From: an uncultured Geobacter sp.
GTDB taxonomy: Bacteria > Desulfobacterota > Desulfuromonadia > Geobacterales > Pseudopelobacteraceae
Direction of reading: 5' to 3'
Length of the DNA stretch: 64,000 bases
Assembly: GCA_964622705.1 (NCBI GenBank)
Contig: CAZUSH010000005.1
Span: 11,389-75,388 of the forward strand
Part shown: positions 1 to 64,000 of the stretch, piece after piece
How the letters are laid out: the number at the start of each line of letters is the position of its first letter
Position numbering within the stretch: position 1 is the first letter of the stretch
Position numbers and translations under genes: made by a program
Notes under the pieces: generated by a model
What the model saw: only the letters and a program-made list of their open reading frames with translations
What the model was told of the DNA's origin: nothing
Database searches by the model: none

Positions 1-1
1 C

Positions 2-331
2 GACGATCTCTGGCGTACTCCCTATCCCGGGGCGTTGTTCAATCAGTTTACGGTTGCCGACTACGTGGTCGGCAACATTGAGTACCGCAGGGAACTGCTG
101 TTCTTTCTCTATCTGCACCTGCGGGGCACCCTGGCCTGGATCAACCGGGACTATCAGCGCTCTGAGCGCTTCCGTTTTGAGCAGGACCGTGGAGAGGCCT
201 TTTCGCTGGGGCTTACCAGCGGCATGCCCTGGGACAGTAGCCTCTATCTGGAGTTTTCACGGGATTTCGGTATTCTGCGTAACGGCGCCTCGGGCAGCGG
301 TTTGATGCTGCTCTGGTCAAAGACGTTTTGA
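2..331 (+). CDS. C-terminal fragment of a probable outer-membrane beta-barrel protein (5' end outside window)
   Basis: Frame open from position 2 (DDLWRTPYPGALFNQF...) to TGA at 331; amphipathic beta-strand pattern with terminal Phe (...LMLLWSKTF). Confidence 0.55.
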   Translation, partial: DDLWRTPYPGALFNQFTVADYVVGNIEYRRELLFFLYLHLRGTLAWINRDYQRSERFRFEQDRGEAFSLGLTSGMPWDSSLYLEFSRDFGILRNGASGSGLMLLWSKTF

Positions 332-352
332 TGAAAGGATGTTACCCAAACC

Positions 353-1207
353 ATGCACGATCATGTTGCACGAGCTATGGCGGCCAAAGGCAAGATTCGA
401 GCCGTGGCCTGCGTTACCACTAAACTTGCAAATGATATCAGCTTTCTGCAGGGGGCCTCTCCGGCGGTCACCCTGGCCCTGGGCAGGGCGTTGTCCGGGG
501 TGGCCCTGATGGGCAGCATTCTTAAGCAGGGGCAGCGTCTGGCCATTAAGTTTGAGGGTAACGGCCCGCTGCAGAAGCTGATTGCCGAAGCTGACTGGGA
601 TGGCGCCTTGCGCGCCACGGTGGCGGCGCCGGAGGCCATGGCCGACAGCATCCCGGCCTTGCTGGGACGGGCCGGATTTTTGACGGTAACCAAGGACCTT
701 GGGCTGAAAGAACCGTACAGCGGCATGGTGCAGCTGACCAGCAGTGAGATCGGTGCGGATCTGGCCTACTATCTGACCGATTCCGAGCAGATCCCCTCGG
801 CAGTCGGCTTGGGTGGCAGTCTGGCTGAGGATGGCCAACTGGCGGTCAGCGGCGGATTTTTGATCCAATCGTTGCCCCCCTCCGATGAGGCTGCAGTGGA
901 ACAAATCATGGCAACCATCGCCACCCTGCCGCCGCTCAGCACCCTGCTGAAGGAAGGCAAAAGCCCGCAGGAATTGCTGGAACTGTTGTTGGCCGGGGTG
1001 GACCACCACCCGCTGGAAACCACCGAGCTGTTTTTCCGTTGCGGCTGTTCACGGGAAAAGGTTGAGCGTGCGCTCTTATCATTGGGGAAAAAGGAGCTGG
1101 AGCGGCTGATTGCCGAACAGGGCGAGGCCCAGGTCTGCTGTGAATTCTGCAGGCAGCAGTACCGCTTTGAAAGGAACGAGCTTGAAACGCTCAGTACATC
1201 ATATTAA
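353..1207 (+). CDS. hslO: Hsp33 redox-regulated chaperone
   Basis: 284 aa; DHVARA N-terminus, GxGxL..E motif, C-terminal Zn ligands FRCGCS and CEFC. Confidence 0.95.
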
Positions 1208-1211
1208 GTCG

Positions 1212-3671
1212 ATGAAGCCGTCCGGGGCTGGGACAGCAGGTGGCAAGAAGGGGACGACGCAGACAGATAGACCGCTGCGCCAAGCACCATCCGAGCAGGG
1301 CCGGTCGCGCAGCGCGGTTCCGGAACTTTTGGCCCCCTGTGGCTCGCTGGAGGCGTTCTTTGCGGCCATGGAGTCCGGCGCTGATGCGGTCTATGCTGGG
1401 CTGCGGGAGTTTTCCGCCCGGGCCCGGGCCAAGAACTTTACCCTGGGCCAGATGGCCAGGATGCTGGCCTATGCCCACCAGCGCAGGCGCAAGATCTATA
1501 TCACGCTCAACACCTTGGTAAAGGAGCAGGAACTGCCCCAACTGGTGGAAACCCTGGCCGAGCTGGCCCGTCTGCGGGTGGATGGGGTGATTGTGCAGGA
1601 TATGGCGGTGGCCCGATTGGTGCGTCACTTTTTCCCCACCATTCCACTGCACGCCTCCACCCAGATGACCATTCACAACCTGGCGGGCGTGCAGTTACTG
1701 GGGGAACTTGGATTTGAGCGGGCCGTGCTGGCCCGTGAGCTGCAGTTGACCGATATTGCCGCCATTGCCGCCCAAAGCAGCCTTGAACTGGAGATCTTTG
1801 TGCATGGCGCGCTCTGTTTCTGCGTCTCCGGCCAGTGTCACTTCTCTTCGCTTCTGGGGGGGCACAGCGGTAACCGGGGGCGTTGCGCCCAGCCCTGCCG
1901 CCGGCTCTACAGTCACCGCGGCAAGGAGGGCTACTTTTTCTCGCCCAACGATCTCTCGGCCATCGAGCTGGTACCGGAGCTGGTGGCAGCGGGTGTTTCG
2001 TCGCTCAAGATCGAAGGGCGCATGAAGTCGGCCGACTATGTGGCCAAGGTGGTCAAGGCCTACCGTCTGGTGCTGGACAGTGACGAGGCCGGCCGCAAGA
2101 CTGCGCTGGCCACAGCAAAGGAGCTGCTCAAGGACTCCTTTGGCCGTACCCCCACCAGGGGATTTCTGGCCTCGGCCCAGCCGGCAGATATCGCCAATCC
2201 CTGGCTGCGGGGCGGTACAGGGCGCTTTACCGGCGAGGTCAAGCAGGTGCGCGGCAACAGCGTGCTGTTTGAAACCAGAGATCCCCTGCAGATTGGTGAT
2301 CGTCTGCGCCTGCAGCCCAGAAGTGATCAGGCGGGCCAGGCCTGGACCCTGCGGGAGCTGTTCGTGCAGCGGAAAAAGGTGCATGAGTGCAAGTCCGGCG
2401 CGCTGGTTGAGGTGGCCTGTCCCTTTGAGGCCCGGCCCGGTGATGCCTTGTTTAAGGTGGGGGCTGCCGATGCCTTCGGTATGAGCGACGAGGCTGCCAA
2501 CCGCAAGCTGCTGGCAGCGGGCCAGGACAAACTCAACGTTGACCTGCTGGTGTGCTGTAGTCAAGCTGCAGATGGCTGGAACCTTGCCATTACTGCCGGT
2601 CTGGGGAGTGCCCGTTTTGAATACCAGTTCCCGCTTGGTGAATTGGAACCTGCCAGAAACAGCGATATGGAAGGCGTGTTGCGCGCCCGCTTCAGCGAGA
2701 CCGGCGATACCCCTTTTACACTAGGCACCCTGCTTGCGCCGGCCATGCCCGCGCTGTTTATTCCGCCGGCCCGCCTGAAGGAGATTCGGCGCGAGTTGTA
2801 CCGCCTGCTTGAACAGGAAGGGATTGCCCTGGAGCGCAAGCAGCTGGCCGGGGCCAAAACAGCTGCTCTGGCGTCCTTGCAACAAGCGCCTGCAGCTGAC
2901 AGGGCAAGCTCCGAAGAGCTGCTGATCCGCGTGGATGGTCCGGCAGAGGTACGCTGGGCCCTGTCACAAGGGGCTGAACAGGTGCTGGTACCATTGCAGC
3001 GTGCTGCGATTCATGAACTGCCTCGCTACCTGAACCGTTTGAAAGGCGATGCGGAGCGCATTGTTTGGCAGCTGCCGTTTATGCTGTTTGACCAGGAACT
3101 GACGTTTATTGGCGATGCTGTTGCTGCGCTGCATCAGGCCGGGTTCCGCGGCTTTGAGGTGACAAATCCCGGACAGTTCAAGCTGCTGCAGCCGTTCAAG
3201 GACCTGCGTCTCAGCGCCGGATACCGGCTCTTTACCCTGAACAGTCAGGCCCTGGCAATCTGGCAGGGCCTGGGGGTACGGCGTGCAACCCTGTACCTTG
3301 AGGATGATCGGGATAACCTGGCTGCCTTGCTGCAAACTGGTCAGCGCTTGACCGTGACGGTGTATGGTCCGGTGGAGGTCATGGCCACCAGGGTTAGGAT
3401 CAAAGAGGTTACGGGTGGAGCCCCGTTGCAATCGGACCGTGGTGAGCAGTATCGCCTCAGGGGCAGGGACGGCCTGACCGAGATCAGCGCCGTAACGCCG
3501 TTTTCATTGTTGGGACGCCTGACCGAGCTGCGAAAGATGGGATGCCGTTCCTTTTTGCTCGACCTTTCTGAAACTGCACCGACTGAGCGGGGCGAGATTC
3601 TGGCAGCATTTCAGGCAGACCGAACCCTGCCGAACACGACCCTTTTCAACTATGAACGGGGCTTGGCATGA
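1212..3671 (+). CDS. Peptidase U32-family protein (RlhA-like RNA hydroxylase) with long C-terminal region
   Basis: PELLAPCG, GADAVYAG, EIFVHGALCFCVSGQC, NRGRCAQPCR, SLKIEGRMK motifs; ATG 1212 chosen because the ORF-track start overlaps hslO. Confidence 0.9.
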   Translation: MKPSGAGTAGGKKGTTQTDRPLRQAPSEQGRSRSAVPELLAPCGSLEAFFAAMESGADAVYAGLREFSARARAKNFTLGQMARMLAYAHQRRRKIYITLNTLVKEQELPQLVETLAELARLRVDGVIVQDMAVARLVRHFFPTIPLHASTQMTIHNLAGVQLLGELGFERAVLARELQLTDIAAIAAQSSLELEIFVHGALCFCVSGQCHFSSLLGGHSGNRGRCAQPCRRLYSHRGKEGYFFSPNDLSAIELVPELVAAGVSSLKIEGRMKSADYVAKVVKAYRLVLDSDEAGRKTALATAKELLKDSFGRTPTRGFLASAQPADIANPWLRGGTGRFTGEVKQVRGNSVLFETRDPLQIGDRLRLQPRSDQAGQAWTLRELFVQRKKVHECKSGALVEVACPFEARPGDALFKVGAADAFGMSDEAANRKLLAAGQDKLNVDLLVCCSQAADGWNLAITAGLGSARFEYQFPLGELEPARNSDMEGVLRARFSETGDTPFTLGTLLAPAMPALFIPPARLKEIRRELYRLLEQEGIALERKQLAGAKTAALASLQQAPAADRASSEELLIRVDGPAEVRWALSQGAEQVLVPLQRAAIHELPRYLNRLKGDAERIVWQLPFMLFDQELTFIGDAVAALHQAGFRGFEVTNPGQFKLLQPFKDLRLSAGYRLFTLNSQALAIWQGLGVRRATLYLEDDRDNLAALLQTGQRLTVTVYGPVEVMATRVRIKEVTGGAPLQSDRGEQYRLRGRDGLTEISAVTPFSLLGRLTELRKMGCRSFLLDLSETAPTERGEILAAFQADRTLPNTTLFNYERGLA

Positions 3672-4198
3672 TGCGCGTTATGAGGGGCTGGGGACTTTTG
3701 TGCCTGCTGATCCTGCTTTTATGCGGCAGAGACGTGGCTGCTGCCGAGATCGTGCGCGGCATGGTCAAGACCGTCTATGACGGTGATACCCTGGTGTTGG
3801 TGGGCTCCGGTGTTGGCAGGCTGAAGGTCCGTCTCTACGGCATTGATGCGCCGGAAACACGCAAACCGGATGCGCCGGGCCAACCCTACAGCAGTCAATC
3901 AAAGCGGGTGCTGATGTACAAGGTCTTGGGCAGGGAGATCACAGCCGAGCTGATGGATCGTGATCAGTATGGCCGGGCCGTGGCAGTGGTACGGTTAGGG
4001 GGCCGCGACATCAATGCCGAGATGCTGGCCGAGGGGCAGGCCTGGGCTTACCGGCGCTACCTAAACGGCGAGTATGCGGTCAGCTACCCCCGGCTGGAAG
4101 AGCAGGCCCGCCGTCAGCACCGCGGTCTGTGGCGGGACGCCAATCCCCAGCCTCCTTGGGAGTTCAAGCACCCCGGCTCCGGCCGCAAACGGCGTTAA
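3668..4198 (+). CDS. Exported thermonuclease (SNase family)
   Basis: Signal peptide; VYDGDTL, VRLYGIDAPE, DQYGRAVA, GLW motifs; start overlaps upstream stop. Confidence 0.92.
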   Translation: MMRVMRGWGLLCLLILLLCGRDVAAAEIVRGMVKTVYDGDTLVLVGSGVGRLKVRLYGIDAPETRKPDAPGQPYSSQSKRVLMYKVLGREITAELMDRDQYGRAVAVVRLGGRDINAEMLAEGQAWAYRRYLNGEYAVSYPRLEEQARRQHRGLWRDANPQPPWEFKHPGSGRKRR

Positions 4199-5217
4199 TG
4201 GCGCATCTGCTGGGAGAGTGACAGGGCCCGCTTGACTCGGGACACGACCCGCAGTGGTTGGACCGGTTTGGGGATAAAGTCGAAGAAGCCCGCTTCCAGC
4301 GCCTTTTGTTCCTCATCGGTGGAGGCGCGGCCGGTCAGCATGATAACCGGTATCGGCGCGGTAATCGGGTTGGCCTTGATGGCTCGCAACAGGCTATGGC
4401 CATCCATGCGGGGAATCTGGGCGTCGGTGATCACCAGCTGTGGTCGATGGGTCAGGGTCATTTTCAAGGCTTCCAGACCGTCATGGGCCAAAAGCACATG
4501 GAATCCCTCCTTGACCAGGGCCGATTGCACCACCGTGGCCACCGTGGGGGAGTCCTCAACCACTAAAATGGTATCCCCGGCATCGGGATTCAGCGGGGCA
4601 TGCAGGTAGTGGCGGGCTATGGCCTCCAGGATCTCCTTGCGGGTGGCGATTACCGGCACGATCTGCAGGCCGGTGATGCGGGAAATCATCTCGCTGGTCT
4701 CGCTGTCGAACGGATCGGTAATGGCCACGGCCAGCATGGCGTCACGCTGTTTGAGCGGAAACACCAGACGCTTCATGACAAATTCGGTGGGCAGCAGGTT
4801 GAGTAGTTCCGGCGGGTAGCTGCGGCTGCAGAAATCCTGGATGGTTTTGAAGCCGAACTGGTGGCCAAGGGCATCCACCAGTTCATGCTCGGTGATGACG
4901 CCCATCTCCTCCAATACCTGGCCCAGGCGCTTGTTTTCTGCTTTTTGGCGTTCAAGCGCCCGCTCCAGGGTCCTTTCGCTGATCAGTTTTGCCTGGACCA
5001 GGATGTCGCCCAGATGCTTTTTCTGCCCGACATCGGCAAACGGGCTGTGCTGTCGCACCAGCGCCTCCATCAGCTCCGCTTCGGAGACAACTCCCATCTC
5101 TTCCAGGACCTGGCCCAGGCGCTTACCGGTGCCCTGTTGACGTTCCAGGGCCTTTTCCAGTGTTTTTCTGCTAATCAGTTCGGTTTCAACCAGTATGTCG
5201 CCAAGTTGTTTGGCCAT
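4195..5217 (-). CDS. Tandem MshEN (c-di-GMP-binding) / T2SSE_N domain protein with C-terminal receiver domain
   Basis: Four (R/Q/H)LGxxLxxxxxIxxxxLxxALxxQ motifs, GspE-N-like AITDPFD segment, REC (VVED, VITDAQIPRMDG, FIPKP). Confidence 0.85.
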   Translation of the reverse strand: MAKQLGDILVETELISRKTLEKALERQQGTGKRLGQVLEEMGVVSEAELMEALVRQHSPFADVGQKKHLGDILVQAKLISERTLERALERQKAENKRLGQVLEEMGVITEHELVDALGHQFGFKTIQDFCSRSYPPELLNLLPTEFVMKRLVFPLKQRDAMLAVAITDPFDSETSEMISRITGLQIVPVIATRKEILEAIARHYLHAPLNPDAGDTILVVEDSPTVATVVQSALVKEGFHVLLAHDGLEALKMTLTHRPQLVITDAQIPRMDGHSLLRAIKANPITAPIPVIMLTGRASTDEEQKALEAGFFDFIPKPVQPLRVVSRVKRALSLSQQMRH

Positions 5218-5250
5218 GGCACCTCCCGGTGTCTGAGCGAGCAGAGCCGG

Positions 5251-5895
5251 CTATTTGGGAACCTTTTCCCAGTCTTCCAGAAACTTCTTGATGCCGGCAT
5301 CGGTCAGGGGGTGCTTGGACAACTGCACCATGACACTGTACGGGATCGTGGCAACGTCGGCGCCGATCAGGGCTGAGTTCAGGACATGGATCGGGTTGCG
5401 GATGCTGGCAACGATGATCTCGGAGGTGTAGCCGTAGTTGTCGAAGATGGTGCGGATTTCTTCGATAATGCCCATGCCATCCTGGGAGATGTCATCCAGG
5501 CGGCCCACAAAGGGAGAAACGTAGGTTGCGCCGGCCTTGGCGGCCAAAAGCGCCTGCATCGGGGTGAAGATCAGGGTGACGTTGGTCTTGATCCCCTTGG
5601 CGGAGAGTTGCTTGGTGGCCTTCAGGCCTTCCGGTGTCATCGGCAGTTTGATGACGATATTCTTGTGGATCTTGGCCAGGTCCTTGGCCTCTTTGACCAT
5701 CCCTTCCGCATCAAGTGCAATGACCTCGGCGGAGATGGGGCCATCGACAATGGCGGTGATCTCCTTGATGACATCCTTGAATTTGCGGCCGGATTTGGCG
5801 ATCAGCGAGGGGTTGGTGGTGACGCCGTCAACCAGGCCAAGGGCATGTGCCTCGCGAATTTCGGTTACATCGGCTGTGTCGATAAAAAACTTCAT
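5251..5895 (-). CDS. tal: Transaldolase / fructose-6-phosphate aldolase (TalC/Fsa type)
   Basis: [33 protein letters not shown]; ATG at 5895 after GGAG-type RBS. Confidence 0.95.
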
Positions 5896-5909
5896 GGAGA
5901 ACCTCCGGT

Positions 5910-6167
5910 TCAGGATTGGGGTGTATGATCGAGCTGTTCGCGAAACTTTTCCAGGCAGCCCATCGAGCAGAAGTAGTGACGTTGCCCGTCCAGCGTACCG
6001 ACAATGGCATCCTCTTTGGCAAGATAGACCTTGCATATGGGGTCCTGCACGGTCTCCTCGCTGGGGTCGCGCTGGGGAGCATTGCCAGTGCCTTTGGGCG
6101 CGGCAAGACCTTTCAGGATGCGAAAACCGATATACAACAGTAAAAGCCAGATAACCAGGCGAATCAT
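5910..6167 (-). CDS. YHS-domain small membrane protein
   Basis: N-terminal TM; [10 protein letters not shown]...[11 protein letters not shown] signature. Confidence 0.85.
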
Positions 6168-6174
6168 GGGTACA

Positions 6175-6669
6175 TTACTCCAGAGCGGTGACCTGCTCGT
6201 TGGAAGTGAGGCTGGTCAACAGTTCGCTGACCGTGCGGCTGCTGCCCGGCGGGCACAGCTCGCCGGCAATGTCTGCCAGAGGGGCCAGTACAAAGCGGCG
6301 TTGCAGCATGCGGGGGTGCGGCAGGGTCAGGGTTGCCGACTGTAGTTCCAGCGTGCCGTAGAGTAGCAGGTCGAGGTCCATCCGCCTCGATTGTGGTTCT
6401 GGTGCAGGGGTGCGGCCAAAACAGTCCTGTTCGATCCGTTGCAGGTGGCTGAACAGTTCCGTTGCCGGCAGGGTAGTGGCAAGCCTGGTCACCCCGTTGT
6501 AAAACGCCGGGGTTCCGCTAGGCATGTTGACCGGCGATGTTTCATAAAAGCGCGATAAGCCGGTTACCCGTGATCCGGGCAGCTTGCCCAGTTCGGCAAC
6601 GGCCCGCAGCAGATTCAGTTCCCGGTCTCCGAGATTTGTGCCTAAAGCGATGTAAGCATCGGTTTCCAC
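6175..6669 (-). CDS. folK: 2-amino-4-hydroxy-6-hydroxymethyldihydropteridine diphosphokinase
   Basis: YIALGTNLGDR, SRFYETSP, RRMDLDLLLYG, LPHPRMLQRRFVL. Confidence 0.95.
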   Translation of the reverse strand: METDAYIALGTNLGDRELNLLRAVAELGKLPGSRVTGLSRFYETSPVNMPSGTPAFYNGVTRLATTLPATELFSHLQRIEQDCFGRTPAPEPQSRRMDLDLLLYGTLELQSATLTLPHPRMLQRRFVLAPLADIAGELCPPGSSRTVSELLTSLTSNEQVTALE

Positions 6670-6675
6670 GGCGCA

Positions 6676-6704
6676 ATTAAATCACACTTGCGCTGGGGCG
6701 TCAA
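6676..6704 (-). promoter_or_regulatory. Putative sigma70 promoter of folK (leaderless transcript)
   Basis: Minus strand TTGACG-17 nt-TTTAAT, ending 6 nt before the GTG start; no SD. Confidence 0.55.
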
Positions 6705-6714
6705 TAAACAGGAC

Positions 6715-6754
6715 AAAAAAAGCCCCCGTCACCAGGAGGGGCGGCAACGAGGGC
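6715..6754 (-). terminator. Rho-independent terminator
   Basis: Minus strand GCCCTCGTTGCC-gcccctcct-GGTGACGGGGGC followed by TTTTTTT. Confidence 0.8.
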
Positions 6755-6790
6755 GATGAAACCCCAGTGGGGTCTCGCAATCTTTTGCGT
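6715..6790 (-). ncRNA. Candidate ~76-nt small RNA with three hairpins and C-rich loop
   Basis: Bounded by TTGCCG-17-TATAGT promoter and an intrinsic terminator; no credible ORF. Confidence 0.55.
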
Positions 6791-6796
6791 AACTAT

Positions 6797-6825
6797 ACTA
6801 TAGCGCCTTAGTGTAAAATCGGCAA
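6797..6825 (-). promoter_or_regulatory. Putative sigma70 promoter for the sRNA candidate
   Basis: -35 TTGCCG (6825-6820), 17-nt spacer, -10 TATAGT (6802-6797). Confidence 0.65.
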
Positions 6826-6866
6826 GCTATTATGTGGTAACAGCGCGTACTTAGGTGCAATAACCT

Positions 6867-7550
6867 TTATTCGCTGGCAGATTGCTCAAGTTTAATATTG
6901 CCGAAACTACACTGTTTTTGCAGGCAACATGCCGGGCAGCGGGGGTGCGGACGACAGACCTGTTTGCCCAGCTCGACCAGCAGGGCGTGATATTCATTGA
7001 ACAGGTCGACATCCAGCGGAAGGTGCTGCATGAACAGCTGCTGCAACCCGTCGTAGCTGATCTGCTCCGGGACCAGTCCCAGTCGGCTGAAGATCCGGCG
7101 GGTGTAGGCATCGACCACAAAGCTCGGTTTGCCCCCGGCGTAGAGCAGGATCGAGTCGGCGGTTTCCGGGCCTATCCCGCGTACCGCCAGCAACTCGTAC
7201 CGTGCTTTTTGCCAGGGGATCTCAAAGAGCTGTTCCAGGCTACCCTGGTGGGACACATTCAGAAAGCGTACAAACGACTGCAGTCGGTCAGCCTTGATGT
7301 TGAAATAGCCTGCCGGCCGGATCAGGGCTGCCAGTTCATGGGGGGGGCATGCGGCTATCCCCGTGATGCTCAGGCAGTCAGCTGCCTTCAGGTTGGCAAT
7401 GGCCTTTTCCACGTTGCCCCAGTTGGTATTCTGGGTCAGGATCGCGCCGACGCAGACCTCAAAGGGGGTCTCACCGGGCCACCAATGGCGGTTGCCGTAG
7501 CAGTCCAGCAGGGTCGCGAAGAGCTGCAGCAGCAGGCTATCGGTTGCCAA
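6867..7550 (-). CDS. Endonuclease III-related HhH-GPD DNA glycosylase
   Basis: GAILTQNTNW, GIGPETADSILLY HhH, CRPHPRCPAC Fe-S motif; TTG start at 7550 is uncertain. Confidence 0.88.
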   Translation of the reverse strand: MATDSLLLQLFATLLDCYGNRHWWPGETPFEVCVGAILTQNTNWGNVEKAIANLKAADCLSITGIAACPPHELAALIRPAGYFNIKADRLQSFVRFLNVSHQGSLEQLFEIPWQKARYELLAVRGIGPETADSILLYAGGKPSFVVDAYTRRIFSRLGLVPEQISYDGLQQLFMQHLPLDVDLFNEYHALLVELGKQVCRPHPRCPACCLQKQCSFGNIKLEQSASE

Positions 7551-8127
7551 CCAATACCCGCATGTTCTGTGGCGACACCTTGTAGCCGCCCGAAACGGTC
7601 GCATACCCCTTGTAGAGGTCGCTGACATCAGTCACCCGCGCCAGGAACCAGGCCCCTTGGCGGCTGGAAGATTTGTCTTCGGGGGCGCGATAAACATCAT
7701 GCTGATTGTTGTCATTGAACATGATCATCAGCGTCCCCAGCTTGATTTCGTCGGGCCGTGCCGGCCGGGTACGCCAGAAATACTTTGTCCAGAGCGAGTT
7801 GCCATCCTTGATCCTGAAAAACTCGGCCTCCCGTTTGCTCTGCTGCGAAGGCGGGGTGGTCATCTTGGCCAGGGTGACCCAGATCCAGGCATTTTCACCC
7901 AGCGGCTGCTCACTGATAAAGAAGTCATCCGCCTGAATGTAGTGGCGATCTTCGCCTGCTGCGGGTGCCTCATGGCGTGGTGCAGGCGGTGCCTGGTCCT
8001 GGGCGGGGGCAACCTGCTCCTGAATCTGTTGCCCGCCGGTCACCAGTTTGTCAACCTCGTCCAAAAAACCTGCGTAGGCCGAACCGGATAACGCAAAGAA
8101 CAACGCTACTGCCAGCACTCTTTTCAT
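7537..8127 (-). CDS. Exported hypothetical protein
   Basis: 196 aa with signal peptide MKRVLAVALFFALSGSAYA; GGAGG RBS; in operon context. Confidence 0.75.
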   Translation of the reverse strand: MKRVLAVALFFALSGSAYAGFLDEVDKLVTGGQQIQEQVAPAQDQAPPAPRHEAPAAGEDRHYIQADDFFISEQPLGENAWIWVTLAKMTTPPSQQSKREAEFFRIKDGNSLWTKYFWRTRPARPDEIKLGTLMIMFNDNNQHDVYRAPEDKSSSRQGAWFLARVTDVSDLYKGYATVSGGYKVSPQNMRVLVGNR

Positions 8128-8214
8128 GCCAAGCCTCCTTGTGCGTGATGCGCGAACAGATACAGCTGTTCAAGCTCTATCTACCAGAAATTTTCCGGCT
8201 GTAAAGCGGCGTAG

Positions 8215-9078
8215 TCACAGTGAGGCAGCAATGCCGGACAGCATCTCGGGATAGCGCAGGGTAATGCCCAGATCACGTAGCATCCGTTGGTTGTCCACCA
8301 CCCGTGACTCCATGAAATAGGTAAACAGCAGTGGCGGCATGACCTTTTGCGCCTCAGCCAGGTCGATCTGGGGCTGCCGTGGTTTTTGCAGGGCATCGGC
8401 GCAGGCGTTGAAGTAGGCGGTCATGCTGGCGGGGTGGCCGTCACTGATGTTGTAGATGCCGTTGCCCCGTGTGAGCGCAGCCAGACAGGCCTGGGCCAGA
8501 TCTTCGACATGAATACGGTTGGACGGCTTGGCCAGATCCTCGCGCAAAAGCGGCTGTCCCTGGTTGATCTGCATCAGGGGCAGTCTGCCCTTGCCGTAGA
8601 TGGCCGACACCCGCAGGATGACCACCGCAATGGCGTGTCTTTCGCCAAAGGACTGAAAAAGCTGCTCGGCATCCAGGCGGCGCTTGCCCATGGCAGACGA
8701 GGGAACAGTCGGGCTCGTTTCCGTGACGAGCTGACCGCCGGTATCGCCATAGACGCTGGTGGCGCTCAGATATGCGATCCGGGACGGGATGGTCTGATCA
8801 CGCTCCAGCGCAGCGCAAAAGTTGCGGGCGCGCAGGTCGATACTGCCTCCTCCCTGCGGTGGAACGCTGTATAGCAGCAAGCGGTCACTGACCGGCAGAC
8901 GCGGGATCTCGTCCAGTTGGTCCATACTGCAGAGGCAGGTGCTTGCCCCTGCCTGCGTCAATGGCGCGGCCTTTGCCTCATCACGCAGGTGTACCGCGAC
9001 ATCCCAGCCGGCGCGCAGTGCCTGATCTGCCACCAGGCTGCCGGTATAGCCGCAACCGGCAATAAACAGTTTCGGCAT
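8215..9078 (-). CDS. NAD-dependent epimerase/dehydratase (atypical SDR, YeeZ-like)
   Basis: IAGCGYTG Rossmann motif, YLSATSVYGD, LRVSAIYG, NRIHVEDL. Confidence 0.9.
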   Translation of the reverse strand: MPKLFIAGCGYTGSLVADQALRAGWDVAVHLRDEAKAAPLTQAGASTCLCSMDQLDEIPRLPVSDRLLLYSVPPQGGGSIDLRARNFCAALERDQTIPSRIAYLSATSVYGDTGGQLVTETSPTVPSSAMGKRRLDAEQLFQSFGERHAIAVVILRVSAIYGKGRLPLMQINQGQPLLREDLAKPSNRIHVEDLAQACLAALTRGNGIYNISDGHPASMTAYFNACADALQKPRQPQIDLAEAQKVMPPLLFTYFMESRVVDNQRMLRDLGITLRYPEMLSGIAASL

Positions 9079-9081
9079 CGG

Positions 9082-9555
9082 CTATTCTCTTTCTGCTACC
9101 AGCAGTTCCTGGAGCGGGTCTTTTTTCTGCAATGGGGTGATCAGAACCTTGATGGCCCCCTTGCCCCACAGGCCGATCTGCTGGGCTGCCTGACGGGACA
9201 GGTCGATCAGCTGGAACGAGCGTTTGCGACAACGGTCGTTGATTTCCACGGTGACCTTCTGGCCGTTGGCCGGGTTCAGCACCGTGGCCAGGGTTCCCAA
9301 CGGCAGATCAGCGTGGGCAGCCGTCAGCTTGTCCGGGTGGTACGGTTGGCCGGAGGTGGTGCGGCGACCAGCAAAACGGGAGGCGTAATAGGTGGCAACA
9401 CCGGCCTGAGGATCGGTAGTCTGCCCCCCCTGCAACAGCACCTCCAGCAACTGGTCGTCGCTCAACTCCTCCCGCTCAAGCGGGACGTTGGCATGGCTGT
9501 GCAGCGGCAGGCAGAGCAGCAGGCATAAAACCAAGGCAAACATCGCTTTTATCAT
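9082..9555 (-). CDS. rlpA: RlpA-family (DPBB) lytic transglycosylase-like protein
   Basis: GVATYY, TAAHADLPLGT, VEINDRC, IDLSRQAAQQIG. Confidence 0.88.
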   Translation of the reverse strand: MIKAMFALVLCLLLCLPLHSHANVPLEREELSDDQLLEVLLQGGQTTDPQAGVATYYASRFAGRRTTSGQPYHPDKLTAAHADLPLGTLATVLNPANGQKVTVEINDRCRKRSFQLIDLSRQAAQQIGLWGKGAIKVLITPLQKKDPLQELLVAERE

Positions 9556-10436
9556 TTCGTTAGATACTCCTTGATACCGTCTTGAAAGCGGATGGGCGTA
9601 AAGTCAAAGGTCTTTTGCCAGCAGCCGTCGCAAATATTTTCCTCCAGCAGCATCTGCAGCTGGTCAGTGGTGATCGGAAAGGCGCTGATCCCCTGTAACG
9701 CCTTGATGACCGGCCGCATGATTGTCAGCGGCAAGGCCGGTTTGAATGGTGGCCGTCTGCCCATGGCTGCTGCGATGGTATCCAGCAGTTCGCGGTAGCT
9801 TAAACGGTCCGGGCCGCACAGTTCATAGACCTTGCCGGCGGTCTCCGGTTGCTCCAGGGCATCGGCATAACAATGTGCCACATCGTCGCCATGGATCGGC
9901 TGCAGCCGATACTGGCCGTCGCCCATGGTCGGCATGACCGGTGTCAGGCGTAGATTGTCGGCCAGCATGTTCACAAAGGCATCCTTGGGGCCGAAGATCA
10001 GGGATGGCCGGAAGATGGTCCAGGCCAGCCCACTGCCCCGCACCAGCTCCTCTGCCCGCCACTTGGTGCGGTGATAGCCGGAGACCGCATCAAGTCTGGT
10101 TCCCAAGGCCGACATCTGCAGGTAGCGCAGCACCCCGGCCTGTTGGGTCGCCTGCACCATGGCAGCGGTGGCCTCGACATGCAGATGTTCAAAGGTGATG
10201 CCCCTGGCCGGAAATTCGCGGATGATTCCCACCAGATTGATAACGGCATCACAACCCTTGATGGCGGCGCCGTACGATGCTGCTGCGGTGACGTCTCCGC
10301 TGACGAACTGCAGGCCGGGTTCGGGTGCGCGCGAGCGGCTGTGGGTGAGCAGCACCAGTTCATGGCCGCGCTGCAACAACATTTTGGTCAGGTGCCCACC
10401 CACAAAACCGGTGGCACCGGCGATGAAGATTTTCAT
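9552..10436 (-). CDS. NDUFA9-like NAD(P)-binding epimerase/SDR
   Basis: IAGATGFVG, VINLVGII, YHRTKWRAE, FRPSLIFG, LQPIH. Confidence 0.9.
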   Translation of the reverse strand: MKIFIAGATGFVGGHLTKMLLQRGHELVLLTHSRSRAPEPGLQFVSGDVTAAASYGAAIKGCDAVINLVGIIREFPARGITFEHLHVEATAAMVQATQQAGVLRYLQMSALGTRLDAVSGYHRTKWRAEELVRGSGLAWTIFRPSLIFGPKDAFVNMLADNLRLTPVMPTMGDGQYRLQPIHGDDVAHCYADALEQPETAGKVYELCGPDRLSYRELLDTIAAAMGRRPPFKPALPLTIMRPVIKALQGISAFPITTDQLQMLLEENICDGCWQKTFDFTPIRFQDGIKEYLTK

Positions 10437-10461
10437 GCTCAGGACCCTCCTTTGAGAGGCG

Positions 10462-10947
10462 CTAGCGTGTCATGCGCACGGTCAGCCAGGCCACGGCGGC
10501 ATAGCGGGCCAATTTGCCGCTGCCGGCCAGCAGGATAAACGGTGTCAGCCTGATCTTGAGCAGGCCGCCCACCAGACACAAGGGGTCTCCCACCACCGGC
10601 AGCCAGGAGAGCAGCAGAGAGAGGCTGCCGTAACGCTGATACCAGGTCTCGGCGCGCAGACGTTGCTGCTCGCTGATTCTGAACAGACGGGTCAGCAGCC
10701 AGCCGCTGCCATACCTGCCCACCAACCAGGTGGTGCAGGCTCCCAGGGTATTGCCGCTGGTTGCGGCCATGACGCTGCTTGCAGGGTCATATCCCTTGAA
10801 CAGCATCAGTACCAACAGCCATTCCGACCCCAGCGGCAAGAGGGTTGCCGCCAGAAAGCTCAGCAGGAACAGGGCCGGGTAGCCGGGCTGCTGCAGCCAG
10901 GGGGCGTGTGTGACCAGATATGTCAGAAAGCCGTTGTCAAACTGCAC
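10462..10947 (-). CDS. YqaA/DedA (VTT) family membrane protein
   Basis: LFLLSFLAATLLPLGSE, GNTLG, LLSWLPVVGDPL. Confidence 0.9.
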   Translation of the reverse strand: MQFDNGFLTYLVTHAPWLQQPGYPALFLLSFLAATLLPLGSEWLLVLMLFKGYDPASSVMAATSGNTLGACTTWLVGRYGSGWLLTRLFRISEQQRLRAETWYQRYGSLSLLLSWLPVVGDPLCLVGGLLKIRLTPFILLAGSGKLARYAAVAWLTVRMTR

Positions 10948-11030
10948 CGCATCACGTACCCTTTTGCCGAATATTCAGCAGTATACCCGAAGTTTGGCAG
11001 CAACAACAGCTTTTCAAACAGGGGGGGTAA

Positions 11031-12044
11031 ATGGCCAGCAGCAAGATAGGAAAACCGGCCGGACAGTACACCCAGGCAGCCCGTCTGCACACGGTGATCC
11101 GTCTGGTCGAGACCCGCGGGGGGATTACCCTGGACGAACTGGTGGAAGAGACCGGCGTGGACCGGCGCACGATCCACCGTGACCTGGCCGCCATCCAGCA
11201 GGCCGGATATCCCTTGACCGATCAACGGGTGGGGGGGCGCAAGGTCTATCGTTTTCTGACCTCTTCCCGTCAGGTGCCGCCGATCACCTTTACCCTGGAT
11301 GAGCTGGTGTCGTTGCACCTGCTCAAGGCTTGTGCCGGTCTGTTGCCGCCGGAGCCGTTCGGAGCCGAGATCGACGCCATCTTCGCCAAGATCCATGCCG
11401 CCCTGCCGCCACGTTCCGTTGCCCATCTGGAGCGGATCACCAGGGTCTCGCTGCCCCGCTTCCAAGGGGTTCGGACCTATACCGGTTCCTCCGAGCTGCT
11501 GTCGGAGTTGCGCCGCGCCTTGTTATACCAGTACCGCGTCAAGCTGTCCTATAACCGCAGCGGCAAGGAGACAGCCCAGTATGAGATCGATCCCTATACC
11601 CTGGTGCTGGCCAAGGGAGGGCTCTATCTGCTGGCCCATGCCCACAATCGCGGCGCCATGCGGCTCTTTGCGGTTGAGCGGATCGCCGGCCTGACGGTTA
11701 CGCGGCAACGGTTTGAGATCCCGGATGGGTTTGTGCCGGAAGAAAGCTTCGGGGATGCCTTCGGGCTGGTGACCGACCAGCCGATGCAGATCAAGGTCAG
11801 GTTTGATGCAGAACTGGCTCACATGGTGCGAGACCGGGTCTGGCGCCAGGGGCAACGAATGGTGACCGGTGCGGATGGCTCGGTGCTGCTCTCCTTTGAG
11901 GCCTCCGGTTCGTTGGAGATCCTCTCCTGGATACTTTCCTACGGCAGGCATGCCGAACTGCTCGAACCGCCCGAGCTGCGCAAGGAGTTGAAACGCCATA
12001 TCAAAGGGCTGCGAGAGCTTTATCGCAAGAAAGGTAAAGAGTAG
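11031..12044 (+). CDS. HTH-WYL-WCX transcriptional regulator (YafY/PafBC-like)
   Basis: N-terminal HTH (VDRRTIHRDL), WYL (IDPYTLV...LYLLA...RLFAVERI), C-terminal WILSYGRHAELLEP. Confidence 0.92.
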   Translation: MASSKIGKPAGQYTQAARLHTVIRLVETRGGITLDELVEETGVDRRTIHRDLAAIQQAGYPLTDQRVGGRKVYRFLTSSRQVPPITFTLDELVSLHLLKACAGLLPPEPFGAEIDAIFAKIHAALPPRSVAHLERITRVSLPRFQGVRTYTGSSELLSELRRALLYQYRVKLSYNRSGKETAQYEIDPYTLVLAKGGLYLLAHAHNRGAMRLFAVERIAGLTVTRQRFEIPDGFVPEESFGDAFGLVTDQPMQIKVRFDAELAHMVRDRVWRQGQRMVTGADGSVLLSFEASGSLEILSWILSYGRHAELLEPPELRKELKRHIKGLRELYRKKGKE

Positions 12045-12063
12045 GTCATGCGGGTACTTGTGC

Positions 12064-12092
12064 TTGACCGTCGTATTGGGACTCTGCATAAT
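12064..12092 (+). promoter_or_regulatory. Putative sigma70 promoter (near-leaderless) for methyltransferase-HAD pair
   Basis: TTGACC-17 nt-CATAAT, 8 nt upstream of ATG 12101; no SD. Confidence 0.55.
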
Positions 12093-12100
12093 CGCGAACC

Positions 12101-13237
12101 ATGAATGATACAAACCTGCATACGCTTCTTGTTGATCGGGTCCGGGCTGTCGGCCGGATCACCTTTGCCGAGTATATGGCTGCCTGCCTGTATGAGCCGG
12201 GGCTGGGGTACTACACCTCGCCCGGCCGCAAGGTGGGGACTGCCGGTGATTTTTACACCAGCATCACGGTGCATGCCTGCTTTGGGCGGGTGATCGCCCG
12301 TGAGATTGCGGCCATGTGGCGTTCGATGGACTGTCCGGCCGTGTTTACCCTGGTGGAGGCCGGAGCCGGGCATGGCCGGCTGGCCTGCGATATCATGGAC
12401 TTTCTGGCGGAGCGCCAGCCGGACTGTTATGGCGCGGTCGCGCTGGTACTGGTGGAACAGGAGCCGAGTCTGGCCGAGGCCCAGGCGACCCTGTTGGCGG
12501 CGCACCGCGACAAGCTGTCCTGGCTGACTCCGGCAGAACTTCCCGGCTTCAGCTTCAGCGGGGTGCTCTATTCCAACGAGCTGCTGGACGCCATGCCGGT
12601 ACACCGGGTGCTGATGACTCCGGAGGGGCTGAAGGAAATCTATGTGACCCTAGATGGCGATCAGTTCCAGGATCTGGCAGATGCACCCTCGACGCCGGCC
12701 CTGGAAGAATACCTGCGGCACTACGGCATTCCGCTGCATCCGGGCCAGGAAACGGAGGTCTCCCTGGCGGGACTGCAGTGGTTTGAACAGGCCAGCGCTG
12801 CCCTGCAGCAGGGTTTTATCCTGACCATCGACTATGGCTGGCCCAAGGCCGAACTGTACGCCCCCCACCGCAAACTGGGTACCCTGCTCTGCTACTACCA
12901 GCACACGGTGGAGGATAATCCGTATCAACGGGTGGGCGAGCAGGACATCACCAGCCATATCAACTTCAGCGCCCTGATGGAGCGGGGTGAGGAGCTGGGG
13001 TTGCAGACGGTCTGGTTCGGTGAACAGTCCCGCTTCCTGTTGTCCGCCGGGATCGTGGAGGAGTTGGAGGCGAGCGAGGCCTCGGACTTGCAGGAAAAGG
13101 ACAAGCTGCGCCTGCGTCTGACCATCAAGCGCCTGATCATGCCGGAAGGGGGCATGGGGGACACCTTCCGGGTGCTGGTGCAGGCCAAGGGGGTGGCTGA
13201 ACCCCGGCTGGGGTGTCAACGGGGCATCACCCTGTGA
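12101..13237 (+). CDS. SAM-dependent methyltransferase, MidA/NDUFAF7 family
   Basis: TFAEYMAACLY..GLGYY, GDFYTS, VEAGAGHG, SNELLDAMP, IDYG, QDITSHINF. Confidence 0.92.
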   Translation: MNDTNLHTLLVDRVRAVGRITFAEYMAACLYEPGLGYYTSPGRKVGTAGDFYTSITVHACFGRVIAREIAAMWRSMDCPAVFTLVEAGAGHGRLACDIMDFLAERQPDCYGAVALVLVEQEPSLAEAQATLLAAHRDKLSWLTPAELPGFSFSGVLYSNELLDAMPVHRVLMTPEGLKEIYVTLDGDQFQDLADAPSTPALEEYLRHYGIPLHPGQETEVSLAGLQWFEQASAALQQGFILTIDYGWPKAELYAPHRKLGTLLCYYQHTVEDNPYQRVGEQDITSHINFSALMERGEELGLQTVWFGEQSRFLLSAGIVEELEASEASDLQEKDKLRLRLTIKRLIMPEGGMGDTFRVLVQAKGVAEPRLGCQRGITL

Positions 13238-13866
13238 AACCTGCGGTGGTCAAGGCGATCGTCTTTGATCTGGACGGTACCCTGTATGTGTCCGAGCCGT
13301 TTGAACAGGCCATCTGGGCCTCGGTTTCCCGCTATGCCGGCGAACTGCTGGGAACAACACCCCAAGCGGCCGGGCAGCAGTTGCAGCAGCTCCGCGAGCG
13401 GTTGTCAACCGAGCGGGGCACCCAGCAGACCCTGGCCGTGGCGATCGAGGCGCTGGGGGGCACGGTGCCGGAGATGCACCGCCGCTTTGCCCTGGAGCTG
13501 GAGCCGCAGCAGTTTCTTCAGCCCGACCAGCGTGTCAGGCAGTTGCTGGACCGTTTGAAGGGGCGCTACTGCTCCTGGCTCTTGACCAACAACAACCGGA
13601 TACTGACCGACAAGATCCTGGCCCAGCTCGGGCTTGGGGACTGCTTCCAGCGGATCGTCACCATTAACGACACCTGGCGTCCCAAACCGGATCCGACGGT
13701 GCTGGAACAGATCCTGAGAGAACTGGCAGTGCCGCCTGAGGCGGTGCTATTTGTGGGAGACCGCTTTGATATCGATCTGCGGCTGCCGGCTCAGCGGGGC
13801 TGTCCGGTCCTTTTGACCAAGACCGTTGCGGAGTTGCTGCAGCTGGAATCGCTTTTAACTGGCTGA
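13234..13866 (+). CDS. HAD-superfamily hydrolase
   Basis: FDLDGTLY, LTN, KPDP, VGDRFDID; GTG overlaps upstream TGA. Confidence 0.9.
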   Translation: MKPAVVKAIVFDLDGTLYVSEPFEQAIWASVSRYAGELLGTTPQAAGQQLQQLRERLSTERGTQQTLAVAIEALGGTVPEMHRRFALELEPQQFLQPDQRVRQLLDRLKGRYCSWLLTNNNRILTDKILAQLGLGDCFQRIVTINDTWRPKPDPTVLEQILRELAVPPEAVLFVGDRFDIDLRLPAQRGCPVLLTKTVAELLQLESLLTG

Positions 13867-14029
13867 TATGGCTAAAAGTATTTTTGATAACTGCAGTTTT
13901 GAATCCCCGGATTAAACGTCTCACATTATTTTAGAACAATGTTAGTAGATCTACTTGCCTTTTTCAGCAGCTTTGCTCTAAGATGCCCTCATTTTCGTGC
14001 CGCTTCCCGGCGCTTATGGAGGTAACCCC

Positions 14030-16126
14030 ATGAAAGTCCGTCTGACCGCCAAAGTCCTGATCGCCATTGCCGTCACGCTGTCCGTTGGCTTTGCCTGTCT
14101 CGGTGGATTAAGCCTGTACCTCTCCTATAGCTCGATGCTTGACCTGCAACGTGCTGCTGCACGCCAGTCTGCCGCCAGTATTGTGCATGACCTGATTGAA
14201 CTGAAGATGAAGGGTGATTTTCAGGCCTTTAACAGCTATGTTGATCAGGCTGTTAAGAACGGTCAGGCCCTCAAGATCCAACTGTTTCACCCTGATGGCA
14301 AACAGTATGAGGGCTCCGAAACCAGCGAGCTGGTGAAGCAGGCGGTTGAGGCCGGGGTACAAAAGGAACAAAACATCAGCATCGACGGCAAGTCGGCCCT
14401 GGTGCTGGCAACACCGTTGCAGCATGAAGAACGCTGCAATGCCTGCCATAGCAGCAGTGTCGGCAAGTTTCTGGGCGGCCTGCAGCTGACCACCTCGGTG
14501 GAAGACGGGGTTGCCAAGGCCAAGAAACTGGCCCTGGTACTGACCGGCGTAGGTGTCTTTTTCTTCTTTGTAATCATCGGGGTGCTGTATCTGTTGATTT
14601 CACGCCTGGTGGTGCGGCCGATTCGTGAGCTGTCGGTACAGGTGGAGGATATTGCCAAGGGAGAGGGTGACCTGACCCGGGTCTTGCCGGTCCGTTCAGA
14701 CGATGAGATCGGCCATCTGGCTGCCGAGGTCAACCATCTGACCCAGACAGTCCGCCAAATCATTGCCTCGCTTTACCAGCAGGCCTGCGTGCTGGGGGGC
14801 AACACCTGTGAGCTTTCCAATGCAACCGAGCGGATTGCCAAAGAGGTGCAGGAGCAGATGGAAAGCGCCGACACGGTGGCCACGGCAGCCGAGGAGATGA
14901 GCAGTACCATCCAGAATGTGGCGGAAAACACCACCCAGTCCGTCTCCCTGGCAGCAACCGTTGACAACGCCGCCAGCACCGGTCTGGAGGTGGTGCAGGA
15001 GACCTGGCACTGCATGACCAGCGTGACGGAAAGCGTTGAATCGACCCTGGCGGGGATTGCCGAGCTGGAGCGTTCGTCTGCCAGCATCGGTGACATGCTG
15101 TCACTGATCGAGGATATTGCCGACCAGACCAACCTGCTGGCCCTGAATGCTGCCATTGAGGCGGCCCGGGCCGGTGAGGCCGGCCGCGGGTTTGCCGTGG
15201 TTGCCGATGAAGTGCGCTCTTTGGCTGAGAAGACCACCAAGTCCACCAAGGAGATTGAGCGGGTGGTGGGCAATATTCAGCAGGAGAGCGAGCAGGCTGC
15301 CGCCAATATCCGCAAGGAGAGCGCCCTGGTGCAGACCGCCCTGAAGCGTGCCGAAGAGGCCCGCAGGCACCTTGAGGAGATCAAGAACTGTGCCTCCAGC
15401 TCCCGCATGATGAGCGAGTTGATCGCCGCGGCCACGTCTGAACAGACCACGGTGACGGCTGAGATCTCGGGCAAGATCCATCATATCTCCGATGCCGCCC
15501 ACGGCACCAACCATATGATGAAGCTGAATCTGGAGACCTTCAGCCGCTTTGCCGAGACCGTGGAAGAGATTTACGGCACGGTGGGGCGCTTCTCGGTGGG
15601 CAACTACCATGATCAGGTCAAGGCGTACGCCCGTGAACTGCATGACGGTGTCCAAGCCGCCATTGCCGAAGCGCTGAAGAACGGAACACTCTCCGAGGCC
15701 GACCTGTTTGACCGCAACTACCAGCCCTATCCGAAAAAGACCGATCCGCCCAAATACACAACCCGCTTTGACGGCTTCTTTGACCGCGTAGTCTCACCGC
15801 TGCAGGAGTCAATCGTCAACCGTGACAGCCAACTGGCCTATGCCATCTGCTTTGATGACAACGCCTACGTGCCCTGCCATAACCTGCGTTTCAGTAAACC
15901 ATTAACCGGCGACCTGGAGCAGGATAAGGTCAATAACCGCACGAAACGCAAGTTTACCGATCATACCGGTATGCGTGGGGCAAAAAATACCGACGGCGTG
16001 CTTTTGCAGACCTATCGCCGCGATACCGGTGAGATCCTGAACGACCTTTCGGTGCCGATCTTCATAAACGGCAGGCACTGGGGTGGCATCCGCTTCGGCT
16101 ATAAGGCGCCTTGCAGCCTCAAGTAG
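14030..16126 (+). CDS. Methyl-accepting chemotaxis protein with periplasmic c-type heme motif and extra C-terminal domain
   Basis: Two TMs, periplasmic [43 protein letters not shown], ~170-aa tail; ATG 14030 after GGAGG. Confidence 0.93.
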
Positions 16127-16167
16127 CCTGTCCTTTGCCGTGAACAAAAGAATAAGGAGAACTGTCT

Positions 16168-16575
16168 ATGCCTCTGTTGCTCTGGGGACCGATGCTGGAA
16201 GTGGGAGTCAAGGAGATCGACACCCAACACAAGAAACTGGTTGAATTAGCAAATGAGCTGTCCGATGCGGTTGTGGCGGGCAAGGGCAAGGATGTGCTGG
16301 GCAAGACCCTCGCTGCCCTGGTGAGCTATACGGTCACGCATTTCGGTACTGAAGAGCGCCTGATGGATCAGCACAAGTATCCGGCAGTGGCGGATCACAA
16401 GCAGCAGCACAAGGATCTGGTCAAGACTGTTTCCGATTTCAAGGCCAAGTTCGACAAGGGCGATGCCAATCTCTCCAGCGAGATCATGAACTTTTTGCGG
16501 GACTGGCTGACCAAGCATATCATGAATACCGATAAGGCCCTGGCCCGGGATCTGAAACAAAAAGGGGTACAGTAA
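16168..16575 (+). CDS. Bacteriohemerythrin
   Basis: IDTQH, HFGTEE, HKQQH, WLTKHIMNTD di-iron ligands. Confidence 0.93.
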   Translation: MPLLLWGPMLEVGVKEIDTQHKKLVELANELSDAVVAGKGKDVLGKTLAALVSYTVTHFGTEERLMDQHKYPAVADHKQQHKDLVKTVSDFKAKFDKGDANLSSEIMNFLRDWLTKHIMNTDKALARDLKQKGVQ

Positions 16576-16589
16576 GCCCGCACACTGCT

Positions 16590-16617
16590 CGTTGCTGCCG
16601 GAAAACCGGCAGCAACG
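16590..16617. terminator. Perfect 12-bp hairpin after hemerythrin (possible terminator or stabiliser)
   Basis: CGTTGCTGCCGG-AAAA-CCGGCAGCAACG; no adjacent U-tract. Confidence 0.45.
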
Positions 16618-16754
16618 GCTACCTATCCACTGTCTGTTTTTCTTGCATTTCAATGTAGTTGGTCTAAACTTGCCCCACAGACATGTTCGCGCATGTCAGC
16701 CGCATTTTCCCAATCGTAGCAGCACAAACAAGGCAAAATCTGGAGGTGGCACCT

Positions 16755-17150
16755 ATGGGTGACAGTGTCAGCCAGGCAGGGATCGGGCATGTTGACACAT
16801 GTCCTGGGGAACCGCTTGACCGTGAATATCTTCACAAAAACTACCTGTCACTGGGCTGTGGCGATGTGCTGCTGGATGTGTTCCGGATTTACCTGGAAAG
16901 CGCACCGCTCAAACTGGAGCAGATCCGGACGCTGCTCGACGAAGCCCGGCTTGATGGGCTGGTGGGGGTTGCCCATGGTTTGAAAGGGGAGTCTGGCTCG
17001 GTGGGAGGGCGGTATGTCCTGGCAGCGGCCGCAGCACTGGAAAAAGCAGCCCGCGCCGGAGACCTGGAAGAAGCCCTGCGCCTGCTGCCCGAGCTTGAAC
17101 AGCAGTTCCAGCGGCTTATCGCAACCATTGAGCAGGAGCTTGCTGCGTGA
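16755..17150 (+). CDS. Stand-alone Hpt phosphotransfer protein
   Basis: VAHGLKGESGSVG Hpt motif; ATG 16755 after GGAGG. Confidence 0.88.
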   Translation: MGDSVSQAGIGHVDTCPGEPLDREYLHKNYLSLGCGDVLLDVFRIYLESAPLKLEQIRTLLDEARLDGLVGVAHGLKGESGSVGGRYVLAAAAALEKAARAGDLEEALRLLPELEQQFQRLIATIEQELAA

Positions 17151-18640
17151 AAAAACTGAAGATTCTGTTTGCTGCGTCTGAGGCGGCGCCCTTTGCCAAA
17201 ACCGGAGGTCTTGGTGAGGTGGTTGGTGACCTGCCGCGCTACCTGCATGCCTTGGGGCATGATGTGCGGGTAGTCATGCCGCGCTACTACAGTATTGACC
17301 CAGAGCGATACGGCCTGAAATTGATGGCAGGCAGTCTGGTGGTGCCGATGGGGATCATCGGCGAGATGTACTGCGGTGTGCAGGAAGGGCGGCTGCCCAA
17401 AAGTGAAGTGCCGGTTTACTTCCTTGAACATGAAGGGTTGTATGGCCGGGACGGCATCTATGGCGTGGATAATGTCGGCTTCATGGATAATGACAACCGC
17501 TATATCTTTCTTTCCCGTGCTGCCCTGGAACTGCCCAAGATGCTGGGCTGGCAACCTGATATCCTGCATGCCCATGACTGGCATACGGCCGCTGTGCCGA
17601 TCCTGCTCAATACCACATACCGCACTGACCCGTTGGTAGGCGATGCGGCTTCAATCCTGACCATTCACAACATGCAGTACCAGGGCACGTTTTACCCCGG
17701 TCTGATGGAGGTGCTGGATATCGGCTGGGAGCACTTTACCTTTTTAGGTCTGGAAAAAGACGATCAGGTCAACCTGCTCAAGGGGGGGATTTACCACGCC
17801 ACCCTGTTGAATACGGTGAGTGCAGGGTATGCCCGTGAAATCCAGACGCCGGCTTATGGCTGGGGGCTGGAAGGGGTGGTTAGTGAACGCCGCAATGACC
17901 TGTACGGTATCCTGAACGGGGTGGATTACGGGGAGTGGAATCCGGTAACAGATCGCTATATTCCAGCACCGTACACAGCTGCTGACCTGTCGGGAAAGGC
18001 TGCCTGCAAGTTGGCGCTGCAGCGTTATTTCAAACTGCCCGAACGGGATGATGTACCGTTGTTTGGTGTCGTCTCAAGGATGGTGCCGCAAAAAGGCACC
18101 GACCTTTTGGCTGAGGCGATCCATGCCATGCTGGGCCTGGATATTCAGATCGTGATTGTGGGTAATGGCGAGCCATGGGCCCATTTCTTCTTTGGCGGCA
18201 TGGCCCACCGCCACCCCGACCGGATTGGCTGTTATATCGGCTACAATAATGAGCTGGCCCACCTGGTTGAGGCCGGTTCTGATTTTTTCCTGATGCCGTC
18301 GGCCTTTGAACCGTGCGGCCTGAACCAGATGTATTCCCTGGCCTATGGCACGCCGCCGATCGTACGGGCAACCGGCGGCCTGGACGACAGTGTGGAAAAC
18401 TTCAATGAAGCCGAACTGAGCGGTGATGGCTTCAAGTTCTGGAGTCACACCGCAGGGGCACTGTTTGATACCGTGGGCTGGGCCACCTGGACCTTTTTTC
18501 ATAATCCGCAAGGACTGGCAGCATTACGCAGAAACGGCATGGCAAAGCGCTTTACCTGGGATGAGGCCGCCCGTAAGTACGAAGCGCTCTATCTGCAGGC
18601 GTTGCAGCGAAAACGTGGTCACGAGACAGAAACAAGCTGA
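17147..18640 (+). CDS. glgA: Glycogen synthase
   Basis: KTGGLGEV, HAHDWH, TIHN, NGVDY, PSAFEPCGLNQ. Confidence 0.95.
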   Translation: MKKLKILFAASEAAPFAKTGGLGEVVGDLPRYLHALGHDVRVVMPRYYSIDPERYGLKLMAGSLVVPMGIIGEMYCGVQEGRLPKSEVPVYFLEHEGLYGRDGIYGVDNVGFMDNDNRYIFLSRAALELPKMLGWQPDILHAHDWHTAAVPILLNTTYRTDPLVGDAASILTIHNMQYQGTFYPGLMEVLDIGWEHFTFLGLEKDDQVNLLKGGIYHATLLNTVSAGYAREIQTPAYGWGLEGVVSERRNDLYGILNGVDYGEWNPVTDRYIPAPYTAADLSGKAACKLALQRYFKLPERDDVPLFGVVSRMVPQKGTDLLAEAIHAMLGLDIQIVIVGNGEPWAHFFFGGMAHRHPDRIGCYIGYNNELAHLVEAGSDFFLMPSAFEPCGLNQMYSLAYGTPPIVRATGGLDDSVENFNEAELSGDGFKFWSHTAGALFDTVGWATWTFFHNPQGLAALRRNGMAKRFTWDEAARKYEALYLQALQRKRGHETETS

Positions 18641-18664
18641 AACCGTTCATATCGGGAGGTCTGT

Positions 18665-18991
18665 ATGGGCACGAAAGCTCACACCGTCGCGCTGTTGTCC
18701 CTCGTTGTTGTCCTGGTCTGGGTGGCTGGGGTGTCTGCCGATGCGGTCGGCTCACTGGGGATACAGCTGTTCAACAGCACAAAGCTGGGTACCAACGGCA
18801 AGAGCTGCCAGAGCTGCCATCCGGACGGCAAGGGGCTTGAAGAGGCTGCCTCAGCCGATGAAAAGGAACTGGCCGGGACGGTCAATCAGTGTATTGTCAA
18901 GACCCTGCACGGCACGCCCTTGGCCGCTGGCTCGCCGGAACTGCAGGCCCTGGTCAAACACCTGAAGGCGCACGCTGCCGTGCAGAAGTAG
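18665..18991 (+). CDS. Small exported monoheme cytochrome c
   Basis: Signal peptide; single CQSCH motif. Confidence 0.8.
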   Translation: MGTKAHTVALLSLVVVLVWVAGVSADAVGSLGIQLFNSTKLGTNGKSCQSCHPDGKGLEEAASADEKELAGTVNQCIVKTLHGTPLAAGSPELQALVKHLKAHAAVQK

Positions 18992-19002
18992 CAAGCCTGC
19001 AG

Positions 19003-20394
19003 ATGCTTTCATCGTTGCACGATTTCATAGCGCTGCTAGAGCGGCATGACGAACTGCAGCAGGTTGAGGCAGAGGTCAGCACACAGCTCGAACTCGCCGC
19101 CATCACGCGCCGCGTCAGCGCCATGCCCCATGGCGGCACCGGCCTGCTGTTCCGTCATCCCGGAACCTTCCCCTTTCCGGTTGCAACCAATCTGTTCGGT
19201 TCGCGGCGGCGAATGCGTCTGGCTCTGGGACTTGATCATCTGCATGACCTGACCGGGTTCTGCAAGCGCATGCTGGATGGGCTGCCGCTGCAGGGGCTGT
19301 CAGGGCTAGGTGCGCTGCTGGCGGACCATCCCGACCTGGCCTGCTGCAGGCCGGTAACCGTGGCTAGTGGTCCCTGCAATGAAATGCTTGAGCCGGCAGC
19401 CGATCTGCTGCGCCTGCCGTTTCTGCAGAACTGGCCGGATGACGGCAGTGCGGCCGGAACCGGCCGCTATATCACCCTGGGTCAGGTAATCACCACTGCG
19501 CCGGATGGTGCTGACAACAACTGCGGTATCTACCGCTGCCAGATCCACGATGCCCACACCCTGGCGATCCGCTGGCGAGGGGGTTCCGGTGCCGAACAGC
19601 ACTACCGCCAGTATGCCCGACAGGGGAAAGCGATGCCGTTGGCTGTTGTGCTGGGTGGACCGCCGGCACTGACCCTGGCCGCTGCCTGGCCATTACCTGA
19701 AGGGTTGTGCGAGTTGGCGGTTGCCGGCTGGCTGCGCGGCGCCTCGATCCCGATGCTGCAATGTTCCCATGGGCCGCTGCAGGTCCCGGCCGAAGCCGAA
19801 CTGGTGATTGAAGGCTTTGTCGAGCCGGACAGCACGATTATCGAAGGGCCCTTCGGTAACCATACCGGCAGGTATGACCCGGCCGGTATGGCTGCGCGGA
19901 TGCGGGTAACACGCATTACCCGGCGTCAGGCGCCGGTTATTCCGGCCACGGTGGTAGGGCCGCCGCCCCAGGAAGACTGCTGGATGATGCTGGGGTGGGA
20001 GCGGCTTTTGGCTGCCCTGTTGCCGCGGCTGGTGCCGGGGGTGGTGGAGATCAGGGTACCGCTGCCCTGGGTCTTTCGCCAGAGCGCCATCATCTCCGTG
20101 GAACACTCCTCGCCCGGCGCAGTCCGCGAGACCGTGCAGGCGCTTTGGCAGCTGCCCTGGTTCCGCAAGGCCCGCCTGCTGATTCTGGTGGATGCGGCCG
20201 TAGCCCCCGACGATCTGCTGCAGGTGGCCTGGAACCTGGTGCATGAGGCCGACTGGCTTGACGACCTGATCAGGGATGAGGCGGGCGGTCGCCTGGCGGT
20301 GGACGCCACCCGCCGTTTTGCCGGGGAGCAGTTGAGTGATCCCGCTTCGCTGGCATTGATTGAACGACGCTGGGCCGACTATGGCCTGGCATAA
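19003..20394 (+). CDS. UbiD-family (MqnL-like) decarboxylase homolog, divergent
   Basis: VATNLFGS, GRYIT, GIYRCQ, AELVIEG, EGPFGNHTG; ATG at 19003. Confidence 0.85.
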   Translation: MLSSLHDFIALLERHDELQQVEAEVSTQLELAAITRRVSAMPHGGTGLLFRHPGTFPFPVATNLFGSRRRMRLALGLDHLHDLTGFCKRMLDGLPLQGLSGLGALLADHPDLACCRPVTVASGPCNEMLEPAADLLRLPFLQNWPDDGSAAGTGRYITLGQVITTAPDGADNNCGIYRCQIHDAHTLAIRWRGGSGAEQHYRQYARQGKAMPLAVVLGGPPALTLAAAWPLPEGLCELAVAGWLRGASIPMLQCSHGPLQVPAEAELVIEGFVEPDSTIIEGPFGNHTGRYDPAGMAARMRVTRITRRQAPVIPATVVGPPPQEDCWMMLGWERLLAALLPRLVPGVVEIRVPLPWVFRQSAIISVEHSSPGAVRETVQALWQLPWFRKARLLILVDAAVAPDDLLQVAWNLVHEADWLDDLIRDEAGGRLAVDATRRFAGEQLSDPASLALIERRWADYGLA

Positions 20395-20416
20395 TAACTG
20401 TTGACTGGAAACGCCC

Positions 20417-22402
20417 GTGTCTGCCCGTATTGAAACCTGTCTCTGGCTGTTGCTGCTTTTGCTTGTCGTGTCTGGGCCTGTTTACGCCCAGGAGACTTTT
20501 GCCACCTATCCTCCCCTCCCCGCCGGCTACCGCTCGATCAAGGTCTATGACCGCCAGGGCCGCTTTGTGGGCCGTTTGTTGCCGGATCAGCGCTATTGGA
20601 CCGGCATCGACCGCATCCCGGTCTTTTTGCAGCGCGCCGTGGTCGCGGTGGAGGATGCCCGTTTTTATGAACATGGCGGCATCGATCTGCGCGGGATTGC
20701 CCGCGCGGTAGTCAAGGATGTGGTCAAGGGCAGACTTGCTGAAGGGGGGTCCACCATCACCCAGCAACTGATCAAGAACAAGTATCTCTCCGGTGAGAAG
20801 AGCCTTGATCGTAAGGTCAAAGAAGGGATGATGGCGATCGAATTTGAGAAAAAGTACACCAAACAGCAGATCCTGGAGATGTACTTGAATGAGATCTACT
20901 ACGGCAACGGGGCCTGGGGGATTGCCCAGGCTGCGCGGGTCTACTTTGACAAGGCGCCGGAAGAACTGAGTGATGTCGAGTGCTCCTTTTTGGCGGGCAT
21001 ACCCAAAAATCCGGGGCGATATAACCCGCTGGGCAAGCCGGCCGATGTGGCCAAACGTAGAACGGTTGTGCTGAAGCGGATGGCCGAGGTGGGATTTATT
21101 TCGTCCCGCCAGCTCAAGCAGCTGCTCGCTCATTCCACGGCGCCGCTGCCGACGAACCGGGCCCCTTGGTATCTGGCGTTGGTACGCGCCAAACTGCTTG
21201 AGCAGTACGGCGCCGGTGTGATTGAACAGGGGGGGCTGGAGGTGACTGCGGCGCTGGACCTGCCGCTGCAACTGCAGGCCGAGCAGCTGATGCACAAGGG
21301 CGTGACCAGGATCTCGCCGCAGTTACAGGGCGCCCTGGTAGCGCTTGAACCGGCCTCGGGCGACCTGCTGGCCGTGGTTGGCGGGATCGAGTTTGCCAAG
21401 GGAGGCTTTAACCGGGCCCTGCAGGCCAGACGCCAGCCTGGTTCCGCCATCAAGCCGTTGATCTATGCCGCTGCCCTGGAGCAGGGGGTCACGGCCGCCA
21501 GCATCTGGAGCGATGCCGCAGTGGCCTATCCCAAGGGCAACGGAACGTTCTGGCAGCCGCAGAACTATGACGGCAAGAGCCATGGCGAGATGAGTCTGCG
21601 CCAGGCACTGGCAAGTTCCAATAACGTGATTGCGGTCAAATTGCTCGCCTCCATCGGCATCCCCGCCTTCGCGGCAGTGGCCGAGCGTGACGGCCTGCAC
21701 CTGCCTGCCCCCATTGATCTTTCAGTGGCGCTCGGCACTGCCGAGGTGACCCCTCAGGAGTTGGTTGCAGCCTATACACCGTTTGCCAATGGCGGTATCC
21801 GCAGCGAACCGCGCAGCATCCTGCGGGTCTACGACGGTTACCGCCGCAGTTGGGCGGAACACCCTCCCCAGACAGCCCAGGTCTTGTCGCCTGCAGCCGC
21901 CTTCATCACCACCCAGATGCTGAAGGATGTCCTGACCAGCGGCACTGCCAAACAGCTGAAGAAGTTCAGTCAGCGCTACCCGGCAGCCGGCAAGACCGGC
22001 ACCACCAGCGATTACCACGATGCCTGGTTTGTCGGCTATACCCCCCAGCTGGTGGCGGGGATCTGGGTCGGCCATGACCAGCCCCGTTCCGGCGGTAAGG
22101 GTTTTACTGGCGGTGCGGTCGCGGCCCCACTGTGGGAGCAGTTCATGCGTCAGGCGCTCAAATCACGGCCTGCCGTTGATTTCCCGCAGCCGGAGAGCGT
22201 CGTCAGCGTTGTGATTGATCCCAAGACCGGCCTGCTGGCCGCTCCGGAGGGTCCCCGGCAGCGTCTGGAATTTTTTGTGAGCGGCAGCGAACCGCTTGAG
22301 TACCGTACCGGCCAACCGGCTGCGCCGCCCGCCGCTGAACCTCCAGCTACAACCGGTACCGTTGATGAGAAGCGCATAAACAAGGAGTCATCCGAGCCAT
22401 GA
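20417..22402 (+). CDS. Class A penicillin-binding protein (PBP1A family)
   Basis: EDARFYEHGGID, GGSTITQQL, RQPGSAIKP, SNN, AGKTGTT. Confidence 0.95.
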   Translation: MSARIETCLWLLLLLLVVSGPVYAQETFATYPPLPAGYRSIKVYDRQGRFVGRLLPDQRYWTGIDRIPVFLQRAVVAVEDARFYEHGGIDLRGIARAVVKDVVKGRLAEGGSTITQQLIKNKYLSGEKSLDRKVKEGMMAIEFEKKYTKQQILEMYLNEIYYGNGAWGIAQAARVYFDKAPEELSDVECSFLAGIPKNPGRYNPLGKPADVAKRRTVVLKRMAEVGFISSRQLKQLLAHSTAPLPTNRAPWYLALVRAKLLEQYGAGVIEQGGLEVTAALDLPLQLQAEQLMHKGVTRISPQLQGALVALEPASGDLLAVVGGIEFAKGGFNRALQARRQPGSAIKPLIYAAALEQGVTAASIWSDAAVAYPKGNGTFWQPQNYDGKSHGEMSLRQALASSNNVIAVKLLASIGIPAFAAVAERDGLHLPAPIDLSVALGTAEVTPQELVAAYTPFANGGIRSEPRSILRVYDGYRRSWAEHPPQTAQVLSPAAAFITTQMLKDVLTSGTAKQLKKFSQRYPAAGKTGTTSDYHDAWFVGYTPQLVAGIWVGHDQPRSGGKGFTGGAVAAPLWEQFMRQALKSRPAVDFPQPESVVSVVIDPKTGLLAAPEGPRQRLEFFVSGSEPLEYRTGQPAAPPAAEPPATTGTVDEKRINKESSEP

Positions 22403-23265
22403 CCGCCGTACTGCACAAGATCTCCGTCTTTATGGAGATGATCAAGTTTGCCCATACCATTTTTGCCCTGCCCTTTGCCCTTTCGGCTGCCCTGCTGGCG
22501 ATCCGCGGCCTGCCCAGTTCCTCGCAGCTGCTGTTTATCGTGTTGGCCATGGCGGGGGCCCGTACCGCTGCCATGGCCATGAACCGGCTGATCGATGCCG
22601 AGATTGATGCCAAAAATCCCCGCACTGCCGGACGCGCCATCCCGGCCGGGCTGCTTTCCAAAGGCGCGGTGTTTGGGGCGATTGTAGCCTCAGTTGCCCT
22701 GCTGCTCTGGTCAGCGGCCATGCTGAACCCGTTGTGCCTCAAGCTCTCCCCCATCGCCTTGGGCTTTCTGGTGCTGTACTCCTACTGCAAGCGCTTCACG
22801 GCCCTGGCCCATATCGTATTGGGAATTTGCCTGGCTGCCGCGCCGATCGGCGCCTGGGCAGCCCTGAAAGGGACCATCGAGCTGCCGGCCCTGGTGCTGG
22901 GACTGCTGGTACTGTTCTGGGTGGCTGGTTTTGATATCCTTTACGCCCTGCAGGATCTGGAGTATGACCGCTCCGTCGGCCTACACTCCATCCCGGTGGC
23001 ACTGGGGGTGAATGGTTCTCTCTGGCTGTCGCGCCTGTTTCATATCATCACGGTTGGTCTGCTGATCTGGCTGATTGTCCTGCTGGGGCTGGGGCTCTGG
23101 TTCTGGATCGGCACCGGAGCCATGACCGCCATGCTGCTGTATGAACACTGGCTACTGCGGGGTGGTGACCTGACCAAGCTGGATGCGGCCTTCTTCACCA
23201 TGAACGGCTACATCAGCCTGACCTTCCTGGCTGCCACGGCTGCGGATGTTTTCCTGGGGAGGTAG
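22399..23265 (+). CDS. UbiA-like (MqnP-type) polyprenyltransferase
   Basis: MIKFAHTIFALPF, NRLIDAEIDAKNPRT, YSYCKRFT, FDILYALQD. Confidence 0.92.
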   Translation: MTAVLHKISVFMEMIKFAHTIFALPFALSAALLAIRGLPSSSQLLFIVLAMAGARTAAMAMNRLIDAEIDAKNPRTAGRAIPAGLLSKGAVFGAIVASVALLLWSAAMLNPLCLKLSPIALGFLVLYSYCKRFTALAHIVLGICLAAAPIGAWAALKGTIELPALVLGLLVLFWVAGFDILYALQDLEYDRSVGLHSIPVALGVNGSLWLSRLFHIITVGLLIWLIVLLGLGLWFWIGTGAMTAMLLYEHWLLRGGDLTKLDAAFFTMNGYISLTFLAATAADVFLGR

Positions 23266-23268
23266 ACC

Positions 23269-23850
23269 ATGCGTATCCTGCTTGCCATAACCGGAGCATC
23301 GGGCAGTATCTACGGCCTGCGTCTGCTGGAAGAGCTGCTGCGTGACCAGCATCAGGTCACCTTGGTGGCGAGTGAGAGTGGTCTGGAGGTCTGCCGCTAT
23401 GAGACCGGTGTGGAGCTGAATGATGCGGAGACGCTGAAACAGCGCTGGGGCCTGCCTGATGCCAGCCTGACCATTCGTGCCGTGACCGACCTTTGGGCGC
23501 CGGAGGCCAGTGGCTCGGCTGCGCCGGAAGCGATGGTGATCGCGCCGTGCAGCATGGGGACGGTGGGGCGGATTGCCGCCGGCATCTCCGGCAACCTGGT
23601 CGAACGGGCAGCGGACGTGATGTTGAAGGAACAGCGTCCCCTGCTGCTGCTGCCGCGGGAGACGCCGTTTTCGACGATCCATCTGGAGAACCTGCTCAAA
23701 CTGTCGCAGTGCGGGGCTCGCATCATCCCTGCCATGCCCGGCTTTTATCATAAACCAGCAACCGTGGCTGAACTGGTTGATTTTGTGGTGGGCAAGCTGC
23801 TGGACCAGCTGGGCATCAGCCATGCTCTGTTTAGACGTTGGGGAGAGTAG
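23269..23850 (+). CDS. ubiX: Flavin prenyltransferase
   Basis: AITGASG, ASGS, IAPCSMGT, RAADVMLKE, RETP, PAMPGFY. Confidence 0.95.
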   Translation: MRILLAITGASGSIYGLRLLEELLRDQHQVTLVASESGLEVCRYETGVELNDAETLKQRWGLPDASLTIRAVTDLWAPEASGSAAPEAMVIAPCSMGTVGRIAAGISGNLVERAADVMLKEQRPLLLLPRETPFSTIHLENLLKLSQCGARIIPAMPGFYHKPATVAELVDFVVGKLLDQLGISHALFRRWGE

Positions 23851-23904
23851 TTACAGAAAACGGGCGGCCGATTGGCCGCCCGTTTGGTTGGGGGCTGAGG
23901 TTGA

Positions 23905-25098
23905 TTACCCTTTTTTCAACACTTCTGCCGATACGGCCTGTCCCAGTGCGCGGCACTGGTCCAGCAGCTCTGCTGTGGGGTTGAAAACGGCCCGCAGCGG
24001 TTCAGCCACCAGTTTGAAGCCCATCCCCTTCAGGCGTTCTTCCACCATCTTGCAGGCCTCGCCACTCCAGCCGTAGCTGCCGAAAACCGCTGCCAGATTG
24101 GTCTTCAGCTTGATGGTGCTCAGGTAGGCCAGCACATCCCACATCGGTTTGGGCACATCGCGGTTGATGGTGGGCACCCCAAAGACCAGGGCATCGGCGC
24201 TTTCCATCAGGTCCCGCAATTCACCATCGGTCAGGCCGACAATGTGGTGGCTGGCCACTTCGATGCTGTCCTGTTCAGCCCCCTCAACCAGTGCCCTGGC
24301 CATCTTTTCGGTGTTGCCGTGGGGCGAGATATAGAGCAGAACCACTTTTTTGCCGAAGCTGGTGGGCTTGCTCCAGTTTTCATACTGCTGGATAACCTGC
24401 CAGGGATCCTTGCGGATGATCGGGCCATGGCTGGGGCAGATCATGTCGATCACCTCGTGGCGAATCTTTTCAATGGCCATCAGCACCTTGTCCTTGAACG
24501 GACGCATCAGGCAGTCGTAATAGAATTCGCGGGCCGAGGTGAAGTCCTCGATCTCATCGTTGAAGATGCTGCGGACGTTGCAGTAGTGCGCCCCGAAGGC
24601 ATCACAGGTGAACATGATCCTGTCTTCTTCGAGTCGGGTGAACATGGTGTCGGGCCAGTGCAGGAAGGGGGCCATGATAAAGCGCAGGGTGCGCCCGCCC
24701 AGATCAAGGGTGTCGCCGTCCTTGACAATCTTGGATTGAAACGGCTTGTGGATCATGTTGGTGACAAAGTTTTTGGCTGCCTGGGTCGAGACCACCGTGG
24801 CATTGGGACAGTGGTCCAGCAGGTAGGCCAGCGAACCGGAATGATCCGGTTCAGCGTGGTTGACGATGATGTAGTCGATCTTGGCCGGATCGACCAGCGA
24901 CGTGACCTTGTCCAGATACTGGTCAACAAACTTGATCTTGACGGTGTCGATCAGGGCGATCTTGTCGTTGCCCTCAATCAGATAGCTGTTATAGGTGGTG
25001 CCGTGTTCGGTGGGAAAAAGATCGTCGAATACGCGCAGTTCCGGATGCAGCGCGCCGAGCCAGTGGATGCCGGGTTTGATGGTAACAGTGCCGCTCAT
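23905..25098 (-). CDS. fprA: Flavodiiron protein (FprA; O2/NO reductase)
   Basis: GTTYNSYLI, NHAEPDH, FLHWPDTM, CPSHG, flavodoxin FGSYGWSG; ATG 25098. Confidence 0.93.
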   Translation of the reverse strand: MSGTVTIKPGIHWLGALHPELRVFDDLFPTEHGTTYNSYLIEGNDKIALIDTVKIKFVDQYLDKVTSLVDPAKIDYIIVNHAEPDHSGSLAYLLDHCPNATVVSTQAAKNFVTNMIHKPFQSKIVKDGDTLDLGGRTLRFIMAPFLHWPDTMFTRLEEDRIMFTCDAFGAHYCNVRSIFNDEIEDFTSAREFYYDCLMRPFKDKVLMAIEKIRHEVIDMICPSHGPIIRKDPWQVIQQYENWSKPTSFGKKVVLLYISPHGNTEKMARALVEGAEQDSIEVASHHIVGLTDGELRDLMESADALVFGVPTINRDVPKPMWDVLAYLSTIKLKTNLAAVFGSYGWSGEACKMVEERLKGMGFKLVAEPLRAVFNPTAELLDQCRALGQAVSAEVLKKG

Positions 25099-25159
25099 GG
25101 GTCTGGTTCTCCTCGTATTCTGCCTAGAAATACAGCATGCAGTGGTTTGAAAGGCGCAA

Positions 25160-25188
25160 AGTATACCAAACAGGTCAAGTGTATACAA
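25160..25188 (-). promoter_or_regulatory. Putative sigma70 promoter of fprA
   Basis: Minus strand TTGTAT-17 nt-TATACT. Confidence 0.5.
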
Positions 25189-25278
25189 GGCGGATTTCAG
25201 TGGTTGTCGTAGGTTAGCTGCTCTGCTAGAGTGCCTGCAGGCTGTGAGGCATGCAGTGATCGTGCCGCGAAAGAGGAT

Positions 25279-26634
25279 ATGATGCGTCAGAAAACCGTTT
25301 TTACCTGCAGTCAGTGCGGGTGCCAGTCACCCAAGTGGCTGGGCAAGTGTCCGGACTGCGGCGCATGGAACAGTATGGCCGAGGAGCGCCAGGCCGTTGC
25401 GAAGTCAGGACGTGGCACGGCGCTGGCCACAGGGCGTGCCGAGGCGCTGCCGATCGGTGAGGTGCCGCCCCAGGCCGAGGTCCGGCTGGCCTGCGGTATC
25501 GGCGAGTTTGACCGGGTTTTGGGCGGTGGTCTGGTGCCCGGCTCCTTGGTGTTGATCGGCGGTGACCCCGGTATCGGCAAGTCGACGCTGCTGTTGCAGG
25601 CCATGCACCACCTGGCGGCAGAGGGGGCCGTCTTGTATGTCTCGGGCGAGGAGTCGGCCGCCCAGACCCGTCTGCGGGGAGAACGGTTGGGGGTAAGCGG
25701 GCGGCAGTTGCTGGTGCTGGCTGAAAACAGCCTGGACGAGATCGTGCTCCAGATTGAGCGTTTGAGACCCCGTGCCGTGGTGGTGGACTCGATCCAGACG
25801 GTCTGGAGCCAGGCCCTGGAGTCGGCCCCCGGCAGTGTCAGTCAGGTGCGGGAATCGGCCGGGCGTCTGATGCTGCTGGCCAAAGGCAGCAATATCCCGA
25901 TCTTTATTGTGGGGCATGTCACCAAGGATGGCGCCATTGCCGGTCCGCGGGTACTGGAGCATATGGTGGATACGGTACTCTACTTTGAGGGGGACCGTGG
26001 CCATCCCTACCGGATCCTGCGGGCGGTCAAGAACCGTTTCGGTTCCACCAATGAGATCGGTGTGTTTGAGATGAAGTCCGGAGGCTTGGCAGAGGTAACC
26101 AACCCTTCGGAGCTGTTTCTGTCGGAACGCCCCCTGGATGCGGCCGGTTCGGTCGTAACCGCCTCACTGGAGGGGAGCCGGACCTTGCTGGTTGAGATTC
26201 AGGCCCTGGTGACCCCCAGCGCCTACGGCACCCCGCGACGAACCACCATCGGAGCTGACAGCAACCGACTGGCGCTGCTGGTGGCGGTGCTGGAGAAGAA
26301 GGCCGGTCTGCATCTGGGAGGGCAGGATATCTTTCTGAACGTCGCGGGCGGGGCCCGCTTGACGGAACCGGCCGCCGATCTTGCCATGTTGCTGGCAATC
26401 GCCTCAAGCCACCTGGAGCGTCCGGTCTCTCCCAGCACGGTGGTCTTTGGCGAGGTGGGACTGGCCGGCGAGGTGCGGGCCATTACGCAGCCGGAACCGC
26501 GTATCAGCGAGGCAGGCAAGCTCGGTTTTTCTCAATGTCTGTTGCCGAGCGGCAATCTGCGGCGCCTGAGTGGTGGTTCTCTTGAACTACAGGGAATCGG
26601 CACGGTACAGGATGTTTTGCAATTCCTGCGGTAA
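25279..26634 (+). CDS. radA: DNA repair protein RadA/Sms
   Basis: C4 zinc finger, GDPGIGKST, KNRFG, Lon-like C-terminus. Confidence 0.97.
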   Translation: MMRQKTVFTCSQCGCQSPKWLGKCPDCGAWNSMAEERQAVAKSGRGTALATGRAEALPIGEVPPQAEVRLACGIGEFDRVLGGGLVPGSLVLIGGDPGIGKSTLLLQAMHHLAAEGAVLYVSGEESAAQTRLRGERLGVSGRQLLVLAENSLDEIVLQIERLRPRAVVVDSIQTVWSQALESAPGSVSQVRESAGRLMLLAKGSNIPIFIVGHVTKDGAIAGPRVLEHMVDTVLYFEGDRGHPYRILRAVKNRFGSTNEIGVFEMKSGGLAEVTNPSELFLSERPLDAAGSVVTASLEGSRTLLVEIQALVTPSAYGTPRRTTIGADSNRLALLVAVLEKKAGLHLGGQDIFLNVAGGARLTEPAADLAMLLAIASSHLERPVSPSTVVFGEVGLAGEVRAITQPEPRISEAGKLGFSQCLLPSGNLRRLSGGSLELQGIGTVQDVLQFLR

Positions 26635-26705
26635 CGAACTTTTTACTGGACTTGATGCTGTAAGGCTATTAATATTCATCAATTATTGCTGATGTGAGGA
26701 GATAC

Positions 26706-27062
26706 ATGGACGCCGAGAAACTAGAACAATTCCGGCAGTTGCTCCTGGACGAGATGAAGGCGCTCATGTCCGAGGCCGATAAGACCGTCCAGGAAATGGC
26801 CGATGACGCCTCCCACTTCCCTGACCCGACCGACCGCGCCACCCAGGAATCGGACCGCACCTTTGAGCTGCGTATCCGCGACCGTGAGCGCAAGCTGGGC
26901 AACAAGATCCGCGAGGCCCTGGAACGGATCGAAAACGGTACCTATGGCGTGTGCGAGGACTGCGGCGGCGACATCAGCGAGGCCCGCCTGAAGGCCCGCC
27001 CGGTGACGACCCAGTGCATCGACTGCAAGATTGAGGCTGAAGAGAAAGAAAAACGGCTGTAA
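26706..27062 (+). CDS. dksA: RNA polymerase-binding protein DksA
   Basis: PDPTDRA acidic tip, CEDC...CIDC zinc finger; ATG 26706 after GAGGAG. Confidence 0.95.
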   Translation: MDAEKLEQFRQLLLDEMKALMSEADKTVQEMADDASHFPDPTDRATQESDRTFELRIRDRERKLGNKIREALERIENGTYGVCEDCGGDISEARLKARPVTTQCIDCKIEAEEKEKRL

Positions 27063-27109
27063 TCCTCTTCAGTTCCCCTTCTGACGCGGCTTGTCCGCAG
27101 GATAACGGC

Positions 27110-28516
27110 ATGCCTGATAGCCCACCTGAACAATCAGCAGCTGTACGTCGTGATCCCCTTGACATAGCAAGGGATCTTTCCCTCTTTTATCTCTTTAGCT
27201 CGACCCTGCTCTCCACCATGCAGCTCAACAAGCTGCTCCACCTGATCCTTTCCGCGCTGGTCTGTGAAGAAAACCAGCTGTTCTGCCGTGCCATGCTGTT
27301 TTTGTACAATCAGAAAACCCACACCCTGCAGGGTATGCTGGGGATCTGCCGTACCGGCGTGCAGGGATTCCGGGTGGTTGATCGTGATCCTGACAACCCG
27401 CTCTCCGGGCATTGGGATCTTGATCAAGAAACCATACAGCAGCAGCTGCAGACCGATTTCTGTGGTACGGTCCGCGCCACCCGGATTGATCTGCAGGACG
27501 GCTGTCGCATTGTGGCCCATGTGGTGAACGACCGGCGCTCATACCGGGTTGAGGATGTGGATTGCCTCAGTTGCGAGGACTGCGGCTTTATCAACCGCTT
27601 CCAGATCCACTCCTTTGCCGCGGTCCCGTTGGTGACCCGCAACAACCTGATCGGGGTGGTGATCGTTGATAATCCGTTTAAAGGCCAGCCCATTACGGAT
27701 GAACAGCTGAAGGTGCTGCAACTGCTGGCAAACCAAGCCGGCATGGCCATTGAAAATACCCGTCTGTATAAAAATCTGGAGGAGACGCACCTGGAGCTGC
27801 GGGATGCCCGACAGCGCCTGGTGCATGGCGCCCATCTGGCTGCCATTGGCGAGATGGCCGCCTCCATCTCCCACGAGCTCAAGACCCCCCTGATCACCAT
27901 CGGCGGTTTTGCCGCCCGCCTGGGGCGGATGCTGCCGGCAGACACCCCGCAACGCCATTACCTTGATACGATCATCAACGAGTCGCACCGGCTTGAACGG
28001 CTGTTGGGCGATATCCTGGCCTTCTCCCGCAAGCCGACCATCTGCTACCAGCCCTGCAATCTGCGGACCGTGCTGCAGGAATGCCTGGATGACTACTCAT
28101 TGGTATTGCGGGAGCGGGGTATTATCCTGCAGGCCGACCTGCCGCAAGGGGGCTGGCTGGTGCTGGGGGATGCCAATCAACTTAAGCAGGTCTGTATCAA
28201 TCTGCTGATGAATGCCCAGGAGGCGATGGCAGAGGGGGGGGCATTAAAGGTCGGCCTGACGATTGCAACCGAGTCCGGCCGCCCTTCGGCCTTGACGACA
28301 ATCACCGATAGCGGCGGCGGCATCCCCGAGGATGTGTTGGAAAAGATCTTTACCCCGTTTTTTACTACCAAGCGGCATGGGACCGGTTTGGGATTGGCGA
28401 TTGTGAACCGGATTGTGCAGAATCACGGTGGCACCATGCGGGTGCGCAATACGGGTGCGGGTGCGGAGTTCCAGGTTTGTCTGCCGCTGGCGCCGGCCGA
28501 GGTGCTGGGGGCCTGA
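27110..28516 (+). CDS. Cytoplasmic GAF-sensor histidine kinase
   Basis: GAF with Cys cluster (CLSCEDC), SHELKTPL H-box, N/G1/F/G2 boxes. Confidence 0.92.
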
Positions 28517-28550
28517 CGGTTGCATCTGTTGCTGGTGGCGGCGGCTGACC

Positions 28551-28592
28551 AACAAAAAGCGGGTTGACCGATCCGGTCAACCCGCTTTGGTT
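28551..28592. terminator. Bidirectional intrinsic terminator between kinase and tRNA-Ser
   Basis: AAAGCGGGTTGACCG-atc-CGGTCAACCCGCTTT with A/T-rich flanks. Confidence 0.8.
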
Positions 28593-28597
28593 GTAAC

Positions 28598-28685
28598 TGG
28601 CGGAGAGGCAGGGATTTGAACCCTGGATACCTTGCGGTATACACGATTTCCAGTCGTGCTCCTTCGGCCACTCGGACACCTCTCC
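28598..28685 (-). tRNA. tRNA-Ser(GGA)
   Basis: GGAGAGGTGTCCGAGTGGCCGAAGGAGCACGACTGGAAATCGTGT...GGTTCAAATCC...TCTCCGCCA; long variable arm, encoded CCA. Confidence 0.97.
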
Positions 28686-28778
28686 GTAAAAGGGCCTTAA
28701 CATCTACAACACTTGAACGATTTTGTCCAGATTTTTGATGTGTACGGCAAAAATCCGGTCGTACTTGCTAGGACGCTG

Positions 28779-29543
28779 ATGAACAACAGTGCAAAAATAA
28801 TCGGTATCGTTGTTGCCCTGCCGGAAGAGCGGGTGGCGCTGGTCAAGGTGCTGCACAAGCCCAAGCGGCGACTGGTGGAGGGGATCCCGTTCTACGGCGG
28901 CACCTTGCAGGGCCGCCCGGTCTGCGTGGTGGAAGGCGGCATGGGGACTGCTGCCGCTTCCCGCGCCACCAGGGCATTGATTACCGAAACAGCGCCAAGC
29001 CTGGTGATCTCGGCCGGATTCTGCGGGGCACTGCGTCCCGAGCAAAAGGTCGCTGACCTGGTGGTGAGTCGTCAGCTCTGTGCCGCCGACGAGCAGGGGC
29101 TGCACCAGATTCCCCTGGCCGGCGGCGAGTTGAGTGCCGCCAGGCTGTCGGCCGAACTGCAGAGCAAGGGGTTGCGGACCTGGCAAGGTACCTTTGTCAC
29201 CACCAGTCGGATCGTGACCAAGGCCGCTATGGCGGCTGAGCTGCCGGAGCAGCTGCCGGTGCCGGTGCTGGAGATGGAGAGTGCTGCCGTTGCCCAGGTA
29301 ACGGCGGCGGCGGGCGTGCCCTTTCTGGGGCTGCGCTCGATCAGTGATACGGCCGATGAGGAGCTTGATTTCACCCTGGACGAGCTGACGGACAAACAGT
29401 TCCAGATCAGCATTCCCCGGGTCCTGTTGACCTGCCTGAAAAAACCCCGCATCATTCCCCAACTGGCGCGTCTGGCTGCCAACAGCGGCAAGGCCGGCAA
29501 GGCGCTTGGGGCGGCCCTGCAACAGCTTCTGCCACTGCTGTAA
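28779..29543 (+). CDS. Nucleoside phosphorylase family 1 (HpnG-like / MTA-SAH nucleosidase)
   Basis: GIVVALPEE, GGMG, ISAGFCGAL, LEMESAAV, RSISD; C-terminal KPRIIPQLARLA tail resembling HpnG. Confidence 0.8.
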   Translation: MNNSAKIIGIVVALPEERVALVKVLHKPKRRLVEGIPFYGGTLQGRPVCVVEGGMGTAAASRATRALITETAPSLVISAGFCGALRPEQKVADLVVSRQLCAADEQGLHQIPLAGGELSAARLSAELQSKGLRTWQGTFVTTSRIVTKAAMAAELPEQLPVPVLEMESAAVAQVTAAAGVPFLGLRSISDTADEELDFTLDELTDKQFQISIPRVLLTCLKKPRIIPQLARLAANSGKAGKALGAALQQLLPLL

Positions 29544-29574
29544 CCTCCTTATTGCCATGCCGTGATAACGGCGC

Positions 29575-29618
29575 TTGTATTGTCCCTGACCTGCGCTACA
29601 CTTGCAGACATATTGCAA
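29575..29618 (+). promoter_or_regulatory. Putative promoter and operator at the head of the sensor array
   Basis: TTGTAT-16 nt-TACACT immediately followed by inverted repeat TTGCA-N7-TGCAA (29602-29618). Confidence 0.45.
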
Positions 29619-29699
29619 CGGGCAACGACAGCGTTCAAATGAGTTCCGGCTGAACGGAGCCGTCCCCAAACTGCTACGCTCAGGAGCTGGAGAACGGTT

Positions 29700-30611
29700 A
29701 TGGCCCACAGCATGGTGGTGATAGCGGTACTGTTCCTGCTGGGTCTACTGTCCGGCTGTACCAGAGAGCCGGATATTCAAGGACCCCGGGTTGGAACAAA
29801 GCTCCCCGGCGCCGGGAAGCCGGTTTTCAGTTTCGCGGTCCATCCTCTGCATAATCCCGCCAAATTGATTGCGGCGTACCAGCCTCTGATTGACTACCTG
29901 AACAGCAACATGCAGGGCGCACACCTGAGCCTGGAGGCGTCACGGGATTACGCCAGCTTTGAACAGAAATACCTGGCCCGGAAACCCGCCTTCATCCTCC
30001 CCAACCCCTGGCAGACGCTGCAGGCTGAAAAGGCCGGGTACCACGTCATTGCCATGGCGGGGGAACCAGGCGATTTTACGGGCATCTTTATCGTGCGCCG
30101 TGATAGCGGCATCAAGACCCCGGCCGACCTGAAAGGGAAGGCGGTCAGTTATCCCTCCCCCTCGGCCCTGGCGGCCTGCATCATGCCGCAGTATTTTCTG
30201 CATACCCACGGTATCGACGTCACGAAAGCGATTGAAAACCGCTACGTAGGCTCCCAGGAATCCTCCATCATGAATGTCTATCTGGGCAAGACCGCTGCCG
30301 GCGCCACCTGGCCGGTGCCGTGGCGCGCCTTTCAGCGGGAGCATCCCGCAGAGGCCGCACAGCTGAAGATGCTTTGGGAAACGGAGCCGCTGATCAATAA
30401 CTCGGTCATGGCGCGCAATGACATGCCGCCTCAGCTGGTCGCACAGGTGCAACAGTTGCTGCTTAATCTGGAACAGGCGCCCGGCGGCAAGGCGATTCTG
30501 CTTGGGATGGAAACCGCGCGGTTTCTGCCCGCCGATAATGCGCGTTATGAGCTGGTACGCGCCTATGTTGCCCGTTTTGAACGGAACGTGCGACCGGTGG
30601 AGGCGCCTTGA
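29700..30611 (+). CDS. PhnD-like periplasmic substrate-binding lipoprotein (orphan)
   Basis: Lipobox LLSGC; FAVHP, DLKGKAVSYPSPSALAA, YVGSQESS. Confidence 0.88.
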   Translation: MAHSMVVIAVLFLLGLLSGCTREPDIQGPRVGTKLPGAGKPVFSFAVHPLHNPAKLIAAYQPLIDYLNSNMQGAHLSLEASRDYASFEQKYLARKPAFILPNPWQTLQAEKAGYHVIAMAGEPGDFTGIFIVRRDSGIKTPADLKGKAVSYPSPSALAACIMPQYFLHTHGIDVTKAIENRYVGSQESSIMNVYLGKTAAGATWPVPWRAFQREHPAEAAQLKMLWETEPLINNSVMARNDMPPQLVAQVQQLLLNLEQAPGGKAILLGMETARFLPADNARYELVRAYVARFERNVRPVEAP

Positions 30612-33448
30612 TGCTCACTACCCTGTATCGATTGCTGACCAAGACCCTGCGGGGTCGGCTGATCATTGGTGTTGCGCTGGTGCATGCGTTCATGATGGCG
30701 CTGTTCGTCGCCGACCTGACCAAACGTCAGCGTGCCATGCTGCTGGAGCACCAGGCCGATCATGCGATATCCCTGTCGCAGACCCTGGCCACTTCCGCGG
30801 CTGGCTGGATCGCTGCCGACGATATTGCCGGGTTGCAAGAACTGGTAGAGGTGCAACGGCGCTATCCTGATCTTGTTTTTGCCCTGCTGACCGACCGGCA
30901 AGGGCTGGTGCTGGCGGATACGGACAGCGCCAGGCGGGGACTCTACCTGCAGGATCTTTCCGGAGAGGTCCGCCAGCAGGTCTTCTCCCGCAGCGGGGCA
31001 CTGGTGGACGTGGCGACTCCGGCGTTCATCGGAGGACGGCACGTCGGCTGGGCGCGGGTCGGTATCGGCCAGAAAAAGGTTGGGCAGGAACTGGCTGCCA
31101 TCACCAGGAACGGTATAGGCTATGCCGTAGCGGCCATCCTGCTTGGCTCCGTCATCGCCTGGTTCATGGGGACACGGATCAGCAGGCGGCTCTATGCCGT
31201 GCAAAAGACCATTGACCGCATCGGATCAGGCGAGCGGACGGCCCGTACGCTGCTGGACGGAGTGGATGAAGCCGCTGTCATGGCGCGGGAGTTCAACGCC
31301 ATGCTGGACCAGCTGGACGAACGCGATGCCGAACTGCGGAGCAGTGAAGAACGCTACCGCTCGCTGATCCGAAAGGTACCGGCGGCAATCGTCCTGCATG
31401 ACGGGCAGGGCAGGATTCTGGACAGCAATCCGTTGGCCGGGGAGCTGCTGGGACTTTCCGCCGACCAACTCGTCGGCAGAGAACTGATCGATCCCCAGTG
31501 GCACTTTCTCCGTGAGGACGGTTCACTCCTGCCGGTGGATCAGCTGCCGGCAGCACAGGTTATCGCAACGCGGCAGGCGATCAGCAATCTGATCGCCGGT
31601 ATCCGGCGCCCTGACCGGGACCAGCTTGCCTGGGTGCTGATCAGTGCTGAACCTGAATTTGATGCGTCCGGTGACGTTCGGCGCGTCATCGTTTCGTTCA
31701 TCGACATCTCCGAGCGTAAACGGACGGAGCAGCAGCGGCTGGGCAACCTGCCCTTTTTTGAGAGCATGGATCGGATCAACCGTGTGCTGCAAGGAACCGC
31801 CGACCTTGAAGAGATGCTGGATGCCGTGCTTGATGCCGTACTTTCGGCCTTCGGCTGCGACCGGGCCTTCCTGCAGCACCCGTGCGACCCTGCTGCGCCG
31901 TCTTGGCTCGTAGCGGCGGAACGTTGCCGCCCCGGTTATCCGGGGATGTCGGAACCGGGGCAGGAAATGCCGATAACTCCGGAGGTAGCCGAAACAGTTC
32001 AAATCATGCTGGATGCCGACGGACCGGTCTGTTTCGGTCCGGGCAGCTCCTATCCGCTTCCTGCTGACACGGCTAAACGTCTCGGCTTCAAGAGCTTCAT
32101 GGCCATAGCCATCCGCCCCAGAAGCGGCGCAGTCTGGCTGTTCGGCATCCACCAGTGCTCCTACGCCCGCACCTGGACCGAAGGGGAACAACGGCTTTTT
32201 CAGGAAATCGGCAGACGACTGGCCGACAGCATGAGCACGCTGCTGATCTGCCGGACCCTGCAAGAGAGCCAGGAACGCTATCGCCTGGTGTTTGAAAACT
32301 CGCCGGTCTCAATCTGGGAAGAGGACTTTTCCGAGGTGCGGGTCTTCTTCGACATGCTTCGAGCCGGGGGCATTGAAGATATTGCGGCCTACTTCGATCA
32401 GCACCCCGAGGAGGTGGCACACTGTGCCGAAAAGGCGCGTATTGTCGACCTCAACCGCAGTACTGTGCTGTTACATGGCGCCGACAGCAAGGAGACGTTG
32501 CTTGCCGGATTGGTCCAGACCTTTACCCCGGACTCCTTTGACGCCTTCCGGCAGGAACTGATCTGTCTCTGGAACGGCGATACCCGGATGGTACGGGATG
32601 CCGAGGTCAAGACCCTTGCAGGGGAGCCGCGGCAGGTAACCGTGCACTTCTCAGTCTGCCCGGGCTATGAGCAGAGCCTTGCCAAGGTGCTGGTATCGTT
32701 GGTGGATGTTACTGAGCGCAAACGGGCTGAGGAGGAGGTTCGCCTGAATCTGGCGCAACAGATGGCGCTACTGGATGTCTATCAAAAGATGCCTACAGCG
32801 CAAGTGCCTGAAATAATATCGTTTGTCGTGGATAAGTGTGTCAGCCTGACCGAAAGCATGATCGGTTTTGTCGGGATTATCAGTGACGACGACAGCTTCA
32901 TGGAGGCCCATTTGTGGTCTGCCCGGGTCATGGAGAGCTGCCCCATCGATAAACCGCTCCGCTTCCCGCTCAGCGATGCCGGACTCTGGGCCGGACCGGT
33001 CAGACAACGCCGTGTCGTCACCGTCAACGACTATGCGGCAGACAATCCGCTGAAAAAGGGCTATCCGGCGGGGCACCTCTCGCTGACCCGTTTCATGGGG
33101 GTGCCGCTGATCGACAATGGCCGGGTTGCGGCGGTTGCCGCTGTAGCGAACAAGCACGAGCCCTACGACGATGCTGACCACTACAAGATCTCGTTGATGC
33201 TGAAGGGGATGTGGGACATCATGAAGCGGAAGATGGCCGAAGAAGCGCTGCACACGCTCAACGAAGAGCTTGAGCAGCGGGTTCGGTTACGCACCGCCGA
33301 GCTGGCCGAAAAACATGATGAGCTGCAGCGGATGAACAAGATGTTTGTCGGTCGGGAGCTGCGGATGGTGGAGCTGAAGGAACGGGTCAGGGAGCTGGAG
33401 GCAGGCGCAGGCATGCCTCCAGCCGCCGTTGCAGGAGGTTCCAAATGA
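30611..33448 (+). CDS. Sensor-only protein 1: TM-periplasmic-TM-HAMP-PAS-GAF-PAS-GAF + 'VGREL' cap; no kinase domain
   Basis: HAMP (DEAAVMAREFNAM), PAS/PAC (SFIDISERK, VDVTERK), two GAFs; ends MNKMFVGRELRMVELKERVRELE; no H/N/G boxes. Confidence 0.88.
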   Translation: MLTTLYRLLTKTLRGRLIIGVALVHAFMMALFVADLTKRQRAMLLEHQADHAISLSQTLATSAAGWIAADDIAGLQELVEVQRRYPDLVFALLTDRQGLVLADTDSARRGLYLQDLSGEVRQQVFSRSGALVDVATPAFIGGRHVGWARVGIGQKKVGQELAAITRNGIGYAVAAILLGSVIAWFMGTRISRRLYAVQKTIDRIGSGERTARTLLDGVDEAAVMAREFNAMLDQLDERDAELRSSEERYRSLIRKVPAAIVLHDGQGRILDSNPLAGELLGLSADQLVGRELIDPQWHFLREDGSLLPVDQLPAAQVIATRQAISNLIAGIRRPDRDQLAWVLISAEPEFDASGDVRRVIVSFIDISERKRTEQQRLGNLPFFESMDRINRVLQGTADLEEMLDAVLDAVLSAFGCDRAFLQHPCDPAAPSWLVAAERCRPGYPGMSEPGQEMPITPEVAETVQIMLDADGPVCFGPGSSYPLPADTAKRLGFKSFMAIAIRPRSGAVWLFGIHQCSYARTWTEGEQRLFQEIGRRLADSMSTLLICRTLQESQERYRLVFENSPVSIWEEDFSEVRVFFDMLRAGGIEDIAAYFDQHPEEVAHCAEKARIVDLNRSTVLLHGADSKETLLAGLVQTFTPDSFDAFRQELICLWNGDTRMVRDAEVKTLAGEPRQVTVHFSVCPGYEQSLAKVLVSLVDVTERKRAEEEVRLNLAQQMALLDVYQKMPTAQVPEIISFVVDKCVSLTESMIGFVGIISDDDSFMEAHLWSARVMESCPIDKPLRFPLSDAGLWAGPVRQRRVVTVNDYAADNPLKKGYPAGHLSLTRFMGVPLIDNGRVAAVAAVANKHEPYDDADHYKISLMLKGMWDIMKRKMAEEALHTLNEELEQRVRLRTAELAEKHDELQRMNKMFVGRELRMVELKERVRELEAGAGMPPAAVAGGSK
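33260..33401 (+). repeat. VGREL cap copy 1 (142 bp)
   Basis: Near-identical to 37597-37738; colinear with the other four copies. Confidence 0.9.
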
Positions 33449-35781
33449 GCGTTGACAGACTCATTTTCAGGCACCACACAATGGGTATGCTCGGGCTGTT
33501 GTTCATGCTTACGCCGGCACCCGGCCAGGCAGCCGAGTTGGCCGACATGGATATTGCCGAACTGGTGAACGTGCGGGTGACTCCCTTTGACGTTTCGGCC
33601 CATCTGGACTGCGGCTACCGTGCTTCCAACTCCGTATCGGGGTCTCGATTTGACACCCCGATACGGGATCTGCCTTTTGCCATCCAGGCCTTTACCGAAG
33701 AGTTCATCAAGGACCAGAAGCCGGTGAACATCTTTGATGTGGCACGGTATTCACCGGGTGTTACCTACCGCAGCAATGACTTTAACGAAGGCAATGCCAA
33801 CGTGGCCATTCGCGGCTTTGCGGTCAGTTCCACTCCCGGTAACGTCCAGATCCTGCGCGACGGCTTCCATGGCCCCTCGATCTTCGATTTCACCAACATC
33901 TCCCGGGTGGAGGTGGTCAAGGGACCTGCCTCGTTCCTCTACGGCCAAGTTGCTCCCGGTGGTGTTGTCAATGTGATTACCAAGAATCCGCAACCGGTTT
34001 TTGCCGCAACCGCCGAGTCCCGCTACGGTTCTTACGGCCAGTATCGTTTTGAAGGGGACGTGACCGGTCCGGCAACCAAAACTCTCTTCTACCGGCTCGC
34101 GAGCTCCTATGACCAGGATAGTCATTACTGGAACCCCTACGATGCACATTCCTGGGACGTTGCGCCCTCGCTGCTCTGGCAACCCAATGACCGCCTGAGC
34201 GTATCGCTCAAATATGAGACCTTTCAGAAGCTGGAAACACCGCAGTTGATGCAGAAGCCGGGTTACAACACCCAGGCCGGTGTTGTGCCGACAGCAAGCG
34301 ATCCCAATCTGTCCGGGGTTGATGTGCCGGGATTGCCGGATACCTGGAACAGCATGTCCTATGCCGATTTTCGAAGAAGCGAGACCCATGCCTTCAGCAG
34401 TTGGATTGACTTCAAGGCCGGCTCGCACTGGAACCTGCGGGCCGGTTATTCGCACCTGGAGTACGAGATCGACGCGCTCTTCTCCGGCAACCTTGGTATG
34501 GCCAACAACAGCACATTTCTGCAGGGACGCCGCTTCAGGCGTCAGACATACAACAATCAGGACGATACGGTTCAGTTGGATGGCGTTGGAGCCTACAACC
34601 TTACCTGGAGCAATTTACGCCTGCTCTTTGGTGGACAGTATGTCGATAGACGTTTTGACAGTCGTGCCGGCCAGGCTCCCAACGACCCGGCTCTTGGCAG
34701 CAATCCCACGGCCTCGCCGCTGCCGCTCTGGGATTTGCGAGATCCTTCTACCTGGAACCGAGTGGTAACCATCCCGCTTTCTGCGCTGACAGAGAACAGG
34801 TCTGACAACTCACTCGCGGCGACGGACATGTCGGTTTACGGCGGGATAAACTGGAGTTTCCTGAATGACCGCTTGCTGGTGCTTGCCGGTCTGCGCCTGA
34901 CGGCAACGGAAAGCCGCCTTACGAATCAGCTGACCGGCCAATCCCAACCCAGGATCACTGCAAACGCGCTTACTCCGCAATACGGCTTGCTCTACAAGGT
35001 TACACCGGGGCTCTCACTGTTTGCCTCCTATGCCGAATCGTTCGTACCCGGCACACAATTGCTCAATACGATTGACGGGAACACCAGGGCCGCCGAACCG
35101 ACCAGGGGATGGGGCTACGACGCCGGTCTCAAGGCGGATCTGTTCGACGGCCGTGTCTCCGGCACGCTCACCTGGTTCGATATTCGCAACCAGAACATTG
35201 TCAACGACCTTGCCGTGACAAACTCGTCCGGCTCCGTGGTTATCTACAACGTACAAAGTGGCGAACAGCGCTCCAGCGGCGTTGAGCTTGACGTCACGAT
35301 CACGGCAACGGACAACTGGCAGCTCTATCTTTCCTACAGTTACATGGATGCAAAAATAACGGAATTCAGCGGAAACGACGCTGCTATCCTTGCCCAGAAT
35401 CCTGCCACCCTGGATGCCGCAGGATTGGCCAACTACAAAAACGTGAAACGGTTCCATAACGCCCCATTACAGATGAGCGCTCCCCATCTGGTCAACTTCT
35501 GGACCCGCTACAACTTTAGTGAGAGTACCCTCACAGGGGCCTACGTGGGTGGCGGCATCAACTTTGTCTGCGATCAGACCCTGCTGCCCGATACCCCGGA
35601 GTCGGCACACCAAACCTATGTCCTGGTCAATGCGCTGGCCGGTTACGCATGGAAGTGGGGAGGCCACAGACTTAATCTGGAATTGACGGGAAAAAACCTA
35701 GCCGACGAGCAGTACCGGCCATCGCAAAGTTCACGCAGCCGTCCCCGTGAATTCCTGCTGACACTTACCGCCAGGTTCTGA
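33445..35781 (+). CDS. TonB-dependent outer-membrane receptor
   Basis: Plug (IRGF, VEVVKGPASFLYG), barrel ending LTARF; N-terminal DMDIAELVNV motif. Confidence 0.92.
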   Translation: MSVDRLIFRHHTMGMLGLLFMLTPAPGQAAELADMDIAELVNVRVTPFDVSAHLDCGYRASNSVSGSRFDTPIRDLPFAIQAFTEEFIKDQKPVNIFDVARYSPGVTYRSNDFNEGNANVAIRGFAVSSTPGNVQILRDGFHGPSIFDFTNISRVEVVKGPASFLYGQVAPGGVVNVITKNPQPVFAATAESRYGSYGQYRFEGDVTGPATKTLFYRLASSYDQDSHYWNPYDAHSWDVAPSLLWQPNDRLSVSLKYETFQKLETPQLMQKPGYNTQAGVVPTASDPNLSGVDVPGLPDTWNSMSYADFRRSETHAFSSWIDFKAGSHWNLRAGYSHLEYEIDALFSGNLGMANNSTFLQGRRFRRQTYNNQDDTVQLDGVGAYNLTWSNLRLLFGGQYVDRRFDSRAGQAPNDPALGSNPTASPLPLWDLRDPSTWNRVVTIPLSALTENRSDNSLAATDMSVYGGINWSFLNDRLLVLAGLRLTATESRLTNQLTGQSQPRITANALTPQYGLLYKVTPGLSLFASYAESFVPGTQLLNTIDGNTRAAEPTRGWGYDAGLKADLFDGRVSGTLTWFDIRNQNIVNDLAVTNSSGSVVIYNVQSGEQRSSGVELDVTITATDNWQLYLSYSYMDAKITEFSGNDAAILAQNPATLDAAGLANYKNVKRFHNAPLQMSAPHLVNFWTRYNFSESTLTGAYVGGGINFVCDQTLLPDTPESAHQTYVLVNALAGYAWKWGGHRLNLELTGKNLADEQYRPSQSSRSRPREFLLTLTARF

Positions 35782-35848
35782 GATGCTGTTAAGAGCTACC
35801 GTACATAGGCCAGTGAAGCCGGGCTGCTGCGCAGCAGAAGACGGCGAC

Positions 35849-36469
35849 ATGCGGCATGCTTCCGCGCCGCTGAGTATCCGGCAGCAGATTGGCCCGCTGC
35901 TGCGGCGCTACGCTCCAGCCATGTTGTTAGTCCTGTTTTACCTGTATTGCCTTGCAAGTCCGGCAATCGGTCAAGAGTTTGCCAAAGCTGACCCGATCAG
36001 GATTGAAGCGGCGATTTTACGCAATTTTGCCCGCTACGTCACCTGGCCGCACCATGCCTTCAAAGATACTCATCTGGCTTGGCGTATCTGCATCCTCGGG
36101 GATGATCCATTTGGCCAGGTACTGGAAAAGACCTTTGAAGGACGTACGGAACAGGGACGTTCGTTTCAGGTATTCCGGGCAGAGACGCTGGAAGAACTAC
36201 CGCCGTGCCAGATCGTCTTTATCGCCTATCAAGACGCTGCAAAACGCCGTGCGGTCCTGGAACTGCTTAAGAAGCAACCGGTCCTGACCGTGAGTGCTGC
36301 CCCTGACTTTTTGCAAGAAGGGGGGATCATCCGCTTCAAGGTCACAGATCGGGTGGAGATGAGCGTCAACCTTGATCAGGCCCGCTCCTCCTCGCTGAAG
36401 ATTCAAACCAAGATGCTTGAGGTTTCCCGTGAAGTGCTGGAGAACGGAATCGTACGGAGGTTGAGATGA
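35849..36469 (+). CDS. YfiR/DUF4154-family periplasmic protein
   Basis: IEAAILRNFARYVTWP, ICILGDDPFG, CQIVFI, PVLTVS, GGIIRF, VNL; start uncertain (35783 possible). Confidence 0.9.
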   Translation: MRHASAPLSIRQQIGPLLRRYAPAMLLVLFYLYCLASPAIGQEFAKADPIRIEAAILRNFARYVTWPHHAFKDTHLAWRICILGDDPFGQVLEKTFEGRTEQGRSFQVFRAETLEELPPCQIVFIAYQDAAKRRAVLELLKKQPVLTVSAAPDFLQEGGIIRFKVTDRVEMSVNLDQARSSSLKIQTKMLEVSREVLENGIVRRLR

Positions 36470-37770
36470 TCCGGCTTCACGGCATGAGCATACACAACAG
36501 GCTGACATTTGCACTCTGGTGCGCTGCGCTCTTTGCCTTTGCCGCAGCAGGCGTGGCGTTGGCGCTGTTTGAGAACCTCACGCAGGAGGGACGTGCACGC
36601 CAGATCATGGAACCGTACGCGCAGCTCGTTTCCGCCGGGGCTGAAACGGCAATAGCCTTTCAGGACTCCGTGCGGGCTGAAGAGATTCTCACGCCACTGC
36701 GGGCCAATGCGCAGATTTTGACAGCAGAAATCGTTTTGCGGGATGGACGGATGTTAGCCCGCTACAGCAGTGCCGGTACCCCTTTGCAAGCCCAGCCGCT
36801 TAAACCGGACGGGATCCACCTGAGTCATGACACGGCGGAGCTGATACAGAGGTTGCATGACGATGCCCATCTGCGCCTTGTCATGAGCCTGGGTGAGCTT
36901 AACCGGCAGATGAGAAACATGCTGCTGCTCTTTGCCGCAGGGATGCTTGTCTTGCTGGTGGTCGTTACGTTGGGGTTGCGTGCGGCCCTGCAACGCGTCA
37001 TTGTCCAGCCCATCTCCGCCCTGGCCGAGACGGTTGAACAGGTTCGTATCAGGGCTGATTATCATCAACGTGTCCCGGTCTTCGGCAACGATGAGGTGGC
37101 ACGGCTCGGCCGGAGCTTCAACGCCATGATGGAGGCTGTTCAGGTGCGGGAAGATAATTTGCGTCAACTTGCGATCTTTCAGAGCACTATTCTGGACAAT
37201 GCGGCCTACGGCATCATTGCCACCACTACCGAAGGGGTTGTCAGCAGCTTTAACCGGGCAGCTGAACAGTTACTCGGCTACCGGGCCGATGAACTGGTCG
37301 GCAGACAGACGCCGATCTGCTGGCATGAAGCAGGGGAGCTGGCGCAGTACGCGCTTCATCTCTCCACAGAGCTGTCCGAAACGGTTCAGCCCGGATTTGA
37401 GGTGTTTACGACCCGTCCCCGGCGCAACCAGCCGGAAGAACATGAATGGACCTTTATCCGTAAGGACGGGACGCGTGTGCCGGTGTTGCTCTCTGTAACG
37501 GCATTGCGGGATGAAAACCGTCAGATCATTGGATTTGCCGGTCTGTGCTATGATCTCACGGAACGCAAACAGGCAGAGGAAGAACTCCGCCAACTGAACG
37601 AAGAGCTTGAGCAGCGGGTATGGTTACGTACCGCCGAACTGGCCGAAAAAAACGATGAGCTGCAGCGGATGAACAAGATGTTTGTCGGTCGGGAGCTGCG
37701 GATGGTGGAGCTGAAGGAACGGATCAGGGAACTGGAGGAACAGCTCCGGACAAACGGCAACGAAGCCTGA
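36466..37770 (+). CDS. Sensor-only protein 2: CHASE8-like-HAMP-PAS + VGREL cap
   Basis: AIAFQDSVRAEEILTPLRANAQI...DGRMLARY, HAMP (DEVARLGRSFNAM), PAS; ends FVGRELRMVELKERIRELE. Confidence 0.88.
   Translation: MIRLHGMSIHNRLTFALWCAALFAFAAAGVALALFENLTQEGRARQIMEPYAQLVSAGAETAIAFQDSVRAEEILTPLRANAQILTAEIVLRDGRMLARYSSAGTPLQAQPLKPDGIHLSHDTAELIQRLHDDAHLRLVMSLGELNRQMRNMLLLFAAGMLVLLVVVTLGLRAALQRVIVQPISALAETVEQVRIRADYHQRVPVFGNDEVARLGRSFNAMMEAVQVREDNLRQLAIFQSTILDNAAYGIIATTTEGVVSSFNRAAEQLLGYRADELVGRQTPICWHEAGELAQYALHLSTELSETVQPGFEVFTTRPRRNQPEEHEWTFIRKDGTRVPVLLSVTALRDENRQIIGFAGLCYDLTERKQAEEELRQLNEELEQRVWLRTAELAEKNDELQRMNKMFVGRELRMVELKERIRELEEQLRTNGNEA
37597..37738 (+). repeat. VGREL cap copy 2
   Basis: Only about ten mismatches to copy 1 by manual comparison. 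Confidence 0.9.
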
Positions 37771-37785
37771 AAGGAGATACCTCGG

Positions 37786-38838
37786 ATGCGCATAATCAGA
37801 CTGCTGGCTATCGGCGGACTTATAACGGCAGGTATGGCCGGATCGGCATGGGGTAAGGAGTTCCGTGTCGGGGTGTTGTACTGGTCGGGCAACATCCCGG
37901 GCCAAGTGGCCATGAGCAAGGGGTTGGAGGCCGAGGCCCGCAGGATCAACACCGAGGCCGTTGCCAAAGGCAGGCCCACCGTCAAACTGCTGCTGCGCAC
38001 CGCCGGGGATGGCGGCAGCGGTATCGAAAGACAGATCAGCCAAATGAGGGAGCTGATTCACGACAAGGTGGACCTGCTGGTCGTGCAGCCCACTGACAAC
38101 GCTGCCCTGGCCGAGCCGCTGCGTATGGCCAACCGGGCCGGTATCCCGGTGGTGGCCTACGACCAGTATATCAGCGGCGGTACCCTGGCGGCCTACCGGA
38201 CCTCCGACAACTACCAGGCCGGTTATCTGGACGGCGAGTATATCGCCTCCCGTTTTCCCAAAGAAAAACAACTCCGCATTGTGCTGGTGGAATATCCCCA
38301 TGTCTCCTCTACGGTAGAGCGGGTTAACGGTTTCTTGGAGGCGTTGGAGCAGGCGGGGCAAAAGTACCGGGTGCTGAAGTCCTACTCGGCAGTTGAGCCG
38401 GTCGGCGGCGCAAAGGCCGGGACCGCCCTGTTGAAAGATTTTCCTGAGCGCGGTTCGATTGATGTGGTCTTTACCGTGAATGACGGCGGTGGGCTGGCCG
38501 TTGTGGACAAGCTGGCCAAGGCGGGCAGGCATGAGATCATGGTGGCCACCATCGACGGCGATCCGGCCTCGGTCAAAAATATTCGCGAGGGGCGACTGAC
38601 GGTGATCGACGCGGCTCAGTTCTGCGGTCCCCTTGGTGCCGAGGCGCTCAAGACGGCCTATGCGCTGCTCAACAAGGAAAAGACACCCTACCATGCGCTG
38701 GTACCGGTATTCCCGATTACCAGGGAGACGCTCAAGCGCTATCCCGGCTGGATGGGACCGATTCCAGCCGCCTTTGCGAAACCCTGGAAAAGTTCTGTGC
38801 AGCAGTGGCGTGGCGCCATGCGTATTGTCAAACCGTAA
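37786..38838 (+). CDS. RbsB-like sugar-binding periplasmic protein (orphan)
   Basis: Signal peptide; VDLLVVQP, GIPVVAYD, SDNYQAG, NDGGGL, IDG. Confidence 0.88.
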   Translation: MRIIRLLAIGGLITAGMAGSAWGKEFRVGVLYWSGNIPGQVAMSKGLEAEARRINTEAVAKGRPTVKLLLRTAGDGGSGIERQISQMRELIHDKVDLLVVQPTDNAALAEPLRMANRAGIPVVAYDQYISGGTLAAYRTSDNYQAGYLDGEYIASRFPKEKQLRIVLVEYPHVSSTVERVNGFLEALEQAGQKYRVLKSYSAVEPVGGAKAGTALLKDFPERGSIDVVFTVNDGGGLAVVDKLAKAGRHEIMVATIDGDPASVKNIREGRLTVIDAAQFCGPLGAEALKTAYALLNKEKTPYHALVPVFPITRETLKRYPGWMGPIPAAFAKPWKSSVQQWRGAMRIVKP

Positions 38839-38873
38839 TGATCCGTCTTTTAGGACGAGTGGAGAGGTAGGTC

Positions 38874-40448
38874 ATGGTGGCCTCACGAAGCCCGATCATC
38901 GATAAGGTTGACAGAAAACTGGCCTTCAGTTTTGGCGCCGTGGTGCTGGTGCTGATGCTGCTGGTCACCGGAACCTCAAGTTACCTGTTCATCAGGCTGC
39001 AGTCACTGGAGGAGGATCGCCTGTCCGGGGCACTTGCGCGGATCATCGCTGAGTCGGTCAGTAAGGTCAGTTTTTCCGGCACCTACCATGCTCGACTCTT
39101 TGTTGAAGAGATCAAGGCCAAGAGTCCGGAAATCCGTTCCGTCTCACTGATATCACGGGAAGGCCGGATCATTGCCCACAGTAATCCGGCCCGCAACGGT
39201 GCGACCCTGACCGGCGAAGACCTTGCCATGCTCAGGCAGTCCTTGGCCCAAAACACGGCTGTGTCCGGTGAACGATACGCAAACGGCAACAAGGAAAAGG
39301 TTATCCTCCTTCCCTATGGCGGGGGTATCGACGCTGAAATCAACGGCGTAATACGGTTGATCATCGATGTTGCCAAAGTCAGGCAGGAACAGCGTGCCGG
39401 CATCGTTACGATGGTGGTGATTGCAACGCTACTCTCCTGTGCAGCGGTCGTACTGATTCTGCTGCTCAGCCGCTACTTCGGCTCCGCCGTCAAGGAACTG
39501 GCCATGCAACTGCAGGCAATTTTGGACAACTCGCCGGCCCTGATCTATGTCAAGGACCGGACAGGACGCTATCAGTTCGTCAACCAGGCCTGGTGCAGAC
39601 TCTTCCAGACCAGCAACGACAACGTCAAGGGCAAGACCGATCGTGAGCTGTTTCCCGAAGAGGTTGCGCTCCAGTTTATGACAAATGACCAGCGGGTGAT
39701 GACGTCCGATAGGCAACTGACCCTGGAAGAACAACTGCCGGTGGATGAAGAGATCCGCCACTACCACAGCATCAGGGTGGCTGTGCGGGACACCAACGGC
39801 GCTACCTACGGACTTTGCGGTATATCAACGGACATCTCTGAACGCAAGAAGGCTGAAGAAACACTCCGGGAAAGTGAAGAACGGCTCCAGCTTGCCACCC
39901 AGGCCGCCGGCATCGGGATCTGGGACTGGGATGTGGTCAGAAACAGACTGCTCTGGGATGAAAGCATGTACCGGCTCTACGGGCTTCGACGCGAAGATTT
40001 CAACGGCGCGTATGAGGCCTGGTTCCGCTGCATCCATCCCGATGACGCAGCGTTGACGGATCATGCCATCCAGGCCGCCCTGAGCGGCGAAAAGGAGTAC
40101 GCCCCGGAGTTTCGCATCGTTCGACCGGACGGCGCTGTCCGGCTTATCCAGGCAGCCGCCAAGACCTTCCGGGATCAGGAGGGTAAACCGCTGCGCATGA
40201 TCGGCATCAATCTGGATATCACCGAACAAAAACAGTCGGAAGAGAGGATTCGGCTCTTGAACGAGCAGCTTGAACAGCGGGTGCAGGAGCGCACCGCCGA
40301 GCTGGAGCAGAAAAACAGCGAGCTTGAGCGGATGAACAAACTTTTTGTCGGCCGGGAGTTGCGGATGATGGAATTGAAGGAGCGGATCAGGGAGCTGGAG
40401 GGCGCCATGTGCACTGCGGACGTCACCAGGCCGGCCAAGGGCGATTAA
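38874..40448 (+). CDS. Sensor-only protein 3: TM-periplasmic-TM-PAS-PAS + VGREL cap
   Basis: Two TMs, PAS (KDRTGRY...TDISERK), PAS_3 (GIWDWD...IHPDD...LDITEQK); ends FVGRELRMMELKERIRELE. Confidence 0.88.
   Translation: MVASRSPIIDKVDRKLAFSFGAVVLVLMLLVTGTSSYLFIRLQSLEEDRLSGALARIIAESVSKVSFSGTYHARLFVEEIKAKSPEIRSVSLISREGRIIAHSNPARNGATLTGEDLAMLRQSLAQNTAVSGERYANGNKEKVILLPYGGGIDAEINGVIRLIIDVAKVRQEQRAGIVTMVVIATLLSCAAVVLILLLSRYFGSAVKELAMQLQAILDNSPALIYVKDRTGRYQFVNQAWCRLFQTSNDNVKGKTDRELFPEEVALQFMTNDQRVMTSDRQLTLEEQLPVDEEIRHYHSIRVAVRDTNGATYGLCGISTDISERKKAEETLRESEERLQLATQAAGIGIWDWDVVRNRLLWDESMYRLYGLRREDFNGAYEAWFRCIHPDDAALTDHAIQAALSGEKEYAPEFRIVRPDGAVRLIQAAAKTFRDQEGKPLRMIGINLDITEQKQSEERIRLLNEQLEQRVQERTAELEQKNSELERMNKLFVGRELRMMELKERIRELEGAMCTADVTRPAKGD
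40260..40401 (+). repeat. VGREL cap copy 3
   Basis: Colinear; Phe codon at offset +84 as in all copies. Confidence 0.85.
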
Positions 40449-40463
40449 AAGGGGATAACCACC

Positions 40464-43229
40464 ATGCCGTCTTGCAGACATATTTTCTGTCGGACACTGC
40501 TGTTCCTGCTGCTTGCCGCCGCCTTCCCGGTGCATTTTCCAACGCCGGCGCTTGCCCATGCCCAGGTTCAAAAGCGGGAGAACATCCTCGTCCTTCATTC
40601 CTACAGTCAGGATTTCATCTGGACCCGTTCGCAACAGGAGGGGATCGACGCCGTCTTCGGGTCGCTTGCCGCCGCATACGACGTGCAGATCGAGTACCTG
40701 GATGCGGTGCACTACCCGGAATTGCTGCAAGACCCCCGCCTGCTCGACATCCTGCGGGCCAAGTACCCGAACCGGCATTTCAAGGTAGTGCTGACCTCGG
40801 ACAACGCCGCGTTCAATTTTGCCCGCGCCCATCGCGCCGAACTCTTCCCCGGCGTACCGATCGTCTTCATGGGGGTAAACGGCTATACGGACAGACTGCT
40901 GCAAGGGGAGAAGGGGATTACCGGCGTGGCCGAGGACACCGACCTCGCCGGGACGCTCAAGGTGCTGCAACAACTGCTGCCCCGGACCAAACGGATTGTC
41001 TTCCCCGGCATGACGGACGACATTACCTATCACGCCATCCGCGCCACGATCACCAAGGAACTCACGGTGCTCCCGCCGGAGATCAGGACCGAATTCCCGG
41101 AGTATCCTGATGTGGATGCAGCCCTTGATGCCTTGCGGAAACTCCCGCCGGATGCGGCAATCGTCATCATGACCAACATGCGCACCCGCAACGGCCAGGG
41201 GATCAGCAGCCAGCGTGTCGTGGAGCTGGTCTCGGCGGCTGCGCCGGTCCCGGTCTTCACGAACTGGGACTTCACGGTCGGCCACGGGGCAACGGGTGGG
41301 AGCGTCATCAGCGGCGTCGAGCAGGGACGCCAGGCAGCGGAGATCGCGTTGCGGGTACTGCGGGGTGAACGTCCCGAGTCGATTCCGGTACGTCGCGGGG
41401 CCGGTAAGGCGTTGCTGTTTGACTACCGGCAACTGGTCCGGTTTGACATCCCGTCGTCACGTCTGCCGCCGGGGAGTGTCGTGCTGTTTGCGCCGGAGCG
41501 TATCCTGCGGATCTCACGCGAAACGGCCTGGGCGGTCGGTATCTCGTTTGTGTTACTGCTCGGCGTCACCGTTTCGCTGGTGCTCTCGGTACGGCGCCGC
41601 CGACGCGCCGAAGAACAGGTCCGCGTGATCAACCGGGAGCTGGAGTCGACAAACAGCGCGCTTGGTATCGAGATTGAAGGACACCGGCAGGCCGAGAGAA
41701 AACTCTCCCGCCTGAACCGGGAGCTCAGGGCCATCAGCAACTGCAACCAAGTGCTTATCAAGGCCGAGGATGAACAGACCCTTCTGAACGAGGTCTGCCG
41801 CATTGTCTGCGACGAGGCCGGCTACCGTATGGCATGGGCCGGCTATCCGGTGCATGATGAGGCGAAGACCTTGCAACCGGCTGCTTGGGCCGGAGCCGAG
41901 GACGGCTATCTTGTAAACGCCCAACTCACCTGGGCCGATACGGAACGGGGACAAGGTCCCGGTGGAACGTCGATTCGTACCGGAAAGAGCTGCTGTATCC
42001 AGGATTTTGCCACCGATCCCCATGCCGTCCCTTGGCGGGAGAGCGCCTTGCAGCGCGGCTACCGCTCGTGCATAGCGCTTCCGTTGAAAAGCGTTGAAAA
42101 CAGCGTCTTCGGCGTGCTGGTCATCTATTCCACGGAACCCGATGCCTTTACCTCTGACGAAATCCGGCTCATGGAAGAGCTGGCGGGGGATCTCGCCTTC
42201 GGCATCAGGAGCCTGCGCACCCGCAATGCCCGCAAGGAGGCGGAAGATGCACTGCATATCCAGACCGTTGAACTTGAGCAGGAGATGGCGCAGCGGCAGC
42301 GCGCCCAGGAAGAATTGCAGCAATTGAATAACGAGCTTGAGCTGCGTGTCAGGCAGCGGACCAGTGAGCTCTCCGATAAAAACAACGAACTGCAAAAGGC
42401 CTACGATGAGTTGAAAATCACCCAGACACGGCTGCTGCAGCAGGACAAGATGGCCTCCATCGGCCAATTGGCCGCCGGAGTAGCCCATGAGATAAATAAT
42501 CCGATGGGATTCATCAGCAGCAATCTTTCCAGTCTTGGCCGCTATACGGAGAAGCTTGCCGCCTATCTGGAGGACGGCGAACAGGCGATTGCCGCTGCTG
42601 CGCCGGAACTGGGCGAGACGCTGGCCCAGCAGCGTAAGGCGTTGAAGATCGACCGGATCCTCCAGGATCTGCCGGAGCTGATCAACGAATCCCGTGACGG
42701 CGCCGAGCGGGTGCGGCGGATCGTACAGGATTTGAAGAATTTTTCCAGGGTTGATGCCAAGCAGGTACATGCCGACCTGAACGAAGGGCTGGAGAGCACC
42801 CTGGCCATCGTCTGGAACGAACTGAAGTACAAGGCGACGGTAACCAAGGACTATGGCACCTTGCCGCCCGTCTGTTGCAATCCGGGACAGATCAACCAGG
42901 TATTCATGAACCTGCTGATAAACGCGGCCCAGGCGATCGAAAGCCTGGGCGAGATACGCATACGCACCTGGAGCGAAGACAACAGCGTCCATGTTTCCAT
43001 CAGTGACACCGGCTGCGGCATTCCTGAAGAGGTGCGCAGACATATCTTTGATCCCTTCTTTACCACCAAGGAAGTGGGCAAGGGAACCGGCCTTGGGCTG
43101 GCCATTGCCTATGACATTGTCGTCAACAAACATGGCGGCAAGATTGATCTGCAGAGCGAAGCCGGGAAGGGGACAACCTTTACCATCACCTTGCCGATCA
43201 CACCCCGGGAACAGGAGATGCCGACTTGA
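40464..43229 (+). CDS. Histidine kinase: periplasmic ABC_sub_bind-like domain-TM-GAF-HisKA-HATPase (NtrB class)
   Basis: [41 protein letters not shown]. Confidence 0.92.
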
Positions 43230-43879
43230 GTGCGCACGACAAACCATCCGAAACGATTTTCTCGATGCTCACCATCACGGCCCTGGTGCTCGGTATCTAC
43301 ATCAGCGGCCAGTATAGCTTTCTTTTGTTCCACGGACTCGTCGAGCTCGTCAGCATGTATGACGTTGCCAACAAGCTCGGCCACATCGCCAAGCTGGTGG
43401 CGTTCTATCTGATGTACCGGGCGATACTCGTCACCGGTCTCAAGGAACCTTTTGAAGTTGTCTTCAGAACGTAAAAGCCAACGGAACAGGAACTGCGCGA
43501 GTACCAGGAAACCCTGGAAGAACGGATCAGGGAACGGACCGTGCAACTGGAACTTGAAATCACCGGACACAAACAGACCGAGGAAGCGCTTCAGCTTCAA
43601 ACCGCCGGACTTGGACAGGAGATGGCCAAGCGGCAGAGGGCGCAAGAGGCGCTGCAGCAAAAGGCGATCCTGTTGAAAAAAGAGAGCGAAAAACGGCAAC
43701 AGGCTCAGGAAGAACTGGAAAAATTGAACGAGCAACTGGAGCAGCGGGTACAGCAGCGTACTGCCGAACTGGAGGCAAAAAACGTCGAACTATCCCGCAT
43801 GAACAAGATCTTCGTCGGTCGAGAGCTGAAGATGATCGAGCTGAAAGAGCGGATCAGAGAGCTGGAAAACGAGAGGTAA
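43226..43879 (+). pseudogene. Sensor-only protein 4 (pseudogene): internally deleted MASE3 + in-frame TAA + VGREL cap
   Basis: 43226-43474 and 43541-43879 are in the same frame, separated by TAA at 43472; MASE3 N- and C-ends joined directly. Confidence 0.8.
43727..43868 (+). repeat. VGREL cap copy 4
   Basis: MNKIFVGRELKMIELKERIRELE; colinear. Confidence 0.85.
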
Positions 43880-43885
43880 TATTTG

Positions 43886-45901
43886 ATGATCACGGATCAT
43901 GCCCCTACGGCGGCAACCGGATTTACCCCGAGCGACGGACATCTCAACCGCGCCTTGTACGCTGCAACGACAGTCGGTATCCTGTTCGGAATCTACGCGA
44001 GCAGCCTGTATAACTATCTTTTGTTTCACAGCCTGGTCGAAGTTGCGACGGTTGCCGTCGCCTTTGCCCTGTTTGCCTTCACCTGGAGCGCCCGCCGTTT
44101 TCTGAGCACCGGTTGCCTCAAGGTAATCGGCATCGGCTACGGCCTGATAGCCCTGATTGACCTTTTGCATACCCTGGCCTATAAGGGTATGGGCGTTTTC
44201 CCGGGCTATGATGCCAACCTGCCCACCCAGCTCTGGATCGCCGCTCGTACCCTGCAGGCGATCCTGCTCTGCATCGCACCGCTCTATGCCCGGCGCAATC
44301 TTGATGAACGGCATTTCTTCATGCTTGCCCTTGTTGCAACGGCAACCGCTACGGCACTGGTCTTTGCCGGGGTGTTTCCCGACTGCTTCATCGAGGGCAA
44401 GGGACTCACTCCCTTCAAGATTGCAGCAGAATACGTCATCAGCGCCGTCCTTGTCGCTGCGCTCGCACTTTTCGTTAGTGTGCGGACGTCGTTCAACAGC
44501 AGGGTGTTCGTGCTCCTGGTTGCCGGGATCCTCTGTACCATCGGTTCCGAATTGGCCTTTACCTCCTACATCAGTGTCTATGGTCCCGCCAACATGGCGG
44601 GGCACCTTCTGAAGCTGGCCGCCTTTGCCCTGGCCTACCTGGCTCTGATCGATACCGGCTTCAAGGAGCCGTTTGAACTTGTTTTCCGGGACCTGCAACA
44701 GGCCGGACAGCGGTTGCGCGAGCATCAGGAAACCCTGGAAGACCGGATCAGAGAACGGACCGCTGCGCTTGAAAGCATGAATGAGACCCTTGCAGAGGAG
44801 GTGCGGGAGCGTATCCGGGCCGAGGATGCCCTGCAGCGCCTGAACCGCGAGTTGCGTGCCGTCAGCACCTGCAATCAGGTGTTGATGAAGGCGGTGGACG
44901 AGGCCGGCCTGCTGGCTGAGATCTGCCGGATTGTCTGCGACGAGGCCGGCTACCCCATGGCCTGGGTGGGCTATCCCGAAAACGATGCGAACCGGACCGT
45001 ACGGCCGATTGCCTGGGCCGGTGTGGAGGGGGACGCGCTTGCAACGGCACATGTCAGTTGGGCCGACACCGAACGGGGATATGGCCCTGCCGGCGTGGCG
45101 GTCAGAACGGGCAGGGTGGATTGCTCGCAGGACTTCAGTGCCGACCCGCGTATGCTCCCCTGGCGGGAAAAAGTCCTGCAGCGGGGATATCACTCCTGCA
45201 TTGCCTTGCCGCTCAAGGATGATCGGGCGGCGGTCTTTGGCGTGCTGTGCATCTATTCGACGGAAGTAAATGCCTTCACGCCGGATGAAACCCGGCTTCT
45301 GGAGGAACTGGCGAACGACCTGGCATTTGGCATGTGCATGCTGCGAAGTCGCAAGGCTCGTAAAGAGGCTGAACAGCGAAGTGTTCTCCTTAGTTTTGCT
45401 CTCGATAACGTACGCGAGGCGACCTTTCTGATCGACGAACAGGCGTACTTTCACTACGTCAACGAAGAGGCGTGCCGTCTGCTCGGCTACAGTCGCGACG
45501 AATTGCTCGGTCTTGGTGTGGCCGATGTGGACCCTGATTTTCCACGGGAACTCTGGCCGGCGCATTGGGCGGAACTGAGGCAACACCGCTCCCTCACCTT
45601 TGAGGGGCGGCACAGAACCAAGGAGGGTACGCTCATTCCGGTTGAGATCAACGCCAACTACCTGGAGTACGACGGCCGGGGGTTCAATCTGGCCTTGGTG
45701 CGCAATATCACCGAACGCAAGCGTTCGGAAGAGGAAATCCGAAAACTTAATCAGGACCTGGAACAACGCGTAACAGAACGTACCGCCGCGCTTGAGGCGA
45801 AAAACCTGGAACAGGAAAAGATGCTCAGGGCGTTTGTCGGCAGAGAGCTGAAGATGGTCGAACTGAAAAAGAAGATTGAACAGCTTGAGAAATCATCCTG
45901 A
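43886..45901 (+). CDS. Sensor-only protein 5: MASE3-GAF-PAS + VGREL cap
   Basis: NYLLFHSLVE...LHTLAYKGMG...TQLWIAAR MASE3 signature, GAF, PAS; ends FVGRELKMVELKKKIEQLE. Confidence 0.88.
   Translation: MITDHAPTAATGFTPSDGHLNRALYAATTVGILFGIYASSLYNYLLFHSLVEVATVAVAFALFAFTWSARRFLSTGCLKVIGIGYGLIALIDLLHTLAYKGMGVFPGYDANLPTQLWIAARTLQAILLCIAPLYARRNLDERHFFMLALVATATATALVFAGVFPDCFIEGKGLTPFKIAAEYVISAVLVAALALFVSVRTSFNSRVFVLLVAGILCTIGSELAFTSYISVYGPANMAGHLLKLAAFALAYLALIDTGFKEPFELVFRDLQQAGQRLREHQETLEDRIRERTAALESMNETLAEEVRERIRAEDALQRLNRELRAVSTCNQVLMKAVDEAGLLAEICRIVCDEAGYPMAWVGYPENDANRTVRPIAWAGVEGDALATAHVSWADTERGYGPAGVAVRTGRVDCSQDFSADPRMLPWREKVLQRGYHSCIALPLKDDRAAVFGVLCIYSTEVNAFTPDETRLLEELANDLAFGMCMLRSRKARKEAEQRSVLLSFALDNVREATFLIDEQAYFHYVNEEACRLLGYSRDELLGLGVADVDPDFPRELWPAHWAELRQHRSLTFEGRHRTKEGTLIPVEINANYLEYDGRGFNLALVRNITERKRSEEEIRKLNQDLEQRVTERTAALEAKNLEQEKMLRAFVGRELKMVELKKKIEQLEKSS
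45749..45890 (+). repeat. VGREL cap copy 5
   Basis: Colinear, most divergent copy. Confidence 0.8.
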
Positions 45902-45943
45902 TTGCGCCGGATTATACAGCCGGCAGGCACAAGGAGAGGAACC

Positions 45944-46813
45944 GTGCGATCCATATTGCATAAAATCATTTTCGTCTGCCTGCTGCTGTGTTCTTTGTCG
46001 CTATCCCGTATGCTCTGTGCAACCGCCCTGGCTGTTGAAGAACCTGCCCCGGTCTACACCTTTGGGGTGGTGCCCCAGTTTGAACAGCGCAAACTCTACG
46101 CCATCTGGCAACCGATCATTGCCGAACTGACCAGACGTACCGGCTTCAAATTTAAGCTGGTTACAACGTTGAGCATTGAAAGCTTTGAAAAGGAGTTTAT
46201 GAGCGGTGGATTTGATTTTGTGTATATGAACCCCTACCATATTCTGAAGGCTCCCCGTTATCTACCGCTGGTTGCCGATACCGTGCCGTTGCGCGGCATT
46301 CTCGTGGTCCGCCGGGATTCACCGCTACGGAGCCTCAAGGAGCTGGAGGGAAAGGAGGTCGCCTTTCCCTCGCCCAACGCCCTGGGCGCCTCTTTGCTGA
46401 TGCGGGCGGACCTCGCACGGGTGCAGCGGATCAAGGTGAAGCCGCTGTATGTCAAGACGCATAGTTCGGTCTACCTGCATGTTGTGCAAGGGCTGACGGC
46501 AGCCGGTGGCGGGGTTGAAAAGAGTCTGAGCGAACAGGCGCCGGCCATCCGCAATGCCCTGCGGGTCATCTATACGACACGGGAGATGACGCCGCATCCC
46601 GTCGCGGCCAATCGGCGCATCCGGCCAGCTGACCGGGAGAAACTGCGGCAGGCCCTGCTGGCGATGGACGCGACCCCGGAAGGAAGGGCGCTGTTGGCGA
46701 ATATCCCCACCAAAGGGCTCATGCCGGTTTCCCGGGCCGACTATGAGCGGATGCGCGCCTGGGGGCTGGATGCCTACTGGGTCGACCTGTGGAAATCAGG
46801 GGCGAACCGATGA
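45944..46813 (+). CDS. PhnD-like periplasmic substrate-binding protein (orphan)
   Basis: Signal peptide; FGVVPQ, YMNPY, ELEGKEVAFPSPNALGAS, THSSVY; GTG after GGAGAGG. Confidence 0.88.
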   Translation: MRSILHKIIFVCLLLCSLSLSRMLCATALAVEEPAPVYTFGVVPQFEQRKLYAIWQPIIAELTRRTGFKFKLVTTLSIESFEKEFMSGGFDFVYMNPYHILKAPRYLPLVADTVPLRGILVVRRDSPLRSLKELEGKEVAFPSPNALGASLLMRADLARVQRIKVKPLYVKTHSSVYLHVVQGLTAAGGGVEKSLSEQAPAIRNALRVIYTTREMTPHPVAANRRIRPADREKLRQALLAMDATPEGRALLANIPTKGLMPVSRADYERMRAWGLDAYWVDLWKSGANR

Positions 46814-48423
46814 ACCTGCGCGGTAAGATCTTTCTGCCATTGGCGCTGCTCAGCGCCCTACTCTTCCTGTTCCTGTACGGATACTGGTTTCCGAAGTCTC
46901 TGCACAACTTGGAACAAGAGGAATTGCATGCGACCGCGCAACATCTGAGCAGCGTTGCAGAAGGGCTGGTGCCGCTATTACTGGCGCATCAACTGGACAC
47001 GCTCTATGCAAACCTTGACTCCCTGCACAGCCAAAACAGGGATTGGGTCGCCATCCGCCTGGTCGATGCCGACGGCAGATTGCTCTATCCCCTGCAGGAA
47101 ACACCGCCTGTAGCCGATGACGACAACCTGCGCACGCTTGAACATCGCATACAGTTCCTCGGCAACGACTTGGGAAAACTCTCGCTGACCATCAACCTTT
47201 CTTCGGCCGTCACACCGATGCAGACGCGGTATCGGCAGCTCGTCACCGCTTTGCTGATGGTGCTCTGCGGGTATCTTCTCAGTATCGGCTATGTGGTGGA
47301 ACGCGTGGTGAGACGACCGGTCAACCGTCTTGCCTACGCGGCCGCGAAGATTGCACAGGGTGATTTCGAGCTGCCCCTGGTAAAGACCGGCAATGACGAA
47401 GTGGGAACACTGGTAGACAGTTTTGCCGCCATGCGGAATGCCATCCGGGACTATCAGGAGACCTTGCTGGTACGTAATCGTGCGATCGGCAGGCTGTCCC
47501 AGGCTGTGGAGCAGAGCCCGGTTTCCATTGTGATCACCGATCTCGAAGGACGGATCACCTTCGTTAACCCGGCGTTCAGCCGGATAACCGGTTATACCCC
47601 TGAAGAGGTGTTGGGGCGAAATCCCCGCATCCTCAAGTCGGGCATGACGAGCGCGGACGAATACGCGGCCTTGTGGCGAAGCATCAGCGCGGGCGGGACA
47701 TGGTCCGGCGAGTTCTGCAATAAACGGAAAAGCGGAGAATTGTACTGGGAGTCGGCCTCCATCGCACCCATTTTGGATGAAAACGGAACGATTACTGCCT
47801 ATCTGGCGCTAAAAGAGGATATCTCCGAACGGAAGCTGGCTGAAGATACCCTGCGTAAAACGGCAGCGCGTCTGAGCGAAGCCCAGCGTATTGCGCAGAT
47901 GGGAAACTGGGAGCTTGATCTCACCTGCTGGCGTTTCTCTTGGTCTGATGAGGTGTATCGCATCTGCGAGGTCGATCCGGCAGCGTTTGAGGCCTCCTAT
48001 GAGGCGTTTCTCCAGCTGGTCCATCCTGATGACCGCGAAACGGTCGATGCCGCCTACCACACTGCCGTCAGGACCCGGACCTTTTATTCGATCGATCATA
48101 GATTGCTCTTGGCCGGAGGTAAGGTAAAATATGTCCACGAACAAGGTGAGACATGCTACGAGCGTGAAACGCCGGTTCGTTTTGTGGGAACCGTACAGGA
48201 CATCACCGAGCAGAAGCTGGTGGAGGAACGACTGCGAACCCTCTCGGCCGAACTGGAACAACGGGTCAGCGAGCGGACTGCCGAACTGCAGGAGAAGTAT
48301 GCGGAGCTTGAACGCCTGAACAGGCTGTTCGTTGGAAGAGAGTTGCGGATGGTGGAGTTGAAAGAGCAGATTAAGGCGCTTGAGCAACGGGCAACGGGTG
48401 TCAACTACAGTAACGATGCATAA
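46810..48423 (+). CDS. Sensor-only protein 6: TM-periplasmic-TM-HAMP-PAS-PAS + VGREL cap
   Basis: HAMP (DEVGTLVDSF), PAS (AVEQSPVSIVITD...GRNPRILKSG), PAS_3; ends FVGRELRMVELKEQIKALE. Confidence 0.88.
   Translation: MNLRGKIFLPLALLSALLFLFLYGYWFPKSLHNLEQEELHATAQHLSSVAEGLVPLLLAHQLDTLYANLDSLHSQNRDWVAIRLVDADGRLLYPLQETPPVADDDNLRTLEHRIQFLGNDLGKLSLTINLSSAVTPMQTRYRQLVTALLMVLCGYLLSIGYVVERVVRRPVNRLAYAAAKIAQGDFELPLVKTGNDEVGTLVDSFAAMRNAIRDYQETLLVRNRAIGRLSQAVEQSPVSIVITDLEGRITFVNPAFSRITGYTPEEVLGRNPRILKSGMTSADEYAALWRSISAGGTWSGEFCNKRKSGELYWESASIAPILDENGTITAYLALKEDISERKLAEDTLRKTAARLSEAQRIAQMGNWELDLTCWRFSWSDEVYRICEVDPAAFEASYEAFLQLVHPDDRETVDAAYHTAVRTRTFYSIDHRLLLAGGKVKYVHEQGETCYERETPVRFVGTVQDITEQKLVEERLRTLSAELEQRVSERTAELQEKYAELERLNRLFVGRELRMVELKEQIKALEQRATGVNYSNDA
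48244..48385 (+). repeat. VGREL cap copy 6
   Basis: Colinear; Phe codon at offset +84. Confidence 0.85.
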
Positions 48424-48453
48424 TACCGCAAACCGTAAGGAGCACCTTGGGTT

Positions 48454-50412
48454 ATGACCTTTTCATTGTCTCCCCTCATGCTGCTTTTGCTGCTTTCGAT
48501 CGCCATTCAGGCTGCTGCGGCAATCATGGCGATCCGCCTGATCGGCATTACCGGCAGGCGGGTTGCCTGGTGCCTGATCGTTACGGCACTGCTGCTGATG
48601 TCGGTACGACGGATAATACCGCTCTATCGTCTGCTGGTCGGGGAGCAGCCTTATACGCCGGACCTGTTGAACGAACTGATCGGGTTGGCTTTGTCATGTG
48701 CCATGGCCATAGGCCTTGCGCTGATAGCGCCGCTTTTTCTGGAACGTAAACGGGTAGAAGATGAGCTGCGCCTTACTGCCGACGAGATGCGGGATCTGTA
48801 TGATCATGCCCCCTGTGGCTATCACTCTCTGGATGACGACGGTCGCTTTGTCCGCATCAATGCCACCGAGCTGCAGTGGCTGGGGTATCAACGGGATGAA
48901 GTCGTTGGCAGGATGCGCTTTGCCGACCTGCTGACGCCGCGCAGCACGCAGGTTTTTGCAGATACGTTCCCGCGTCTTAAACAGGAGGGACGGGTCAAGG
49001 ATCTGGAGTTGGAGCTGGTGCGCAAGAACGGTACGATCTTGTCGGTGCTGTTGAGCGCCAGCGTGGTGCTCAATCGGGACGGCAGTTGTCTGATGAGCCG
49101 TTCGACCGTCTTTGATATCAGCGACCGTAAGAAAAACGAGGAGGCGGAACACGTGTTGAGTTCAATCGTCGAGTCATCGGACGATGCCATCATCGCCAAG
49201 GACCTGCAGCAGACCATCCTTGCCTGGAACAAAGGGGCGGAGCTGCTCTACGGCTATACAGCCGAGGAGGCGCTGGGGCGCTCGGTCATCATGTTGGTCC
49301 CGCCGGAGCGGTACGGTGAGCTGAACGACATCATGGCAACGATTCGGAGCGGGGAACGAGTCGAGCATTTAGTGACCGAGAGAATACGCAAGGGGGGGGA
49401 GCGGATCTCGGTGTCGTTGACCGTATCGCCGATCAGGGATGCAGACGGTGAGATTCTAAGGGCTTCGGTTGTTTCACGCAATATCACGGAAGAGATGCAG
49501 CTGGCCGCACAACTGAAACAGCAGCAGCTTCATCAGGAAGAGCTGGTGCAGCAGCGCACAATGGAGTTAATGGAGCGCAGCCGCGAATTGCAGGAAAACC
49601 AACAGGCCCTGATGAACATCGTGGATGACCTGAACCAGAAAACTGAAGAGTTGGAACAGGCCAACGCCAAGTTGCAGGAACTGGATCAACTGAAATCCTT
49701 GTTCATCGCCTCCATGAGCCATGAACTGCGTACCCCGCTTAACTCGATCATCGGCTTCTCCAGTATCCTGAAGGATGAATGGCTCGGCCCGATCAACCAG
49801 GAACAAAAGGAGAATCTGGCCACCATACTGCGTTCCGGGAGGCATCTGCTCAACCTGATCAACGATGTGATCGATGTCTCCAAGATTGAGGCGGGCAGAA
49901 TCGAAGTACGCCTTGAGGAATTTGATCTGTACGACCTGTTGAAGGAAGCGGTACAATACGTTGAAAACGATGTTCGCGAGAAAGGCTTGAGGCTTGAACT
50001 GCAGTTGCAGCACCATGCCCTGCGCACCGATCGGCGCAGGCTTTTGCAGAGTGTGCTGAATTTTTTGAGCAATGCCGTCAAGTTCACAGAGCGGGGCTGC
50101 ATAACCCTTGCGTCGAGCATTGAGGCCGCCCGTCCGGAAAGACCGGGGTGCGTTGCCATCTCGGTCGTCGACACCGGTATCGGCATTGCAGAAGCCGATA
50201 TCGAGCGACTTTTCAGGCCGTTTGTACGCTTGGAGTCCCCCCTGAAAACCTTGGCGCCGGGGACCGGGCTCGGTCTGTATCTGACCAAGAAATTGATTGA
50301 GGATGTACTGGACGGGACCATCACCTGTACCAGCACACACGGTGCAGGAAGCACCTTTACCCTGACGATTCCGGAGCGGCTCAATGAAAAAGGTACTGGT
50401 TGTAGAGGATAA
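48454..50412 (+). CDS. Histidine kinase: 3TM-PAS-PAS-long coiled coil-HisKA-HATPase
   Basis: SMSHELRTPLNSIIGFS, NFLSNAVKFT, VVDTGIGI, FRPF, GTGLGL; no attached REC. Confidence 0.93.
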   Translation: MTFSLSPLMLLLLLSIAIQAAAAIMAIRLIGITGRRVAWCLIVTALLLMSVRRIIPLYRLLVGEQPYTPDLLNELIGLALSCAMAIGLALIAPLFLERKRVEDELRLTADEMRDLYDHAPCGYHSLDDDGRFVRINATELQWLGYQRDEVVGRMRFADLLTPRSTQVFADTFPRLKQEGRVKDLELELVRKNGTILSVLLSASVVLNRDGSCLMSRSTVFDISDRKKNEEAEHVLSSIVESSDDAIIAKDLQQTILAWNKGAELLYGYTAEEALGRSVIMLVPPERYGELNDIMATIRSGERVEHLVTERIRKGGERISVSLTVSPIRDADGEILRASVVSRNITEEMQLAAQLKQQQLHQEELVQQRTMELMERSRELQENQQALMNIVDDLNQKTEELEQANAKLQELDQLKSLFIASMSHELRTPLNSIIGFSSILKDEWLGPINQEQKENLATILRSGRHLLNLINDVIDVSKIEAGRIEVRLEEFDLYDLLKEAVQYVENDVREKGLRLELQLQHHALRTDRRRLLQSVLNFLSNAVKFTERGCITLASSIEAARPERPGCVAISVVDTGIGIAEADIERLFRPFVRLESPLKTLAPGTGLGLYLTKKLIEDVLDGTITCTSTHGAGSTFTLTIPERLNEKGTGCRG

Positions 50413-50785
50413 CAGCGATAATCTGCGCTTGATCAGCTATGCCCTGCGTCGCTGCGGTTACGAGGTGCTAGCTGCCGATACCGGTGAAAAGGGGGTGGAA
50501 CTGGCTGTCAGCGAGCACCCCACCTTCATCATCATGGATATCAACCTGCCCGATATCGACGGCCTGGAGGCCACTCGGCGCATCCGCAAAAGCGGGGCCA
50601 ACGGCAGTATCCCGATTATTGCCATCACCTCCTACGCCATGGCCGGCGATATGGATCAGGTATTGTCTGCCGGTTGCACCGGTTATTTTGAAAAGCCGAT
50701 CGATCCGTTGACTATCATGGACAAGATCCATGCCCTGTTGGGTATCGTGTCGCCGAACGCGGACGGAACGGGGGACTCGCCATGA
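50384..50785 (+). CDS. Single-domain response regulator (DivK-like)
   Basis: VVED, IMDINLPDIDG, AITSYA, FEKP. Confidence 0.93.
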   Translation: MKKVLVVEDNSDNLRLISYALRRCGYEVLAADTGEKGVELAVSEHPTFIIMDINLPDIDGLEATRRIRKSGANGSIPIIAITSYAMAGDMDQVLSAGCTGYFEKPIDPLTIMDKIHALLGIVSPNADGTGDSP

Positions 50786-52101
50786 AGGTTCTGATTGTTG
50801 AAGACAACGCAAGCGCCAGAAAGCTGTTACGGTTGACGCTTGAGCACTACGGTTGCACGGTGATCGAGGCCCAGGATGGGGTGGAGGGGCTGGAACTGGC
50901 AGGTTGCCACACACCGGAGGTTATCATCTCAGATGCCCTGATGCCGCGCATGGATGGTTTCCAATTGCTCAGGGCCCTTAAAGCGGAGCCGGCGCTGCAA
51001 TCCATCCCGTTCATCTTTTACTCATCCACCTACACCGGCGAGAAGGAACAGACGTTGGCCCTTTCGCTCGGCGCTGAGGCATTTATTAACAAGCCGGTGG
51101 AGCCAACTGAGCTGTGGGAACGTACCTGTGCCATCATGCGAGATTGGGAATCGCGCCGGAAGACGCCGGCCCATCCGGTGGAGCAACGCAAAGATGAACA
51201 ATTTCTGCGCGAGTACAGCCAGGTGGTGGCCACCAAGCTGGAGGAAAAAGTCAGTGAGTTGGAAGATGCGCTGGCCTTGCGTAAACAGGCTGAAGAAGAA
51301 CTCCGGCGTCTGAATAATGAACTGGAGCAGCGCGTTGCCCTTGAGGTGGAAAAAAACCGGGCCAAGGATCATATTCTGGCCCACCAGGCCCGTCTGGCCG
51401 CCATGGGTGAAATGCTCAGCAATATTGCCCATCAGTGGCGCCAGCCCCTAAATAATGTCGCCTTGATTATTCAGAATCTGCAGGCTGAATTTACCGATAA
51501 ATGCCTGACTCAGGCCGCCTGCGACGAATTTACGGAGGAATGCCTGAAGATGCTGGGGTATCTGTCGCACACGATCGACACCTTCTGCGGATTTTATCAA
51601 CCTGACCACGAGCGGCAGTCGTTTGAGTTGAGGCAGGCCATCGCCGAGTCGCTTGGGCTGGTCCAGGCCGATCTTGAGGCCTGCGGCATTGTCGTCTCGC
51701 TGGCTACATCGTGCGATCTGGTCATTCACGGCTACCGCAAAGAGTTTTTGCAGGTGCTGTTGAGTCTCGTGCAGAATGCCAAGGAAGCGCTCTTGCTGCA
51801 GCAGCCGTCTCAGCCGTTGATAGAAATCAGCTGTTTACAGGAGGGAGAGCGTGCCGTGCTCAAGGTTGCCGATAACGGCGGTGGCATCCCGCCTGAGGCT
51901 ATGGATAAGATCTTCGATCCTTACTTCACGCGTAAATTTAAGGCGCAAGGGGTGGGAATGGGCCTCTATATGGCCAAAATGATTATTGAGAGGCATATGG
52001 GCGGTCATATTGCCGTCGCTAACCGGTCCGATGGCGCCGAAGTAACCATCAGCCTCCCGTTGGCAGGAGTCTCTGAGTACACAGGGGGCGTTCAGAAGTA
52101 A
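50782..52101 (+). CDS. N-terminal receiver + histidine kinase
   Basis: VED, ISDALMPRMDG, NKP; IAHQWRQPLN, DNGGGI, FDPYFT, GVGMGL. Confidence 0.92.
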   Translation: MKVLIVEDNASARKLLRLTLEHYGCTVIEAQDGVEGLELAGCHTPEVIISDALMPRMDGFQLLRALKAEPALQSIPFIFYSSTYTGEKEQTLALSLGAEAFINKPVEPTELWERTCAIMRDWESRRKTPAHPVEQRKDEQFLREYSQVVATKLEEKVSELEDALALRKQAEEELRRLNNELEQRVALEVEKNRAKDHILAHQARLAAMGEMLSNIAHQWRQPLNNVALIIQNLQAEFTDKCLTQAACDEFTEECLKMLGYLSHTIDTFCGFYQPDHERQSFELRQAIAESLGLVQADLEACGIVVSLATSCDLVIHGYRKEFLQVLLSLVQNAKEALLLQQPSQPLIEISCLQEGERAVLKVADNGGGIPPEAMDKIFDPYFTRKFKAQGVGMGLYMAKMIIERHMGGHIAVANRSDGAEVTISLPLAGVSEYTGGVQK

Positions 52102-52105
52102 ATAG

Positions 52106-52951
52106 TTACCACCTTCCCAGGGGCGACCAGGGGTAGTCCTTCAGATGTTCCCGCAACTCCTCTTCGCGGTAACGGTTGACCCGTACCAGCGCTAAAACCA
52201 CCACCAGCAGGATCGGCAGGGTAAAGATGAAGATGCCGGTCATGGCCATCAGTTTCTCGCCGATCCAGAGTGTTACGCCCCAGTTGAACAACAGTACGGA
52301 AAGGTACAGTACTGGCCCCAGCAGGGAACGGAACGGCAGCTTGACGATGCCCCGTGGGGTCTCGGTCTCTTGCCTGCGATCAACCAGCTGAAAGGCCGCC
52401 ACCAGGGCAAAGCTGGTCAAAAGCCAACCGGCGTAGTTGGAAAACGGCACGCCGAAGTGCGTTCCTACCTCGTTGTAGCCGTAGATCTGCCCCAGAAACC
52501 AGCGTCTGCCCTGCAGTGCCACCGGATCCACGATGATATCCAGAAAGGTCTGCAAAAATGCGCCCAACACCAAGGCGGCCCAGGAGTGCCGGATGGCGCG
52601 GGTCTCCAGGGTGATCAGGTCCATGGTCCGGGTGGCCAGGGGCGAGAGGATGAACAGGGCTGTGGTATAGCTGCAGTAGGTCAGGAATACGTAGGAGAGC
52701 GAGTCAAAGAACGGAACCCCCCAGACCCACAACTCCTTGTGGCTGGTGGTGTCGATATAGTAGTACCAGCCGTACGGGAAGCCGGTGGTGATGGAGAGCT
52801 TCGCCGAGACAAAGGCGATGGCATAGCCGGCCCCGGTGAAGGTCAGGGTCTTTTTCCAGCCCACATGGGGAACGCAGGCCAGCAAAAAGGCGGCGAAAAA
52901 GGCGAACACATAGGGCCGCATGGTGATGGTGCCAAAAGCGAGCTGCAACAT
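52106..52951 (-). CDS. DUF422/CruF-like (carotenoid biosynthesis family) membrane protein
   Basis: Multi-TM; TGFPYGWYYY, GVPFFDSLSY, DIIVDPVA, GVPFSNYAGW. Confidence 0.8.
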   Translation of the reverse strand: MLQLAFGTITMRPYVFAFFAAFLLACVPHVGWKKTLTFTGAGYAIAFVSAKLSITTGFPYGWYYYIDTTSHKELWVWGVPFFDSLSYVFLTYCSYTTALFILSPLATRTMDLITLETRAIRHSWAALVLGAFLQTFLDIIVDPVALQGRRWFLGQIYGYNEVGTHFGVPFSNYAGWLLTSFALVAAFQLVDRRQETETPRGIVKLPFRSLLGPVLYLSVLLFNWGVTLWIGEKLMAMTGIFIFTLPILLVVVLALVRVNRYREEELREHLKDYPWSPLGRW

Positions 52952-53003
52952 GGGATTCCTGTCGATACGGGCGGGGCACAGCCGGCTGTGCCCCGTGTTC
53001 TGA

Positions 53004-54287
53004 TTAGATTTGACTTGCTTCCAGGGCCTGGTTCACATCCGCAATCAGGTCATCGATGTGCTCGATCCCCACCGACAGCCGGATCAGGTCCGGGCTGACC
53101 CCTGACGAGCGCTGCTGCTCTTCGGTCAGCTGGCGGTGGGTGGTGCTGGCCGGGTGCAGCACGCAGGAACGGGCATCCCCCACATGCACCACCAGGGCGA
53201 TCAGCTTGCAGGCCTCCATGAACTTCTTGCCCGCCGCCGCCCCTCCCTTGATGCCGAAGGTCAATACACCACTGCAGCCCTTGGCCAGATACTGCTGGGC
53301 CCGGGCATGACTGGGGTGGCTGGCCAGCCCCGGGTAGCAGGCCCAGGAGACGGCCGGGTGCGCCTCAAGGTGCTTGGCCAGTGCCAGAGCATTTTCACTG
53401 TGACGCTGCATCCGCAGCGGCAAGGTCTGCAGGCCGTGGTAGAACAGGAAGGCGTTCATCGGGGCCACTGTGGCGCCCAGGTCGCGCATCAGTTGCACCC
53501 GTGCCTTGATGATGTAGGCAGCCGGCCCAAAGGCCTTGACGTATTGCATGCCATGGTAACTGGGGTCCGGTTCCACCAGTTCGGGGTACTTGCCGTTATC
53601 CCAGTTGAAGGTGCCGCCGTCGATGATCACGCCCCCCACGCTGGTGGCATGGCCGTCGATGTACTTGGTGGCCGAGTGCACCACGATGTTGGCCCCCAGC
53701 TCAAAGGGACGGCAGAGATAGGGAGTGGCCATGGTGTTGTCGATCACCAGTGGCACCTGTTGTGCCTTGGCAACAGCCGAAAACTTGGCAAAATCGAGCA
53801 CGTTCATGCCGGGGTTGCCGATGGTCTCGGCGTAGAGCGCCCTGGTGGTGGGCCTGAAGGCGGCGGCGATCTCCTCGGCCGAGGCATCGGGATTGACAAA
53901 GGTGACCTCGATCCCCAGCTTGGGCAGTGTGGAGGAGAATAGGTTGTAGGTGCCGCCGTACAGGGTGCTGGCAGAGACGATATGCTGGCCGGCCTGGCAG
54001 ATGTTCAGCATGGCCAGGCTGATGGCGGCTTGTCCCGAAGAGGTGGCCAGGGCTGCCACACCGCCCTCCATCTGGCTGATCTTCTGCTCAAAGGCATCGG
54101 CAGTGGGGTTGCCCAGGCGGGTATAGAAGAATCCGGGCGCCTCAAGATCGAACAGCTTGGCCACGTAGTCGGCATTATCGTACTTGAAGGTGGTGCTCTG
54201 AACGATCGGCACGATCCGCGGCTCGCCGGCCTTTGGCTCGTAACCGCCCTGAATGGCAAGTGTTTCAAGTTTCCAGTTGGTATCCAT
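53004..54287 (-). CDS. metY: O-acetylhomoserine aminocarboxypropyltransferase
   Basis: YTRLGNPT, SSGQAA, YGGT, IDNT, HSATKYIDGH, RLSVGIEH. Confidence 0.93.
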   Translation of the reverse strand: MDTNWKLETLAIQGGYEPKAGEPRIVPIVQSTTFKYDNADYVAKLFDLEAPGFFYTRLGNPTADAFEQKISQMEGGVAALATSSGQAAISLAMLNICQAGQHIVSASTLYGGTYNLFSSTLPKLGIEVTFVNPDASAEEIAAAFRPTTRALYAETIGNPGMNVLDFAKFSAVAKAQQVPLVIDNTMATPYLCRPFELGANIVVHSATKYIDGHATSVGGVIIDGGTFNWDNGKYPELVEPDPSYHGMQYVKAFGPAAYIIKARVQLMRDLGATVAPMNAFLFYHGLQTLPLRMQRHSENALALAKHLEAHPAVSWACYPGLASHPSHARAQQYLAKGCSGVLTFGIKGGAAAGKKFMEACKLIALVVHVGDARSCVLHPASTTHRQLTEEQQRSSGVSPDLIRLSVGIEHIDDLIADVNQALEASQI

Positions 54288-54311
54288 CCGATTGCCTCCT
54301 TGCAAAGGAAT

Positions 54312-54453
54312 GAGCCTCTCGCAAAACTACTGTGGAGGCCGTCTATGGCGTTACGCGGTGCTCGCTCCCTCGCCTAACGACTCGTTATGTCTCAGTCGCT
54401 GCGCGACCTACGCCTTGTATCCGGCCTTCCTCATCAGATTTTGTATGAGGCTC
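54312..54453. mobile_element. MITE-like palindromic element 1
   Basis: Imperfect TIR GAGCCTC-nnn-CAAAA; internal GGCGTT...CGCCTTG nested stems. Confidence 0.55.
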
Positions 54454-54577
54454 GAATGGTTGCCATTATGAAGTGGCCGACCGCATTGGTCAAGAACAAC
54501 GCTTTTACAGAACTATTACACCCCGCTGCACGGGGTCCGGTGTATAACCATATCATCAGCCTGGGGAGGATTTTGGT

Positions 54578-55663
54578 ATGGTCAAACACCTGAAAATCGG
54601 CAAGCATACGGCCCGTTTCCCGCTCATTCAGGGCGGCATGGGGGTGAGGATTTCCGGCGGCAACCTGGCAGGCCATGTGGCCAAGGCCGGCGGTATCGGT
54701 CTGGTGGCAGCAGCAGGGATCGCCCTGAACAGTGAGCATTACACCGGCACCAACTATTTCCAGGCCGAACTGCAGGCCTTTCAGACGGAGATCAGAAAGG
54801 CCCGCGCCATTGCACCGGACGGCATCATCGGCGTCAACGTGATGGTGGCCTTATCGGACTTCGAGCCGCTGGTCAAGGCGGCCATTGAGGCCGGAGCCCA
54901 GGTGATCGTCTGCGGCGCCGGACTGCCGCTGTCGCTGCCCGAGTTGACAGCCCATGCGCCTGACGTGGCCCTGGTGCCGATCGCGTCATCAGTACGGGCC
55001 GCCCAGCTGATCGCCCGCACCTGGGAAAAGCGCTATCATCGCCTGCCTGATGCCGTGGTGGTTGAAGACCCGGATACCGCCGGCGGGCACCTGGGCGAGA
55101 AGATGGAAAACATCGGAACCGGCGAGTACGACCAGTATGCTACCGTGCGGGGGGTTAAGCAGTTCTTCCGTGATGAATACCATGTTGAGATACCGATTAT
55201 TGCTGCAGGCGGCGTCTGGGATCGGGCCGATCTGGAGCATGCCCTGGCAGAAGGGGCCGATGGCGTGCAGATGGCCTCCCGCTTTGTCTGCACCGAGGAG
55301 TGCGACGCAGCGCCGGAGTTCAAGCAGGCCTACCTGAACTGCAAAAAAGAGGATATCGGTCTGCTGATGTCGCCGGCCGGCCTGCCGGGCCGGGCCGTGC
55401 TGACCAATACCCCGAACATCCGCCAGTATGACCTTGATCATCACACCCCCTGCCGGATGGGCTGCCTCAAGAAATGCTCCTACAAGGAGTCGGGCGAGCG
55501 TTTCTGTATCGTCACCGCCCTGGACCGTGCCCAGCGGGGCGATGTGCAGACCGGCCTGGTGTTCTGTGGCACCAATGCCTGGAAGGCCGACCGGATCACC
55601 ACCGTGCAGGCGATCTTTGATGAACTGTTCGGGATGGAGGAAGAGTTGCAAGAGGCAGCCTGA
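54578..55663 (+). CDS. Nitronate monooxygenase-family flavin oxidoreductase
   Basis: PLIQGGMG, GAGLP, AGGH, IIAAGG, GVQMASRF. Confidence 0.9.
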   Translation: MVKHLKIGKHTARFPLIQGGMGVRISGGNLAGHVAKAGGIGLVAAAGIALNSEHYTGTNYFQAELQAFQTEIRKARAIAPDGIIGVNVMVALSDFEPLVKAAIEAGAQVIVCGAGLPLSLPELTAHAPDVALVPIASSVRAAQLIARTWEKRYHRLPDAVVVEDPDTAGGHLGEKMENIGTGEYDQYATVRGVKQFFRDEYHVEIPIIAAGGVWDRADLEHALAEGADGVQMASRFVCTEECDAAPEFKQAYLNCKKEDIGLLMSPAGLPGRAVLTNTPNIRQYDLDHHTPCRMGCLKKCSYKESGERFCIVTALDRAQRGDVQTGLVFCGTNAWKADRITTVQAIFDELFGMEEELQEAA

Positions 55664-55692
55664 CCGGTCGCGCCGGTTTTGACGTGTCGATG

Positions 55693-55721
55693 AACCCGCC
55701 GGGATTTCCGGCGGGTTTTTT
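55693..55721 (+). terminator. Rho-independent terminator
   Basis: AACCCGCCGG-gattt-CCGGCGGGTT-TTTT. Confidence 0.85.
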
Positions 55722-55722
55722 G

Positions 55723-55783
55723 TTGACCGCAGCCGCGCGAATTGTTATATCAAAAAAACTTGATATAAACTTTAGGTAAAGTT
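55723..55783 (+). promoter_or_regulatory. sahR promoter with SahR-type operator
   Basis: TTGACC-17-TATATC; palindrome TATATCAA-N6-TTGATATA (55746-55767) over the -10; second IR AACTTTA-GG-TAAAGTT (55768-55783). Confidence 0.75.
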
Positions 55784-55788
55784 GATCT

Positions 55789-56724
55789 ATGCTCCTCGAA
55801 ACCCTGAAAGCCTTGGCTGATCCCTGCCGCCTGCGTCTGACCGCAATCCTGTTGCGTGGTGAGTTTACCGTGCAGGAGCTGACGGCTATTCTGGACATGG
55901 GGCAATCCCGTATTTCACGGCACCTGAAGATTCTGAGCGAGGCCGGTATCTTGTCGGTCAAGCGTCAGGGGACCTGGAGCTACTACCGCATTGGGCACCG
56001 TTCTACCTTTTTTACGGCAGTACGTCCGCTGCTGGAGGCCGAACTGACCGGACTGCCGGAACGGGAGCAGGATCTGGCAGCCGTGGCAGCGGTGTTGGAA
56101 GAGCGCCGCCGCCGCAGCCAGGAATTTTTTGACCACCATGCCCGCCAGTGGGATGAGCTGGCCCGTACCCTGCTGCCGATGCCGGAGTATCGTGAAAAGC
56201 TGCTGGCCTTGGTGCCCTGCTGTGAACAGATCGTCGAGATCGGGCTGGGTACCGGCGGCCTGCTGCCCGCCTTGGCTGCCAAGGCACAGGATGGTGTCAT
56301 AGGGGTAGATCACTCTCCTGCCATGCTGGATGAGGCCCGTCGTCGCCTGACTCAGGCCGGCATTGCCGGTATTGATCTGCGCCTGGGGGAGATGAGCCAC
56401 CTGCCGCTGCCGGATCGCTCAACCAATTGTGCGGTGCTGGACATGGTGCTGCACCATGCTGCCGATCCACCGGCGGTGCTGGCCGAGATCAGGCGGGTAC
56501 TGGCTGCAGGCGGCTCGTTACTGCTGGCTGATCTGGCCCGCCATGAGCGGGAACTGGCCCGGGAGCAGTTGGCAGACCAATGGCTGGGATTTGAAGAGGA
56601 AGAATTGAAAAACTGGTTGCAACAGGCCGGTTTTGCTCAGGTTGCCGTGACCCAGGTTGAGCCGCTGCCGGGGCAGGAAACCGTATTGCTGTTACAGGCG
56701 CACACCACAACCAAAGGAGAATAA
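55789..56724 (+). CDS. sahR: ArsR-HTH + methyltransferase-fold regulator of the SAM cycle
   Basis: [33 protein letters not shown]; directly upstream of ahcY. Confidence 0.88.
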
Positions 56725-56726
56725 GC

Positions 56727-58121
<1,395 letters not shown>

Positions 58122-58239
58122 GAAATGCGCTTTTTCCGTAATCTCGGCGTTGGGCCTCGGATTCGGTTGTGCGGCATAGTTGCTCTATGCCTCCGCCCGA
58201 ATCCTTGCCCGCCTTGACCTTACGAAAAGGTCATATTTC
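58122..58239. mobile_element. MITE-like palindromic element 2
   Basis: Imperfect TIR GAAAT...CTTTT(C)CGTAA; GGCGTT...CGCCTTG; central GGCATAG-ttgct-CTATGCC. Confidence 0.55.
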
Positions 58240-58259
58240 AGAGGTATTGGATAGATTCA

Positions 58260-58571
58260 ATGCAACCCAAAGAGTTACAGAAACAGCTCAAATCAAAGAC
58301 ACCACCTACGGTGGTGGATGTGCGCAGCGCCATGGAGTTCCGCATGGGGCATATCCCCGGTGCCCTGTTGCTGCCAATCTGGAAGGTGTTGTTCAGAATG
58401 ACCGGTTCGCTCCCCAAGGACAAGCAGACGCCCTTGGTGTTGTACTGCGAATCCGGAGCGCGGGCCGAGATGGTTGGCTCCATGCTGGCCAAACGGGGCT
58501 ACAGCAGGATAGCCTATCTGGATGGCGATATGCCCGGCTGGCGTCAGGACGGGCTGCCGTTGGAGAAATAG
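58260..58571 (+). CDS. Rhodanese-like domain protein
   Basis: VDVRS..EF..GHIPGA, LYCESGAR, LDGD...W. Confidence 0.9.
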   Translation: MQPKELQKQLKSKTPPTVVDVRSAMEFRMGHIPGALLLPIWKVLFRMTGSLPKDKQTPLVLYCESGARAEMVGSMLAKRGYSRIAYLDGDMPGWRQDGLPLEK

Positions 58572-58575
58572 CACG

Positions 58576-58848
58576 GTGGAATGCCGAGCCGGTTGCGCTG
58601 CCTGTTGCATTGCCCCCTCGATCAGCTCGGCCATTCCGGGCATGCCGCAGGGTAAGCCGGCCGGTGTGCGCTGTGTGCAGTTGACGTTGGACAACCGATG
58701 CCGTATCTTTGGCAGACCTGAACGCCCTGCTGTCTGCGGCAGCCTGCAGCCTAGCCGCGAGATGTGCGGCACAAGTGCTGATGAGGCCATGCAGCATCTG
58801 CAGGAGTGGGAGCGGGCAACTGCCCCGGAAACACGAGGAAGAGTGTAA
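58576..58848 (+). CDS. YkgJ-family cysteine-cluster protein
   Basis: CRAGCAACCIAPSIS, KPAGVRC, RPAVC, MCG. Confidence 0.9.
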   Translation: MECRAGCAACCIAPSISSAIPGMPQGKPAGVRCVQLTLDNRCRIFGRPERPAVCGSLQPSREMCGTSADEAMQHLQEWERATAPETRGRV

Positions 58849-59177
58849 TGGCAAAAGAGCTCTATGTAGGACATCTGCCGTACGAGACCACCACGGATGA
58901 CCTGCGCAAGCTGTTCAGCGTGGCCGGTACGGTCACCTCGGTGCACATCATCACCGACCCGGTCAGCGGCAAGTCCAAGGGCTGCGGCTATGTCCGCATG
59001 GCCGCCGAGGAACAGCTCAAAGAGGCCATTGACTGTCTGGACGGCGCCTTGGTGGAAGGTATGACGATCACGGTCAGCGTTGCCAATCCCCAGAAACAAC
59101 AGGGCAAGCCAGCCAACCGGAGCACCGCCAATACCAAGCCCGGCTCACGTCGGGACCGGGCGCGTCAAAAAAAATAG
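58848..59177 (+). CDS. RRM RNA-binding protein
   Basis: LYVGHL (RNP2), KGCGYVRM (RNP1), basic tail. Confidence 0.9.
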   Translation: MAKELYVGHLPYETTTDDLRKLFSVAGTVTSVHIITDPVSGKSKGCGYVRMAAEEQLKEAIDCLDGALVEGMTITVSVANPQKQQGKPANRSTANTKPGSRRDRARQKK

Positions 59178-59219
59178 GCCGTTCAACAGGCCGTGCTTGC
59201 GCATGCAAAGGAGGGGATC

Positions 59220-59984
59220 ATGGAGCAGATCGCGCCGTTTCTGGCAACGGTGAAAGAGACCGTCAACCCGGTTACCCAGCCGGTAGGGGTGAGCCTGATT
59301 CGTGATGCCGCCCTGTTGGCAGGGAAAAAGATCCGGGTTAGCGGGCAGCGTCTGAGCGTGTGCCAGCAGATCGCCTACAGCAGGATGTACGGCTGGTCCA
59401 CCTATGCGGACAAGACCACGGCCCATTGTGTGCTGGGGGCTGCCTGTGCGGGTCTGATCAGTCCACCCGAGCGGGTCTTGAACGGTTCGGTCAACCAGGG
59501 GATCTACCAGCAGGACCAGGTTGGCGCTGCCGCCATGCAGCAGGCCATGCCGCGTCTGGCCCCGGATGTCGTTGGGCTGGTGACCTACCCGCTGAGCCGT
59601 CCGGTTGAGGGGCTGGTGCCCGATCTGGTGGTGGTGTACGCCAACTCGGCCCAGGCCATGCGCTTTGTGCAGGCCTTTCTGTATCAGGACGGTGGTGAAT
59701 TTGTCATGAAGAGTTCCGGCGATGCCGGGGTCTGCTCCCGTGCCGTGGCCCAGGTGGCCCTGACCAATGAGCCGACCGTGGAGATCCCCTGCCTGGGGGA
59801 CCGCAGGTTTGCCATGACCCAGGATCACGAACTCTGCGTCGGCATCCCGTTCTCCTGGCTTGAACGGACCTCTGCCGGGCTGGCTGCTACCCACAAGGCC
59901 GGCATCCGCTACCCGGTGCCGTTCCAGTTGCCGGTTGGCTGTGACCTGCCGCCCGACTACATCACCGCTGACGGAGACTGTTGA
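59220..59984 (+). CDS. DUF169-family protein
   Basis: PVGV, VCQQIAYSR, HCVLGA, PDLVVVY, GVCS, CLGDRRF, GIP. Confidence 0.85.
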   Translation: MEQIAPFLATVKETVNPVTQPVGVSLIRDAALLAGKKIRVSGQRLSVCQQIAYSRMYGWSTYADKTTAHCVLGAACAGLISPPERVLNGSVNQGIYQQDQVGAAAMQQAMPRLAPDVVGLVTYPLSRPVEGLVPDLVVVYANSAQAMRFVQAFLYQDGGEFVMKSSGDAGVCSRAVAQVALTNEPTVEIPCLGDRRFAMTQDHELCVGIPFSWLERTSAGLAATHKAGIRYPVPFQLPVGCDLPPDYITADGDC

Positions 59985-60307
59985 TGATACTGGAAGCGCT
60001 GGTGCTGCCGCTCTTTGCACTCAATATCCTGCTGGTGCTGGTGGATGTTTCGGTGGGCTACCACCTGGCCCCCACCCTCTATCGTGCCAGCGGCGGCGAT
60101 CCGGAGGCGGCCGAGTCCGGCAGCAACGGCATCCGAAAATTATTGACCGGCGTGGTGGCGCTGTACATGTTTTTCAACTGCCTGGCCTATTTCCGCCACA
60201 ATGCACCGCTGCTGGTGCTGGTGACCGGGTTGGTCCTGTTTGACCTGGGAGGACAGCTGTATATCCGTTCGCGCAGCAAGCGACATTCTGATAACGAGGA
60301 AGAATAA
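59984..60307 (+). CDS. Hypothetical membrane protein (3 TM)
   Basis: Hydrophobic segments; start overlaps upstream stop. Confidence 0.7.
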
Positions 60308-60360
60308 AGCCGTTCAGGCTGTTTGTGTCTAACCTAATCTTATACAAGGAGTATACGTAC

Positions 60361-61527
60361 ATGGCTGAAAAGTTCATCTTTACCTCTGAGTCTGTATCCG
60401 AAGGGCATCCTGACAAAATGGCCGACCAGATCTCAGACAGTATCCTGGATGCGATCCTGGCCCAGGACCCCAAGGCCCGTGTGGCCTGCGAAACCATGGT
60501 AACCACCGGCATGGCGGTAATCGCCGGCGAAATCACCACCACCGCCGTGGTCAACTATGCCGAGATCGTCCGCAACACCATCAAGGAGATCGGTTACTGC
60601 GGTTCTGAGACCGGCTTTGACTATGAGACCTGCTCCGTGTTGGTCTCGCTGGACCGCCAGTCTCCCGACATCTCCCAGGGGGTGACCGAAGGCGAAGGGA
60701 TGTTCAAGGAACAGGGGGCCGGTGACCAGGGGCTGATGTTCGGCTATGCCTGCAACGAGACCCCGGAGCTGATGCCGATGCCGATCCAGCTCTCCCACCA
60801 GCTGGTTAAGCGCCTGGCCGACGTGCGCAAGTCCGGCTTGTTGAAGTTCCTGCGTCCTGACGCGAAATCCCAGGTGTCGGTCGAGTATGACAACGGCAAG
60901 CCGGTACGGGTCAACACCGTGGTCATCTCCACCCAGCATACCCCCGAGGTCACCCACGAAACCATCGTGGAAGGGGTGATGGATGAGGTCATCAAAAAGG
61001 TGATCCCGGCCCACCTGATGGACGACCAGACCCGCTTCTTCATCAACCCCACCGGCCGTTTCGTGGTGGGGGGACCGATGGGCGACTGCGGTCTGACCGG
61101 TCGCAAGATCATCGTGGACACCTACGGCGGTATGGGCCGTCACGGTGGGGGCGCCTTCTCCGGCAAGGACCCCTCCAAGGTGGACCGTTCCGCTGCCTAC
61201 ATGGGACGCTATGTGGCCAAGAACCTGGTGGCGGCTGGGCTGTGCGAGCGCTGCGAGGTTCAGGTGGCTTACGCCATCGGCGTGGCCGAGCCGGTCTCGA
61301 TCATGGTCAACGCCTTTGGTACCGGTGTGATCTCCGAGCACCGTTTGTCCGAACTGGTACGGGAGGTCTTTGACATGCGGCCCCGCGCCATCATCGAACA
61401 GCTGGACCTGCTGCGTCCGATCTACCGCAAGACCGCCGCCTATGGCCACTTCGGCCGTGAGCTGCCGGAGTTCTCTTGGGAGAAGACCGACAAGGCGGCC
61501 ATCCTGAAACAGAAGGCCGGTCTCTAG
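60361..61527 (+). CDS. metK: S-adenosylmethionine synthetase
   Basis: [40 protein letters not shown]. Confidence 0.98.
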
Positions 61528-61554
61528 GCGGAGTCTGCTTGTTTGGGAGAACTG

Positions 61555-61586
61555 AAGGGGCGGTCTCCGGGAGATCGCCCCTTTTT
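61555..61586 (+). terminator. Rho-independent terminator after metK
   Basis: AAGGGGCGGTCTC-cgg-GAGATCGCCCCTT-TTT. Confidence 0.75.
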
Positions 61587-61595
61587 CCTGATAGA

Positions 61596-61625
61596 TTGAC
61601 AAAGCTCTTGTGTATACAGTAAGCT
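61596..61625 (+). promoter_or_regulatory. Putative sigma70 promoter of leuB
   Basis: TTGACA-18 nt-TAAGCT. Confidence 0.5.
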
Positions 61626-61654
61626 AGCGCACTTTTTTGACAGAGGGGTGGAAC

Positions 61655-62746
61655 ATGGCGAAGACATTTAAGATTGCGGTCCTGCCGGGTGACGGCATCG
61701 GGCCCGAGGTAATGGCTGAGGCAACCAGGGTGCTGGACGTGATCGGCCAGAAATACGGCGTAACCTTTGAGGGTACCTTCGCCAATGTCGGCGGCGCCGG
61801 GATCGACAACGAAGGCAAGGCCTTGCCCCAGACCACCATTGATATCTGTAAGGCCTCCGATGCGATCCTGTTCGGTTCGGTGGGCGGTCCCAAGTGGGAG
61901 TCGCTCCCCCCGGATGAACAGCCGGAGCGTGGGGCTCTGCTGCCGCTGCGCAAGATCTTTGGACTGTACGCTAACCTGCGCCCGGCCATCATCTTCCCGT
62001 CCCTGACCGGCGCCTCGTCGCTCAAGGAAGAGGTCATCAGCGGCGGTTTCAACGTGTTGGTGATCAGGGAGCTGACCGGCGGCATCTACTTCTCGCAACC
62101 CAAGGGGATTGAGGGGGAAGGCCGCAACCGGATCGGTATCGACACCATGAAGTACAGCGTGCCCGAGATCGAGCGGATTACCCATGTGGCCTTCCAGGCC
62201 GCCCGGAAGCGGGGCAAGAAGGTCTGCTCCATTGACAAGGCCAACGTGCTCTCCTCTTCGGTGCTCTGGCGTGACGTGGTGATTGATATTGCCAAGCAGT
62301 ACCCGGATGTGGAGCTGTCCCACATGTACGTGGACAATGCCGCCATGCAGCTGGTGCGCTGGCCCAAACAGTTTGACGTGATCCTGTGCGAGAACATGTT
62401 CGGCGACATCCTGTCCGACGAGGCCGCCATGCTGACCGGCTCGCTGGGGATGCTCCCCTCGGCCTCTCTGGCTGAAGGCACCTTCGGTATGTACGAGCCC
62501 TCCGGCGGTTCTGCCCCGGATATCGCCGGCCAGGGGATTGCCAACCCGATCGCCCAGATCCTGTCCGCCGCCATGATGCTCAAGTTTTCCTTCGGCATGG
62601 TGGAAGCGGCCGATGCCATTGACACCGCCGTGGAGACCGTGCTGAACCAGGGCTACCGTACCCGCGACATCTTCCAGAACAAGCCGGGTGAGCAGCTGGT
62701 CAATACCAAGGAGATGGGCGACGCCATCATTGCCGCCCTGGCGTAA
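61655..62746 (+). CDS. leuB: 3-isopropylmalate dehydrogenase
   Basis: [39 protein letters not shown]. Confidence 0.97.
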
Positions 62747-62752
62747 TGCCCT

Positions 62753-62853
62753 ATTTGAGCGCTGCCGTTGTTGTCGGTAGCGACGGCCTCCTCAACGTAC
62801 AGCAAAATACGTTCCCGGGGCCGCCTCGCCGGTGCCGGGGCATCATCTCAAAT
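62753..62853. mobile_element. MITE-like palindromic element 3
   Basis: Imperfect TIR ATTTGAG...TGCC; central ACGTA-cagcaaaa-TACGT hairpin. Confidence 0.5.
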
Positions 62854-62922
62854 CTGTCATTACTTTTGATGTAGCGTTTAGATTGATTTGACGATCATTT
62901 TTATTTTGAAGGAGTGACAGCC

Positions 62923-64000
62923 ATGAAAGTAGGTATCGTTGGATGGCGCGGCATGGTCGGCTCGGTCCTGATGCAGCGCATGCAGGAAGAAAATGACTTT
63001 AGCCTTGGTTTTGAGCCGGTCTTTTTCACCACCTCCCAGGCCGGTCAGCCGGCCCCGATGGGGGGCGGCACCCTCAAGAAGGCCGATGACCTCGAGGAGC
63101 TGAAAAAACTAGATGTGATCATCACCTGCCAGGGGGGCGACTACACCAAGGCGGTCCACCCCGAGCTGCGCAAGCAGGGCTGGAACGGCTACTGGATCGA
63201 TGCGGCCTCCACCCTGCGGATGGAAGACAATGCCGTCATCATCCTCGACCCGATCAACCGCAACGTGATCGATGATGCCCTGGCCAAGGGAATCAAGGAC
63301 TATGTCGGCGGCAACTGTACCGTCAGTCTGATGCTGATGGGCCTGGGCGGCCTGTTCAAGGCCGGCCTGATTGAGTGGATGTCCTCCATGACCTATCAGG
63401 CAGCCTCCGGCGCCGGCGCCCCCAACATGCGGGAGCTGCTGGCCCAGATGGGTACCCTGAACAACGTCGTGGCCGAGGAGCTGAAGGATGCCGGCTCCGC
63501 CATCCTGGAGATCGATAAAAAGGTCACTGCTGCCCTGCGTGACGGCTCCATGCCCACCAAGGAGTTCGGTTTTCCCCTGGCCGGCAACGTGCTGCCCTGG
63601 ATCGATCGTGAGGTGGAGGACGGCCAGAGCCGTGAGGAGTGGAAGGGCTTTGCCGAGACCAACAAGATCCTGGGCACCAGCAGCCCGATCCCGGTGGATG
63701 GTATCTGCGTGCGGGTCGGCGCCATGCGCTGCCACAGCCAGGCCATCACCATGAAGCTGACCAAGGACGTGCCGCTGGCCGAGATCGAACAGTTGATCGC
63801 CAACGACAACCAGTGGGTCAAGCTGATTCCCAACACCAAGGCAGATTCCCTGGCCGGCCTGACCCCGGCTGCGGTCTCCGGCACCCTGACTGTACCGGTC
63901 GGCCGGGTCCGCAAGATGAAGATGGGACCTGAGTATGTACAGGCCTTTACCTGCGGCGACCAGCTTTTGTGGGGCGCGGCGGAGCCGTTGCGGCGGATGC
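62923..64000 (+). CDS. asd: Aspartate-semialdehyde dehydrogenase (3' end beyond window)
   Basis: Manual translation [20 protein letters not shown]...IDAAS...GGNCTVSLM...RCHSQ...[14 protein letters not shown]; absent from ORF track because no stop in window. Confidence 0.96.

What the first reader, a model, noticed from the sequence alone, without database searches (positions are those of the whole stretch)
6715..6825. Candidate stand-alone ~76-nt sRNA with an anti-Shine-Dalgarno loop
Seen on the minus strand: a TTGCCG-17-TATAGT promoter, hairpin CGCAA-aaga-TTGCG, hairpin ACCCCA-c-TGGGGT, and a terminator stem whose loop is GCCCCUCCU (complementary to AGGAGGGG) followed by U7. folK has its own promoter downstream, so this is not needed as a folK leader. 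Established: C-rich loop sRNAs (e.g. S. aureus RNAIII, alphaproteobacterial 'cuckoo' RNAs) pair with RBSs. Inference: a trans-acting translational repressor of unknown family.
Basis: partly seen in the sequence, partly recalled or inferred. Interest (0 to 1): 0.62.

Follow-up and report, generated by a model that had tools for sequence, protein, structure and literature searches.

The report
Known atoC RNA, likely stand-alone sRNA
The candidate is real, but it is a copy of the already catalogued, functionally uncharacterised "atoC RNA" of Geobacter-like bacteria; comparison of about 50 genomes shows it is a self-contained ~76-base small RNA gene rather than a control element of the neighbouring folK gene.

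Summary
The family is not unknown: Rfam's atoC RNA (RF01733) matches 6716-6804 end to end at 59.1 bits (threshold 50), and a same-genus orthologue sits in the Rfam seed. The RNA occurs in 49 of 61 relatives, almost always once per genome. Both hairpins covary (96.8 % paired, 9 compensatory pairs). UUGCGAG and the loop CCCUCCU are invariant and unpaired. A sigma-70 promoter is conserved in 31 of 31 loci. Rfam types it "Cis-reg", but the evidence favours an independent gene. Downstream genes differ between families (folK, a sigma-54 activator, a hydroxylase) and 5 of 31 are convergent. folK and the activator have their own conserved promoters. Congeners without the RNA keep the folK promoter. 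No anti-terminator fold exists (penalty 11-20 kcal/mol). Pairing of the loop with ribosome-binding sites is plausible (Hfq is present) but unproven: both target candidates I tested, a ferredoxin and glgC, failed conservation checks. Verdict: already known family, with a modest re-interpretation from cis to trans.

The parts
6820..6825 (-). -35 hexamer TTGCCG of the RNA's own sigma-70 promoter
   Evidence: Promoter scan. TTG of the -35 is conserved in 30 of 31 orthologous loci, with a spacer of 17 nt (25 loci) or 16 nt (6 loci).
6797..6802 (-). -10 hexamer TATAGT
   Evidence: TAnnnT is conserved in 30-31 of 31 loci. This box forms the 5' unpaired part of the Rfam model.
6715..6790 (-). Predicted ~76-nt primary transcript (atoC RNA), from +1 (A at 6790, inferred as the 7th nt after the -10) to the end of the U-tract
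   Evidence: Rfam RF01733 matches 6716-6804 at 59.1 bits, model positions 1-93. Predicted length across 31 loci is 73-84 nt, median 78. The TSS is inferred, not measured.
6774..6780 (-). Conserved single-stranded UUGCGAG; its GAG forms the base of hairpin 1
   Evidence: UGCG is invariant and the flanking positions are at least 90 % conserved in alignment A1. It is preceded by an A/G-rich 5' tail in all loci.
6758..6776 (-). Hairpin 1 (GAGACCCC-ACU-GGGGUUUC)
   Evidence: 7 pairs, 5 of them with compensatory changes, 96.7 % of cells paired. The loops in relatives are mostly GNRA or UUCG tetraloops, which suggests a structural role.
6722..6754 (-). Intrinsic terminator hairpin (13 bp) that displays the invariant CCCUCCU (6740-6734) in its loop
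   Evidence: Terminator scan. 11 pairs counted, 4 with compensatory changes, 96.8 % paired. CCCUCCU is invariant and unpaired in the MFE of all 31 copies.
6715..6721 (-). U7 tract of the terminator; possible Hfq-binding 3' tail
   Evidence: The T-run is invariant in A1. Hfq is encoded in the genome. Hfq binding is inferred.
6667..6704 (-). Not part of the RNA: folK's own promoter, TTGACG (6704-6699), 14 nt, TGa, TTTAAT (6681-6676), 6 nt, then the GTG start (6669-6667)
   Evidence: TTGACG-14-TGn-TTTAAT-6..9-GTGGAAA is conserved in 17 genomes of the family, 8 of which lack the RNA. There is no consensus RNA structure. Its distance from the RNA terminator ranges from ~13 to ~95 nt.

Best explanation
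The element is this genome's single copy of the atoC RNA (Rfam RF01733). It is best read as an independent gene for a ~76-nt small RNA. A conserved sigma-70 promoter starts transcription near 6790, and a strong intrinsic terminator stops it at 6715. The RNA has a purine-rich 5' tail ending in the conserved UUGCGAG, a structural hairpin, and a terminator hairpin whose loop always displays CCCUCCU, the same core as the anti-Shine-Dalgarno end of 16S rRNA. The most likely mechanism is inferred, not shown. With help from Hfq bound to the U-tail and A-rich 5' region, the exposed loop pairs with AGGAGGG-type ribosome-binding sites of mRNAs encoded elsewhere and lowers their translation. My confidence by step: member of RF01733 ~0.98; independent trans-acting RNA rather than a leader of the downstream gene ~0.8; anti-SD base pairing as the mode of action ~0.4.
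For: Family: full-length RF01733 match at 59.1 bits against a gathering score of 50. The same-genus orthologue L020 is identical to seed member NZ_AAVG01000035.1. Real RNA: 96.8 % of cells paired against 48 % or less when partners are slid, with 9 compensatory pairs. Independent gene: (a) the promoter is conserved at exactly the sigma-70 contact positions in 31 of 31 loci while the spacer is free to vary. (b) There is one copy per genome in 49 of 61 relatives, across all 20 genera sampled. (c) Downstream genes differ between families: folK, the Fe-hydrogenase-like sigma-54 activator upstream of hgtR, and a fatty-acid hydroxylase. In 5 of 31 loci the downstream gene is convergent: cysS, a DUF2400 gene or an OmpR-type regulator (PMC2817479). 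(d) folK and the activator gene each have their own conserved promoter downstream of the terminator, at variable distance. (e) Congeners without the RNA keep the folK promoter, and in G005, G008 and G010 the nth-like gene directly abuts it. (f) Disabling the terminator costs 11.3-19.6 kcal/mol in every copy, and no alternative fold is conserved. Mechanism: CCCUCCU is invariant although it lies in a loop, and it is unpaired in all 31 MFE folds. Hfq is present. About 70 plausible start sites in this genome carry the perfect 7-mer complement.
Against: No target is verified. The two best candidates, a 63-aa ferredoxin with bipartite complementarity and glgC with 11 contiguous nt, lose the complementarity in orthologues, including genomes with an identical loop. 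AGGAGGG is not enriched among SD sequences (18 % G after AGGAGG). The RNA is undetectable in 11 of 27 congeners, several of them at least 97 % complete, so it is dispensable. One congener (G003) has the RNA without a recognisable promoter. Most copies still have a same-strand gene downstream, as Weinberg et al. noted. No conserved operator hints at what controls the RNA.
Confidence: 0.6

Rival explanations
1. Protein- or ribosome-factor-binding RNA. The invariant CCCUCCU loop, possibly together with UUGCGAG, is recognised by a protein, for example a factor that normally contacts the 16S rRNA 3' tail or a pyrimidine-binding RNA-binding protein. The RNA would then act as a decoy or sponge rather than by pairing with mRNAs.
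For: The loop sequence is invariant across an entire order. The simple comparative tests gave no conserved mRNA partner with extended complementarity. The base pairs GAG/CUC of hairpin 1 are sequence-invariant beyond what pairing requires. Hairpin 1 is capped by GNRA or UUCG tetraloops, like a scaffold.
Against: No candidate protein is known or encoded next to the RNA, and the neighbours vary. There are no repeated binding motifs of the kind typical of sponges such as CsrB. A 7-nt seed complementary to the SD is a sufficient and common sRNA mechanism (established for RsaE/RoxS, AbcR and MmgR-type RNAs; from my own knowledge).
Confidence: 0.15
2. Cis-acting leader or attenuator, which is Rfam's current type 'Cis-reg'. 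The promoter would drive the downstream gene (folK here), and the terminator would be conditionally read through in response to a ligand or protein.
For: Weinberg et al. 2010 rated it 'cis-reg: y, switch: ?' from 8 representatives lying in potential 5' UTRs of FolK, response-regulator or oxidoreductase genes. In 26 of 31 loci a same-strand gene follows within about 40-130 nt.
Against: The downstream genes are functionally unrelated, and 5 of 31 are convergent. folK and the activator gene have their own conserved promoters between the terminator and the start codon, at variable spacing. folK's TGn-TTTAAT promoter places +1 at or within 3 nt of the GTG, so a read-through transcript would present an internal start with no SD. 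Congeners that lack the RNA keep the same folK promoter. No competing anti-terminator fold exists (penalty at least 11 kcal/mol) and none is conserved. There is no complex aptamer-like core, only two simple hairpins.
Confidence: 0.07
3. Merely the terminator or insulator of the upstream nth-like operon, with a fortuitous promoter-like sequence and no function as an RNA.
For: In the window's family the RNA follows the nth-like gene on the same strand, 63 nt after its stop. In G003 no promoter is recognisable, so there the hairpins can only be a 3' UTR.
Against: The promoter is conserved in 31 of 31 other loci, including loci where the upstream gene is divergent. Invariant loop and 5' sequences and a covarying first hairpin are not needed for termination. 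The unit moves between genomic contexts as a whole.
Confidence: 0.03

Closest known systems
atoC RNA motif (Rfam RF01733; Weinberg et al. 2010, Genome Biol 11:R31, PMC2864571)
   Same: It is a member: full-length match above the gathering score, the same two hairpins, the same UUGCGAG and CCCUCCU blocks, the same terminator, the same taxon, and the same folK-upstream location. A seed sequence comes from the same genus and locus.
   Different: Nothing differs structurally. What differs is the reading. Rfam and the 2010 paper type it as a probable cis-regulator from 8 sequences. The ~50 genomes examined here indicate an autonomous sRNA gene. The first ~15 positions of the Rfam model are the -10 promoter box, i.e. 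DNA signal rather than RNA.
MmgR / alpha-r8 sRNA of Sinorhizobium (Rfam RF00519 'suhB')
   Same: Similar architecture: a small hairpin, an exposed C/U-rich anti-SD-like motif and a strong terminator. This family gave the only other Rfam match at this locus. From my own knowledge, MmgR is an Hfq-associated trans-acting sRNA.
   Different: The score is 19.4 bits against a gathering score of 41 (E = 0.13), so it is not a member. In MmgR the CUCCC motif lies between hairpins rather than in the terminator loop, and the phylum is different.
C-rich or anti-SD seed sRNAs: RsaE/RoxS (Firmicutes), AbcR1/2 and CcsR 'cuckoo' RNAs (Alphaproteobacteria), S. aureus RNAIII
   Same: These are the proposed working analogy: unpaired C-rich loops pair with the G-rich ribosome-binding sites of several mRNAs and repress translation (established for those RNAs; from my own knowledge).
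   Different: No sequence or model similarity: no such family matched at E <= 1. Here there is a single C-rich loop, placed inside the terminator, with one copy per genome. No target has been demonstrated.

Membership tests
atoC RNA (Rfam RF01733) | Covariance-model score at or above the curated gathering score (50 bits) over the whole model | tested here: met
   59.1 bits, model positions 1-93 of 93, E = 3.6e-8 for the 64-kb window.
atoC RNA (Rfam RF01733) | Two hairpins, the second a Rho-independent terminator followed by a U-run, both supported by covariation | tested here: met
   Across 31 sequences, 96.8 % of cells are paired and 9 pairs have compensatory changes.
atoC RNA (Rfam RF01733) | Conserved sequence blocks UUGCGAG and CCCUCCU (terminator loop) | tested here: met
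   Both are present at 6780-6774 and 6740-6734, and both are invariant or nearly so in A1.
atoC RNA (Rfam RF01733) | Restricted to Geobacter-like 'delta-proteobacteria'; located upstream of folK, a sigma-54 regulator or an oxidoreductase-domain gene | tested here: met
   Found in 49 of 61 genomes of the order. In a sample of 401 genomes from the phylum, only order members matched, plus 2 weak matches elsewhere in the class. folK lies downstream here.
Cis-regulatory leader / riboswitch-type attenuator | Consistently precedes functionally related genes on the same strand | tested here: not met
   At least 6 unrelated downstream contexts; 5 of 31 downstream genes are convergent.
Cis-regulatory leader / riboswitch-type attenuator | The regulated gene has no promoter of its own between the element and the start codon | tested here: not met
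   A conserved extended -10 promoter precedes folK, and a TGTGCCA-N4-TTGCACA...TATnnT promoter region precedes the activator gene. The folK promoter persists where the RNA is absent.
Cis-regulatory leader / riboswitch-type attenuator | A conserved alternative (anti-terminator) fold of comparable stability | tested here: not met
   Blocking the terminator's 3' arm costs 11.3-19.6 kcal/mol (median 16.3), and the fallback folds differ between species.
Hfq-type trans-acting base-pairing sRNA | Own promoter and intrinsic terminator with a U-tail; short non-coding transcript | tested here: met
   Shown by sequence and conservation. No start codon with an SD lies inside.
Hfq-type trans-acting base-pairing sRNA | Conserved, unpaired seed complementary to target mRNAs, with conserved targets | tested here: inconclusive
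   The seed is conserved and unpaired. About 70 start sites carry AGGAGGG. The ferredoxin and glgC candidates are not conserved.
Hfq-type trans-acting base-pairing sRNA | Hfq present and physically bound | not testable with these tools
   An hfq gene is present (81.7 bits). Showing binding needs co-IP.
MmgR / suhB (RF00519) | Covariance-model score at or above the gathering score (41 bits) | tested here: not met
   19.4 bits, E = 0.13 in a 501-nt search.

The most novel reading that the evidence does not exclude
The atoC RNA is not a gene-specific leader at all. It is an order-wide, single-copy mimic of the 16S rRNA anti-Shine-Dalgarno sequence. Expressed from a strong, apparently unregulated promoter, it would compete with ribosomes for mRNAs carrying extended AGGAGGG sites, or titrate a factor that reads the 16S 3' tail. 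That would give Geobacter-like bacteria a global, trans-acting dial on translation initiation, and Rfam's 'Cis-reg' label would be wrong.
Probability: 0.3. Interest if true: 0.55.

Novelty: already known. Interest (0 to 1): 0.33.

Why it matters
atoC RNA has sat in Rfam since 2010 as an orphan "cis-regulatory" motif defined from eight sequences. The comparative evidence here re-types it as a probable trans-acting sRNA. That evidence is a conserved private promoter, shifting and sometimes convergent neighbours, private promoters for the downstream genes, retention of those promoters where the RNA is lost, and no anti-terminator. The re-typing changes which experiments make sense: deletion or over-expression and Hfq/RIL-seq in Geobacter sulfurreducens, rather than ligand screening. 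It would also be one of the first conserved riboregulators defined for the electroactive Geobacterales. For this window specifically, the result is mostly tidying-up: the candidate is a known family, and folK is not regulated by it.

Tried and rejected
2. Literature: I found no paper characterising atoC RNA. Qiu et al. 2010 (G. sulfurreducens TSS/sRNA map) is not held. The G. soli sRNA list could not be mapped to a locus.
3. Naive genome-wide duplex scan with the loop plus upper stem: dominated by G-rich noise and off-frame ORFs, so uninformative.
4. Bipartite target idea (5'-AGGAGG...CUCGCAA-3', pairing with both conserved single-stranded blocks): one well-placed hit at a 63-aa ferredoxin (C27:39502-39690, minus strand), but CUCGCAA is absent from all 26 orthologues examined, so it is chance.
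5. Fe-sparing, Fur-controlled sRNA idea prompted by that ferredoxin: there is no conserved operator in or upstream of the promoter, only AT-rich sequence.
6. glgC as a target (11 contiguous nt in this genome): not conserved in 18 orthologues, including two genomes with an identical loop.
7. Enrichment of AGGAGGG among SD sequences: none; 70 of 391 (18 %) have G after AGGAGG.
8. Divergent copy hidden upstream of folK, or elsewhere, in the 12 'negative' relatives: none. The 25-bit hit in G011 is not a homologue.
9. Sibling anti-SD sRNAs in this genome: the C126 hit is a gene-end terminator. The C17 candidate folds well but is unconserved and matches no Rfam family.
10. Inverted repeats around the folK -10 box and start codon as a conserved leader hairpin: RNAalifold finds no consensus pair.
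11. Pairing between hairpin 1 and the loop (pseudoknot or anti-terminator): the arm sequences covary freely, and their G-rich and C-rich sides swap between genera, so no conserved alternative pairing exists.

Full report
**1. Observation**

On the minus strand of 6715-6825 the sequence reads: TTGCCG (6825-6820), 17 nt, TATAGT (6802-6797), then ACGCAAAAGAUUGCGAG, a hairpin GAGACCCC-ACU-GGGGUUUC, AUC, and a 13-bp GC-rich hairpin (6754-6722) that exposes CCCCUCC, followed by U7 (6721-6715). The fold is much more stable than shuffles (-37.5 kcal/mol, z = -4.75). No ORF of 40 aa or more overlaps the interval.

**2. Identity**

A scan of the whole window against Rfam gives a full-length match to RF01733, "atoC RNA", at 6716-6804 (minus strand): 59.1 bits against a gathering score of 50, E = 3.6e-8. 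It is the only copy in the 3.67-Mb genome. The family was described by Weinberg et al. 2010 (PMC2864571) from 8 representatives in delta-proteobacteria. They rated it "RNA: y, cis-reg: y, switch: ?" and said only that representatives lie in potential 5' UTRs of genes for oxidoreductase domains, response regulators or FolK. One seed sequence, NZ_AAVG01000035.1, is letter-for-letter the copy I retrieved from a same-genus genome at the same nth-folK locus (L020). So the family is not "unknown".

**3. Distribution and structure**

- RF01733 is found in 49 of 61 relatives, in all 20 genera and 5 families sampled from the order, nearly always once per genome.
- In 401 genomes sampled across the phylum, it appears only in members of the order, plus two sub-threshold matches in sister families. 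Those two share the 3' module, including the CCCUCCU loop.
- In an alignment of 31 loci, both helices are supported. 96.8 % of cells are paired, against 48 % or less with slid partners, and 9 pairs show compensatory changes.
- The invariant positions are UGCG in the single-stranded UUGCGAG, CCCUCCU in the terminator loop, and the U-tract.
- Hairpin 1 varies freely in sequence and is usually capped by a GNRA or UUCG tetraloop.

**4. Cis or trans?**

Six lines of evidence favour an autonomous RNA gene.

- (a) A sigma-70 promoter is conserved in all 31 loci at exactly the contact positions: -35 TTG in 30 of 31, -10 TAnnnT in 30-31 of 31, spacer 17 or 16 nt. The spacer sequence is free to vary. 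This predicts a 73-84-nt RNA.
- (b) The neighbours change between families:
  - nth-like | RNA | folK
  - SDR | RNA | folK
  - nth-like | RNA | convergent DUF2400 gene
  - ATPase or SIR2 | RNA | convergent cysS, more than 500 nt away
  - various | RNA | Fe-hydrogenase-like sigma-54 activator, the gene upstream of hgtR described by Ueki and Lovley (PMC2817479)
  - RNA | fatty-acid hydroxylase
  - M16 peptidase | RNA | convergent OmpR-type regulator

  In 5 of the 31 loci the downstream gene is convergent, so the RNA cannot be a 5' UTR there.
- (c) folK has its own promoter, TTGACG-14-TGn-TTTAAT (an extended -10), 6-9 nt before the GTG. It is conserved in 17 genomes, and its distance from the RNA terminator varies from about 13 to 95 nt. 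No RNA structure is conserved there. The activator gene likewise has a conserved TGTGCCA-N4-TTGCACA...TATnnT promoter region.
- (d) Eleven of 27 congeners lack the RNA even under sensitive filters, yet they keep the folK promoter. In three of them the nth-like gene directly abuts it.
- (e) Disabling the terminator costs 11.3-19.6 kcal/mol in every copy, and no alternative fold is conserved.
- (f) One copy per genome next to unrelated genes is not how riboswitches or attenuators are distributed.

One exception: in G003 the RNA has no recognisable promoter and may be a 3'-UTR product or in decay.

**5. Mechanism**

- CCCUCCU is conserved as sequence although it sits in a loop, and it is unpaired in the MFE of all 31 copies.
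- It contains the CCUCC core of the 16S anti-SD and is perfectly complementary to AGGAGGG.
- The genome encodes Hfq.
- The RNA has the usual Hfq-binding layout: a GC-rich terminator with a U-tail and an A/G-rich 5' tail.

I therefore favour an Hfq-type sRNA that pairs with ribosome-binding sites. This is inference. About 70 plausible start sites in this genome carry AGGAGGG, with no enrichment over other SD extensions. The two most striking candidates were a small ferredoxin with bipartite complementarity and glgC with 11 contiguous nt. Neither keeps the complementarity in orthologues, including genomes whose RNA loop is identical. No operator is conserved at the promoter. A protein-decoy function therefore remains a serious rival.

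**6. What could not be done**

The key experimental paper on G. sulfurreducens TSSs and sRNAs is not held. I found no publication that characterises atoC RNA functionally.

**7. Verdict**

The feature is real and conserved, but it is an already catalogued family. "Translational repressor via an anti-SD loop" is plausible but unproven. Earlier notes from this scan on other genomes (e1-2334852, e1-2232428) reached the same family and reading; I used them only as leads. Note e1-5167308 (leaderless folK) is strengthened by the promoter conservation shown here.

Noticed in passing
window 6667-6704 (-): The folK promoter is an extended -10 type (TTGACG-14-TGn-TTTAAT) ending 6 nt before the GTG start, with no SD. 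This geometry is conserved in 17 genomes of the family (6-9 nt to the GTG), which supports a leaderless or near-leaderless folK mRNA.
   Followed up: yes
G000:C17:42124-42289 (+) = L078:625-790 (outside the window): An intergenic ~150-nt candidate sRNA with a possible TTGACC-18-CATACT promoter and three hairpins, two of which display CCUCCCCUGGU in their loops (one is the terminator). MFE -72.4 kcal/mol, z = -4.76. It has no Rfam match and is not conserved in 40 relatives.
   Followed up: partly
L032:1456-1589 (genome G003, same genus): This atoC RNA copy scores 51.5 bits but has no recognisable -35/-10. The nth-like stop codon lies 45 nt upstream of the match. It may be a 3'-UTR-derived form or a decaying copy.
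   Followed up: partly
L033 and L034 (sister families f7 and f8 of the same class): Sub-threshold RF01733 matches (35.8 and 34.5 bits) share the 3' module GCCCUGGA-GAC-(N)CCCUCCU-GGUC-UCCAGGGUGUUUUU behind a longer, different 5' part. Divergent atoC-like RNAs therefore exist outside the order.
   Followed up: partly
L002-L012 and L016-L018, about 20-70 nt downstream of the RNA terminator (families f3 and f5): The Fe-hydrogenase-like sigma-54 activator gene (upstream of hgtR) is preceded by a conserved near-palindrome TGTGCCA-N4-TTGCACA overlapping a -35, then a TATnnT box. Several loci have a second GTGCCAC-N4-TGGCAC repeat further upstream. This is probably an operator for an unknown regulator.
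   Followed up: no
L021, L025 and L031, about 30-100 nt downstream of the RNA (family f2): A second conserved element, CACCGTCTTTTGACGG...AGGTGCGGGA..TGGC..GCC..TTTTT, lies between the atoC RNA and the convergent cysS. It may be another small RNA or the cysS terminator region. All three genomes are from one genus.
   Followed up: no
G048:C1:1810318-1810405 (+) (G. sulfurreducens-sized genome): A second RF01733 match (60.4 bits) corresponds to seed member NC_002939.4/1810322-1810409. In the published seed alignment it lacks UUGCGAG and the CCCUCCU loop and looks like an ordinary gene-end terminator, so the Rfam seed probably contains a false member.
   Followed up: no
window 28601-28685 (-): An ordinary tRNA gene (RF00005, 55.4 bits); the only other Rfam match in the window.
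   Followed up: no

What the first reader, a model, noticed from the sequence alone, without database searches (positions are those of the whole stretch)
29700..52101. Candidate new signalling system: array of kinase-less sensors sharing a 'VGREL' docking cap, co-encoded with a few kinases
Seen: six ORFs (30611, 36466, 38874, 43226 pseudogene, 43886, 46810) carry different input domains but no HisKA/HATPase/GGDEF/EAL/REC. Each ends in the same 47-aa segment: an S-helix-like xxxLEQRVxxRTAELxxKxxE followed by (M/L)xxxFVGREL(R/K)MxELKxxxxxLE and a stop. There are no indels between copies (the Phe codon is always +84 nt from the segment start). The full kinase at 40464 shares the first 24 residues (from 42327) and then continues into its DHp, so the cap replaces the DHp at a defined position. 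This is not random truncation: each stop is followed within 0-43 nt by a different intact gene. The array also has three complete kinases and a DivK-like regulator, all on one strand with many start/stop overlaps. Established: S-helices transmit signals in dimeric sensor kinases, and multikinase networks (GacS/RetS) and split kinases exist. Inference: the cap is an interaction module that lets interchangeable sensor-only subunits heterodimerise with or dock onto a shared kinase, forming a plug-in many-inputs/one-output integrator. I know of no named family for it, but could not run a search.
Basis: partly seen in the sequence, partly recalled or inferred. Interest (0 to 1): 0.92.

Follow-up and report, generated by a model that had tools for sequence, protein, structure and literature searches.

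The report
Kinase-less sensors sharing a docking helix
A Geobacter-family bacterium carries a 22-kb row of sensor proteins that have no enzyme part but all end in the same unnamed 55-residue helix, a widespread module that probably plugs many sensors into one shared signalling kinase encoded next door.

Summary
Six + strand ORFs (five intact, one decayed) have only input domains and end in the same gapless ~55-residue segment. It is a generic S-helix followed by an invariant F-x-G-R-E-x-x-M-x-x-L-K stretch and a stop.

The cap is not a local oddity or a truncation:
- A profile finds 1,489 protein clusters (E<=1e-10) in bacteria and archaea.
- It is C-terminal in 141 of the 142 best and in 126 of 128 ORFs found by pattern.
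- It follows PAS, GAF, HAMP, REC or MASE3 domains, and no catalytic output was seen.
- Pfam, NCBIfam, PDB and the literature searches give it no name.
- AlphaFold2 predicts one continuous helix.

Cap genes sit upstream of a histidine kinase that carries a conserved 'ALMNIVEDL' insert. The insert starts exactly 38 residues before the phospho-His in 23 of 23 cases. It is present in 18 of 44 kinases downstream of cap genes and in 0 of 74 other kinases. A single REC and a REC-kinase follow.

In a Trichlorobacter relative, the input half of one cap sensor is fused directly to the core of that last kinase.

Best reading: the cap is a docking/output helix that couples interchangeable sensors to a shared kinase. 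Binding itself is not shown.

The parts
29700..30611 (+). Periplasmic binding protein (Phosphonate-bd type), paired with sensor A
   Evidence: Pfam PF12974, 178 bits. Its stop overlaps the next start by 4 nt.
30608..33448 (+). Sensor A: sCache_3_2-HAMP-PAS-GAF-(unassigned)-GAF-cap; cap at 33239-33400
   Evidence: Pfam; cap HMM 101.9 bits, 12 residues before the stop; orthologues in L053 and L129 with dN/dS 0.17-0.18
33445..35781 (+). TonB-dependent receptor
   Evidence: Pfam Plug + TonB_dep_Rec_b-barrel
35783..36469 (+). YfiR-like periplasmic protein (DUF4154), paired with sensor B
   Evidence: Pfam PF13689, 139 bits; NCBIfam NF053591, 118.9 bits, just below its cut-off of 125
36466..37770 (+). 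Sensor B: CHASE8-HAMP-PAS-cap; cap at 37576-37737
   Evidence: Pfam. The N-terminus resembles NF053592 'sensor histidine kinase, YfiR-like protein-associated' (107 bits, cut-off 194), but there is no kinase core. Cap HMM 103.2 bits.
37786..38838 (+). Periplasmic binding protein (Peripla_BP_4), paired with sensor C
   Evidence: Pfam PF13407, 136.6 bits
38874..40448 (+). Sensor C: membrane N-terminus-PAS-PAS-cap; cap at 40239-40400
   Evidence: Pfam; cap HMM 102.1 bits; L053 orthologue with dN/dS 0.13
40464..43229 (+). Complete kinase: ABC_sub_bind-GAF-S-helix-HisKA-HATPase. It has no ALMNIVEDL insert.
   Evidence: Pfam. It matches only cap-profile positions 1-31 and then continues into the H-box.
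43226..43879 (+). Decayed MASE3 sensor. TAA at 43472-43474; a 112-aa ORF (43541-43879) retains a coiled coil and an intact cap (43706-43867).
   Evidence: Translations; stop position; cap HMM 102.3 bits; the same MASE3 fragment occurs in an independent ENA contig
43883..45901 (+). Sensor D: MASE3-GAF-PAS-cap; cap at 45728-45889
   Evidence: Pfam MASE3 253.7 bits, GAF, PAS; cap HMM 94.3 bits, 1 residue before the stop
45902..46813 (+). Periplasmic binding protein (Phosphonate-bd), paired with sensor E
   Evidence: Pfam; 73% identical to the binding protein upstream of the fused kinase in L133
46789..48423 (+). Sensor E: membrane N-terminus-HAMP-PAS-PAS-cap; cap at 48223-48384
   Evidence: Pfam; cap HMM 98.5 bits; residues 8-360 are 70% identical to residues 1-343 of the full kinase in L133
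48454..50412 (+). Candidate shared kinase: membrane N-terminus-PAS-PAS-long coiled coil-HisKA-HATPase. The S-helix-to-His linker is at 49552-49737 and the 'ALMNIVDDL' motif at 49606-49632.
   Evidence: Pfam; motif coordinates; the motif starts 38 residues before the His, as in all 23 such kinases; the same kinase type follows cap genes in L002, L003, L007, L068, L084, L093, L114 and L123
50384..50785 (+). Single-domain receiver (REC)
   Evidence: Pfam Response_reg 89 bits; conserved directly after the kinase in related loci
50782..52101 (+). REC-histidine kinase, the last member of the cassette
   Evidence: Pfam REC + HisKA + HATPase; residues 167-432 are 68% identical to the kinase core fused to sensor E's input in L133

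Best explanation
The array encodes modular, kinase-less signal receivers. Each pairs a periplasmic binding partner with a membrane sensor made of PAS/GAF/HAMP-type domains. Each sensor ends in a ~55-residue continuous alpha-helix, the 'cap'. The cap is a generic S-helix (LNxELEQRVxERTAEL) extended by about five heptads that carry an invariant F-x-G-R-E-x-x-M-x-x-L-K signature.

Shown:
- The cap is a widespread, selected, strictly C-terminal output module of PAS, GAF, HAMP, REC and MASE3 proteins in bacteria and archaea.
- It is genetically coupled to a cassette of a histidine kinase, a single REC and a REC-kinase.
- In that cassette, the first kinase often has a conserved 'ALMNIVEDL' coiled-coil insert fixed 38 residues before its phospho-His.

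Inferred:
- The cap helix docks on this pre-DHp segment of the kinase dimer, either as a mixed helical bundle or by coiled-coil strand exchange.
- The signalling state of each sensor's S-helix is thereby passed in trans to the kinase's DHp.
- Several sensors and REC-cap regulators compete or sum at one kinase (48454 here).
- That kinase then signals through REC 50384 and REC-kinase 50782 to an unidentified output.
For: Family-level C-terminal position:
- 1,489 clusters at E<=1e-10.
- 141/142 of the best representatives end a median of 7 residues after the cap.
- 126/128 ORFs in loci found with the position-blind pattern FVGREL[RK]M do the same.

Only input domains occur in 95 and in 83 independent members. 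These are PAS, GAF, HAMP, REC, MASE3, Cache, PocR and CHASE.

Selection acts on the protein. Third codon positions are saturated between paralogues, and orthologues have dN/dS 0.13-0.24.

Structure: one helix spanning residues 2-73, with pLDDT about 98-99 across the conserved cap.

Synteny: cap gene(s), then kinase, then REC, then REC-kinase. This holds in the window and in Nitrospirae, Geobacteraceae and ANME-2 archaeal contigs, often with ATGA start/stop overlaps.

The insert tracks with caps:
- It is present in 12/19 adjacent and 6/25 further-downstream kinases. It is absent from the 14 other kinases in cap loci (p=0.003) and from 60 kinases in loci without caps (p=1.6e-8).
- In the reciprocal test, 4/5 insert-bearing kinases have a cap ORF upstream, against 0/4 kinases without the insert.
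- The insert starts exactly 38 residues before the His in 23/23 kinases, across four H-box types. It lengthens the ERT-to-His linker from 18/25/32 to 46/53 residues, keeping the heptad phase.

Natural fusion: the L133 kinase consists of sensor E's input (70% identity) joined to the 50782 kinase core (68% identity), at the same chromosomal site and with the orthologous binding protein upstream.

Cap proteins stand where kinases normally stand. The N-termini of sensors B and D match NCBIfam kinase families.
Against: - No binding, modelling of a complex, or expression data were obtained.
- Only 18/44 downstream kinases carry the insert. Several cap loci show no kinase nearby (L085, L088, L101, L127). 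One insert-bearing kinase has no cap within 18 kb (L138).
- REC-cap genes usually follow hybrid kinases that lack the insert, so their target may differ.
- The comparison with loci lacking caps is confounded by taxonomy, and the sample sizes are small.
- In the two nearest-neighbour groups the S-helix repeats could cause recombination by themselves, so the L133 fusion may be an accident that was tolerated.
- A conserved coiled coil could serve homodimerisation alone.
Confidence: 0.5

Rival explanations
1. The cap is only a homodimerising coiled-coil zipper that stabilises the sensor dimers. These proteins act through other surfaces (PAS-PAS contacts, sequestering ligands or binding proteins) or have no dedicated downstream partner.
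For: AlphaFold2 gives a plain long helix with heptad periodicity. The first half is the generic S-helix. About half of the cap loci show no insert-bearing kinase.
Against: A generic zipper would not keep an invariant F-x-G-R-E-x-x-M-x-x-L-K signature from Geobacteraceae to ANME-2 archaea. By heptad assignment (inference), that signature places a Gly and an Arg in or next to the core. A zipper would also not be strictly terminal, nor track with a specific kinase insert.
Confidence: 0.2
2. The cap is a docking helix for some other partner: the single REC, the REC-kinase, or a protein encoded elsewhere.
For: The kinase-REC-REC-kinase cassette accompanies caps more widely than the insert does. REC-cap genes follow hybrid kinases that lack the insert. 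The L133 fusion links sensor E to the 50782 core, not to 48454.
Against: The same cassette exists without caps and without the insert (L140). In these loci the insert is the only feature found that is specific to cap neighbourhoods.
Confidence: 0.2
3. The cap proteins act as dominant-negative subunits (like Id proteins). Their S-helix/cap forms a mixed coiled coil with one kinase chain and gives an inactive half-kinase. The array would then be a set of signal-dependent inhibitors rather than activating inputs.
For: The cap and the kinase linker share the S-helix and continue in the same heptad phase. The cap HMM even scores the linker of the L084 kinase. Short cap-only ORFs exist.
Against: Nothing distinguishes this from bundle docking. 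It is a sub-variant of the best explanation with the opposite sign.
Confidence: 0.08
4. The ORFs are truncated or decaying kinases, assembly artefacts, or DNA repeats kept for cassette recombination.
For: One member is a pseudogene (43226). An independent assembly breaks near a cap repeat. S-helix repeats evidently mediate rearrangements (L133).
Against: The same end point recurs in hundreds of clusters. There is purifying selection. Synonymous sites are saturated while the peptide stays invariant. Orthologues in L053 and L129 are full length.
Confidence: 0.02

Closest known systems
Signalling helix (S-helix; Anantharaman, Balaji & Aravind 2006, PMC1592074)
   Same: The first ~30 residues of the cap (LNxELEQRVxERTAEL) are an S-helix. 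The same sequence precedes HisKA, GGDEF, HD-GYP and PAS domains in other loci, and it is helical with heptad periodicity.
   Different: The S-helix is described as lying 'almost always between two signaling domains'. Here it is terminal, extended by a specific 25-residue signature, and followed by a stop.
Chemoreceptor (MCP)-CheW-CheA arrays
   Same: Concept only: many receptors with different inputs share a conserved helical cytoplasmic end that couples them to one shared histidine kinase.
   Different: There is no MCPsignal domain, no CheW or CheA, and no methylation apparatus in the array. The partner here would be a classical HisKA kinase.
Stressosome RsbR paralogues (variable sensor N-termini, shared C-terminal STAS docking domain, RsbT kinase)
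   Same: Concept only: paralogous sensors with a shared C-terminal docking module co-assemble with a kinase.
   Different: The docking module here is a single helix, not a STAS domain. The kinase is a two-component histidine kinase, not a serine kinase.
RetS-GacS-LadS multikinase network
   Same: One sensor protein modulates another kinase through helix-helix (DHp) contacts instead of phosphorylating its own regulator.
   Different: RetS and LadS are full hybrid kinases with DHp and catalytic domains. The cap proteins have neither.
Stand-alone sensors that control a neighbouring kinase (H-NOX or NosP with NahK; short LOV/PAS proteins)
   Same: The sensor and the kinase are separate polypeptides encoded side by side.
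   Different: Those sensors are single globular domains without a shared docking helix. The cap's weak NCBIfam matches to the NahK and NosR linkers are far below cut-off: whole-protein scores are 24-41 bits (NahK) and 18-22 bits (NosR) against cut-offs of 1500 and 400. They lie in coiled-coil linkers.
NCBIfam kinase families NF053592 (kinase near YfiR-like protein) and NF047874 (MASE3-PAS kinase)
   Same: Sensors B and D share the N-terminal input architecture and, for B, the TonB-receptor/YfiR-like gene neighbourhood.
   Different: Scores are below the curated cut-offs, and the kinase core is replaced by the cap.

Membership tests
S-helix (signalling helix) | A ~40-residue alpha-helical heptad segment with a conserved core motif (the ExRT type) | tested here: met
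   LEQRVxERTAEL is invariant or nearly invariant. The same segment occurs in front of many output domains. AlphaFold2 predicts a helix with pLDDT 98-99.
S-helix (signalling helix) | Lies between two signalling domains as a connector | tested here: not met
   The cap is followed by a stop within a median of 6-7 residues in 141/142 and 126/128 proteins. The paper's definition was read.
HisKA / DHp phosphoacceptor domain | Conserved phospho-accepting His in a helical hairpin | tested here: not met
   The cap consensus has no His, Pfam gives no HisKA hit, and the model is a single unbroken helix.
Sensor histidine kinase | HATPase_c catalytic domain | tested here: not met
   It is absent from the five intact sensors. 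It is also absent from the 25 most frequent families in 95 and in 83 family members.
NF053592 kinase associated with a YfiR-like protein (sensor B) | Score above the curated cut-off, and a kinase core after the N-terminal domain | tested here: not met
   107.3 bits against a cut-off of 194 (N-terminal domain only), and no kinase core.
NF047874 MASE3-PAS histidine kinase (sensor D) | Score above the curated cut-off, with a kinase core | tested here: not met
   214.5 bits against a cut-off of 560. The match covers MASE3 only.
Methyl-accepting chemotaxis protein | MCPsignal hairpin domain | tested here: not met
   No PF00015 hit in any cap protein. The only MCP in the window is at 13997-16126.
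Pseudogene / truncated kinase | Relaxed selection, variable end points, full-length kinases at the same place in relatives | tested here: not met
   dN/dS is 0.13-0.24. The end point is fixed family-wide. L053 and L129 keep cap proteins. The exception is 43226, which is decayed.
Proposed cap-kinase docking system | Physical binding of the cap to the kinase's pre-DHp insert | not testable with these tools
   Only monomer AlphaFold2 was available. The support is genomic association alone.

The most novel reading that the evidence does not exclude
Classical two-component kinases can be run like chemoreceptor arrays. A family of interchangeable, kinase-less sensors and REC-cap response regulators uses a dedicated terminal helix (the cap). 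It would dock on a matching four-heptad module placed 38 residues before the phospho-His of a shared kinase. Many inputs would then be summed in trans at one DHp. The system would be ancient enough to be shared by bacteria and ANME/Methanosarcinales archaea.
Probability: 0.4. Interest if true: 0.85.

Novelty: new variant of a known kind. Interest (0 to 1): 0.75.

Why it matters
Thousands of 'PAS/GAF sensor proteins' with no recognisable output are annotated in anaerobes, methanogens and methanotrophic archaea, and it is not known how they signal.

If the cap is a docking helix for a matching kinase insert, several things follow:
- These orphan sensors gain an output.
- A new protein-protein module for two-component signalling is defined.
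- The large sensor arrays of Geobacter-like bacteria are explained.
- S-helix signals would be shown to pass between separate polypeptides.

The cap-insert pair would also be a compact, natural part for rewiring sensors to kinases in synthetic biology.

The L133 fusion and the variable content of this chromosomal site show how such networks grow and shrink by recombination at S-helix repeats.

Tried and rejected
- **Word-indexed protein search with the caps.** It returned almost only short fragments and said nothing about architecture. The exhaustive profile search replaced it.
- **Genome scan.** It was swamped by the generic S-helix pattern and gave only about 10 full-cap loci. The metagenome scan was therefore run with the second half alone.
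- **Helical hairpin idea (a turn at FVG giving a mini-DHp).** Rejected: AlphaFold2 gives one unbroken helix.
- **Resemblance of 'FVGRE..' to the N-termini of sigma-54 activator or STAND/AAA_16 ATPase domains.** There is no Pfam support, and the only PDB match is weak (9m0n, E=0.15). Treated as chance.
- **DNA repeat or gene conversion.** Rejected because third codon positions are saturated.
- **Assembly artefact for the pseudogene.** An independent contig shows the same MASE3 fragment.
- **PDB sequence search.** Nothing covers the cap.
- **Literature searches for the motifs and for sensors without outputs.** Nothing relevant beyond the S-helix paper.
- **Promoter/terminator scan.** No enrichment and no signal in the intergenic gaps, so it was uninformative.
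- **NCBIfam on the cassette proteins.** No model reaches its cut-off.
- **Covariation between cap and insert.** Too few pairs (about 20) to attempt.
- **A single-chain AlphaFold2 run across the 46789/48454 junction.** Considered and dropped, because the tool reports no contacts.
Full report
**1. Observation**

The region 29700-52101 holds 15 co-directional genes plus one decayed gene (split into two ORFs), with gaps of -29 to +66 nt.

A six-frame search finds exactly six copies of the FVGRE-type segment. All are on the + strand, all inside this region, and all lie 1-12 residues before a stop. The six segments align without gaps and have 25 invariant columns.

Pfam gives the carriers only input domains:
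- A (30608): sCache_3_2-HAMP-PAS-GAF-GAF
- B (36466): CHASE8-HAMP-PAS
- C (38874): PAS-PAS
- D (43883): MASE3-GAF-PAS
- E (46789): HAMP-PAS-PAS

The sixth carrier (43226-43879) is a MASE3 remnant. It has an in-frame TAA at 43472 and a large internal deletion. An independent ENA contig carries the same MASE3 fragment.

A, B, C and E are each preceded by a gene for a periplasmic partner: a phosphonate-type binding protein, a TonB receptor plus a YfiR-like protein, Peripla_BP_4, and another phosphonate-type binding protein.

Between paralogues, third codon positions differ at 24-32 of 54 codons while the peptide is conserved. The repeat is therefore kept at the protein level. The exception is A/B, which are 90% identical in DNA.

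**2. The cap is a large, unnamed, strictly C-terminal family**

A profile of the six caps was run against 1.84 billion representative proteins. It finds 11,590 clusters at E<=1e-3 and 1,489 at E<=1e-10. Of the 142 best representatives checked, 141 end a median of 7 residues after the cap. The exception is a kinase with repeated S-helices.

A second sample does not depend on the profile ranking. Metagenome loci were found with the DNA pattern for FVGREL[RK]M, which is blind to position in the protein. That sample gives 128 complete cap ORFs, of which 126 stop within 23 residues.

Pfam was run on 95 representatives and on 83 ORFs from the loci. It shows PAS, GAF, HAMP, REC, MASE3, Cache, PocR, CHASE, VUPS and SBP domains among the 25 most frequent families. 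It shows no HisKA, HATPase, GGDEF, EAL or HD.

Carriers come from Geobacteraceae, other Deltaproteobacteria, Nitrospirae and an ANME-2 archaeon. A shorter variant (xFNxxxVGRELxMIELKKEVNxL...) ends proteins in Bacteroidales and Nitrospirota.

No Pfam or NCBIfam model covers the second half of the cap. No PDB chain contains it. Six literature searches, two of them for the motifs themselves, found no description.

The first ~30 residues are the generic S-helix. The same sequence runs into HisKA, GGDEF, HD-GYP or further PAS domains in other proteins. [quoted passage not shown]

AlphaFold2 with an 84-sequence alignment predicts one continuous helix (residues 2-73), with pLDDT about 98-99 across the conserved cap.

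**3. Not truncation**

Syntenic relatives (L053, L129) carry full-length orthologues of A, B and C with the same ends and dN/dS of 0.13-0.24.

**4. Genomic coupling to one kinase type**

In the window and in many loci the order is: cap gene(s), kinase, single REC, REC-kinase. The loci include L002 (Nitrospirae, four cap genes), L003 (Geobacteraceae), L007 (ANME-2), L068, L084, L093, L114 and L123. The cap gene's stop often overlaps the kinase start.

These kinases share a conserved segment between the S-helix and the H-box: xALMNIVEDLNxKTxELExAN. Counts of kinases carrying the motif are as follows:

| Kinase group | With motif | Comparison |
|---|---|---|
| Immediately downstream of a cap gene | 12 of 19 | |
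| Further downstream, same strand | 6 of 25 | |
| Other kinases in the same loci | 0 of 14 | Fisher p=0.003 |
| Kinases in loci without caps | 0 of 60 | p=1.6e-8, confounded by taxonomy |

A reciprocal test started from kinases of the same HisKA subfamily. Of five with the insert, four have a cap ORF upstream: L129, L130, L136, and a fragment in L137. L138 does not. Of four without the insert, none has one. This includes L140, which has the full kinase-REC-REC-kinase cassette.

The geometry of the insert is fixed. It starts exactly 38 residues before the phospho-His in 23 of 23 kinases, although these have four different H-box types. It lengthens the ERT-to-His linker from the usual 18, 25 or 32 residues to 46 or 53, always in the same heptad phase.

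**5. A natural fusion**

A housekeeping protein (adenosylhomocysteinase) is 95% identical to that of Trichlorobacter lovleyi, which places the window in Geobacteraceae.

The array lies between a PNP_UDP_1 gene (28713) and a carotenoid-synthesis-like gene (52106, - strand). The content of this site varies between relatives:
- L134 and L135: empty.
- L129: a shorter array with the same kinase cassette.
- L133: only a binding protein plus one complete kinase.

The L133 kinase is a composite. Residues 1-343 are 70% identical to sensor E's input (residues 8-360). Residues 344-609 are 68% identical to the kinase core of 50782 (residues 167-432). The upstream binding protein is 73% identical to 45902. 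The junction lies in the S-helix, at 'RKQAEE..LNNELEQR'.

Whichever direction the event went, sensor E's input and the cassette's last kinase are joined in one protein in a close relative. This is Rosetta-stone-type evidence that they belong to one pathway. It also shows that the S-helix repeats are recombination points.

**6. Cap as an output of response regulators**

REC-cap proteins make up 8/95 and 13/83 of the members sampled. They typically follow hybrid kinase-REC genes, as in L061, L063, L070, L074, L078 and L005/L052. The cap is therefore a general output module, not only a sensor ending.

**7. Mechanism**

Shown: the module, its terminal position, selection on it, its helical nature, and its association with the cassette and the insert.

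Inferred: the cap docks on the kinase's pre-DHp insert and passes the sensor's S-helix state to the DHp in trans. Several sensors would converge on 48454, which then signals via 50384 and 50782.

By my own heptad assignment (inference), the invariant Arg of G-R-E falls at a core position next to a Gly. That would disfavour a tight homodimer and favour a specific partner.

The main weaknesses:
- No interaction data exist.
- The insert is present in only 18/44 downstream kinases.
- Some cap loci have no nearby kinase.
- REC-cap genes sit next to kinases without the insert.

I put 0.5 on docking to the insert-bearing kinase. The rest is spread over a plain dimerisation role, a different partner, and a dominant-negative variant.

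**8. Comparison and novelty**

The first half of the cap is an S-helix, but the cap fails the S-helix's positional definition. It is not a DHp: it has no His and forms no hairpin. The proteins are not kinases.

Functionally the nearest analogies are chemoreceptor arrays, stressosome RsbR paralogues, RetS-GacS, and stand-alone sensors such as NosP with NahK. None of these uses this module.

Accessory sensors for kinases are a known kind. A dedicated terminal docking helix shared by hundreds of different sensors, with a matching kinase insert, appears to be undescribed. I therefore class it as a new variant of a known kind, with a substantial chance of being a distinct signalling architecture.

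Noticed in passing
window 28713-29543 to 52106-52951; L129, L133, L134, L135: The site between the PNP_UDP_1 gene and the carotenoid-synthesis-like gene varies between relatives. It is empty in two Trichlorobacter-like contigs, holds a binding protein plus one chimeric kinase in L133, a short array in L129, and the 22-kb array here.
   Followed up: yes
window 43541-43879; L061:10102-10398; L110:2654-2851: Short ORFs (65-112 aa) consist of little more than a cap. Many 40-120-aa cap-only proteins are in the database, some on long contigs. They may be remnants, or free cap peptides that compete for the docking site.
   Followed up: partly
L084:5084-7376; also L052 and L061: A trio of B12-binding protein, URO-D-like methyltransferase and DUF1638 protein recurs between cap genes and the insert-bearing kinase.
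   Followed up: partly
L102:1654-5730; L113:1296-5365: A cap sensor and its kinase (variant insert 'ATLNLLEDM') follow a block of rhomboid, three KaiC-like ATPases, UbiA and a V4R protein. This is probably an archaeal context.
   Followed up: no
window 32240-32800 (sensor A residues ~545-730): About 180 residues between the two GAF domains of sensor A have no Pfam assignment except a PAS_4 second hit. A similar stretch recurs in L011 ('FENSPISLWEEDFSEVKKF').
   Followed up: no
window 4195-5217 (-): The protein combines an MshEN domain (a c-di-GMP-binding type) with a C-terminal receiver domain.
   Followed up: no
window 11031-13237: An HTH-WYL-WCX regulator lies next to a Methyltransf_28 gene. 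An MCP of class 40H is at 13997-16126.
   Followed up: no
window ~43730: An independent ENA assembly of the same sequence (k141_135444) ends here, inside the decayed sensor and just before its cap. This is consistent with assemblers breaking at the cap and S-helix repeats.
   Followed up: partly
L140:8745-13363: The kinase, single REC and REC-kinase-REC cassette also exists without caps and without the kinase insert. Caps plus insert therefore look like an add-on to an older cassette.
   Followed up: partly
loci L010-L050 and cap loci: The distance from the S-helix ERT motif to the phospho-His is quantised in heptads (11, 18, 25, 32, 46, 53 residues) across unrelated kinases.
   Followed up: yes

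What the first reader, a model, noticed from the sequence alone, without database searches (positions are those of the whole stretch)
29700..48423. Each sensor is paired with its own orphan ligand-binding protein; no transporters present
Seen: PhnD-like lipoprotein (29700) overlaps sensor 1; RbsB-like SBP (37786) precedes sensor 3; a second PhnD-like SBP (45944) overlaps sensor 6; the kinase at 40464 has an SBP-like domain fused in. No ABC permease or ATPase occurs in the window. Established: SBPs serve as co-receptors for sensor kinases (LuxP/LuxQ, ChvE/VirA, TorT/TorS). Inference: repeated two-gene receptor cassettes (SBP + membrane transducer with cap), each adding a new ligand input.
Basis: partly seen in the sequence, partly recalled or inferred. 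Interest (0 to 1): 0.62.

Follow-up and report, generated by a model that had tools for sequence, protein, structure and literature searches.

The report
Orphan binding proteins feeding output-less sensors
Three periplasmic ligand-binding proteins with no transporter each sit in front of their own membrane sensor, and comparison with many genomes shows each pair is an old, mobile receptor unit that here feeds a shared kinase through sensors that have no enzyme domain.

Summary
Two PhnD-like proteins (29700-30611, 45944-46813) and one RbsB-like protein (37786-38838) each lie directly upstream of a two-pass membrane sensor. The kinase at 40464 carries a fused PF04392 binding-protein domain. The whole 109-kb contig has no ABC ATPase, and the 98%-complete genome has no PhnE and no ribose-type permease.

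"Each sensor" overstates it. Three of five intact capped sensors have such a partner. One has a YfiR-like protein plus a TonB-dependent receptor instead, and one (MASE3) has none.

The co-receptor reading is well supported by comparative data. Twelve of 12 distant homologues sampled (57-73% identical, several phyla) are followed at once by a sensor with the same periplasmic domain. That domain is 34-66% identical to the window's, while the cytoplasmic parts differ. None of the 12 sits beside an importer.

In two sister genomes the RbsB-like gene precedes a single protein that joins the window's sensor 3 to the kinase at 48454. The window therefore holds a split version of a classical binding-protein-dependent kinase.

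Ligands are unknown and the canonical phosphonate-binding serines are replaced. No binding was tested. This is a new variant of a known kind, of moderate interest.

The parts
29700..30611 (+). SBP1: PhnD-like (PF12974) periplasmic lipoprotein, proposed co-receptor of S1
   Evidence: Pfam E 2.7e-52. It scores below the NCBIfam PhnD and TIGR01098 cut-offs. Its homologues are 67-74% identical in Betaproteobacteria, Chloroflexota and Desulfurivibrio. Three of 3 sampled homologues are followed by an sCache_3_2 kinase.
30611..33448 (+). S1: sCache_3_2-HAMP-PAS-GAF-GAF sensor ending in the coiled-coil cap, with no enzyme domain
   Evidence: Pfam. The cap was found by regex. Residues 1-190 are 58-66% identical to the partner kinases of SBP1 homologues, whereas the cytoplasmic part gives only short local matches of 25-47%.
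33445..35781 (+). TonB-dependent outer-membrane receptor, part of the S2 input module
   Evidence: Plug plus beta-barrel domains. ATGA overlap with S1.
35783..36469 (+). YfiR-like (DUF4154) periplasmic protein, the non-SBP partner of S2
   Evidence: PF13689 E 1.2e-40. NF053591 scores 118.9 bits, just under its cut-off of 125.
36466..37770 (+). S2: CHASE8-HAMP-PAS-cap sensor
37786..38838 (+). SBP_Rbs: RbsB-like (PF13407) periplasmic binding protein, proposed co-receptor of S3
   Evidence: Pfam E 1.4e-39. It scores 90 bits against the RbsB cut-off of 337. Its homologues are 66-90% identical across several phyla. All 9 same-genus orthologues and all 4 distant homologues sampled are followed by an S3-type sensor.
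38874..40448 (+). S3: small Cache-like periplasmic domain, PAS-PAS, cap
   Evidence: Weak sCache_3_2 match and PAS domains. Residues 1-200 are 34-47% identical to the partner kinases of SBP_Rbs homologues. S3 is fused in register to the HK7 kinase core in G016 and G003.
40464..43229 (+). Histidine kinase with a fused periplasmic PF04392 (ABC_sub_bind) domain, then TM-GAF-HisKA-HATPase
   Evidence: A split version exists in G026 (ABC_sub_bind-GAF-cap followed by REC-HisKA-HATPase).
43226..43879 (+). Remnant of a MASE3 sensor. An in-frame stop precedes an open 134-aa frame (43475-43879) that still encodes a cap
43883..45901 (+). S5: MASE3-GAF-PAS-cap sensor, with no periplasmic partner
45944..46813 (+). 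SBP2: PhnD-like (PF12974) periplasmic binding protein, proposed co-receptor of S6
   Evidence: Pfam E 1.1e-51. The nearest solved structures are the signalling proteins ArrX and AioX. Its top 120 homologues are 56-81% identical, spanning several phyla. Five of 5 sampled are followed by an S6-type sensor kinase.
46810..48423 (+). S6: unannotated periplasmic domain, HAMP-PAS-PAS, cap
   Evidence: Residues 1-170 are 37-45% identical to the partner kinases of SBP2 homologues. The model has pLDDT 81.6, with a long helix plus a sheet. Its best fold matches are periplasmic PDC-type sensor domains, at weak E-values.
48454..50412 (+). HK7: PAS-PAS-HisKA-HATPase kinase with an ALMNIVDDL coiled coil, the likely common output of the capped sensors
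   Evidence: The motif is unique in this genome and recurs in kinases next to capped genes in other phyla. Fusions with the S3 sensor exist.
50384..50785 (+). Single-domain response regulator
   Evidence: It is 40-89% identical to regulators downstream of capped arrays elsewhere.
50782..52101 (+). REC-HisKA-HATPase protein, the last gene of the array
   Evidence: It is conserved at the end of arrays in relatives.

Best explanation
SBP1, SBP_Rbs and SBP2 are dedicated periplasmic co-receptors, not transport components.

Proposed mechanism:
1. Each protein is exported. SBP1 becomes a lipoprotein.
2. It binds a still unknown small ligand.
3. The loaded protein docks on the small Cache/PDC-like periplasmic domain of the sensor encoded next to it (S1, S3 or S6).
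4. The signal crosses the membrane and passes through the HAMP, PAS and GAF modules to a C-terminal coiled-coil 'cap'. The cap takes the place of a kinase core.
5. The capped sensors act on the one kinase of the cluster that carries the matching coiled coil (HK7, 48454). HK7 phosphorylates the single-domain regulator and the REC-kinase downstream.

The array is therefore a set of plug-in receptor cassettes that converge on one phosphorelay.

Shown here: gene order, domain content, absence of matching importers, co-inheritance of each binding protein with its sensor domain, and sensor-kinase fusions in sister genomes.

Inferred: physical docking, ligand dependence, and how the cap reaches HK7.
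For: Tight coupling of each pair: 1-nt and 4-nt overlaps and a 35-nt spacer.

Conservation within the genus:
- SBP_Rbs is followed by an S3-type sensor in all 9 orthologous loci.
- The SBP2 orthologue in G004 is followed by an S6-type sensor.
- SBP1 is followed by an S1-type N-terminus in 11 of 17 loci, on partners of differing length.

Conservation across phyla: 12 of 12 homologues sampled are followed within 0-70 nt by a sensor, and none by a matching importer. The sensors' periplasmic domains are 37-45% (S6), 34-47% (S3) and 58-66% (S1) identical to the window's. The cytoplasmic parts differ.

No cognate transporter:
- No ABC ATPase on the contig.
- The best PhnE score is 46 bits against a cut-off of 216.7.
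- The only BPD_transp_2 permeases lie in two Liv-type loci that have their own Peripla_BP_6 proteins.

Fusions of the same domains to sensors:
- In this genome, PhnD-like domains are fused to a hybrid kinase and to a GGDEF-EAL protein.
- In sister genomes, NMT1 and PF04392 domains are fused to capped sensors.

Link to HK7: G016 and G003 encode SBP_Rbs followed by a single S3-HK7 protein. The two parts are joined at ...LEQRVQERTAEL|MERGRELQENQRALMNIVDDL.... The HK7-type motif occurs next to capped genes in Nitrospirota, Bacteroidota, Ignavibacteria and an ANME-2 archaeal MAG.

Precedent: AioX/AioS, LuxP/LuxQ and TorT/TorS (PMC8050422, PMC5908839). PhnD-like sensor domains occur in TtrS and in 838 kinases (PMC5408782).
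Against: No binding, ligand or phosphotransfer was tested, and no complex could be modelled with these tools.

Adjacent sbp and kinase genes are not always functionally linked (PMC11113362, P. aeruginosa AgtS and AruS).

Orthologues of S1 in G020, G004, G021 and G026 lack an SBP1 gene directly upstream. Five SBP1 orthologues sit after the REC-kinase with no sensor seen downstream; one of these loci ends at the contig edge.

The genome is a 132-contig draft (98% complete), so a transporter could be missing.

The fold matches for the S6 periplasmic domain are weak (best E 6e-3).
Confidence: 0.72

Rival explanations
1. The binding proteins are ligand-independent periplasmic regulators of their sensors. 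They would act as inhibitors or scaffolds in the manner of YfiR on YfiN or CpxP on CpxA. The binding-protein fold would be kept but small-molecule sensing lost.
For: The canonical oxyanion-clamping Ser/Thr motif is replaced by SALAA in SBP1 and NALGA in SBP2 (alignments; the motif is family-wide). A YfiR-like partner serves S2 in the same array. The best fold matches of the S6 periplasmic domain include LapD-type and WalK-type domains, which bind proteins.
Against: The three families are very strongly conserved across phyla (57-74% identity), more so than their sensor partners. This fits a fixed small ligand. SBP_Rbs keeps five polar pocket residues of RbsB (the residue list is from memory). 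All characterised orphan binding proteins of these families bind ligands (PMC8050422).
Confidence: 0.13
2. The binding proteins deliver substrates to ABC transporters encoded elsewhere. They sit next to sensors only because the sensors regulate uptake, or by chance.
For: Many binding proteins have dual roles (PMC8050422). The assembly is a draft. Fifty ABC ATPase domains exist elsewhere in the genome.
Against: No PhnE-type permease is present. The only BPD_transp_2 permeases belong to two Liv-type loci with their own binding proteins, so no ribose-type (CUT2) permease was found. None of 12 distant homologues is next to a matching importer, and all 12 are next to a sensor. Both PhnD-like proteins score below the NCBIfam transporter-family cut-offs.
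Confidence: 0.07
3. The pairs are inherited together but do not interact. Binding protein and sensor would each sense separately and be kept together only by operon structure.
For: Such a case is documented in P. aeruginosa (PMC11113362).
Against: The binding protein travels with the periplasmic domain specifically, while the cytoplasmic modules are exchanged. Translational coupling is present. Equivalent domains are fused to sensors.
Confidence: 0.06

Closest known systems
AioX/AioS (and ArxX, ArrX) arsenic oxyanion sensing systems
   Same: A PF12974 (PhnD-fold) periplasmic protein with no transporter is encoded next to a membrane sensor with a small sCache-like periplasmic domain. By sequence, ArrX and AioX are the nearest solved structures to SBP2 (PMC5908839, PMC8050422).
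   Different: Similarity is distant (E 7e-12 to 1e-7). The two pocket serines of AioX/ArrX align with Ala and Gly in SBP2. No arsenic oxidoreductase or sigma-54 regulator genes are nearby. The partner sensors here have no kinase domain.
LuxP/LuxQ, TorT/TorS, ChvE/VirA and XylFII/LytS: kinases dependent on a Peripla_BP-type binding protein
   Same: An orphan RbsB-like binding protein is encoded directly upstream of a sensor with a PAS/Cache-like periplasmic domain. In G016 and G003 that sensor is a complete kinase.
   Different: In the window the sensor stops after the signalling helix with a cap, and the kinase is a separate protein. The NCBIfam scores for ChvE and TorT are far below their cut-offs. 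The ligand is unknown.
TtrS/ThsS and other kinases with a fused PhnD-like sensor domain
   Same: A PhnD-fold domain serves as the periplasmic input of a two-component sensor (PMC5408782). This genome has two such fusions. SBP1 weakly matches the TtrS N-terminal model.
   Different: In the window the PhnD-like module is a separate protein, and it pairs with a Cache-like receptor domain.
YfiR/YfiN (TpbB)
   Same: A periplasmic accessory protein controls a CHASE8-HAMP transducer. The S2 module in the same array is of this type.
   Different: YfiR is not a solute-binding protein. The output here is a cap, not GGDEF.
Signalling helix (S-helix) of Anantharaman, Balaji and Aravind 2006
   Same: The first half of the cap carries the LEQRVxERTAEL signature that normally links sensor and catalytic domains.
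   Different: Here the helix is followed by a conserved terminal segment (MNKLFVGRELRMxELK) and the protein then ends. No Pfam family covers it.

Membership tests
PhnD phosphonate ABC-transporter binding protein (TIGR03431) | Score above the curated equivalog cut-off | tested here: not met
   SBP1 scores 72 bits and SBP2 53.5 bits against a cut-off of 261.1. For TIGR01098 they score 99.1 and 59.7 against 112.05.
PhnD phosphonate ABC-transporter binding protein (TIGR03431) | Works with PhnC/PhnE encoded in the genome | tested here: not met
   The best PhnE hit scores 46 bits against a cut-off of 216.7, and it lies in a NitT/TauT-like locus on C66. No ABC ATPase lies on the contig.
PhnD phosphonate ABC-transporter binding protein (TIGR03431) | Ser/Thr-rich oxyanion-binding loop | tested here: not met
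   PtxB ASTSSH aligns with SBP1 PSALAA. ArrX MSFSGH aligns with SBP2 NALGAS. The replacement motif is conserved family-wide.
Pfam PF12974 Phosphonate-bd fold family | Full-length match above the gathering score | tested here: met
   178 and 176 bits against a cut-off of 27, covering profile positions 1-242.
AioX/ArrX signalling sub-family | Orphan PF12974 protein next to a sensor with a small Cache-like periplasmic domain | tested here: met
   The arrangement is conserved.
AioX/ArrX signalling sub-family | AioX pocket residues (Cys106, Ser161, Ser163) and linkage to arsenic redox genes | tested here: not met
   The serine positions are Ala and Gly in SBP2. No aio, arr or arx genes are in the window. 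The Cys position was not mapped.
RbsB ribose-binding protein (NF007936) | Score above the cut-off, and a CUT2 transporter partner | tested here: not met
   90 bits against 337. The only BPD_transp_2 permeases are in Liv-type loci with Peripla_BP_6 proteins.
RbsB ribose-binding protein (NF007936) | Ribose-contact residues | tested here: inconclusive
   Equivalents of D89, R141, N190, D215 and Q235 are kept. N64, R90 and F164 are changed in the alignment. F15 and F16 also appear changed, by a hand alignment of the N-terminus, which lies outside that local alignment. The list of contact residues is from memory.
Binding-protein-dependent sensor kinase (LuxPQ / TorTS type) | The receptor carries HisKA and HATPase domains | tested here: not met
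   S1, S3 and S6 have no catalytic domain. The feature is met by the S3-HK7 fusions in G016 and G003.
Binding-protein-dependent sensor kinase (LuxPQ / TorTS type) | Physical, ligand-modulated binding of the binding protein to the sensor domain | not testable with these tools
   No complex prediction or experiment is available here.
S-helix | Heptad coiled coil with an ERT signature after the last sensor domain | tested here: met
   R18 and T19 are invariant in the cap alignments. The helix follows PAS or GAF in all six copies.

The most novel reading that the evidence does not exclude
The locus is a modular many-to-one sensory hub of a kind not yet described. Binding-protein-dependent and other sensors have given up their own kinase core and end in a conserved 55-residue cap. 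Through the cap they pair, probably as a mixed coiled coil, with the equivalent helix of one hub kinase. New ligand inputs can then be added or removed as two-gene cassettes without touching the phosphorelay. Three very conserved and widespread binding-protein/sensor cassette families, now annotated as phosphonate or ribose transport proteins, would be receptors for unknown environmental signals.
Probability: 0.45. Interest if true: 0.8.

Novelty: new variant of a known kind. Interest (0 to 1): 0.55.

Why it matters
Thousands of proteins in public databases carry the names 'phosphonate' or 'ribose ABC transporter substrate-binding protein'. The top 120 homologues of each query are 56-90% identical. 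Every homologue sampled appears to be a receptor subunit of a two-component sensor, so the transport annotation is misleading.

The strong conservation points to a few widely sensed but unidentified ligands in anaerobic sediment and groundwater bacteria.

The window also shows, together with the fusions in sister genomes, how a classical binding-protein-dependent kinase can be split into an exchangeable input protein and a shared kinase. That gives a concrete system for studying signal integration in two-component pathways.

Tried and rejected
- **Pfam on the cap alone:** found nothing meaningful.
- **Promoter and terminator scans inside the array:** gave no more sites than shuffled sequence, and no intergenic terminators.
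- **A cognate transporter:** I looked for ABC ATPases, PhnE and BPD_transp_2, and checked the polytopic ORFs in the window. None fits.
- **The PhnD-like proteins as arsenic sensors of the AioX type:** rejected as a membership claim. The pocket serines are replaced and no arsenic genes are nearby.
- **SBP_Rbs as a ribose binder:** only half of the contact residues are kept.
- **Structure search for the S6 periplasmic domain:** gave only weak matches, all to periplasmic PDC-type domains. I use it as a fold hint only.
- **Literature search for the cap or for output-less sensors:** found nothing relevant.
- **A model of the binding-protein/sensor complex:** could not be run with these tools.
Full report
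**What is there**

The window is C5:11389-75388 of a 3.67-Mb draft genome that is 98% complete. From 29700 to 52101 all genes lie on the + strand. Junctions between genes are overlaps or spacers of 15-35 nt. No intergenic terminator-like site was found, and sites overall are no more frequent than in shuffled sequence.

Pfam gives this gene order:

| Coordinates | Gene | Domains |
|---|---|---|
| 29700 | SBP1 | PF12974 |
| 30611 | S1 | sCache_3_2-HAMP-PAS-GAF-GAF |
| 33445 | TonB-dependent receptor | Plug, beta-barrel |
| 35783 | YfiR-like protein | DUF4154 |
| 36466 | S2 | CHASE8-HAMP-PAS |
| 37786 | SBP_Rbs | PF13407 |
| 38874 | S3 | weak Cache, PAS-PAS |
| 40464 | kinase | PF04392 domain, TM, GAF, HisKA, HATPase |
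| 43226-43879 | broken MASE3 copy | cap still open |
| 43883 | S5 | MASE3-GAF-PAS |
| 45944 | SBP2 | PF12974 |
| 46810 | S6 | unannotated periplasmic domain, HAMP-PAS-PAS |
| 48454 | HK7 | PAS-PAS-HisKA-HATPase |
| 50384 | response regulator | single REC |
| 50782 | REC-kinase | REC-HisKA-HATPase |

S1, S2, S3, S5, S6 and the remnant have no catalytic domain. They end in the same coiled coil of about 55 residues, LNxELEQRVxERTAELxxKNxELERMNKLFVGRELRMxELKERIxELE. All six copies in the genome lie in this cluster.

**Check of the observation**

All five stated observations are correct (details in the observation field). The three binding proteins have signal peptides by inspection, and SBP1 has a lipobox.

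The title overstates the pairing. Three of five intact capped sensors have a stand-alone binding protein. S2 has a YfiR-like protein and a TonB-dependent receptor instead. S5 has none.

No ABC ATPase domain lies on the whole 109-kb contig, while 50 lie elsewhere in the genome.

**Is there a transporter elsewhere?**

- The best PhnE match in the genome scores 46 bits against a cut-off of 216.7. It belongs to a locus on C66 that has its own NMT1-like binding protein.
- BPD_transp_2 permeases occur only in two loci. Each has two permeases, two ATPases and its own Peripla_BP_6 protein, which is the Liv type and not the ribose type.
- SBP1 and SBP2 score below the NCBIfam cut-offs for PhnD and for the wider phosphate/phosphite/phosphonate family. 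SBP_Rbs scores far below the RbsB cut-off.
- The genome's two other strong PF12974 domains are fused to a PAS-kinase with a further C-terminal extension (C45) and to a GAF-GGDEF-EAL protein (C25).

**Conservation of the pairs**

Within the genus (27 genomes):
- SBP_Rbs orthologues (66-90% identity) are followed by an S3-type sensor in 9 of 9 loci.
- The SBP2 orthologue in G004 (72%) is followed by an S6-type N-terminus, in that case on a 918-aa capped protein.
- SBP1 orthologues (59-69%) are followed by an S1-type N-terminus in 11 of 17 loci. The partners range from 496 to 776 aa where complete.

Beyond the genus, each binding protein belongs to a large and strongly conserved family:
- SBP2: the top 120 homologues are 56-81% identical.
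- SBP_Rbs: 66-90%, including Desulfobulbaceae, Syntrophales and Wallbacteria.
- SBP1: 67-74%, including Sulfuritalea, Rhodoferax, Chloroflexota and Desulfurivibrio.

I read the gene context of 12 distant members. All 12 are followed within 0-70 nt, on the same strand, by a membrane sensor. None lies next to a matching importer.

Those sensors share the window's periplasmic domains: 37-45% identity for S6, 34-47% for S3 and 58-66% for S1. Their cytoplasmic parts are ordinary or hybrid histidine kinases, not capped proteins. So the conserved unit is the binding protein plus the periplasmic receptor domain, and the output is exchangeable.

The same cassettes stand in front of capped sensors in other capped arrays: L064, L065 and L069 (a Nitrospirota MAG), and G051, G043 and G059.

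**How the signal leaves the capped sensors**

The cap is always C-terminal. It occurs in Geobacteraceae and Pelobacter MAGs, Nitrospirota, Bacteroidota, Ignavibacteria, an ANME-2 archaeal MAG and others. A profile of the cap finds 2714 representative clusters at E <= 1e-10, with the cap at the C-terminus in nearly all of the top 150.

In most capped arrays whose downstream flank I could read, a kinase follows that carries the motif (A/S)L(M/L)N(I/L)V(E/D)D before its H-box, usually followed by a single REC and a REC-kinase. In this genome only HK7 has that motif together with an H-box.

The strongest evidence comes from G016 and G003. There the SBP_Rbs orthologue (88% and 83%) is followed by one protein of about 760 aa. 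Its first ~480 residues are the S3 sensor (83% and 72% identity). It continues in register, after ...LEQRVQERTAEL, with HK7's MERGRELQENQRALMNIVDDL...SHELRTPL kinase core.

The cap and the HK7 coiled coil are therefore alternative continuations of the same signalling helix. The window holds the split form of a classical binding-protein-dependent kinase.

G026 shows the same logic for the PF04392 module. It has ABC_sub_bind-GAF-cap followed by REC-HisKA-HATPase, whereas the window has them in one protein.

**Ligands**

The ligands are unknown.

The Ser/Thr loop that clamps the oxyanion in PtxB and ArrX is replaced by SALAA in SBP1 and NALGA in SBP2. The variants (S/A)(Y/F)PSP(T/N)A(L/I)(A/G)A are conserved across both families. 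Canonical phosphonate or arsenate binding is therefore unlikely.

SBP_Rbs keeps five polar residues of the RbsB pocket but loses its three stacking phenylalanines (plus a hand alignment of the N-terminus for F15/F16; the residue list is from memory). This suggests a polar ligand that is not ribose.

**Fold of the S6 receptor domain**

A model built from six sequences has pLDDT 81.6. It shows a long helix followed by a four-to-five-stranded sheet between the two membrane helices.

The best PDB matches are weak (E 6e-3 to 0.2), but they are all periplasmic PDC-type domains: LapD-like CdgS9, WalK and CitA.

**Caveats**

- Nothing was tested biochemically.
- Neighbouring sbp and kinase genes have been shown not to interact in P. 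aeruginosa (PMC11113362). Those genes sat beside transporter operons, unlike the genes here.
- S1 orthologues in G020, G004, G021 and G026 have no SBP1 gene directly upstream. In G004, G021 and G026 the SBP1 orthologue lies after the REC-kinase at the far end of the same cluster. Adjacency is therefore not obligatory for this pair.

**Verdict**

The principle is known from AioX/AioS, LuxP/LuxQ and TorT/TorS (PMC8050422, PMC5908839). What differs here is that the partners are output-less capped transducers feeding a separate kinase, and that the three cassette families are uncharacterised. I rate it a new variant of a known kind, with interest 0.55.

Noticed in passing
Loci L040-L044 and L048 (same-genus genomes G010, G018, G005, G015, G019, G006). 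Not in the window.: A PhnD-like binding-protein paralogue, encoded between a kinase and a REC-kinase, has one in-frame TGA in its pocket loop (VAFVGSRNV[TGA]SLVVRQ). Homologues in G014 and G020 have Cys at that position. An 8-bp hairpin with a GGUC-like apical loop starts 13 nt after the TGA in all six, and L042 shows a compensatory change in the stem. This looks like a selenocysteine-containing periplasmic co-receptor.
   Followed up: partly
L144:5587-7860 (G016) and L145:11603-13885 (G003): These proteins are natural fusions of the S3 sensor with the HK7 kinase core. The join is exactly at the ERTAEL signalling-helix motif, and the cap is absent.
   Followed up: yes
window 29700-33448, compared with L132-L134: SBP1 and the S1 periplasmic domain are closer to homologues in Betaproteobacteria, Chloroflexota and Desulfurivibrio (SBP1 68-70%, S1 domain 58-66%) than to many same-genus orthologues (SBP1 59-69%, with partner domains often 34-35%). 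This suggests horizontal movement of the cassette.
   Followed up: partly
L024:10037-12350 (G004) and L140:4736-7073 (G043): Three small non-sensor genes sit inside the capped-sensor arrays of relatives, between a capped sensor and a kinase. By eye one looks like a cobalamin-binding domain and one like a URO-D/MtaA-like methyltransferase. They are absent from the window and were not checked against Pfam.
   Followed up: no
window 43226-43879: This is a remnant of a MASE3 sensor. It has an in-frame stop, but an open 134-aa frame still encodes a perfect cap directly upstream of the intact MASE3 sensor S5.
   Followed up: partly
L023:12644-17424 (G004): Downstream of the relocated SBP1 orthologue lies a triad of TonB-dependent receptor, stand-alone PF04392 binding protein and hybrid kinase. 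It parallels the window's TonB receptor, YfiR-like protein and S2 module.
   Followed up: partly
window 33260-37738, all cap copies: The cap has no Pfam family, yet its profile finds 2714 representative clusters at E <= 1e-10 in 1.84 billion proteins. It is almost always at the C-terminus.
   Followed up: yes

What the first reader, a model, noticed from the sequence alone, without database searches (positions are those of the whole stretch)
33445..37770. TonB receptor-YfiR-CHASE8 trans-envelope module whose transducer has no catalytic output
Seen: TBDR with an N-terminal 'DMDIAELVNV' motif, then YfiR/DUF4154, then (ATGA overlap) CHASE8-like-HAMP-PAS-cap. Established: in YfiBNR, YfiR represses the periplasmic domain of the diguanylate cyclase YfiN. 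Here the GGDEF/kinase position is occupied by the VGREL cap. Inference: outer-membrane ligand sensing is relayed into the shared-kinase network. This is the clearest case that the cap substitutes for an output domain.
Basis: partly seen in the sequence, partly recalled or inferred. Interest (0 to 1): 0.63.

Follow-up and report, generated by a model that had tools for sequence, protein, structure and literature searches.

The report
TonB receptor-YfiR sensor lacking a kinase
Three tightly packed genes encode an outer-membrane receptor, a periplasmic YfiR-like protein and a membrane sensor that ends in a conserved helix instead of an enzyme; comparison with other genomes suggests that this helix plugs the sensor into a separate kinase encoded further down the same operon.

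Summary
33445-35781 encodes a TonB-dependent receptor (TBDR), 35783/35849-36469 a YfiR-like DUF4154 protein, and 36466-37770 a CHASE8-HAMP-PAS protein. That protein ends in one long helix with no kinase or GGDEF domain. The genes overlap by ATGA and all are under purifying selection.

The TBDR/YfiR-like/CHASE8 trio recurs across phyla. NCBIfam catalogues a sister lineage (NF053590-2), and I found no experimental paper on it. Orthologous sensors about 65% identical carry HisKA-HATPase exactly where this one has the "cap".

The cap is an S-helix plus an undescribed tail, FVGRELRMVELKERIxELE. It lies at the extreme C-terminus in 148 of the 150 best-scoring cluster representatives (1,596 match at E<=1e-10). 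In this genome all six copies lie in one array.

Every one of 28 cap-bearing genomes also has a kinase with a 28-residue insert (ESQxALMNIVEDLNxKT) before its H-box. In about 20 of them this kinase lies just downstream of the caps. None of 155 cap-free genomes has a strong match to the insert.

Best reading: a YfiBNR-like envelope sensor whose signal leaves through the cap, which docks on the hub kinase at 48454-50412. The docking is inferred, not shown. A new variant of known kinds; moderately high interest.

The parts
33445..35781 (+). TonB-dependent receptor, 778 aa: signal peptide, conserved N-terminal block, plug, 22-strand-type barrel. No STN signalling domain.
   Evidence: Pfam Plug + TonB_dep_Rec_b-barrel. 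Nearest NCBIfam model is TonB-siderophor, 186 bits, below its cut-off; NF053590 gives only 40.6 bits. Nearest solved relatives are FhuA, FpvA and FoxA. Orthologs in trio loci are 64-77% identical. dN/dS 0.09.
33544..33573 (+). The 'DMDIAELVNV' motif, part of the conserved block ADMDIxELVxVRVSPFDVS. Probably a TonB-box region (inference).
   Evidence: Conserved in 14 of 16 aligned TBDRs. The two others (L003, L008) belong to another TBDR lineage with LDIEQLSRVRI.
35849..36469 (+). YfiR-like periplasmic protein (DUF4154). The ORF is open from 35783; the likely start is M23 at 35849.
   Evidence: PF13689 at 139 bits. NF053591 (TOL_0243 YfiR-like) at 118.9 bits, cut-off 125. P. aeruginosa YfiR structures 4ZHU and 4YN7 at E about 1e-3 over the whole domain, with the two Cys of 'ICILG' and 'PCQIVF' aligned. 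Orthologs 56-76% identical. dN/dS 0.25.
36466..37770 (+). Sensor-only transducer, 434 aa: TM, CHASE8, TM, HAMP, PAS, then a long C-terminal helix (the cap). No catalytic domain.
   Evidence: Pfam. NF053592 'HK_near_YfiR_like' N-terminal domain at 107 bits, below its cut-off of 194. AlphaFold2 model, mean pLDDT 85.8, with a single helix over residues 365-429. dN/dS 0.24.
37585..37683 (+). S-helix part of the cap (about residues 374-406: LRQLNEELEQRVWLRTAELAEKNDELQRMNKMF). The ERT signature reads LRT here.
   Evidence: Profile-profile match to the S-helix of kinase orthologs, probability 97-98%, covering only this part. The ERT signature is as described in PMC1592074.
37684..37737 (+). Cap tail VGRELRMVELKERIRELE (residues 407-424), the family-defining and undescribed part.
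   Evidence: G, R, E, M, E, L and K are invariant in 142 cluster representatives. No Pfam or PDB match. dN/dS 0.16-0.18.
48454..50412 (+). Hub-type histidine kinase (TM, PAS, PAS, S-helix, 28-aa insert, HisKA, HATPase). Proposed receiver of the cap.
   Evidence: Pfam. Its core is 54-68% identical to the kinase part of fused CHASE8 kinases (L007, L010, L015, L018) and to the kinases downstream of every capped trio.
49582..49683 (+). Insert RELQENQQALMNIVDDLNQKTEELEQANAKLQEL between the S-helix and the H-box. Proposed 'socket'.
   Evidence: It is the only match in the genome. Found in 28 of 28 cap-bearing genomes and in 0 of 155 cap-free genomes at E<=1e-6.
50384..50785 (+). Single-domain receiver whose start overlaps the end of the hub kinase. 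Probable cognate regulator.
   Evidence: ORF and overlap. A REC follows the hub-type kinase in L003, L005, L007, L010, L014 and L025.
50782..52101 (+). REC-HisKA-HATPase second-tier kinase.
   Evidence: Pfam. The same gene follows in L003, L005 and L010.
33233..33445 (+). Cap of the upstream sensor (30608-33448; sCache_3_2-HAMP-PAS-GAF-GAF-cap). 88% identical in DNA to the cap of the CHASE8 sensor.
40233..40445 (+). Cap of sensor 38874-40448. Further caps lie at 43700-43876 (broken gene), 45722-45898 and 48217-48420.
   Evidence: These six are the only caps in the 3.67-Mb genome.

Best explanation
The three genes form one envelope-spanning sensing unit related to YfiBNR. The periplasmic YfiR-like protein is the partner of the sensor's CHASE8 domain, as YfiR is for YfiN. 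A TonB-dependent receptor stands where YfiB stands in the classical system.

I favour, narrowly, a partner-switch mechanism. The ligand-dependent, TonB-energised state of the receptor decides whether the YfiR-like protein is free to hold the CHASE8 domain. The alternative is that the receptor imports a ligand, which the YfiR-like protein then presents to the sensor.

The signal passes through HAMP and PAS into a 65-residue helix. The sensor has no enzyme of its own. Its output is the cap, which is an S-helix continued in register by the conserved tail FVGRELRMVELKERIxELE.

The cap associates with the hub kinase encoded at 48454-50412. That kinase carries a matching 28-residue insert (ESQxALMNIVEDLNxKT) at the same position after its own S-helix, just before the phospho-accepting His. 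The association sets the hub's autokinase activity. The hub then phosphorylates the overlapping single-domain receiver (50384-50785), which is followed by a REC-kinase (50782-52101). Five other capped sensors of the array, each with its own periplasmic partner or membrane module, feed the same hub.

Shown: domain content, conservation, gene order, replacement of the kinase by the cap in orthologs, and strict co-occurrence and adjacency of cap and insert.

Inferred: all physical contacts, the direction of regulation, and the role of the TBDR.
For: Trio:
- The TBDR, YfiR-like gene and CHASE8-HAMP-PAS sensor lie in this order in 14 of 17 loci from Geobacter, Pelobacteraceae, Methylobacter, Methylomonas, Opitutaceae, Lacunisphaera, Desulfobacterales and Zixibacteria. 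In two more loci the contig ends before the third gene. TBDR identity is 64-77%.
- The same genome has a second locus, CHASE8-HAMP-GGDEF / YfiR-like / TBDR.
- NCBIfam holds models for such a trio.

Cap replaces the kinase:
- Orthologs P0013-P0120 carry HisKA-HATPase after the same S-helix.
- The cap is under purifying selection, dN/dS 0.16-0.18.

Cap as a module:
- 1,596 clusters (at 50% identity) match at E<=1e-10. The cap ends a median of 5 residues from the C-terminus in 80 of the best 150 measured; in 148 of the 150 it ends within 17 residues of the C-terminus.
- It occurs on PAS, GAF, REC, Cache, MASE3 and binding-protein architectures.

Link to the hub kinase:
- All six caps of this genome lie in one array upstream of the hub.
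- Every capped trio (window, L003 Geotalea uraniireducens, L005, L014 and L025 Opitutaceae) is followed by a hub-type kinase plus a REC.
- In L007, L015 and L018 the same sensor is fused to that kinase core with the insert.
- The insert is present in 23 of 23 and 5 of 5 cap-bearing genomes. It is absent at E<=1e-6 from 44 + 12 + 100 cap-free genomes. One of these, G012, has a divergent cap next to a divergent insert.
- The insert-bearing kinase lies on the same strand just downstream of the caps in about 20 genomes.
- Natural control: L010 has a hub-like core without the insert, and its genome has no caps.

Register: cap and insert differ at every core 'd' layer in a complementary way (M/S, R/I, L/K, L/A). 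The invariant hub Asp at g(+24) faces the invariant cap Lys at e(+29).
Against: - No physical or genetic experiment exists for any component. I found no paper on the trio or on the cap.
- Co-occurrence may partly reflect inheritance of one mobile operon rather than a direct contact. Distribution is patchy: 23 of 151 genomes in the order, and 1 of 101 in the Opitutaceae order.
- The receiver and the hub's PAS domains co-occur just as strictly and could be the true partner.
- Divergent cap/insert pairs do not show clean covariation: G093 has a canonical cap with a divergent insert.
- A related 'type 2' tail with the same GRELRMIELK core occurs in genomes without the insert. The core motif therefore does not by itself require this kinase.
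- The complex could not be modelled because the tool predicts only monomers. The AlphaFold model shows only a plain helix.
- The TBDR lacks a signalling (STN) domain, and nothing shows that it binds the YfiR-like protein.
Confidence: 0.5

Rival explanations
1. The cap is only a dimerising, helix-terminating coiled coil. The sensor signals in another way, for example through PAS-PAS contacts with the hub kinase's two PAS domains, or by forming mixed membrane complexes.
For: AlphaFold predicts nothing but a continuous helix. The N-terminal half is an ordinary S-helix. PAS domains are present in every capped sensor and in the hub.
Against: A simple dimerisation helix needs conserved a/d positions only. 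Here G(c), E(e), L(f), E(c) and K(e) are invariant across 142 clusters whose sensor parts are unrelated. The strict link is with the insert, not with the hub's PAS content, which varies: L008 has a MASE1 kinase and L014 a Cache-GAF kinase.
Confidence: 0.17
2. The cap binds the stand-alone receiver (50384-50785) or the REC-kinase, as the pseudokinase DivL binds DivK. The sensor would then act on or read out the regulator rather than the kinase.
For: A single-domain REC follows the hub kinase in all loci examined. The tail RELRM loosely resembles the H-box HELRT, which is a receiver docking site.
Against: Profile-profile comparison finds no similarity between the tail and the H-box helix; the alignment ends at the S-helix. 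A gapless register puts Gly, not Arg, at the His position (and my count). Response regulators that themselves end in the cap exist (L008 REC-PAS-cap, P0123), which fits an output plug better than a REC-binding site.
Confidence: 0.1
3. Periplasmic half, import model. The TBDR is an ordinary transporter. The YfiR-like protein is a periplasmic ligand-binding co-receptor that docks on CHASE8 when loaded, like the solute-binding proteins paired with the neighbouring sensors. There is no receptor-YfiR contact.
For: The other capped sensors of the array are each preceded by a Phosphonate-bd or Peripla_BP_4 protein. The TBDR has a TonB-box-like strand and no STN domain, and the genome has TonB. Its nearest relatives are siderophore importers.
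Against: The only established mode of YfiR is partner switching between the inner-membrane sensor and an outer-membrane protein (general knowledge of YfiBNR). Two unrelated TBDR lineages are both tied to YfiR-like/CHASE8, and the three genes travel together across phyla, which suggests more than shared regulation. Neither point is decisive.
Confidence: 0.35
4. The sensor is a decayed kinase gene or an assembly artefact and has no function.
For: Close relatives are full kinases. The array contains one broken capped gene (43226-43879). Assembly graphs break inside the repeated cap DNA.
Against: dN/dS is 0.24 for the gene and 0.16-0.18 for the cap. The same 432-556-aa capped proteins occur in independent assemblies and in the finished genome of Geotalea uraniireducens Rf4. 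Contigs from other runs cross the stop codon unchanged. More than 1,500 clusters share the cap.
Confidence: 0.03

Closest known systems
YfiBNR (TpbB/DgcN-YfiR-YfiB) of Pseudomonas aeruginosa and E. coli; HmsCDE of Yersinia
   Same: A periplasmic DUF4154/YfiR protein is encoded next to an inner-membrane protein with a CHASE8 periplasmic domain and a HAMP. A third, outer-membrane component lies in the same operon.
   Different: The outer-membrane partner is a 778-aa TonB-dependent receptor, not the OmpA/Pal-like lipoprotein YfiB. The transducer has a PAS domain plus a helical cap instead of GGDEF. The gene order is different.
NCBIfam trio NF053590 (TOL_0244 TBDR), NF053591 (TOL_0243 YfiR-like), NF053592 (sensor histidine kinase, YfiR-like protein-associated)
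   Same: The same three-gene logic and order. The YfiR-like protein scores 118.9 bits, just under the cut-off of 125.
   Different: The TBDR is of another lineage (40.6 bits against a cut-off of 645). The sensor's N-terminal domain is below its cut-off (107 against 194). The sensor has no kinase. This is a sister lineage, and I found no experimental study of either.
Signaling helix (S-helix) of Anantharaman, Balaji and Aravind 2006 (PMC1592074)
   Same: The first roughly 33 residues of the cap are an S-helix with the R-T of the ERT signature, placed after a PAS domain.
   Different: The S-helix is described as a connector between two signalling domains. Here it is followed only by an 18-residue conserved tail and the stop codon.
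Multikinase networks with kinase-modulating sensors (RetS/LadS/GacS of P. aeruginosa; DivL-DivK-CckA of Caulobacter)
   Same: A sensor protein that does not itself phosphorylate the output regulator is proposed to control another kinase through helix-helix contacts next to the DHp domain. Several sensors converge on one kinase.
   Different: RetS and DivL keep complete (pseudo)kinase domains. Here the whole transmitter is replaced by a short helix, and the receiving kinase carries a dedicated insert. The contact has not been shown.
FecA/FpvA-type TonB-dependent transducers with sigma/anti-sigma partners
   Same: An outer-membrane TonB-dependent receptor is genetically coupled to an inner-membrane signalling protein.
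   Different: There is no N-terminal STN domain and no anti-sigma or ECF sigma factor. A soluble YfiR-like protein is the presumed go-between.

Membership tests
YfiBNR / HmsCDE | Periplasmic YfiR (DUF4154) protein | tested here: met
   PF13689 at 139 bits. Aligns with solved YfiR over the whole domain, E 8.5e-4.
YfiBNR / HmsCDE | Inner-membrane partner with CHASE8 periplasmic domain and HAMP | tested here: met
   CHASE8 E 2.2e-13 and HAMP E 6.5e-11. The DgcN/YfiN model matches residues 9-234.
YfiBNR / HmsCDE | GGDEF diguanylate cyclase output | tested here: not met
   No GGDEF match. The protein ends in a helix.
YfiBNR / HmsCDE | Outer-membrane lipoprotein YfiB (OmpA/Pal-like) | tested here: not met
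   The adjacent outer-membrane gene is a Plug + barrel TBDR. The same holds at the second locus on contig C53.
NCBIfam TBDR / YfiR-like / kinase trio (NF053590-2) | YfiR-like protein above the NF053591 cut-off | tested here: not met
   118.9 bits against a cut-off of 125. A near miss.
NCBIfam TBDR / YfiR-like / kinase trio (NF053590-2) | TBDR of the TOL_0244 family | tested here: not met
   40.6 bits against a cut-off of 645.
NCBIfam TBDR / YfiR-like / kinase trio (NF053590-2) | Sensor N-terminal domain NF053592 and a histidine kinase output | tested here: not met
   107 bits against a cut-off of 194. No HisKA or HATPase.
NCBIfam TBDR / YfiR-like / kinase trio (NF053590-2) | Gene order TBDR, YfiR-like, sensor in one operon | tested here: met
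   A 1-nt gap and an ATGA overlap. The same order is seen in 14 of 17 related loci.
Histidine kinase | H-box DHp domain and HATPase_c | tested here: not met
   No Pfam match. hhalign finds no similarity of the tail to the H-box helix.
S-helix | About 40-residue parallel coiled coil with an ERT signature between two signalling domains | tested here: inconclusive
   Profile match at 97-98% probability and R-T present (E is L here). However, no domain follows it.
Capped sensor ('plug') family, undescribed in the literature searched | S-helix plus FVGRE(L)(R/K)MxELK tail within about 25 residues of the C-terminus, and no catalytic domain | tested here: met
Capped sensor ('plug') family, undescribed in the literature searched | Encoded upstream of a kinase with the ESQxALMNIVEDLNxKT insert | tested here: met
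   The hub lies at 48454-50412 with the insert at 49582-49683.
TonB-dependent transducer (FecA type) | N-terminal STN signalling domain and an anti-sigma partner | tested here: not met
   No STN match at E<=0.01. No sigma or anti-sigma gene in the array.

The most novel reading that the evidence does not exclude
Two unstudied signalling devices are joined here.

(1) The TBDR/YfiR-like/CHASE8 trio would be a distinct, TonB-linked way of carrying information from the outer membrane to an inner-membrane transducer through a soluble adaptor.

(2) The cap and the kinase insert would be a general 'plug and socket'. Through it, more than a thousand kinds of sensor-only proteins (PAS, GAF, REC, Cache, MASE3, CHASE8) would control one dedicated hub kinase by heterospecific coiled-coil pairing next to the phospho-accepting His. 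This would make the histidine kinase a multi-input device assembled from separate polypeptides.
Probability: 0.35. Interest if true: 0.82.

Novelty: new variant of a known kind. Interest (0 to 1): 0.64.

Why it matters
If the reading holds, it shows how a bacterium can feed many unrelated sensors, including one that reports on an outer-membrane receptor, into a single two-component kinase. It would do so without fusing the sensors to the kinase, using a short, portable helix as the connector.

That would be a new rule for reading 'output-less' PAS/GAF/REC proteins, which are very common in Geobacter-like and other environmental genomes and are currently annotated only as 'PAS domain S-box protein'. 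It would also offer a compact part for rewiring sensors in synthetic biology.

It gives the unstudied TBDR/YfiR-like/CHASE8 trio a minimal, testable example in a cultured organism. Geotalea uraniireducens Rf4 has one TBDR, one YfiR-like protein, one capped sensor, one hub kinase, one receiver and one REC-kinase.

Tried and rejected
1. The tail as a degenerate H-box (RELRM against HELRT, His to Arg). MAFFT aligns them only with a gap. A gapless register puts Gly at the His position. hhalign of the cap profile against two DHp profiles stops at the S-helix. Rejected as unsupported.

2. A solved structure or Pfam family for the cap. None found. The whole sensor has no PDB sequence relative at E<=1e-5.

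3. Literature. Searches for YfiR + TonB-dependent receptor + histidine kinase, DUF4154 + TonB, YfiR-like/CHASE8, YfiN + YfiR + TonB-dependent, and the peptide GRELRM gave nothing relevant.

4. Truncation or assembly artefact. Rejected on dN/dS, independent assemblies and contigs from other runs.

5. Covariation between divergent caps and divergent inserts (G012, G093, G054, G101). They are always adjacent, but there are too few pairs and the pattern is not clean. Inconclusive.

6. AlphaFold2 monomer of the sensor. It gives a confident model, but the cap is simply one long helix, so it does not discriminate between mechanisms. Complexes could not be predicted with the tools at hand.

7. All three kinases of the array as a 'shared network'. 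Only 48454-50412 has the insert. 40464-43229 and 50782-52101 do not.

Full report
**What is there**

The window comes from a 3.67-Mb draft genome of a member of the Geobacterales. Its family includes a record titled 'Pelobacteraceae bacterium', and the sequence is found in activated-sludge metagenomes.

Between 29.7 and 52.1 kb, one same-strand array holds the following genes:
- a phosphonate-type binding protein plus a Cache-HAMP-PAS-GAF sensor;
- the three genes of the finding;
- a sugar-type binding protein plus a PAS sensor;
- a kinase with a fused periplasmic binding domain;
- a broken sensor gene;
- a MASE3-GAF-PAS sensor;
- another binding protein plus a HAMP-PAS-PAS sensor;
- a PAS-PAS kinase (48454-50412);
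- a single receiver (50384-50785);
- a REC-kinase (50782-52101).

The finding's genes are as described. They are a Plug + barrel TonB-dependent receptor (33445-35781), a DUF4154/YfiR-like protein (35783 or, more likely, 35849 to 36469), and a CHASE8-HAMP-PAS protein of 434 residues (36466-37770) with no catalytic domain. ATGA overlaps couple the upstream sensor to the TBDR and the YfiR-like gene to the sensor. The next gene starts 16 nt after the sensor's stop, behind its own ribosome-binding site. An AlphaFold2 model (mean pLDDT 85.8) shows the periplasmic domain, HAMP and PAS, and then one uninterrupted helix over residues 365-429.

**The gene is real**

Against its ortholog in an independent metagenome (L005), dN/dS is 0.09 for the TBDR, 0.25 for the YfiR-like gene, 0.24 for the sensor and 0.18 for the cap alone. 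Against Geotalea uraniireducens the cap gives 0.16.

Contigs of other sequencing runs cross the stop codon and the junction with the next gene unchanged. Assembly graphs break inside the cap DNA only because three paralogous caps share a 69-nt identical stretch. Whichever way that repeat is joined, the gene ends in a cap.

**The trio**

A scan of one genome per species with an alignment of YfiR-like proteins returned 17 loci. They come from Geobacter, Pelobacteraceae, Methylobacter, Methylomonas, Opitutaceae, Puniceicoccaceae, Lacunisphaera, Desulfobacterales, Zixibacteria and others. In 14 of them a TBDR 64-77% identical to ours lies immediately upstream and a CHASE8-HAMP-PAS sensor (N-terminal part 47-67% identical) immediately downstream. 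In two more loci the contig ends before the third gene.

Two loci (L003, L008) use a different TBDR lineage with a similar short motif.

The same genome has a second locus on contig C53 with a YfiN-like CHASE8-HAMP-GGDEF cyclase, a YfiR-like protein and a TBDR. A TBDR in the place of YfiB is therefore a recurrent arrangement with interchangeable outputs.

NCBIfam already holds models for a sister trio (NF053590, NF053591, NF053592). Our proteins fall below their cut-offs, the YfiR-like one narrowly. I found no paper on the arrangement. Two TonB homologs are present elsewhere in the genome. The TBDR has no STN domain, and its nearest solved relatives are siderophore importers.

**The output position**

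Of 816 relatives of the sensor, the closest are also kinase-less:
- P0002, 78% identical;
- P0005 of G. uraniireducens Rf4, 68%;
- others with extra PAS or GAF domains.

From about 65% identity downward, most are complete kinases of two DHp types. The alignment shows that all share the PAS domain and the helix LNxELEQRVxERTAEL. After that helix the kinases continue into the H-box, while the capped proteins continue for about 25 residues and stop.

**What the cap is**

Its first half is the S-helix with the R-T of the ERT signature (PMC1592074; hhalign probability 97-98%). Its second half, FVGRELRMVELKERIxELE, has no match in Pfam or the PDB. It also has no profile similarity to the H-box helix.

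A profile of the six caps of the window finds 1,596 clusters (at 50% identity) with E<=1e-10 among 1.84 billion representatives. In the best 150 the match ends a median of 5 residues from the C-terminus in the 80 measured. In 148 of the 150 it ends within 17 residues of the C-terminus.

The carriers are very diverse. They include binding-domain-TM-PAS, REC-GAF, GAF, multi-PAS and, in L008, REC-PAS. In 142 representatives G, R, E, M, E, L and K of the tail are invariant, including positions that would face solvent in a plain dimer. This argues for a common binding partner.

**The partner**

In this genome the only six caps lie in this one array. In the Geobacterales, full caps occur in 23 of 151 genomes, nearly always as clusters of 2-10 on one contig.

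The kinase that closes the array (48454-50412) has a 28-residue insert between its S-helix and its H-box (ESQxALMNIVEDLNxKTxELExAN). The same insert is in the kinases that follow the capped trios in G. uraniireducens, L005 and two Opitutaceae genomes. It is also in a MASE1 kinase with a different H-box in L008.

I searched for this insert as follows:
- All 23 cap-bearing genomes have it, and 44 cap-free genomes of the order lack it. The single weak hit (G012) turned out to lie 500 bp after a divergent cap.
- Among the 17 genomes of the trio loci, the 5 with caps have it. Of the other 12, 11 have no match and one (G152) only a weak one at E 6.8e-4.
- Among 100 further genomes of the Opitutaceae order, none has either element.
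- In about 20 genomes the insert-bearing kinase lies a few kb downstream of the caps on the same strand.

Three relatives of our sensor are fused directly to this kinase core with the insert (L007, L015, L018). L010 is fused to a similar core without the insert, and its genome has no caps. The association is therefore with the insert, not with the kinase type.

**Register**

Counting from the Arg of ERT, which the S-helix paper places at a 'd' position, cap and hub are alike to +11 and then differ at each 'd' layer:

| Layer | Cap | Hub |
|---|---|---|
| +14 | M | S |
| +21 | R | I/L |
| +28 | L | K |
| +35 | L | A |

The invariant hub Asp at g(+24) would face the invariant cap Lys at e(+29). 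A cap homodimer would bury R against R, and a hub homodimer K against K. Mixed pairing relieves both. This is my inference from sequence. It is compatible with a mixed bundle but does not prove one.

**How it most likely works**

The YfiR-like protein is the periplasmic partner of the CHASE8 domain, by homology with YfiR-YfiN. The TBDR controls its availability. I narrowly favour YfiB-like sequestration over import of a ligand that the YfiR-like protein presents; the data do not separate the two.

The conformational signal runs through HAMP and PAS into the cap, which associates with the insert of the hub kinase and changes its autokinase state. The hub phosphorylates the overlapping receiver, and a REC-kinase follows. 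Several sensors share one hub.

Confidence is high (about 0.8) that this is a functional trio whose sensor has a non-enzymatic output. It is about 0.55 that the output acts on the hub kinase, and lower for the exact contact. Overall I put it at 0.5.

**Rivals**

- The cap as a mere dimerisation helix.
- The cap as a receiver-docking site.
- The TBDR as a plain importer.
- Gene decay.

Each is weighed in the Rival explanations section. Only decay is close to excluded.

**Earlier notes of this scan**

I read these after my own co-occurrence tests. They describe the trio as widespread and unstudied (e1-1089107, e1-4894209 and others), and describe a 'docking helix' family upstream of one kinase type (e1-2326426). 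They agree with what I found, but they are unchecked AI notes, not independent evidence.

**Verdict**

The locus is a new variant that joins a catalogued but unstudied envelope trio to an undescribed sensor-only output module. It is worth an experiment, and Geotalea uraniireducens Rf4 offers the minimal version.

Noticed in passing
L029, L030, L031, L032, L034 (genomes G130, G146, G131, G070, G008); also G154/G163 (Methylobacter): A second C-terminal tail family shares the core motif: ...EELRxxNEELxRFNxAxVGRELRMIELKxEINELCxxxGxPxRYPLDFEEG, without the ERT S-helix. It sits on kinase-less proteins such as CheB/CheR-fusion-PAS-PocR. Several of these genomes lack the 'ALMNIVEDL' kinase insert, so its partner is unknown.
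   Followed up: partly
own genome contig C53, about 14.5-19.5 kb (L002 region): A second YfiR module is present: CHASE8-HAMP-GGDEF cyclase (419 aa), YfiR-like (173 aa), TBDR (796 aa). It is a YfiN-type cyclase with a TonB-dependent receptor instead of YfiB.
   Followed up: partly
L008:10319-11314; P0123; L027 (G012:C11): Some response regulators have the cap as their only output (REC-PAS-cap, REC-GAF-cap). This implies that phosphorylation can also be fed into the same hub kinase.
   Followed up: no
window 33233-33400 vs 37570-37737: The cap-encoding DNA of the two neighbouring sensors is 88% identical; other cap pairs are 58-76% identical. Three caps share an identical 69-nt stretch that breaks short-read assembly graphs. 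This suggests recent duplication or gene conversion.
   Followed up: partly
window 43226-43879: A short open frame (134 codons) carries an intact cap but no sensor domains. It is apparently a broken paralog of the MASE3 sensor that follows it.
   Followed up: no
L010 (Geobacter sp. UBA9964), 8751-11054 and 13106-15001: Two paralogous CHASE8-HAMP-PAS sensors lie in one locus. One is fused to a hub-like kinase core without the insert, the other to an HQWRQPLN-type kinase. The genome has neither caps nor insert.
   Followed up: partly
L003 (Geotalea uraniireducens Rf4, CP000698.1 1795073-1816743): This is the minimal version of the system: TBDR, YfiR-like, capped sensor (556 aa), a 43-codon ORF, a hub kinase (832 aa) without transmembrane segments, REC and REC-kinase. 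The TBDR here belongs to a different lineage from the window's.
   Followed up: partly
window 40464-43229: This kinase has a fused periplasmic ABC_sub_bind domain, a GAF domain and an HEINNP-type H-box. It sits inside the array but lacks the insert, so it is probably an independent input to the same receivers.
   Followed up: no
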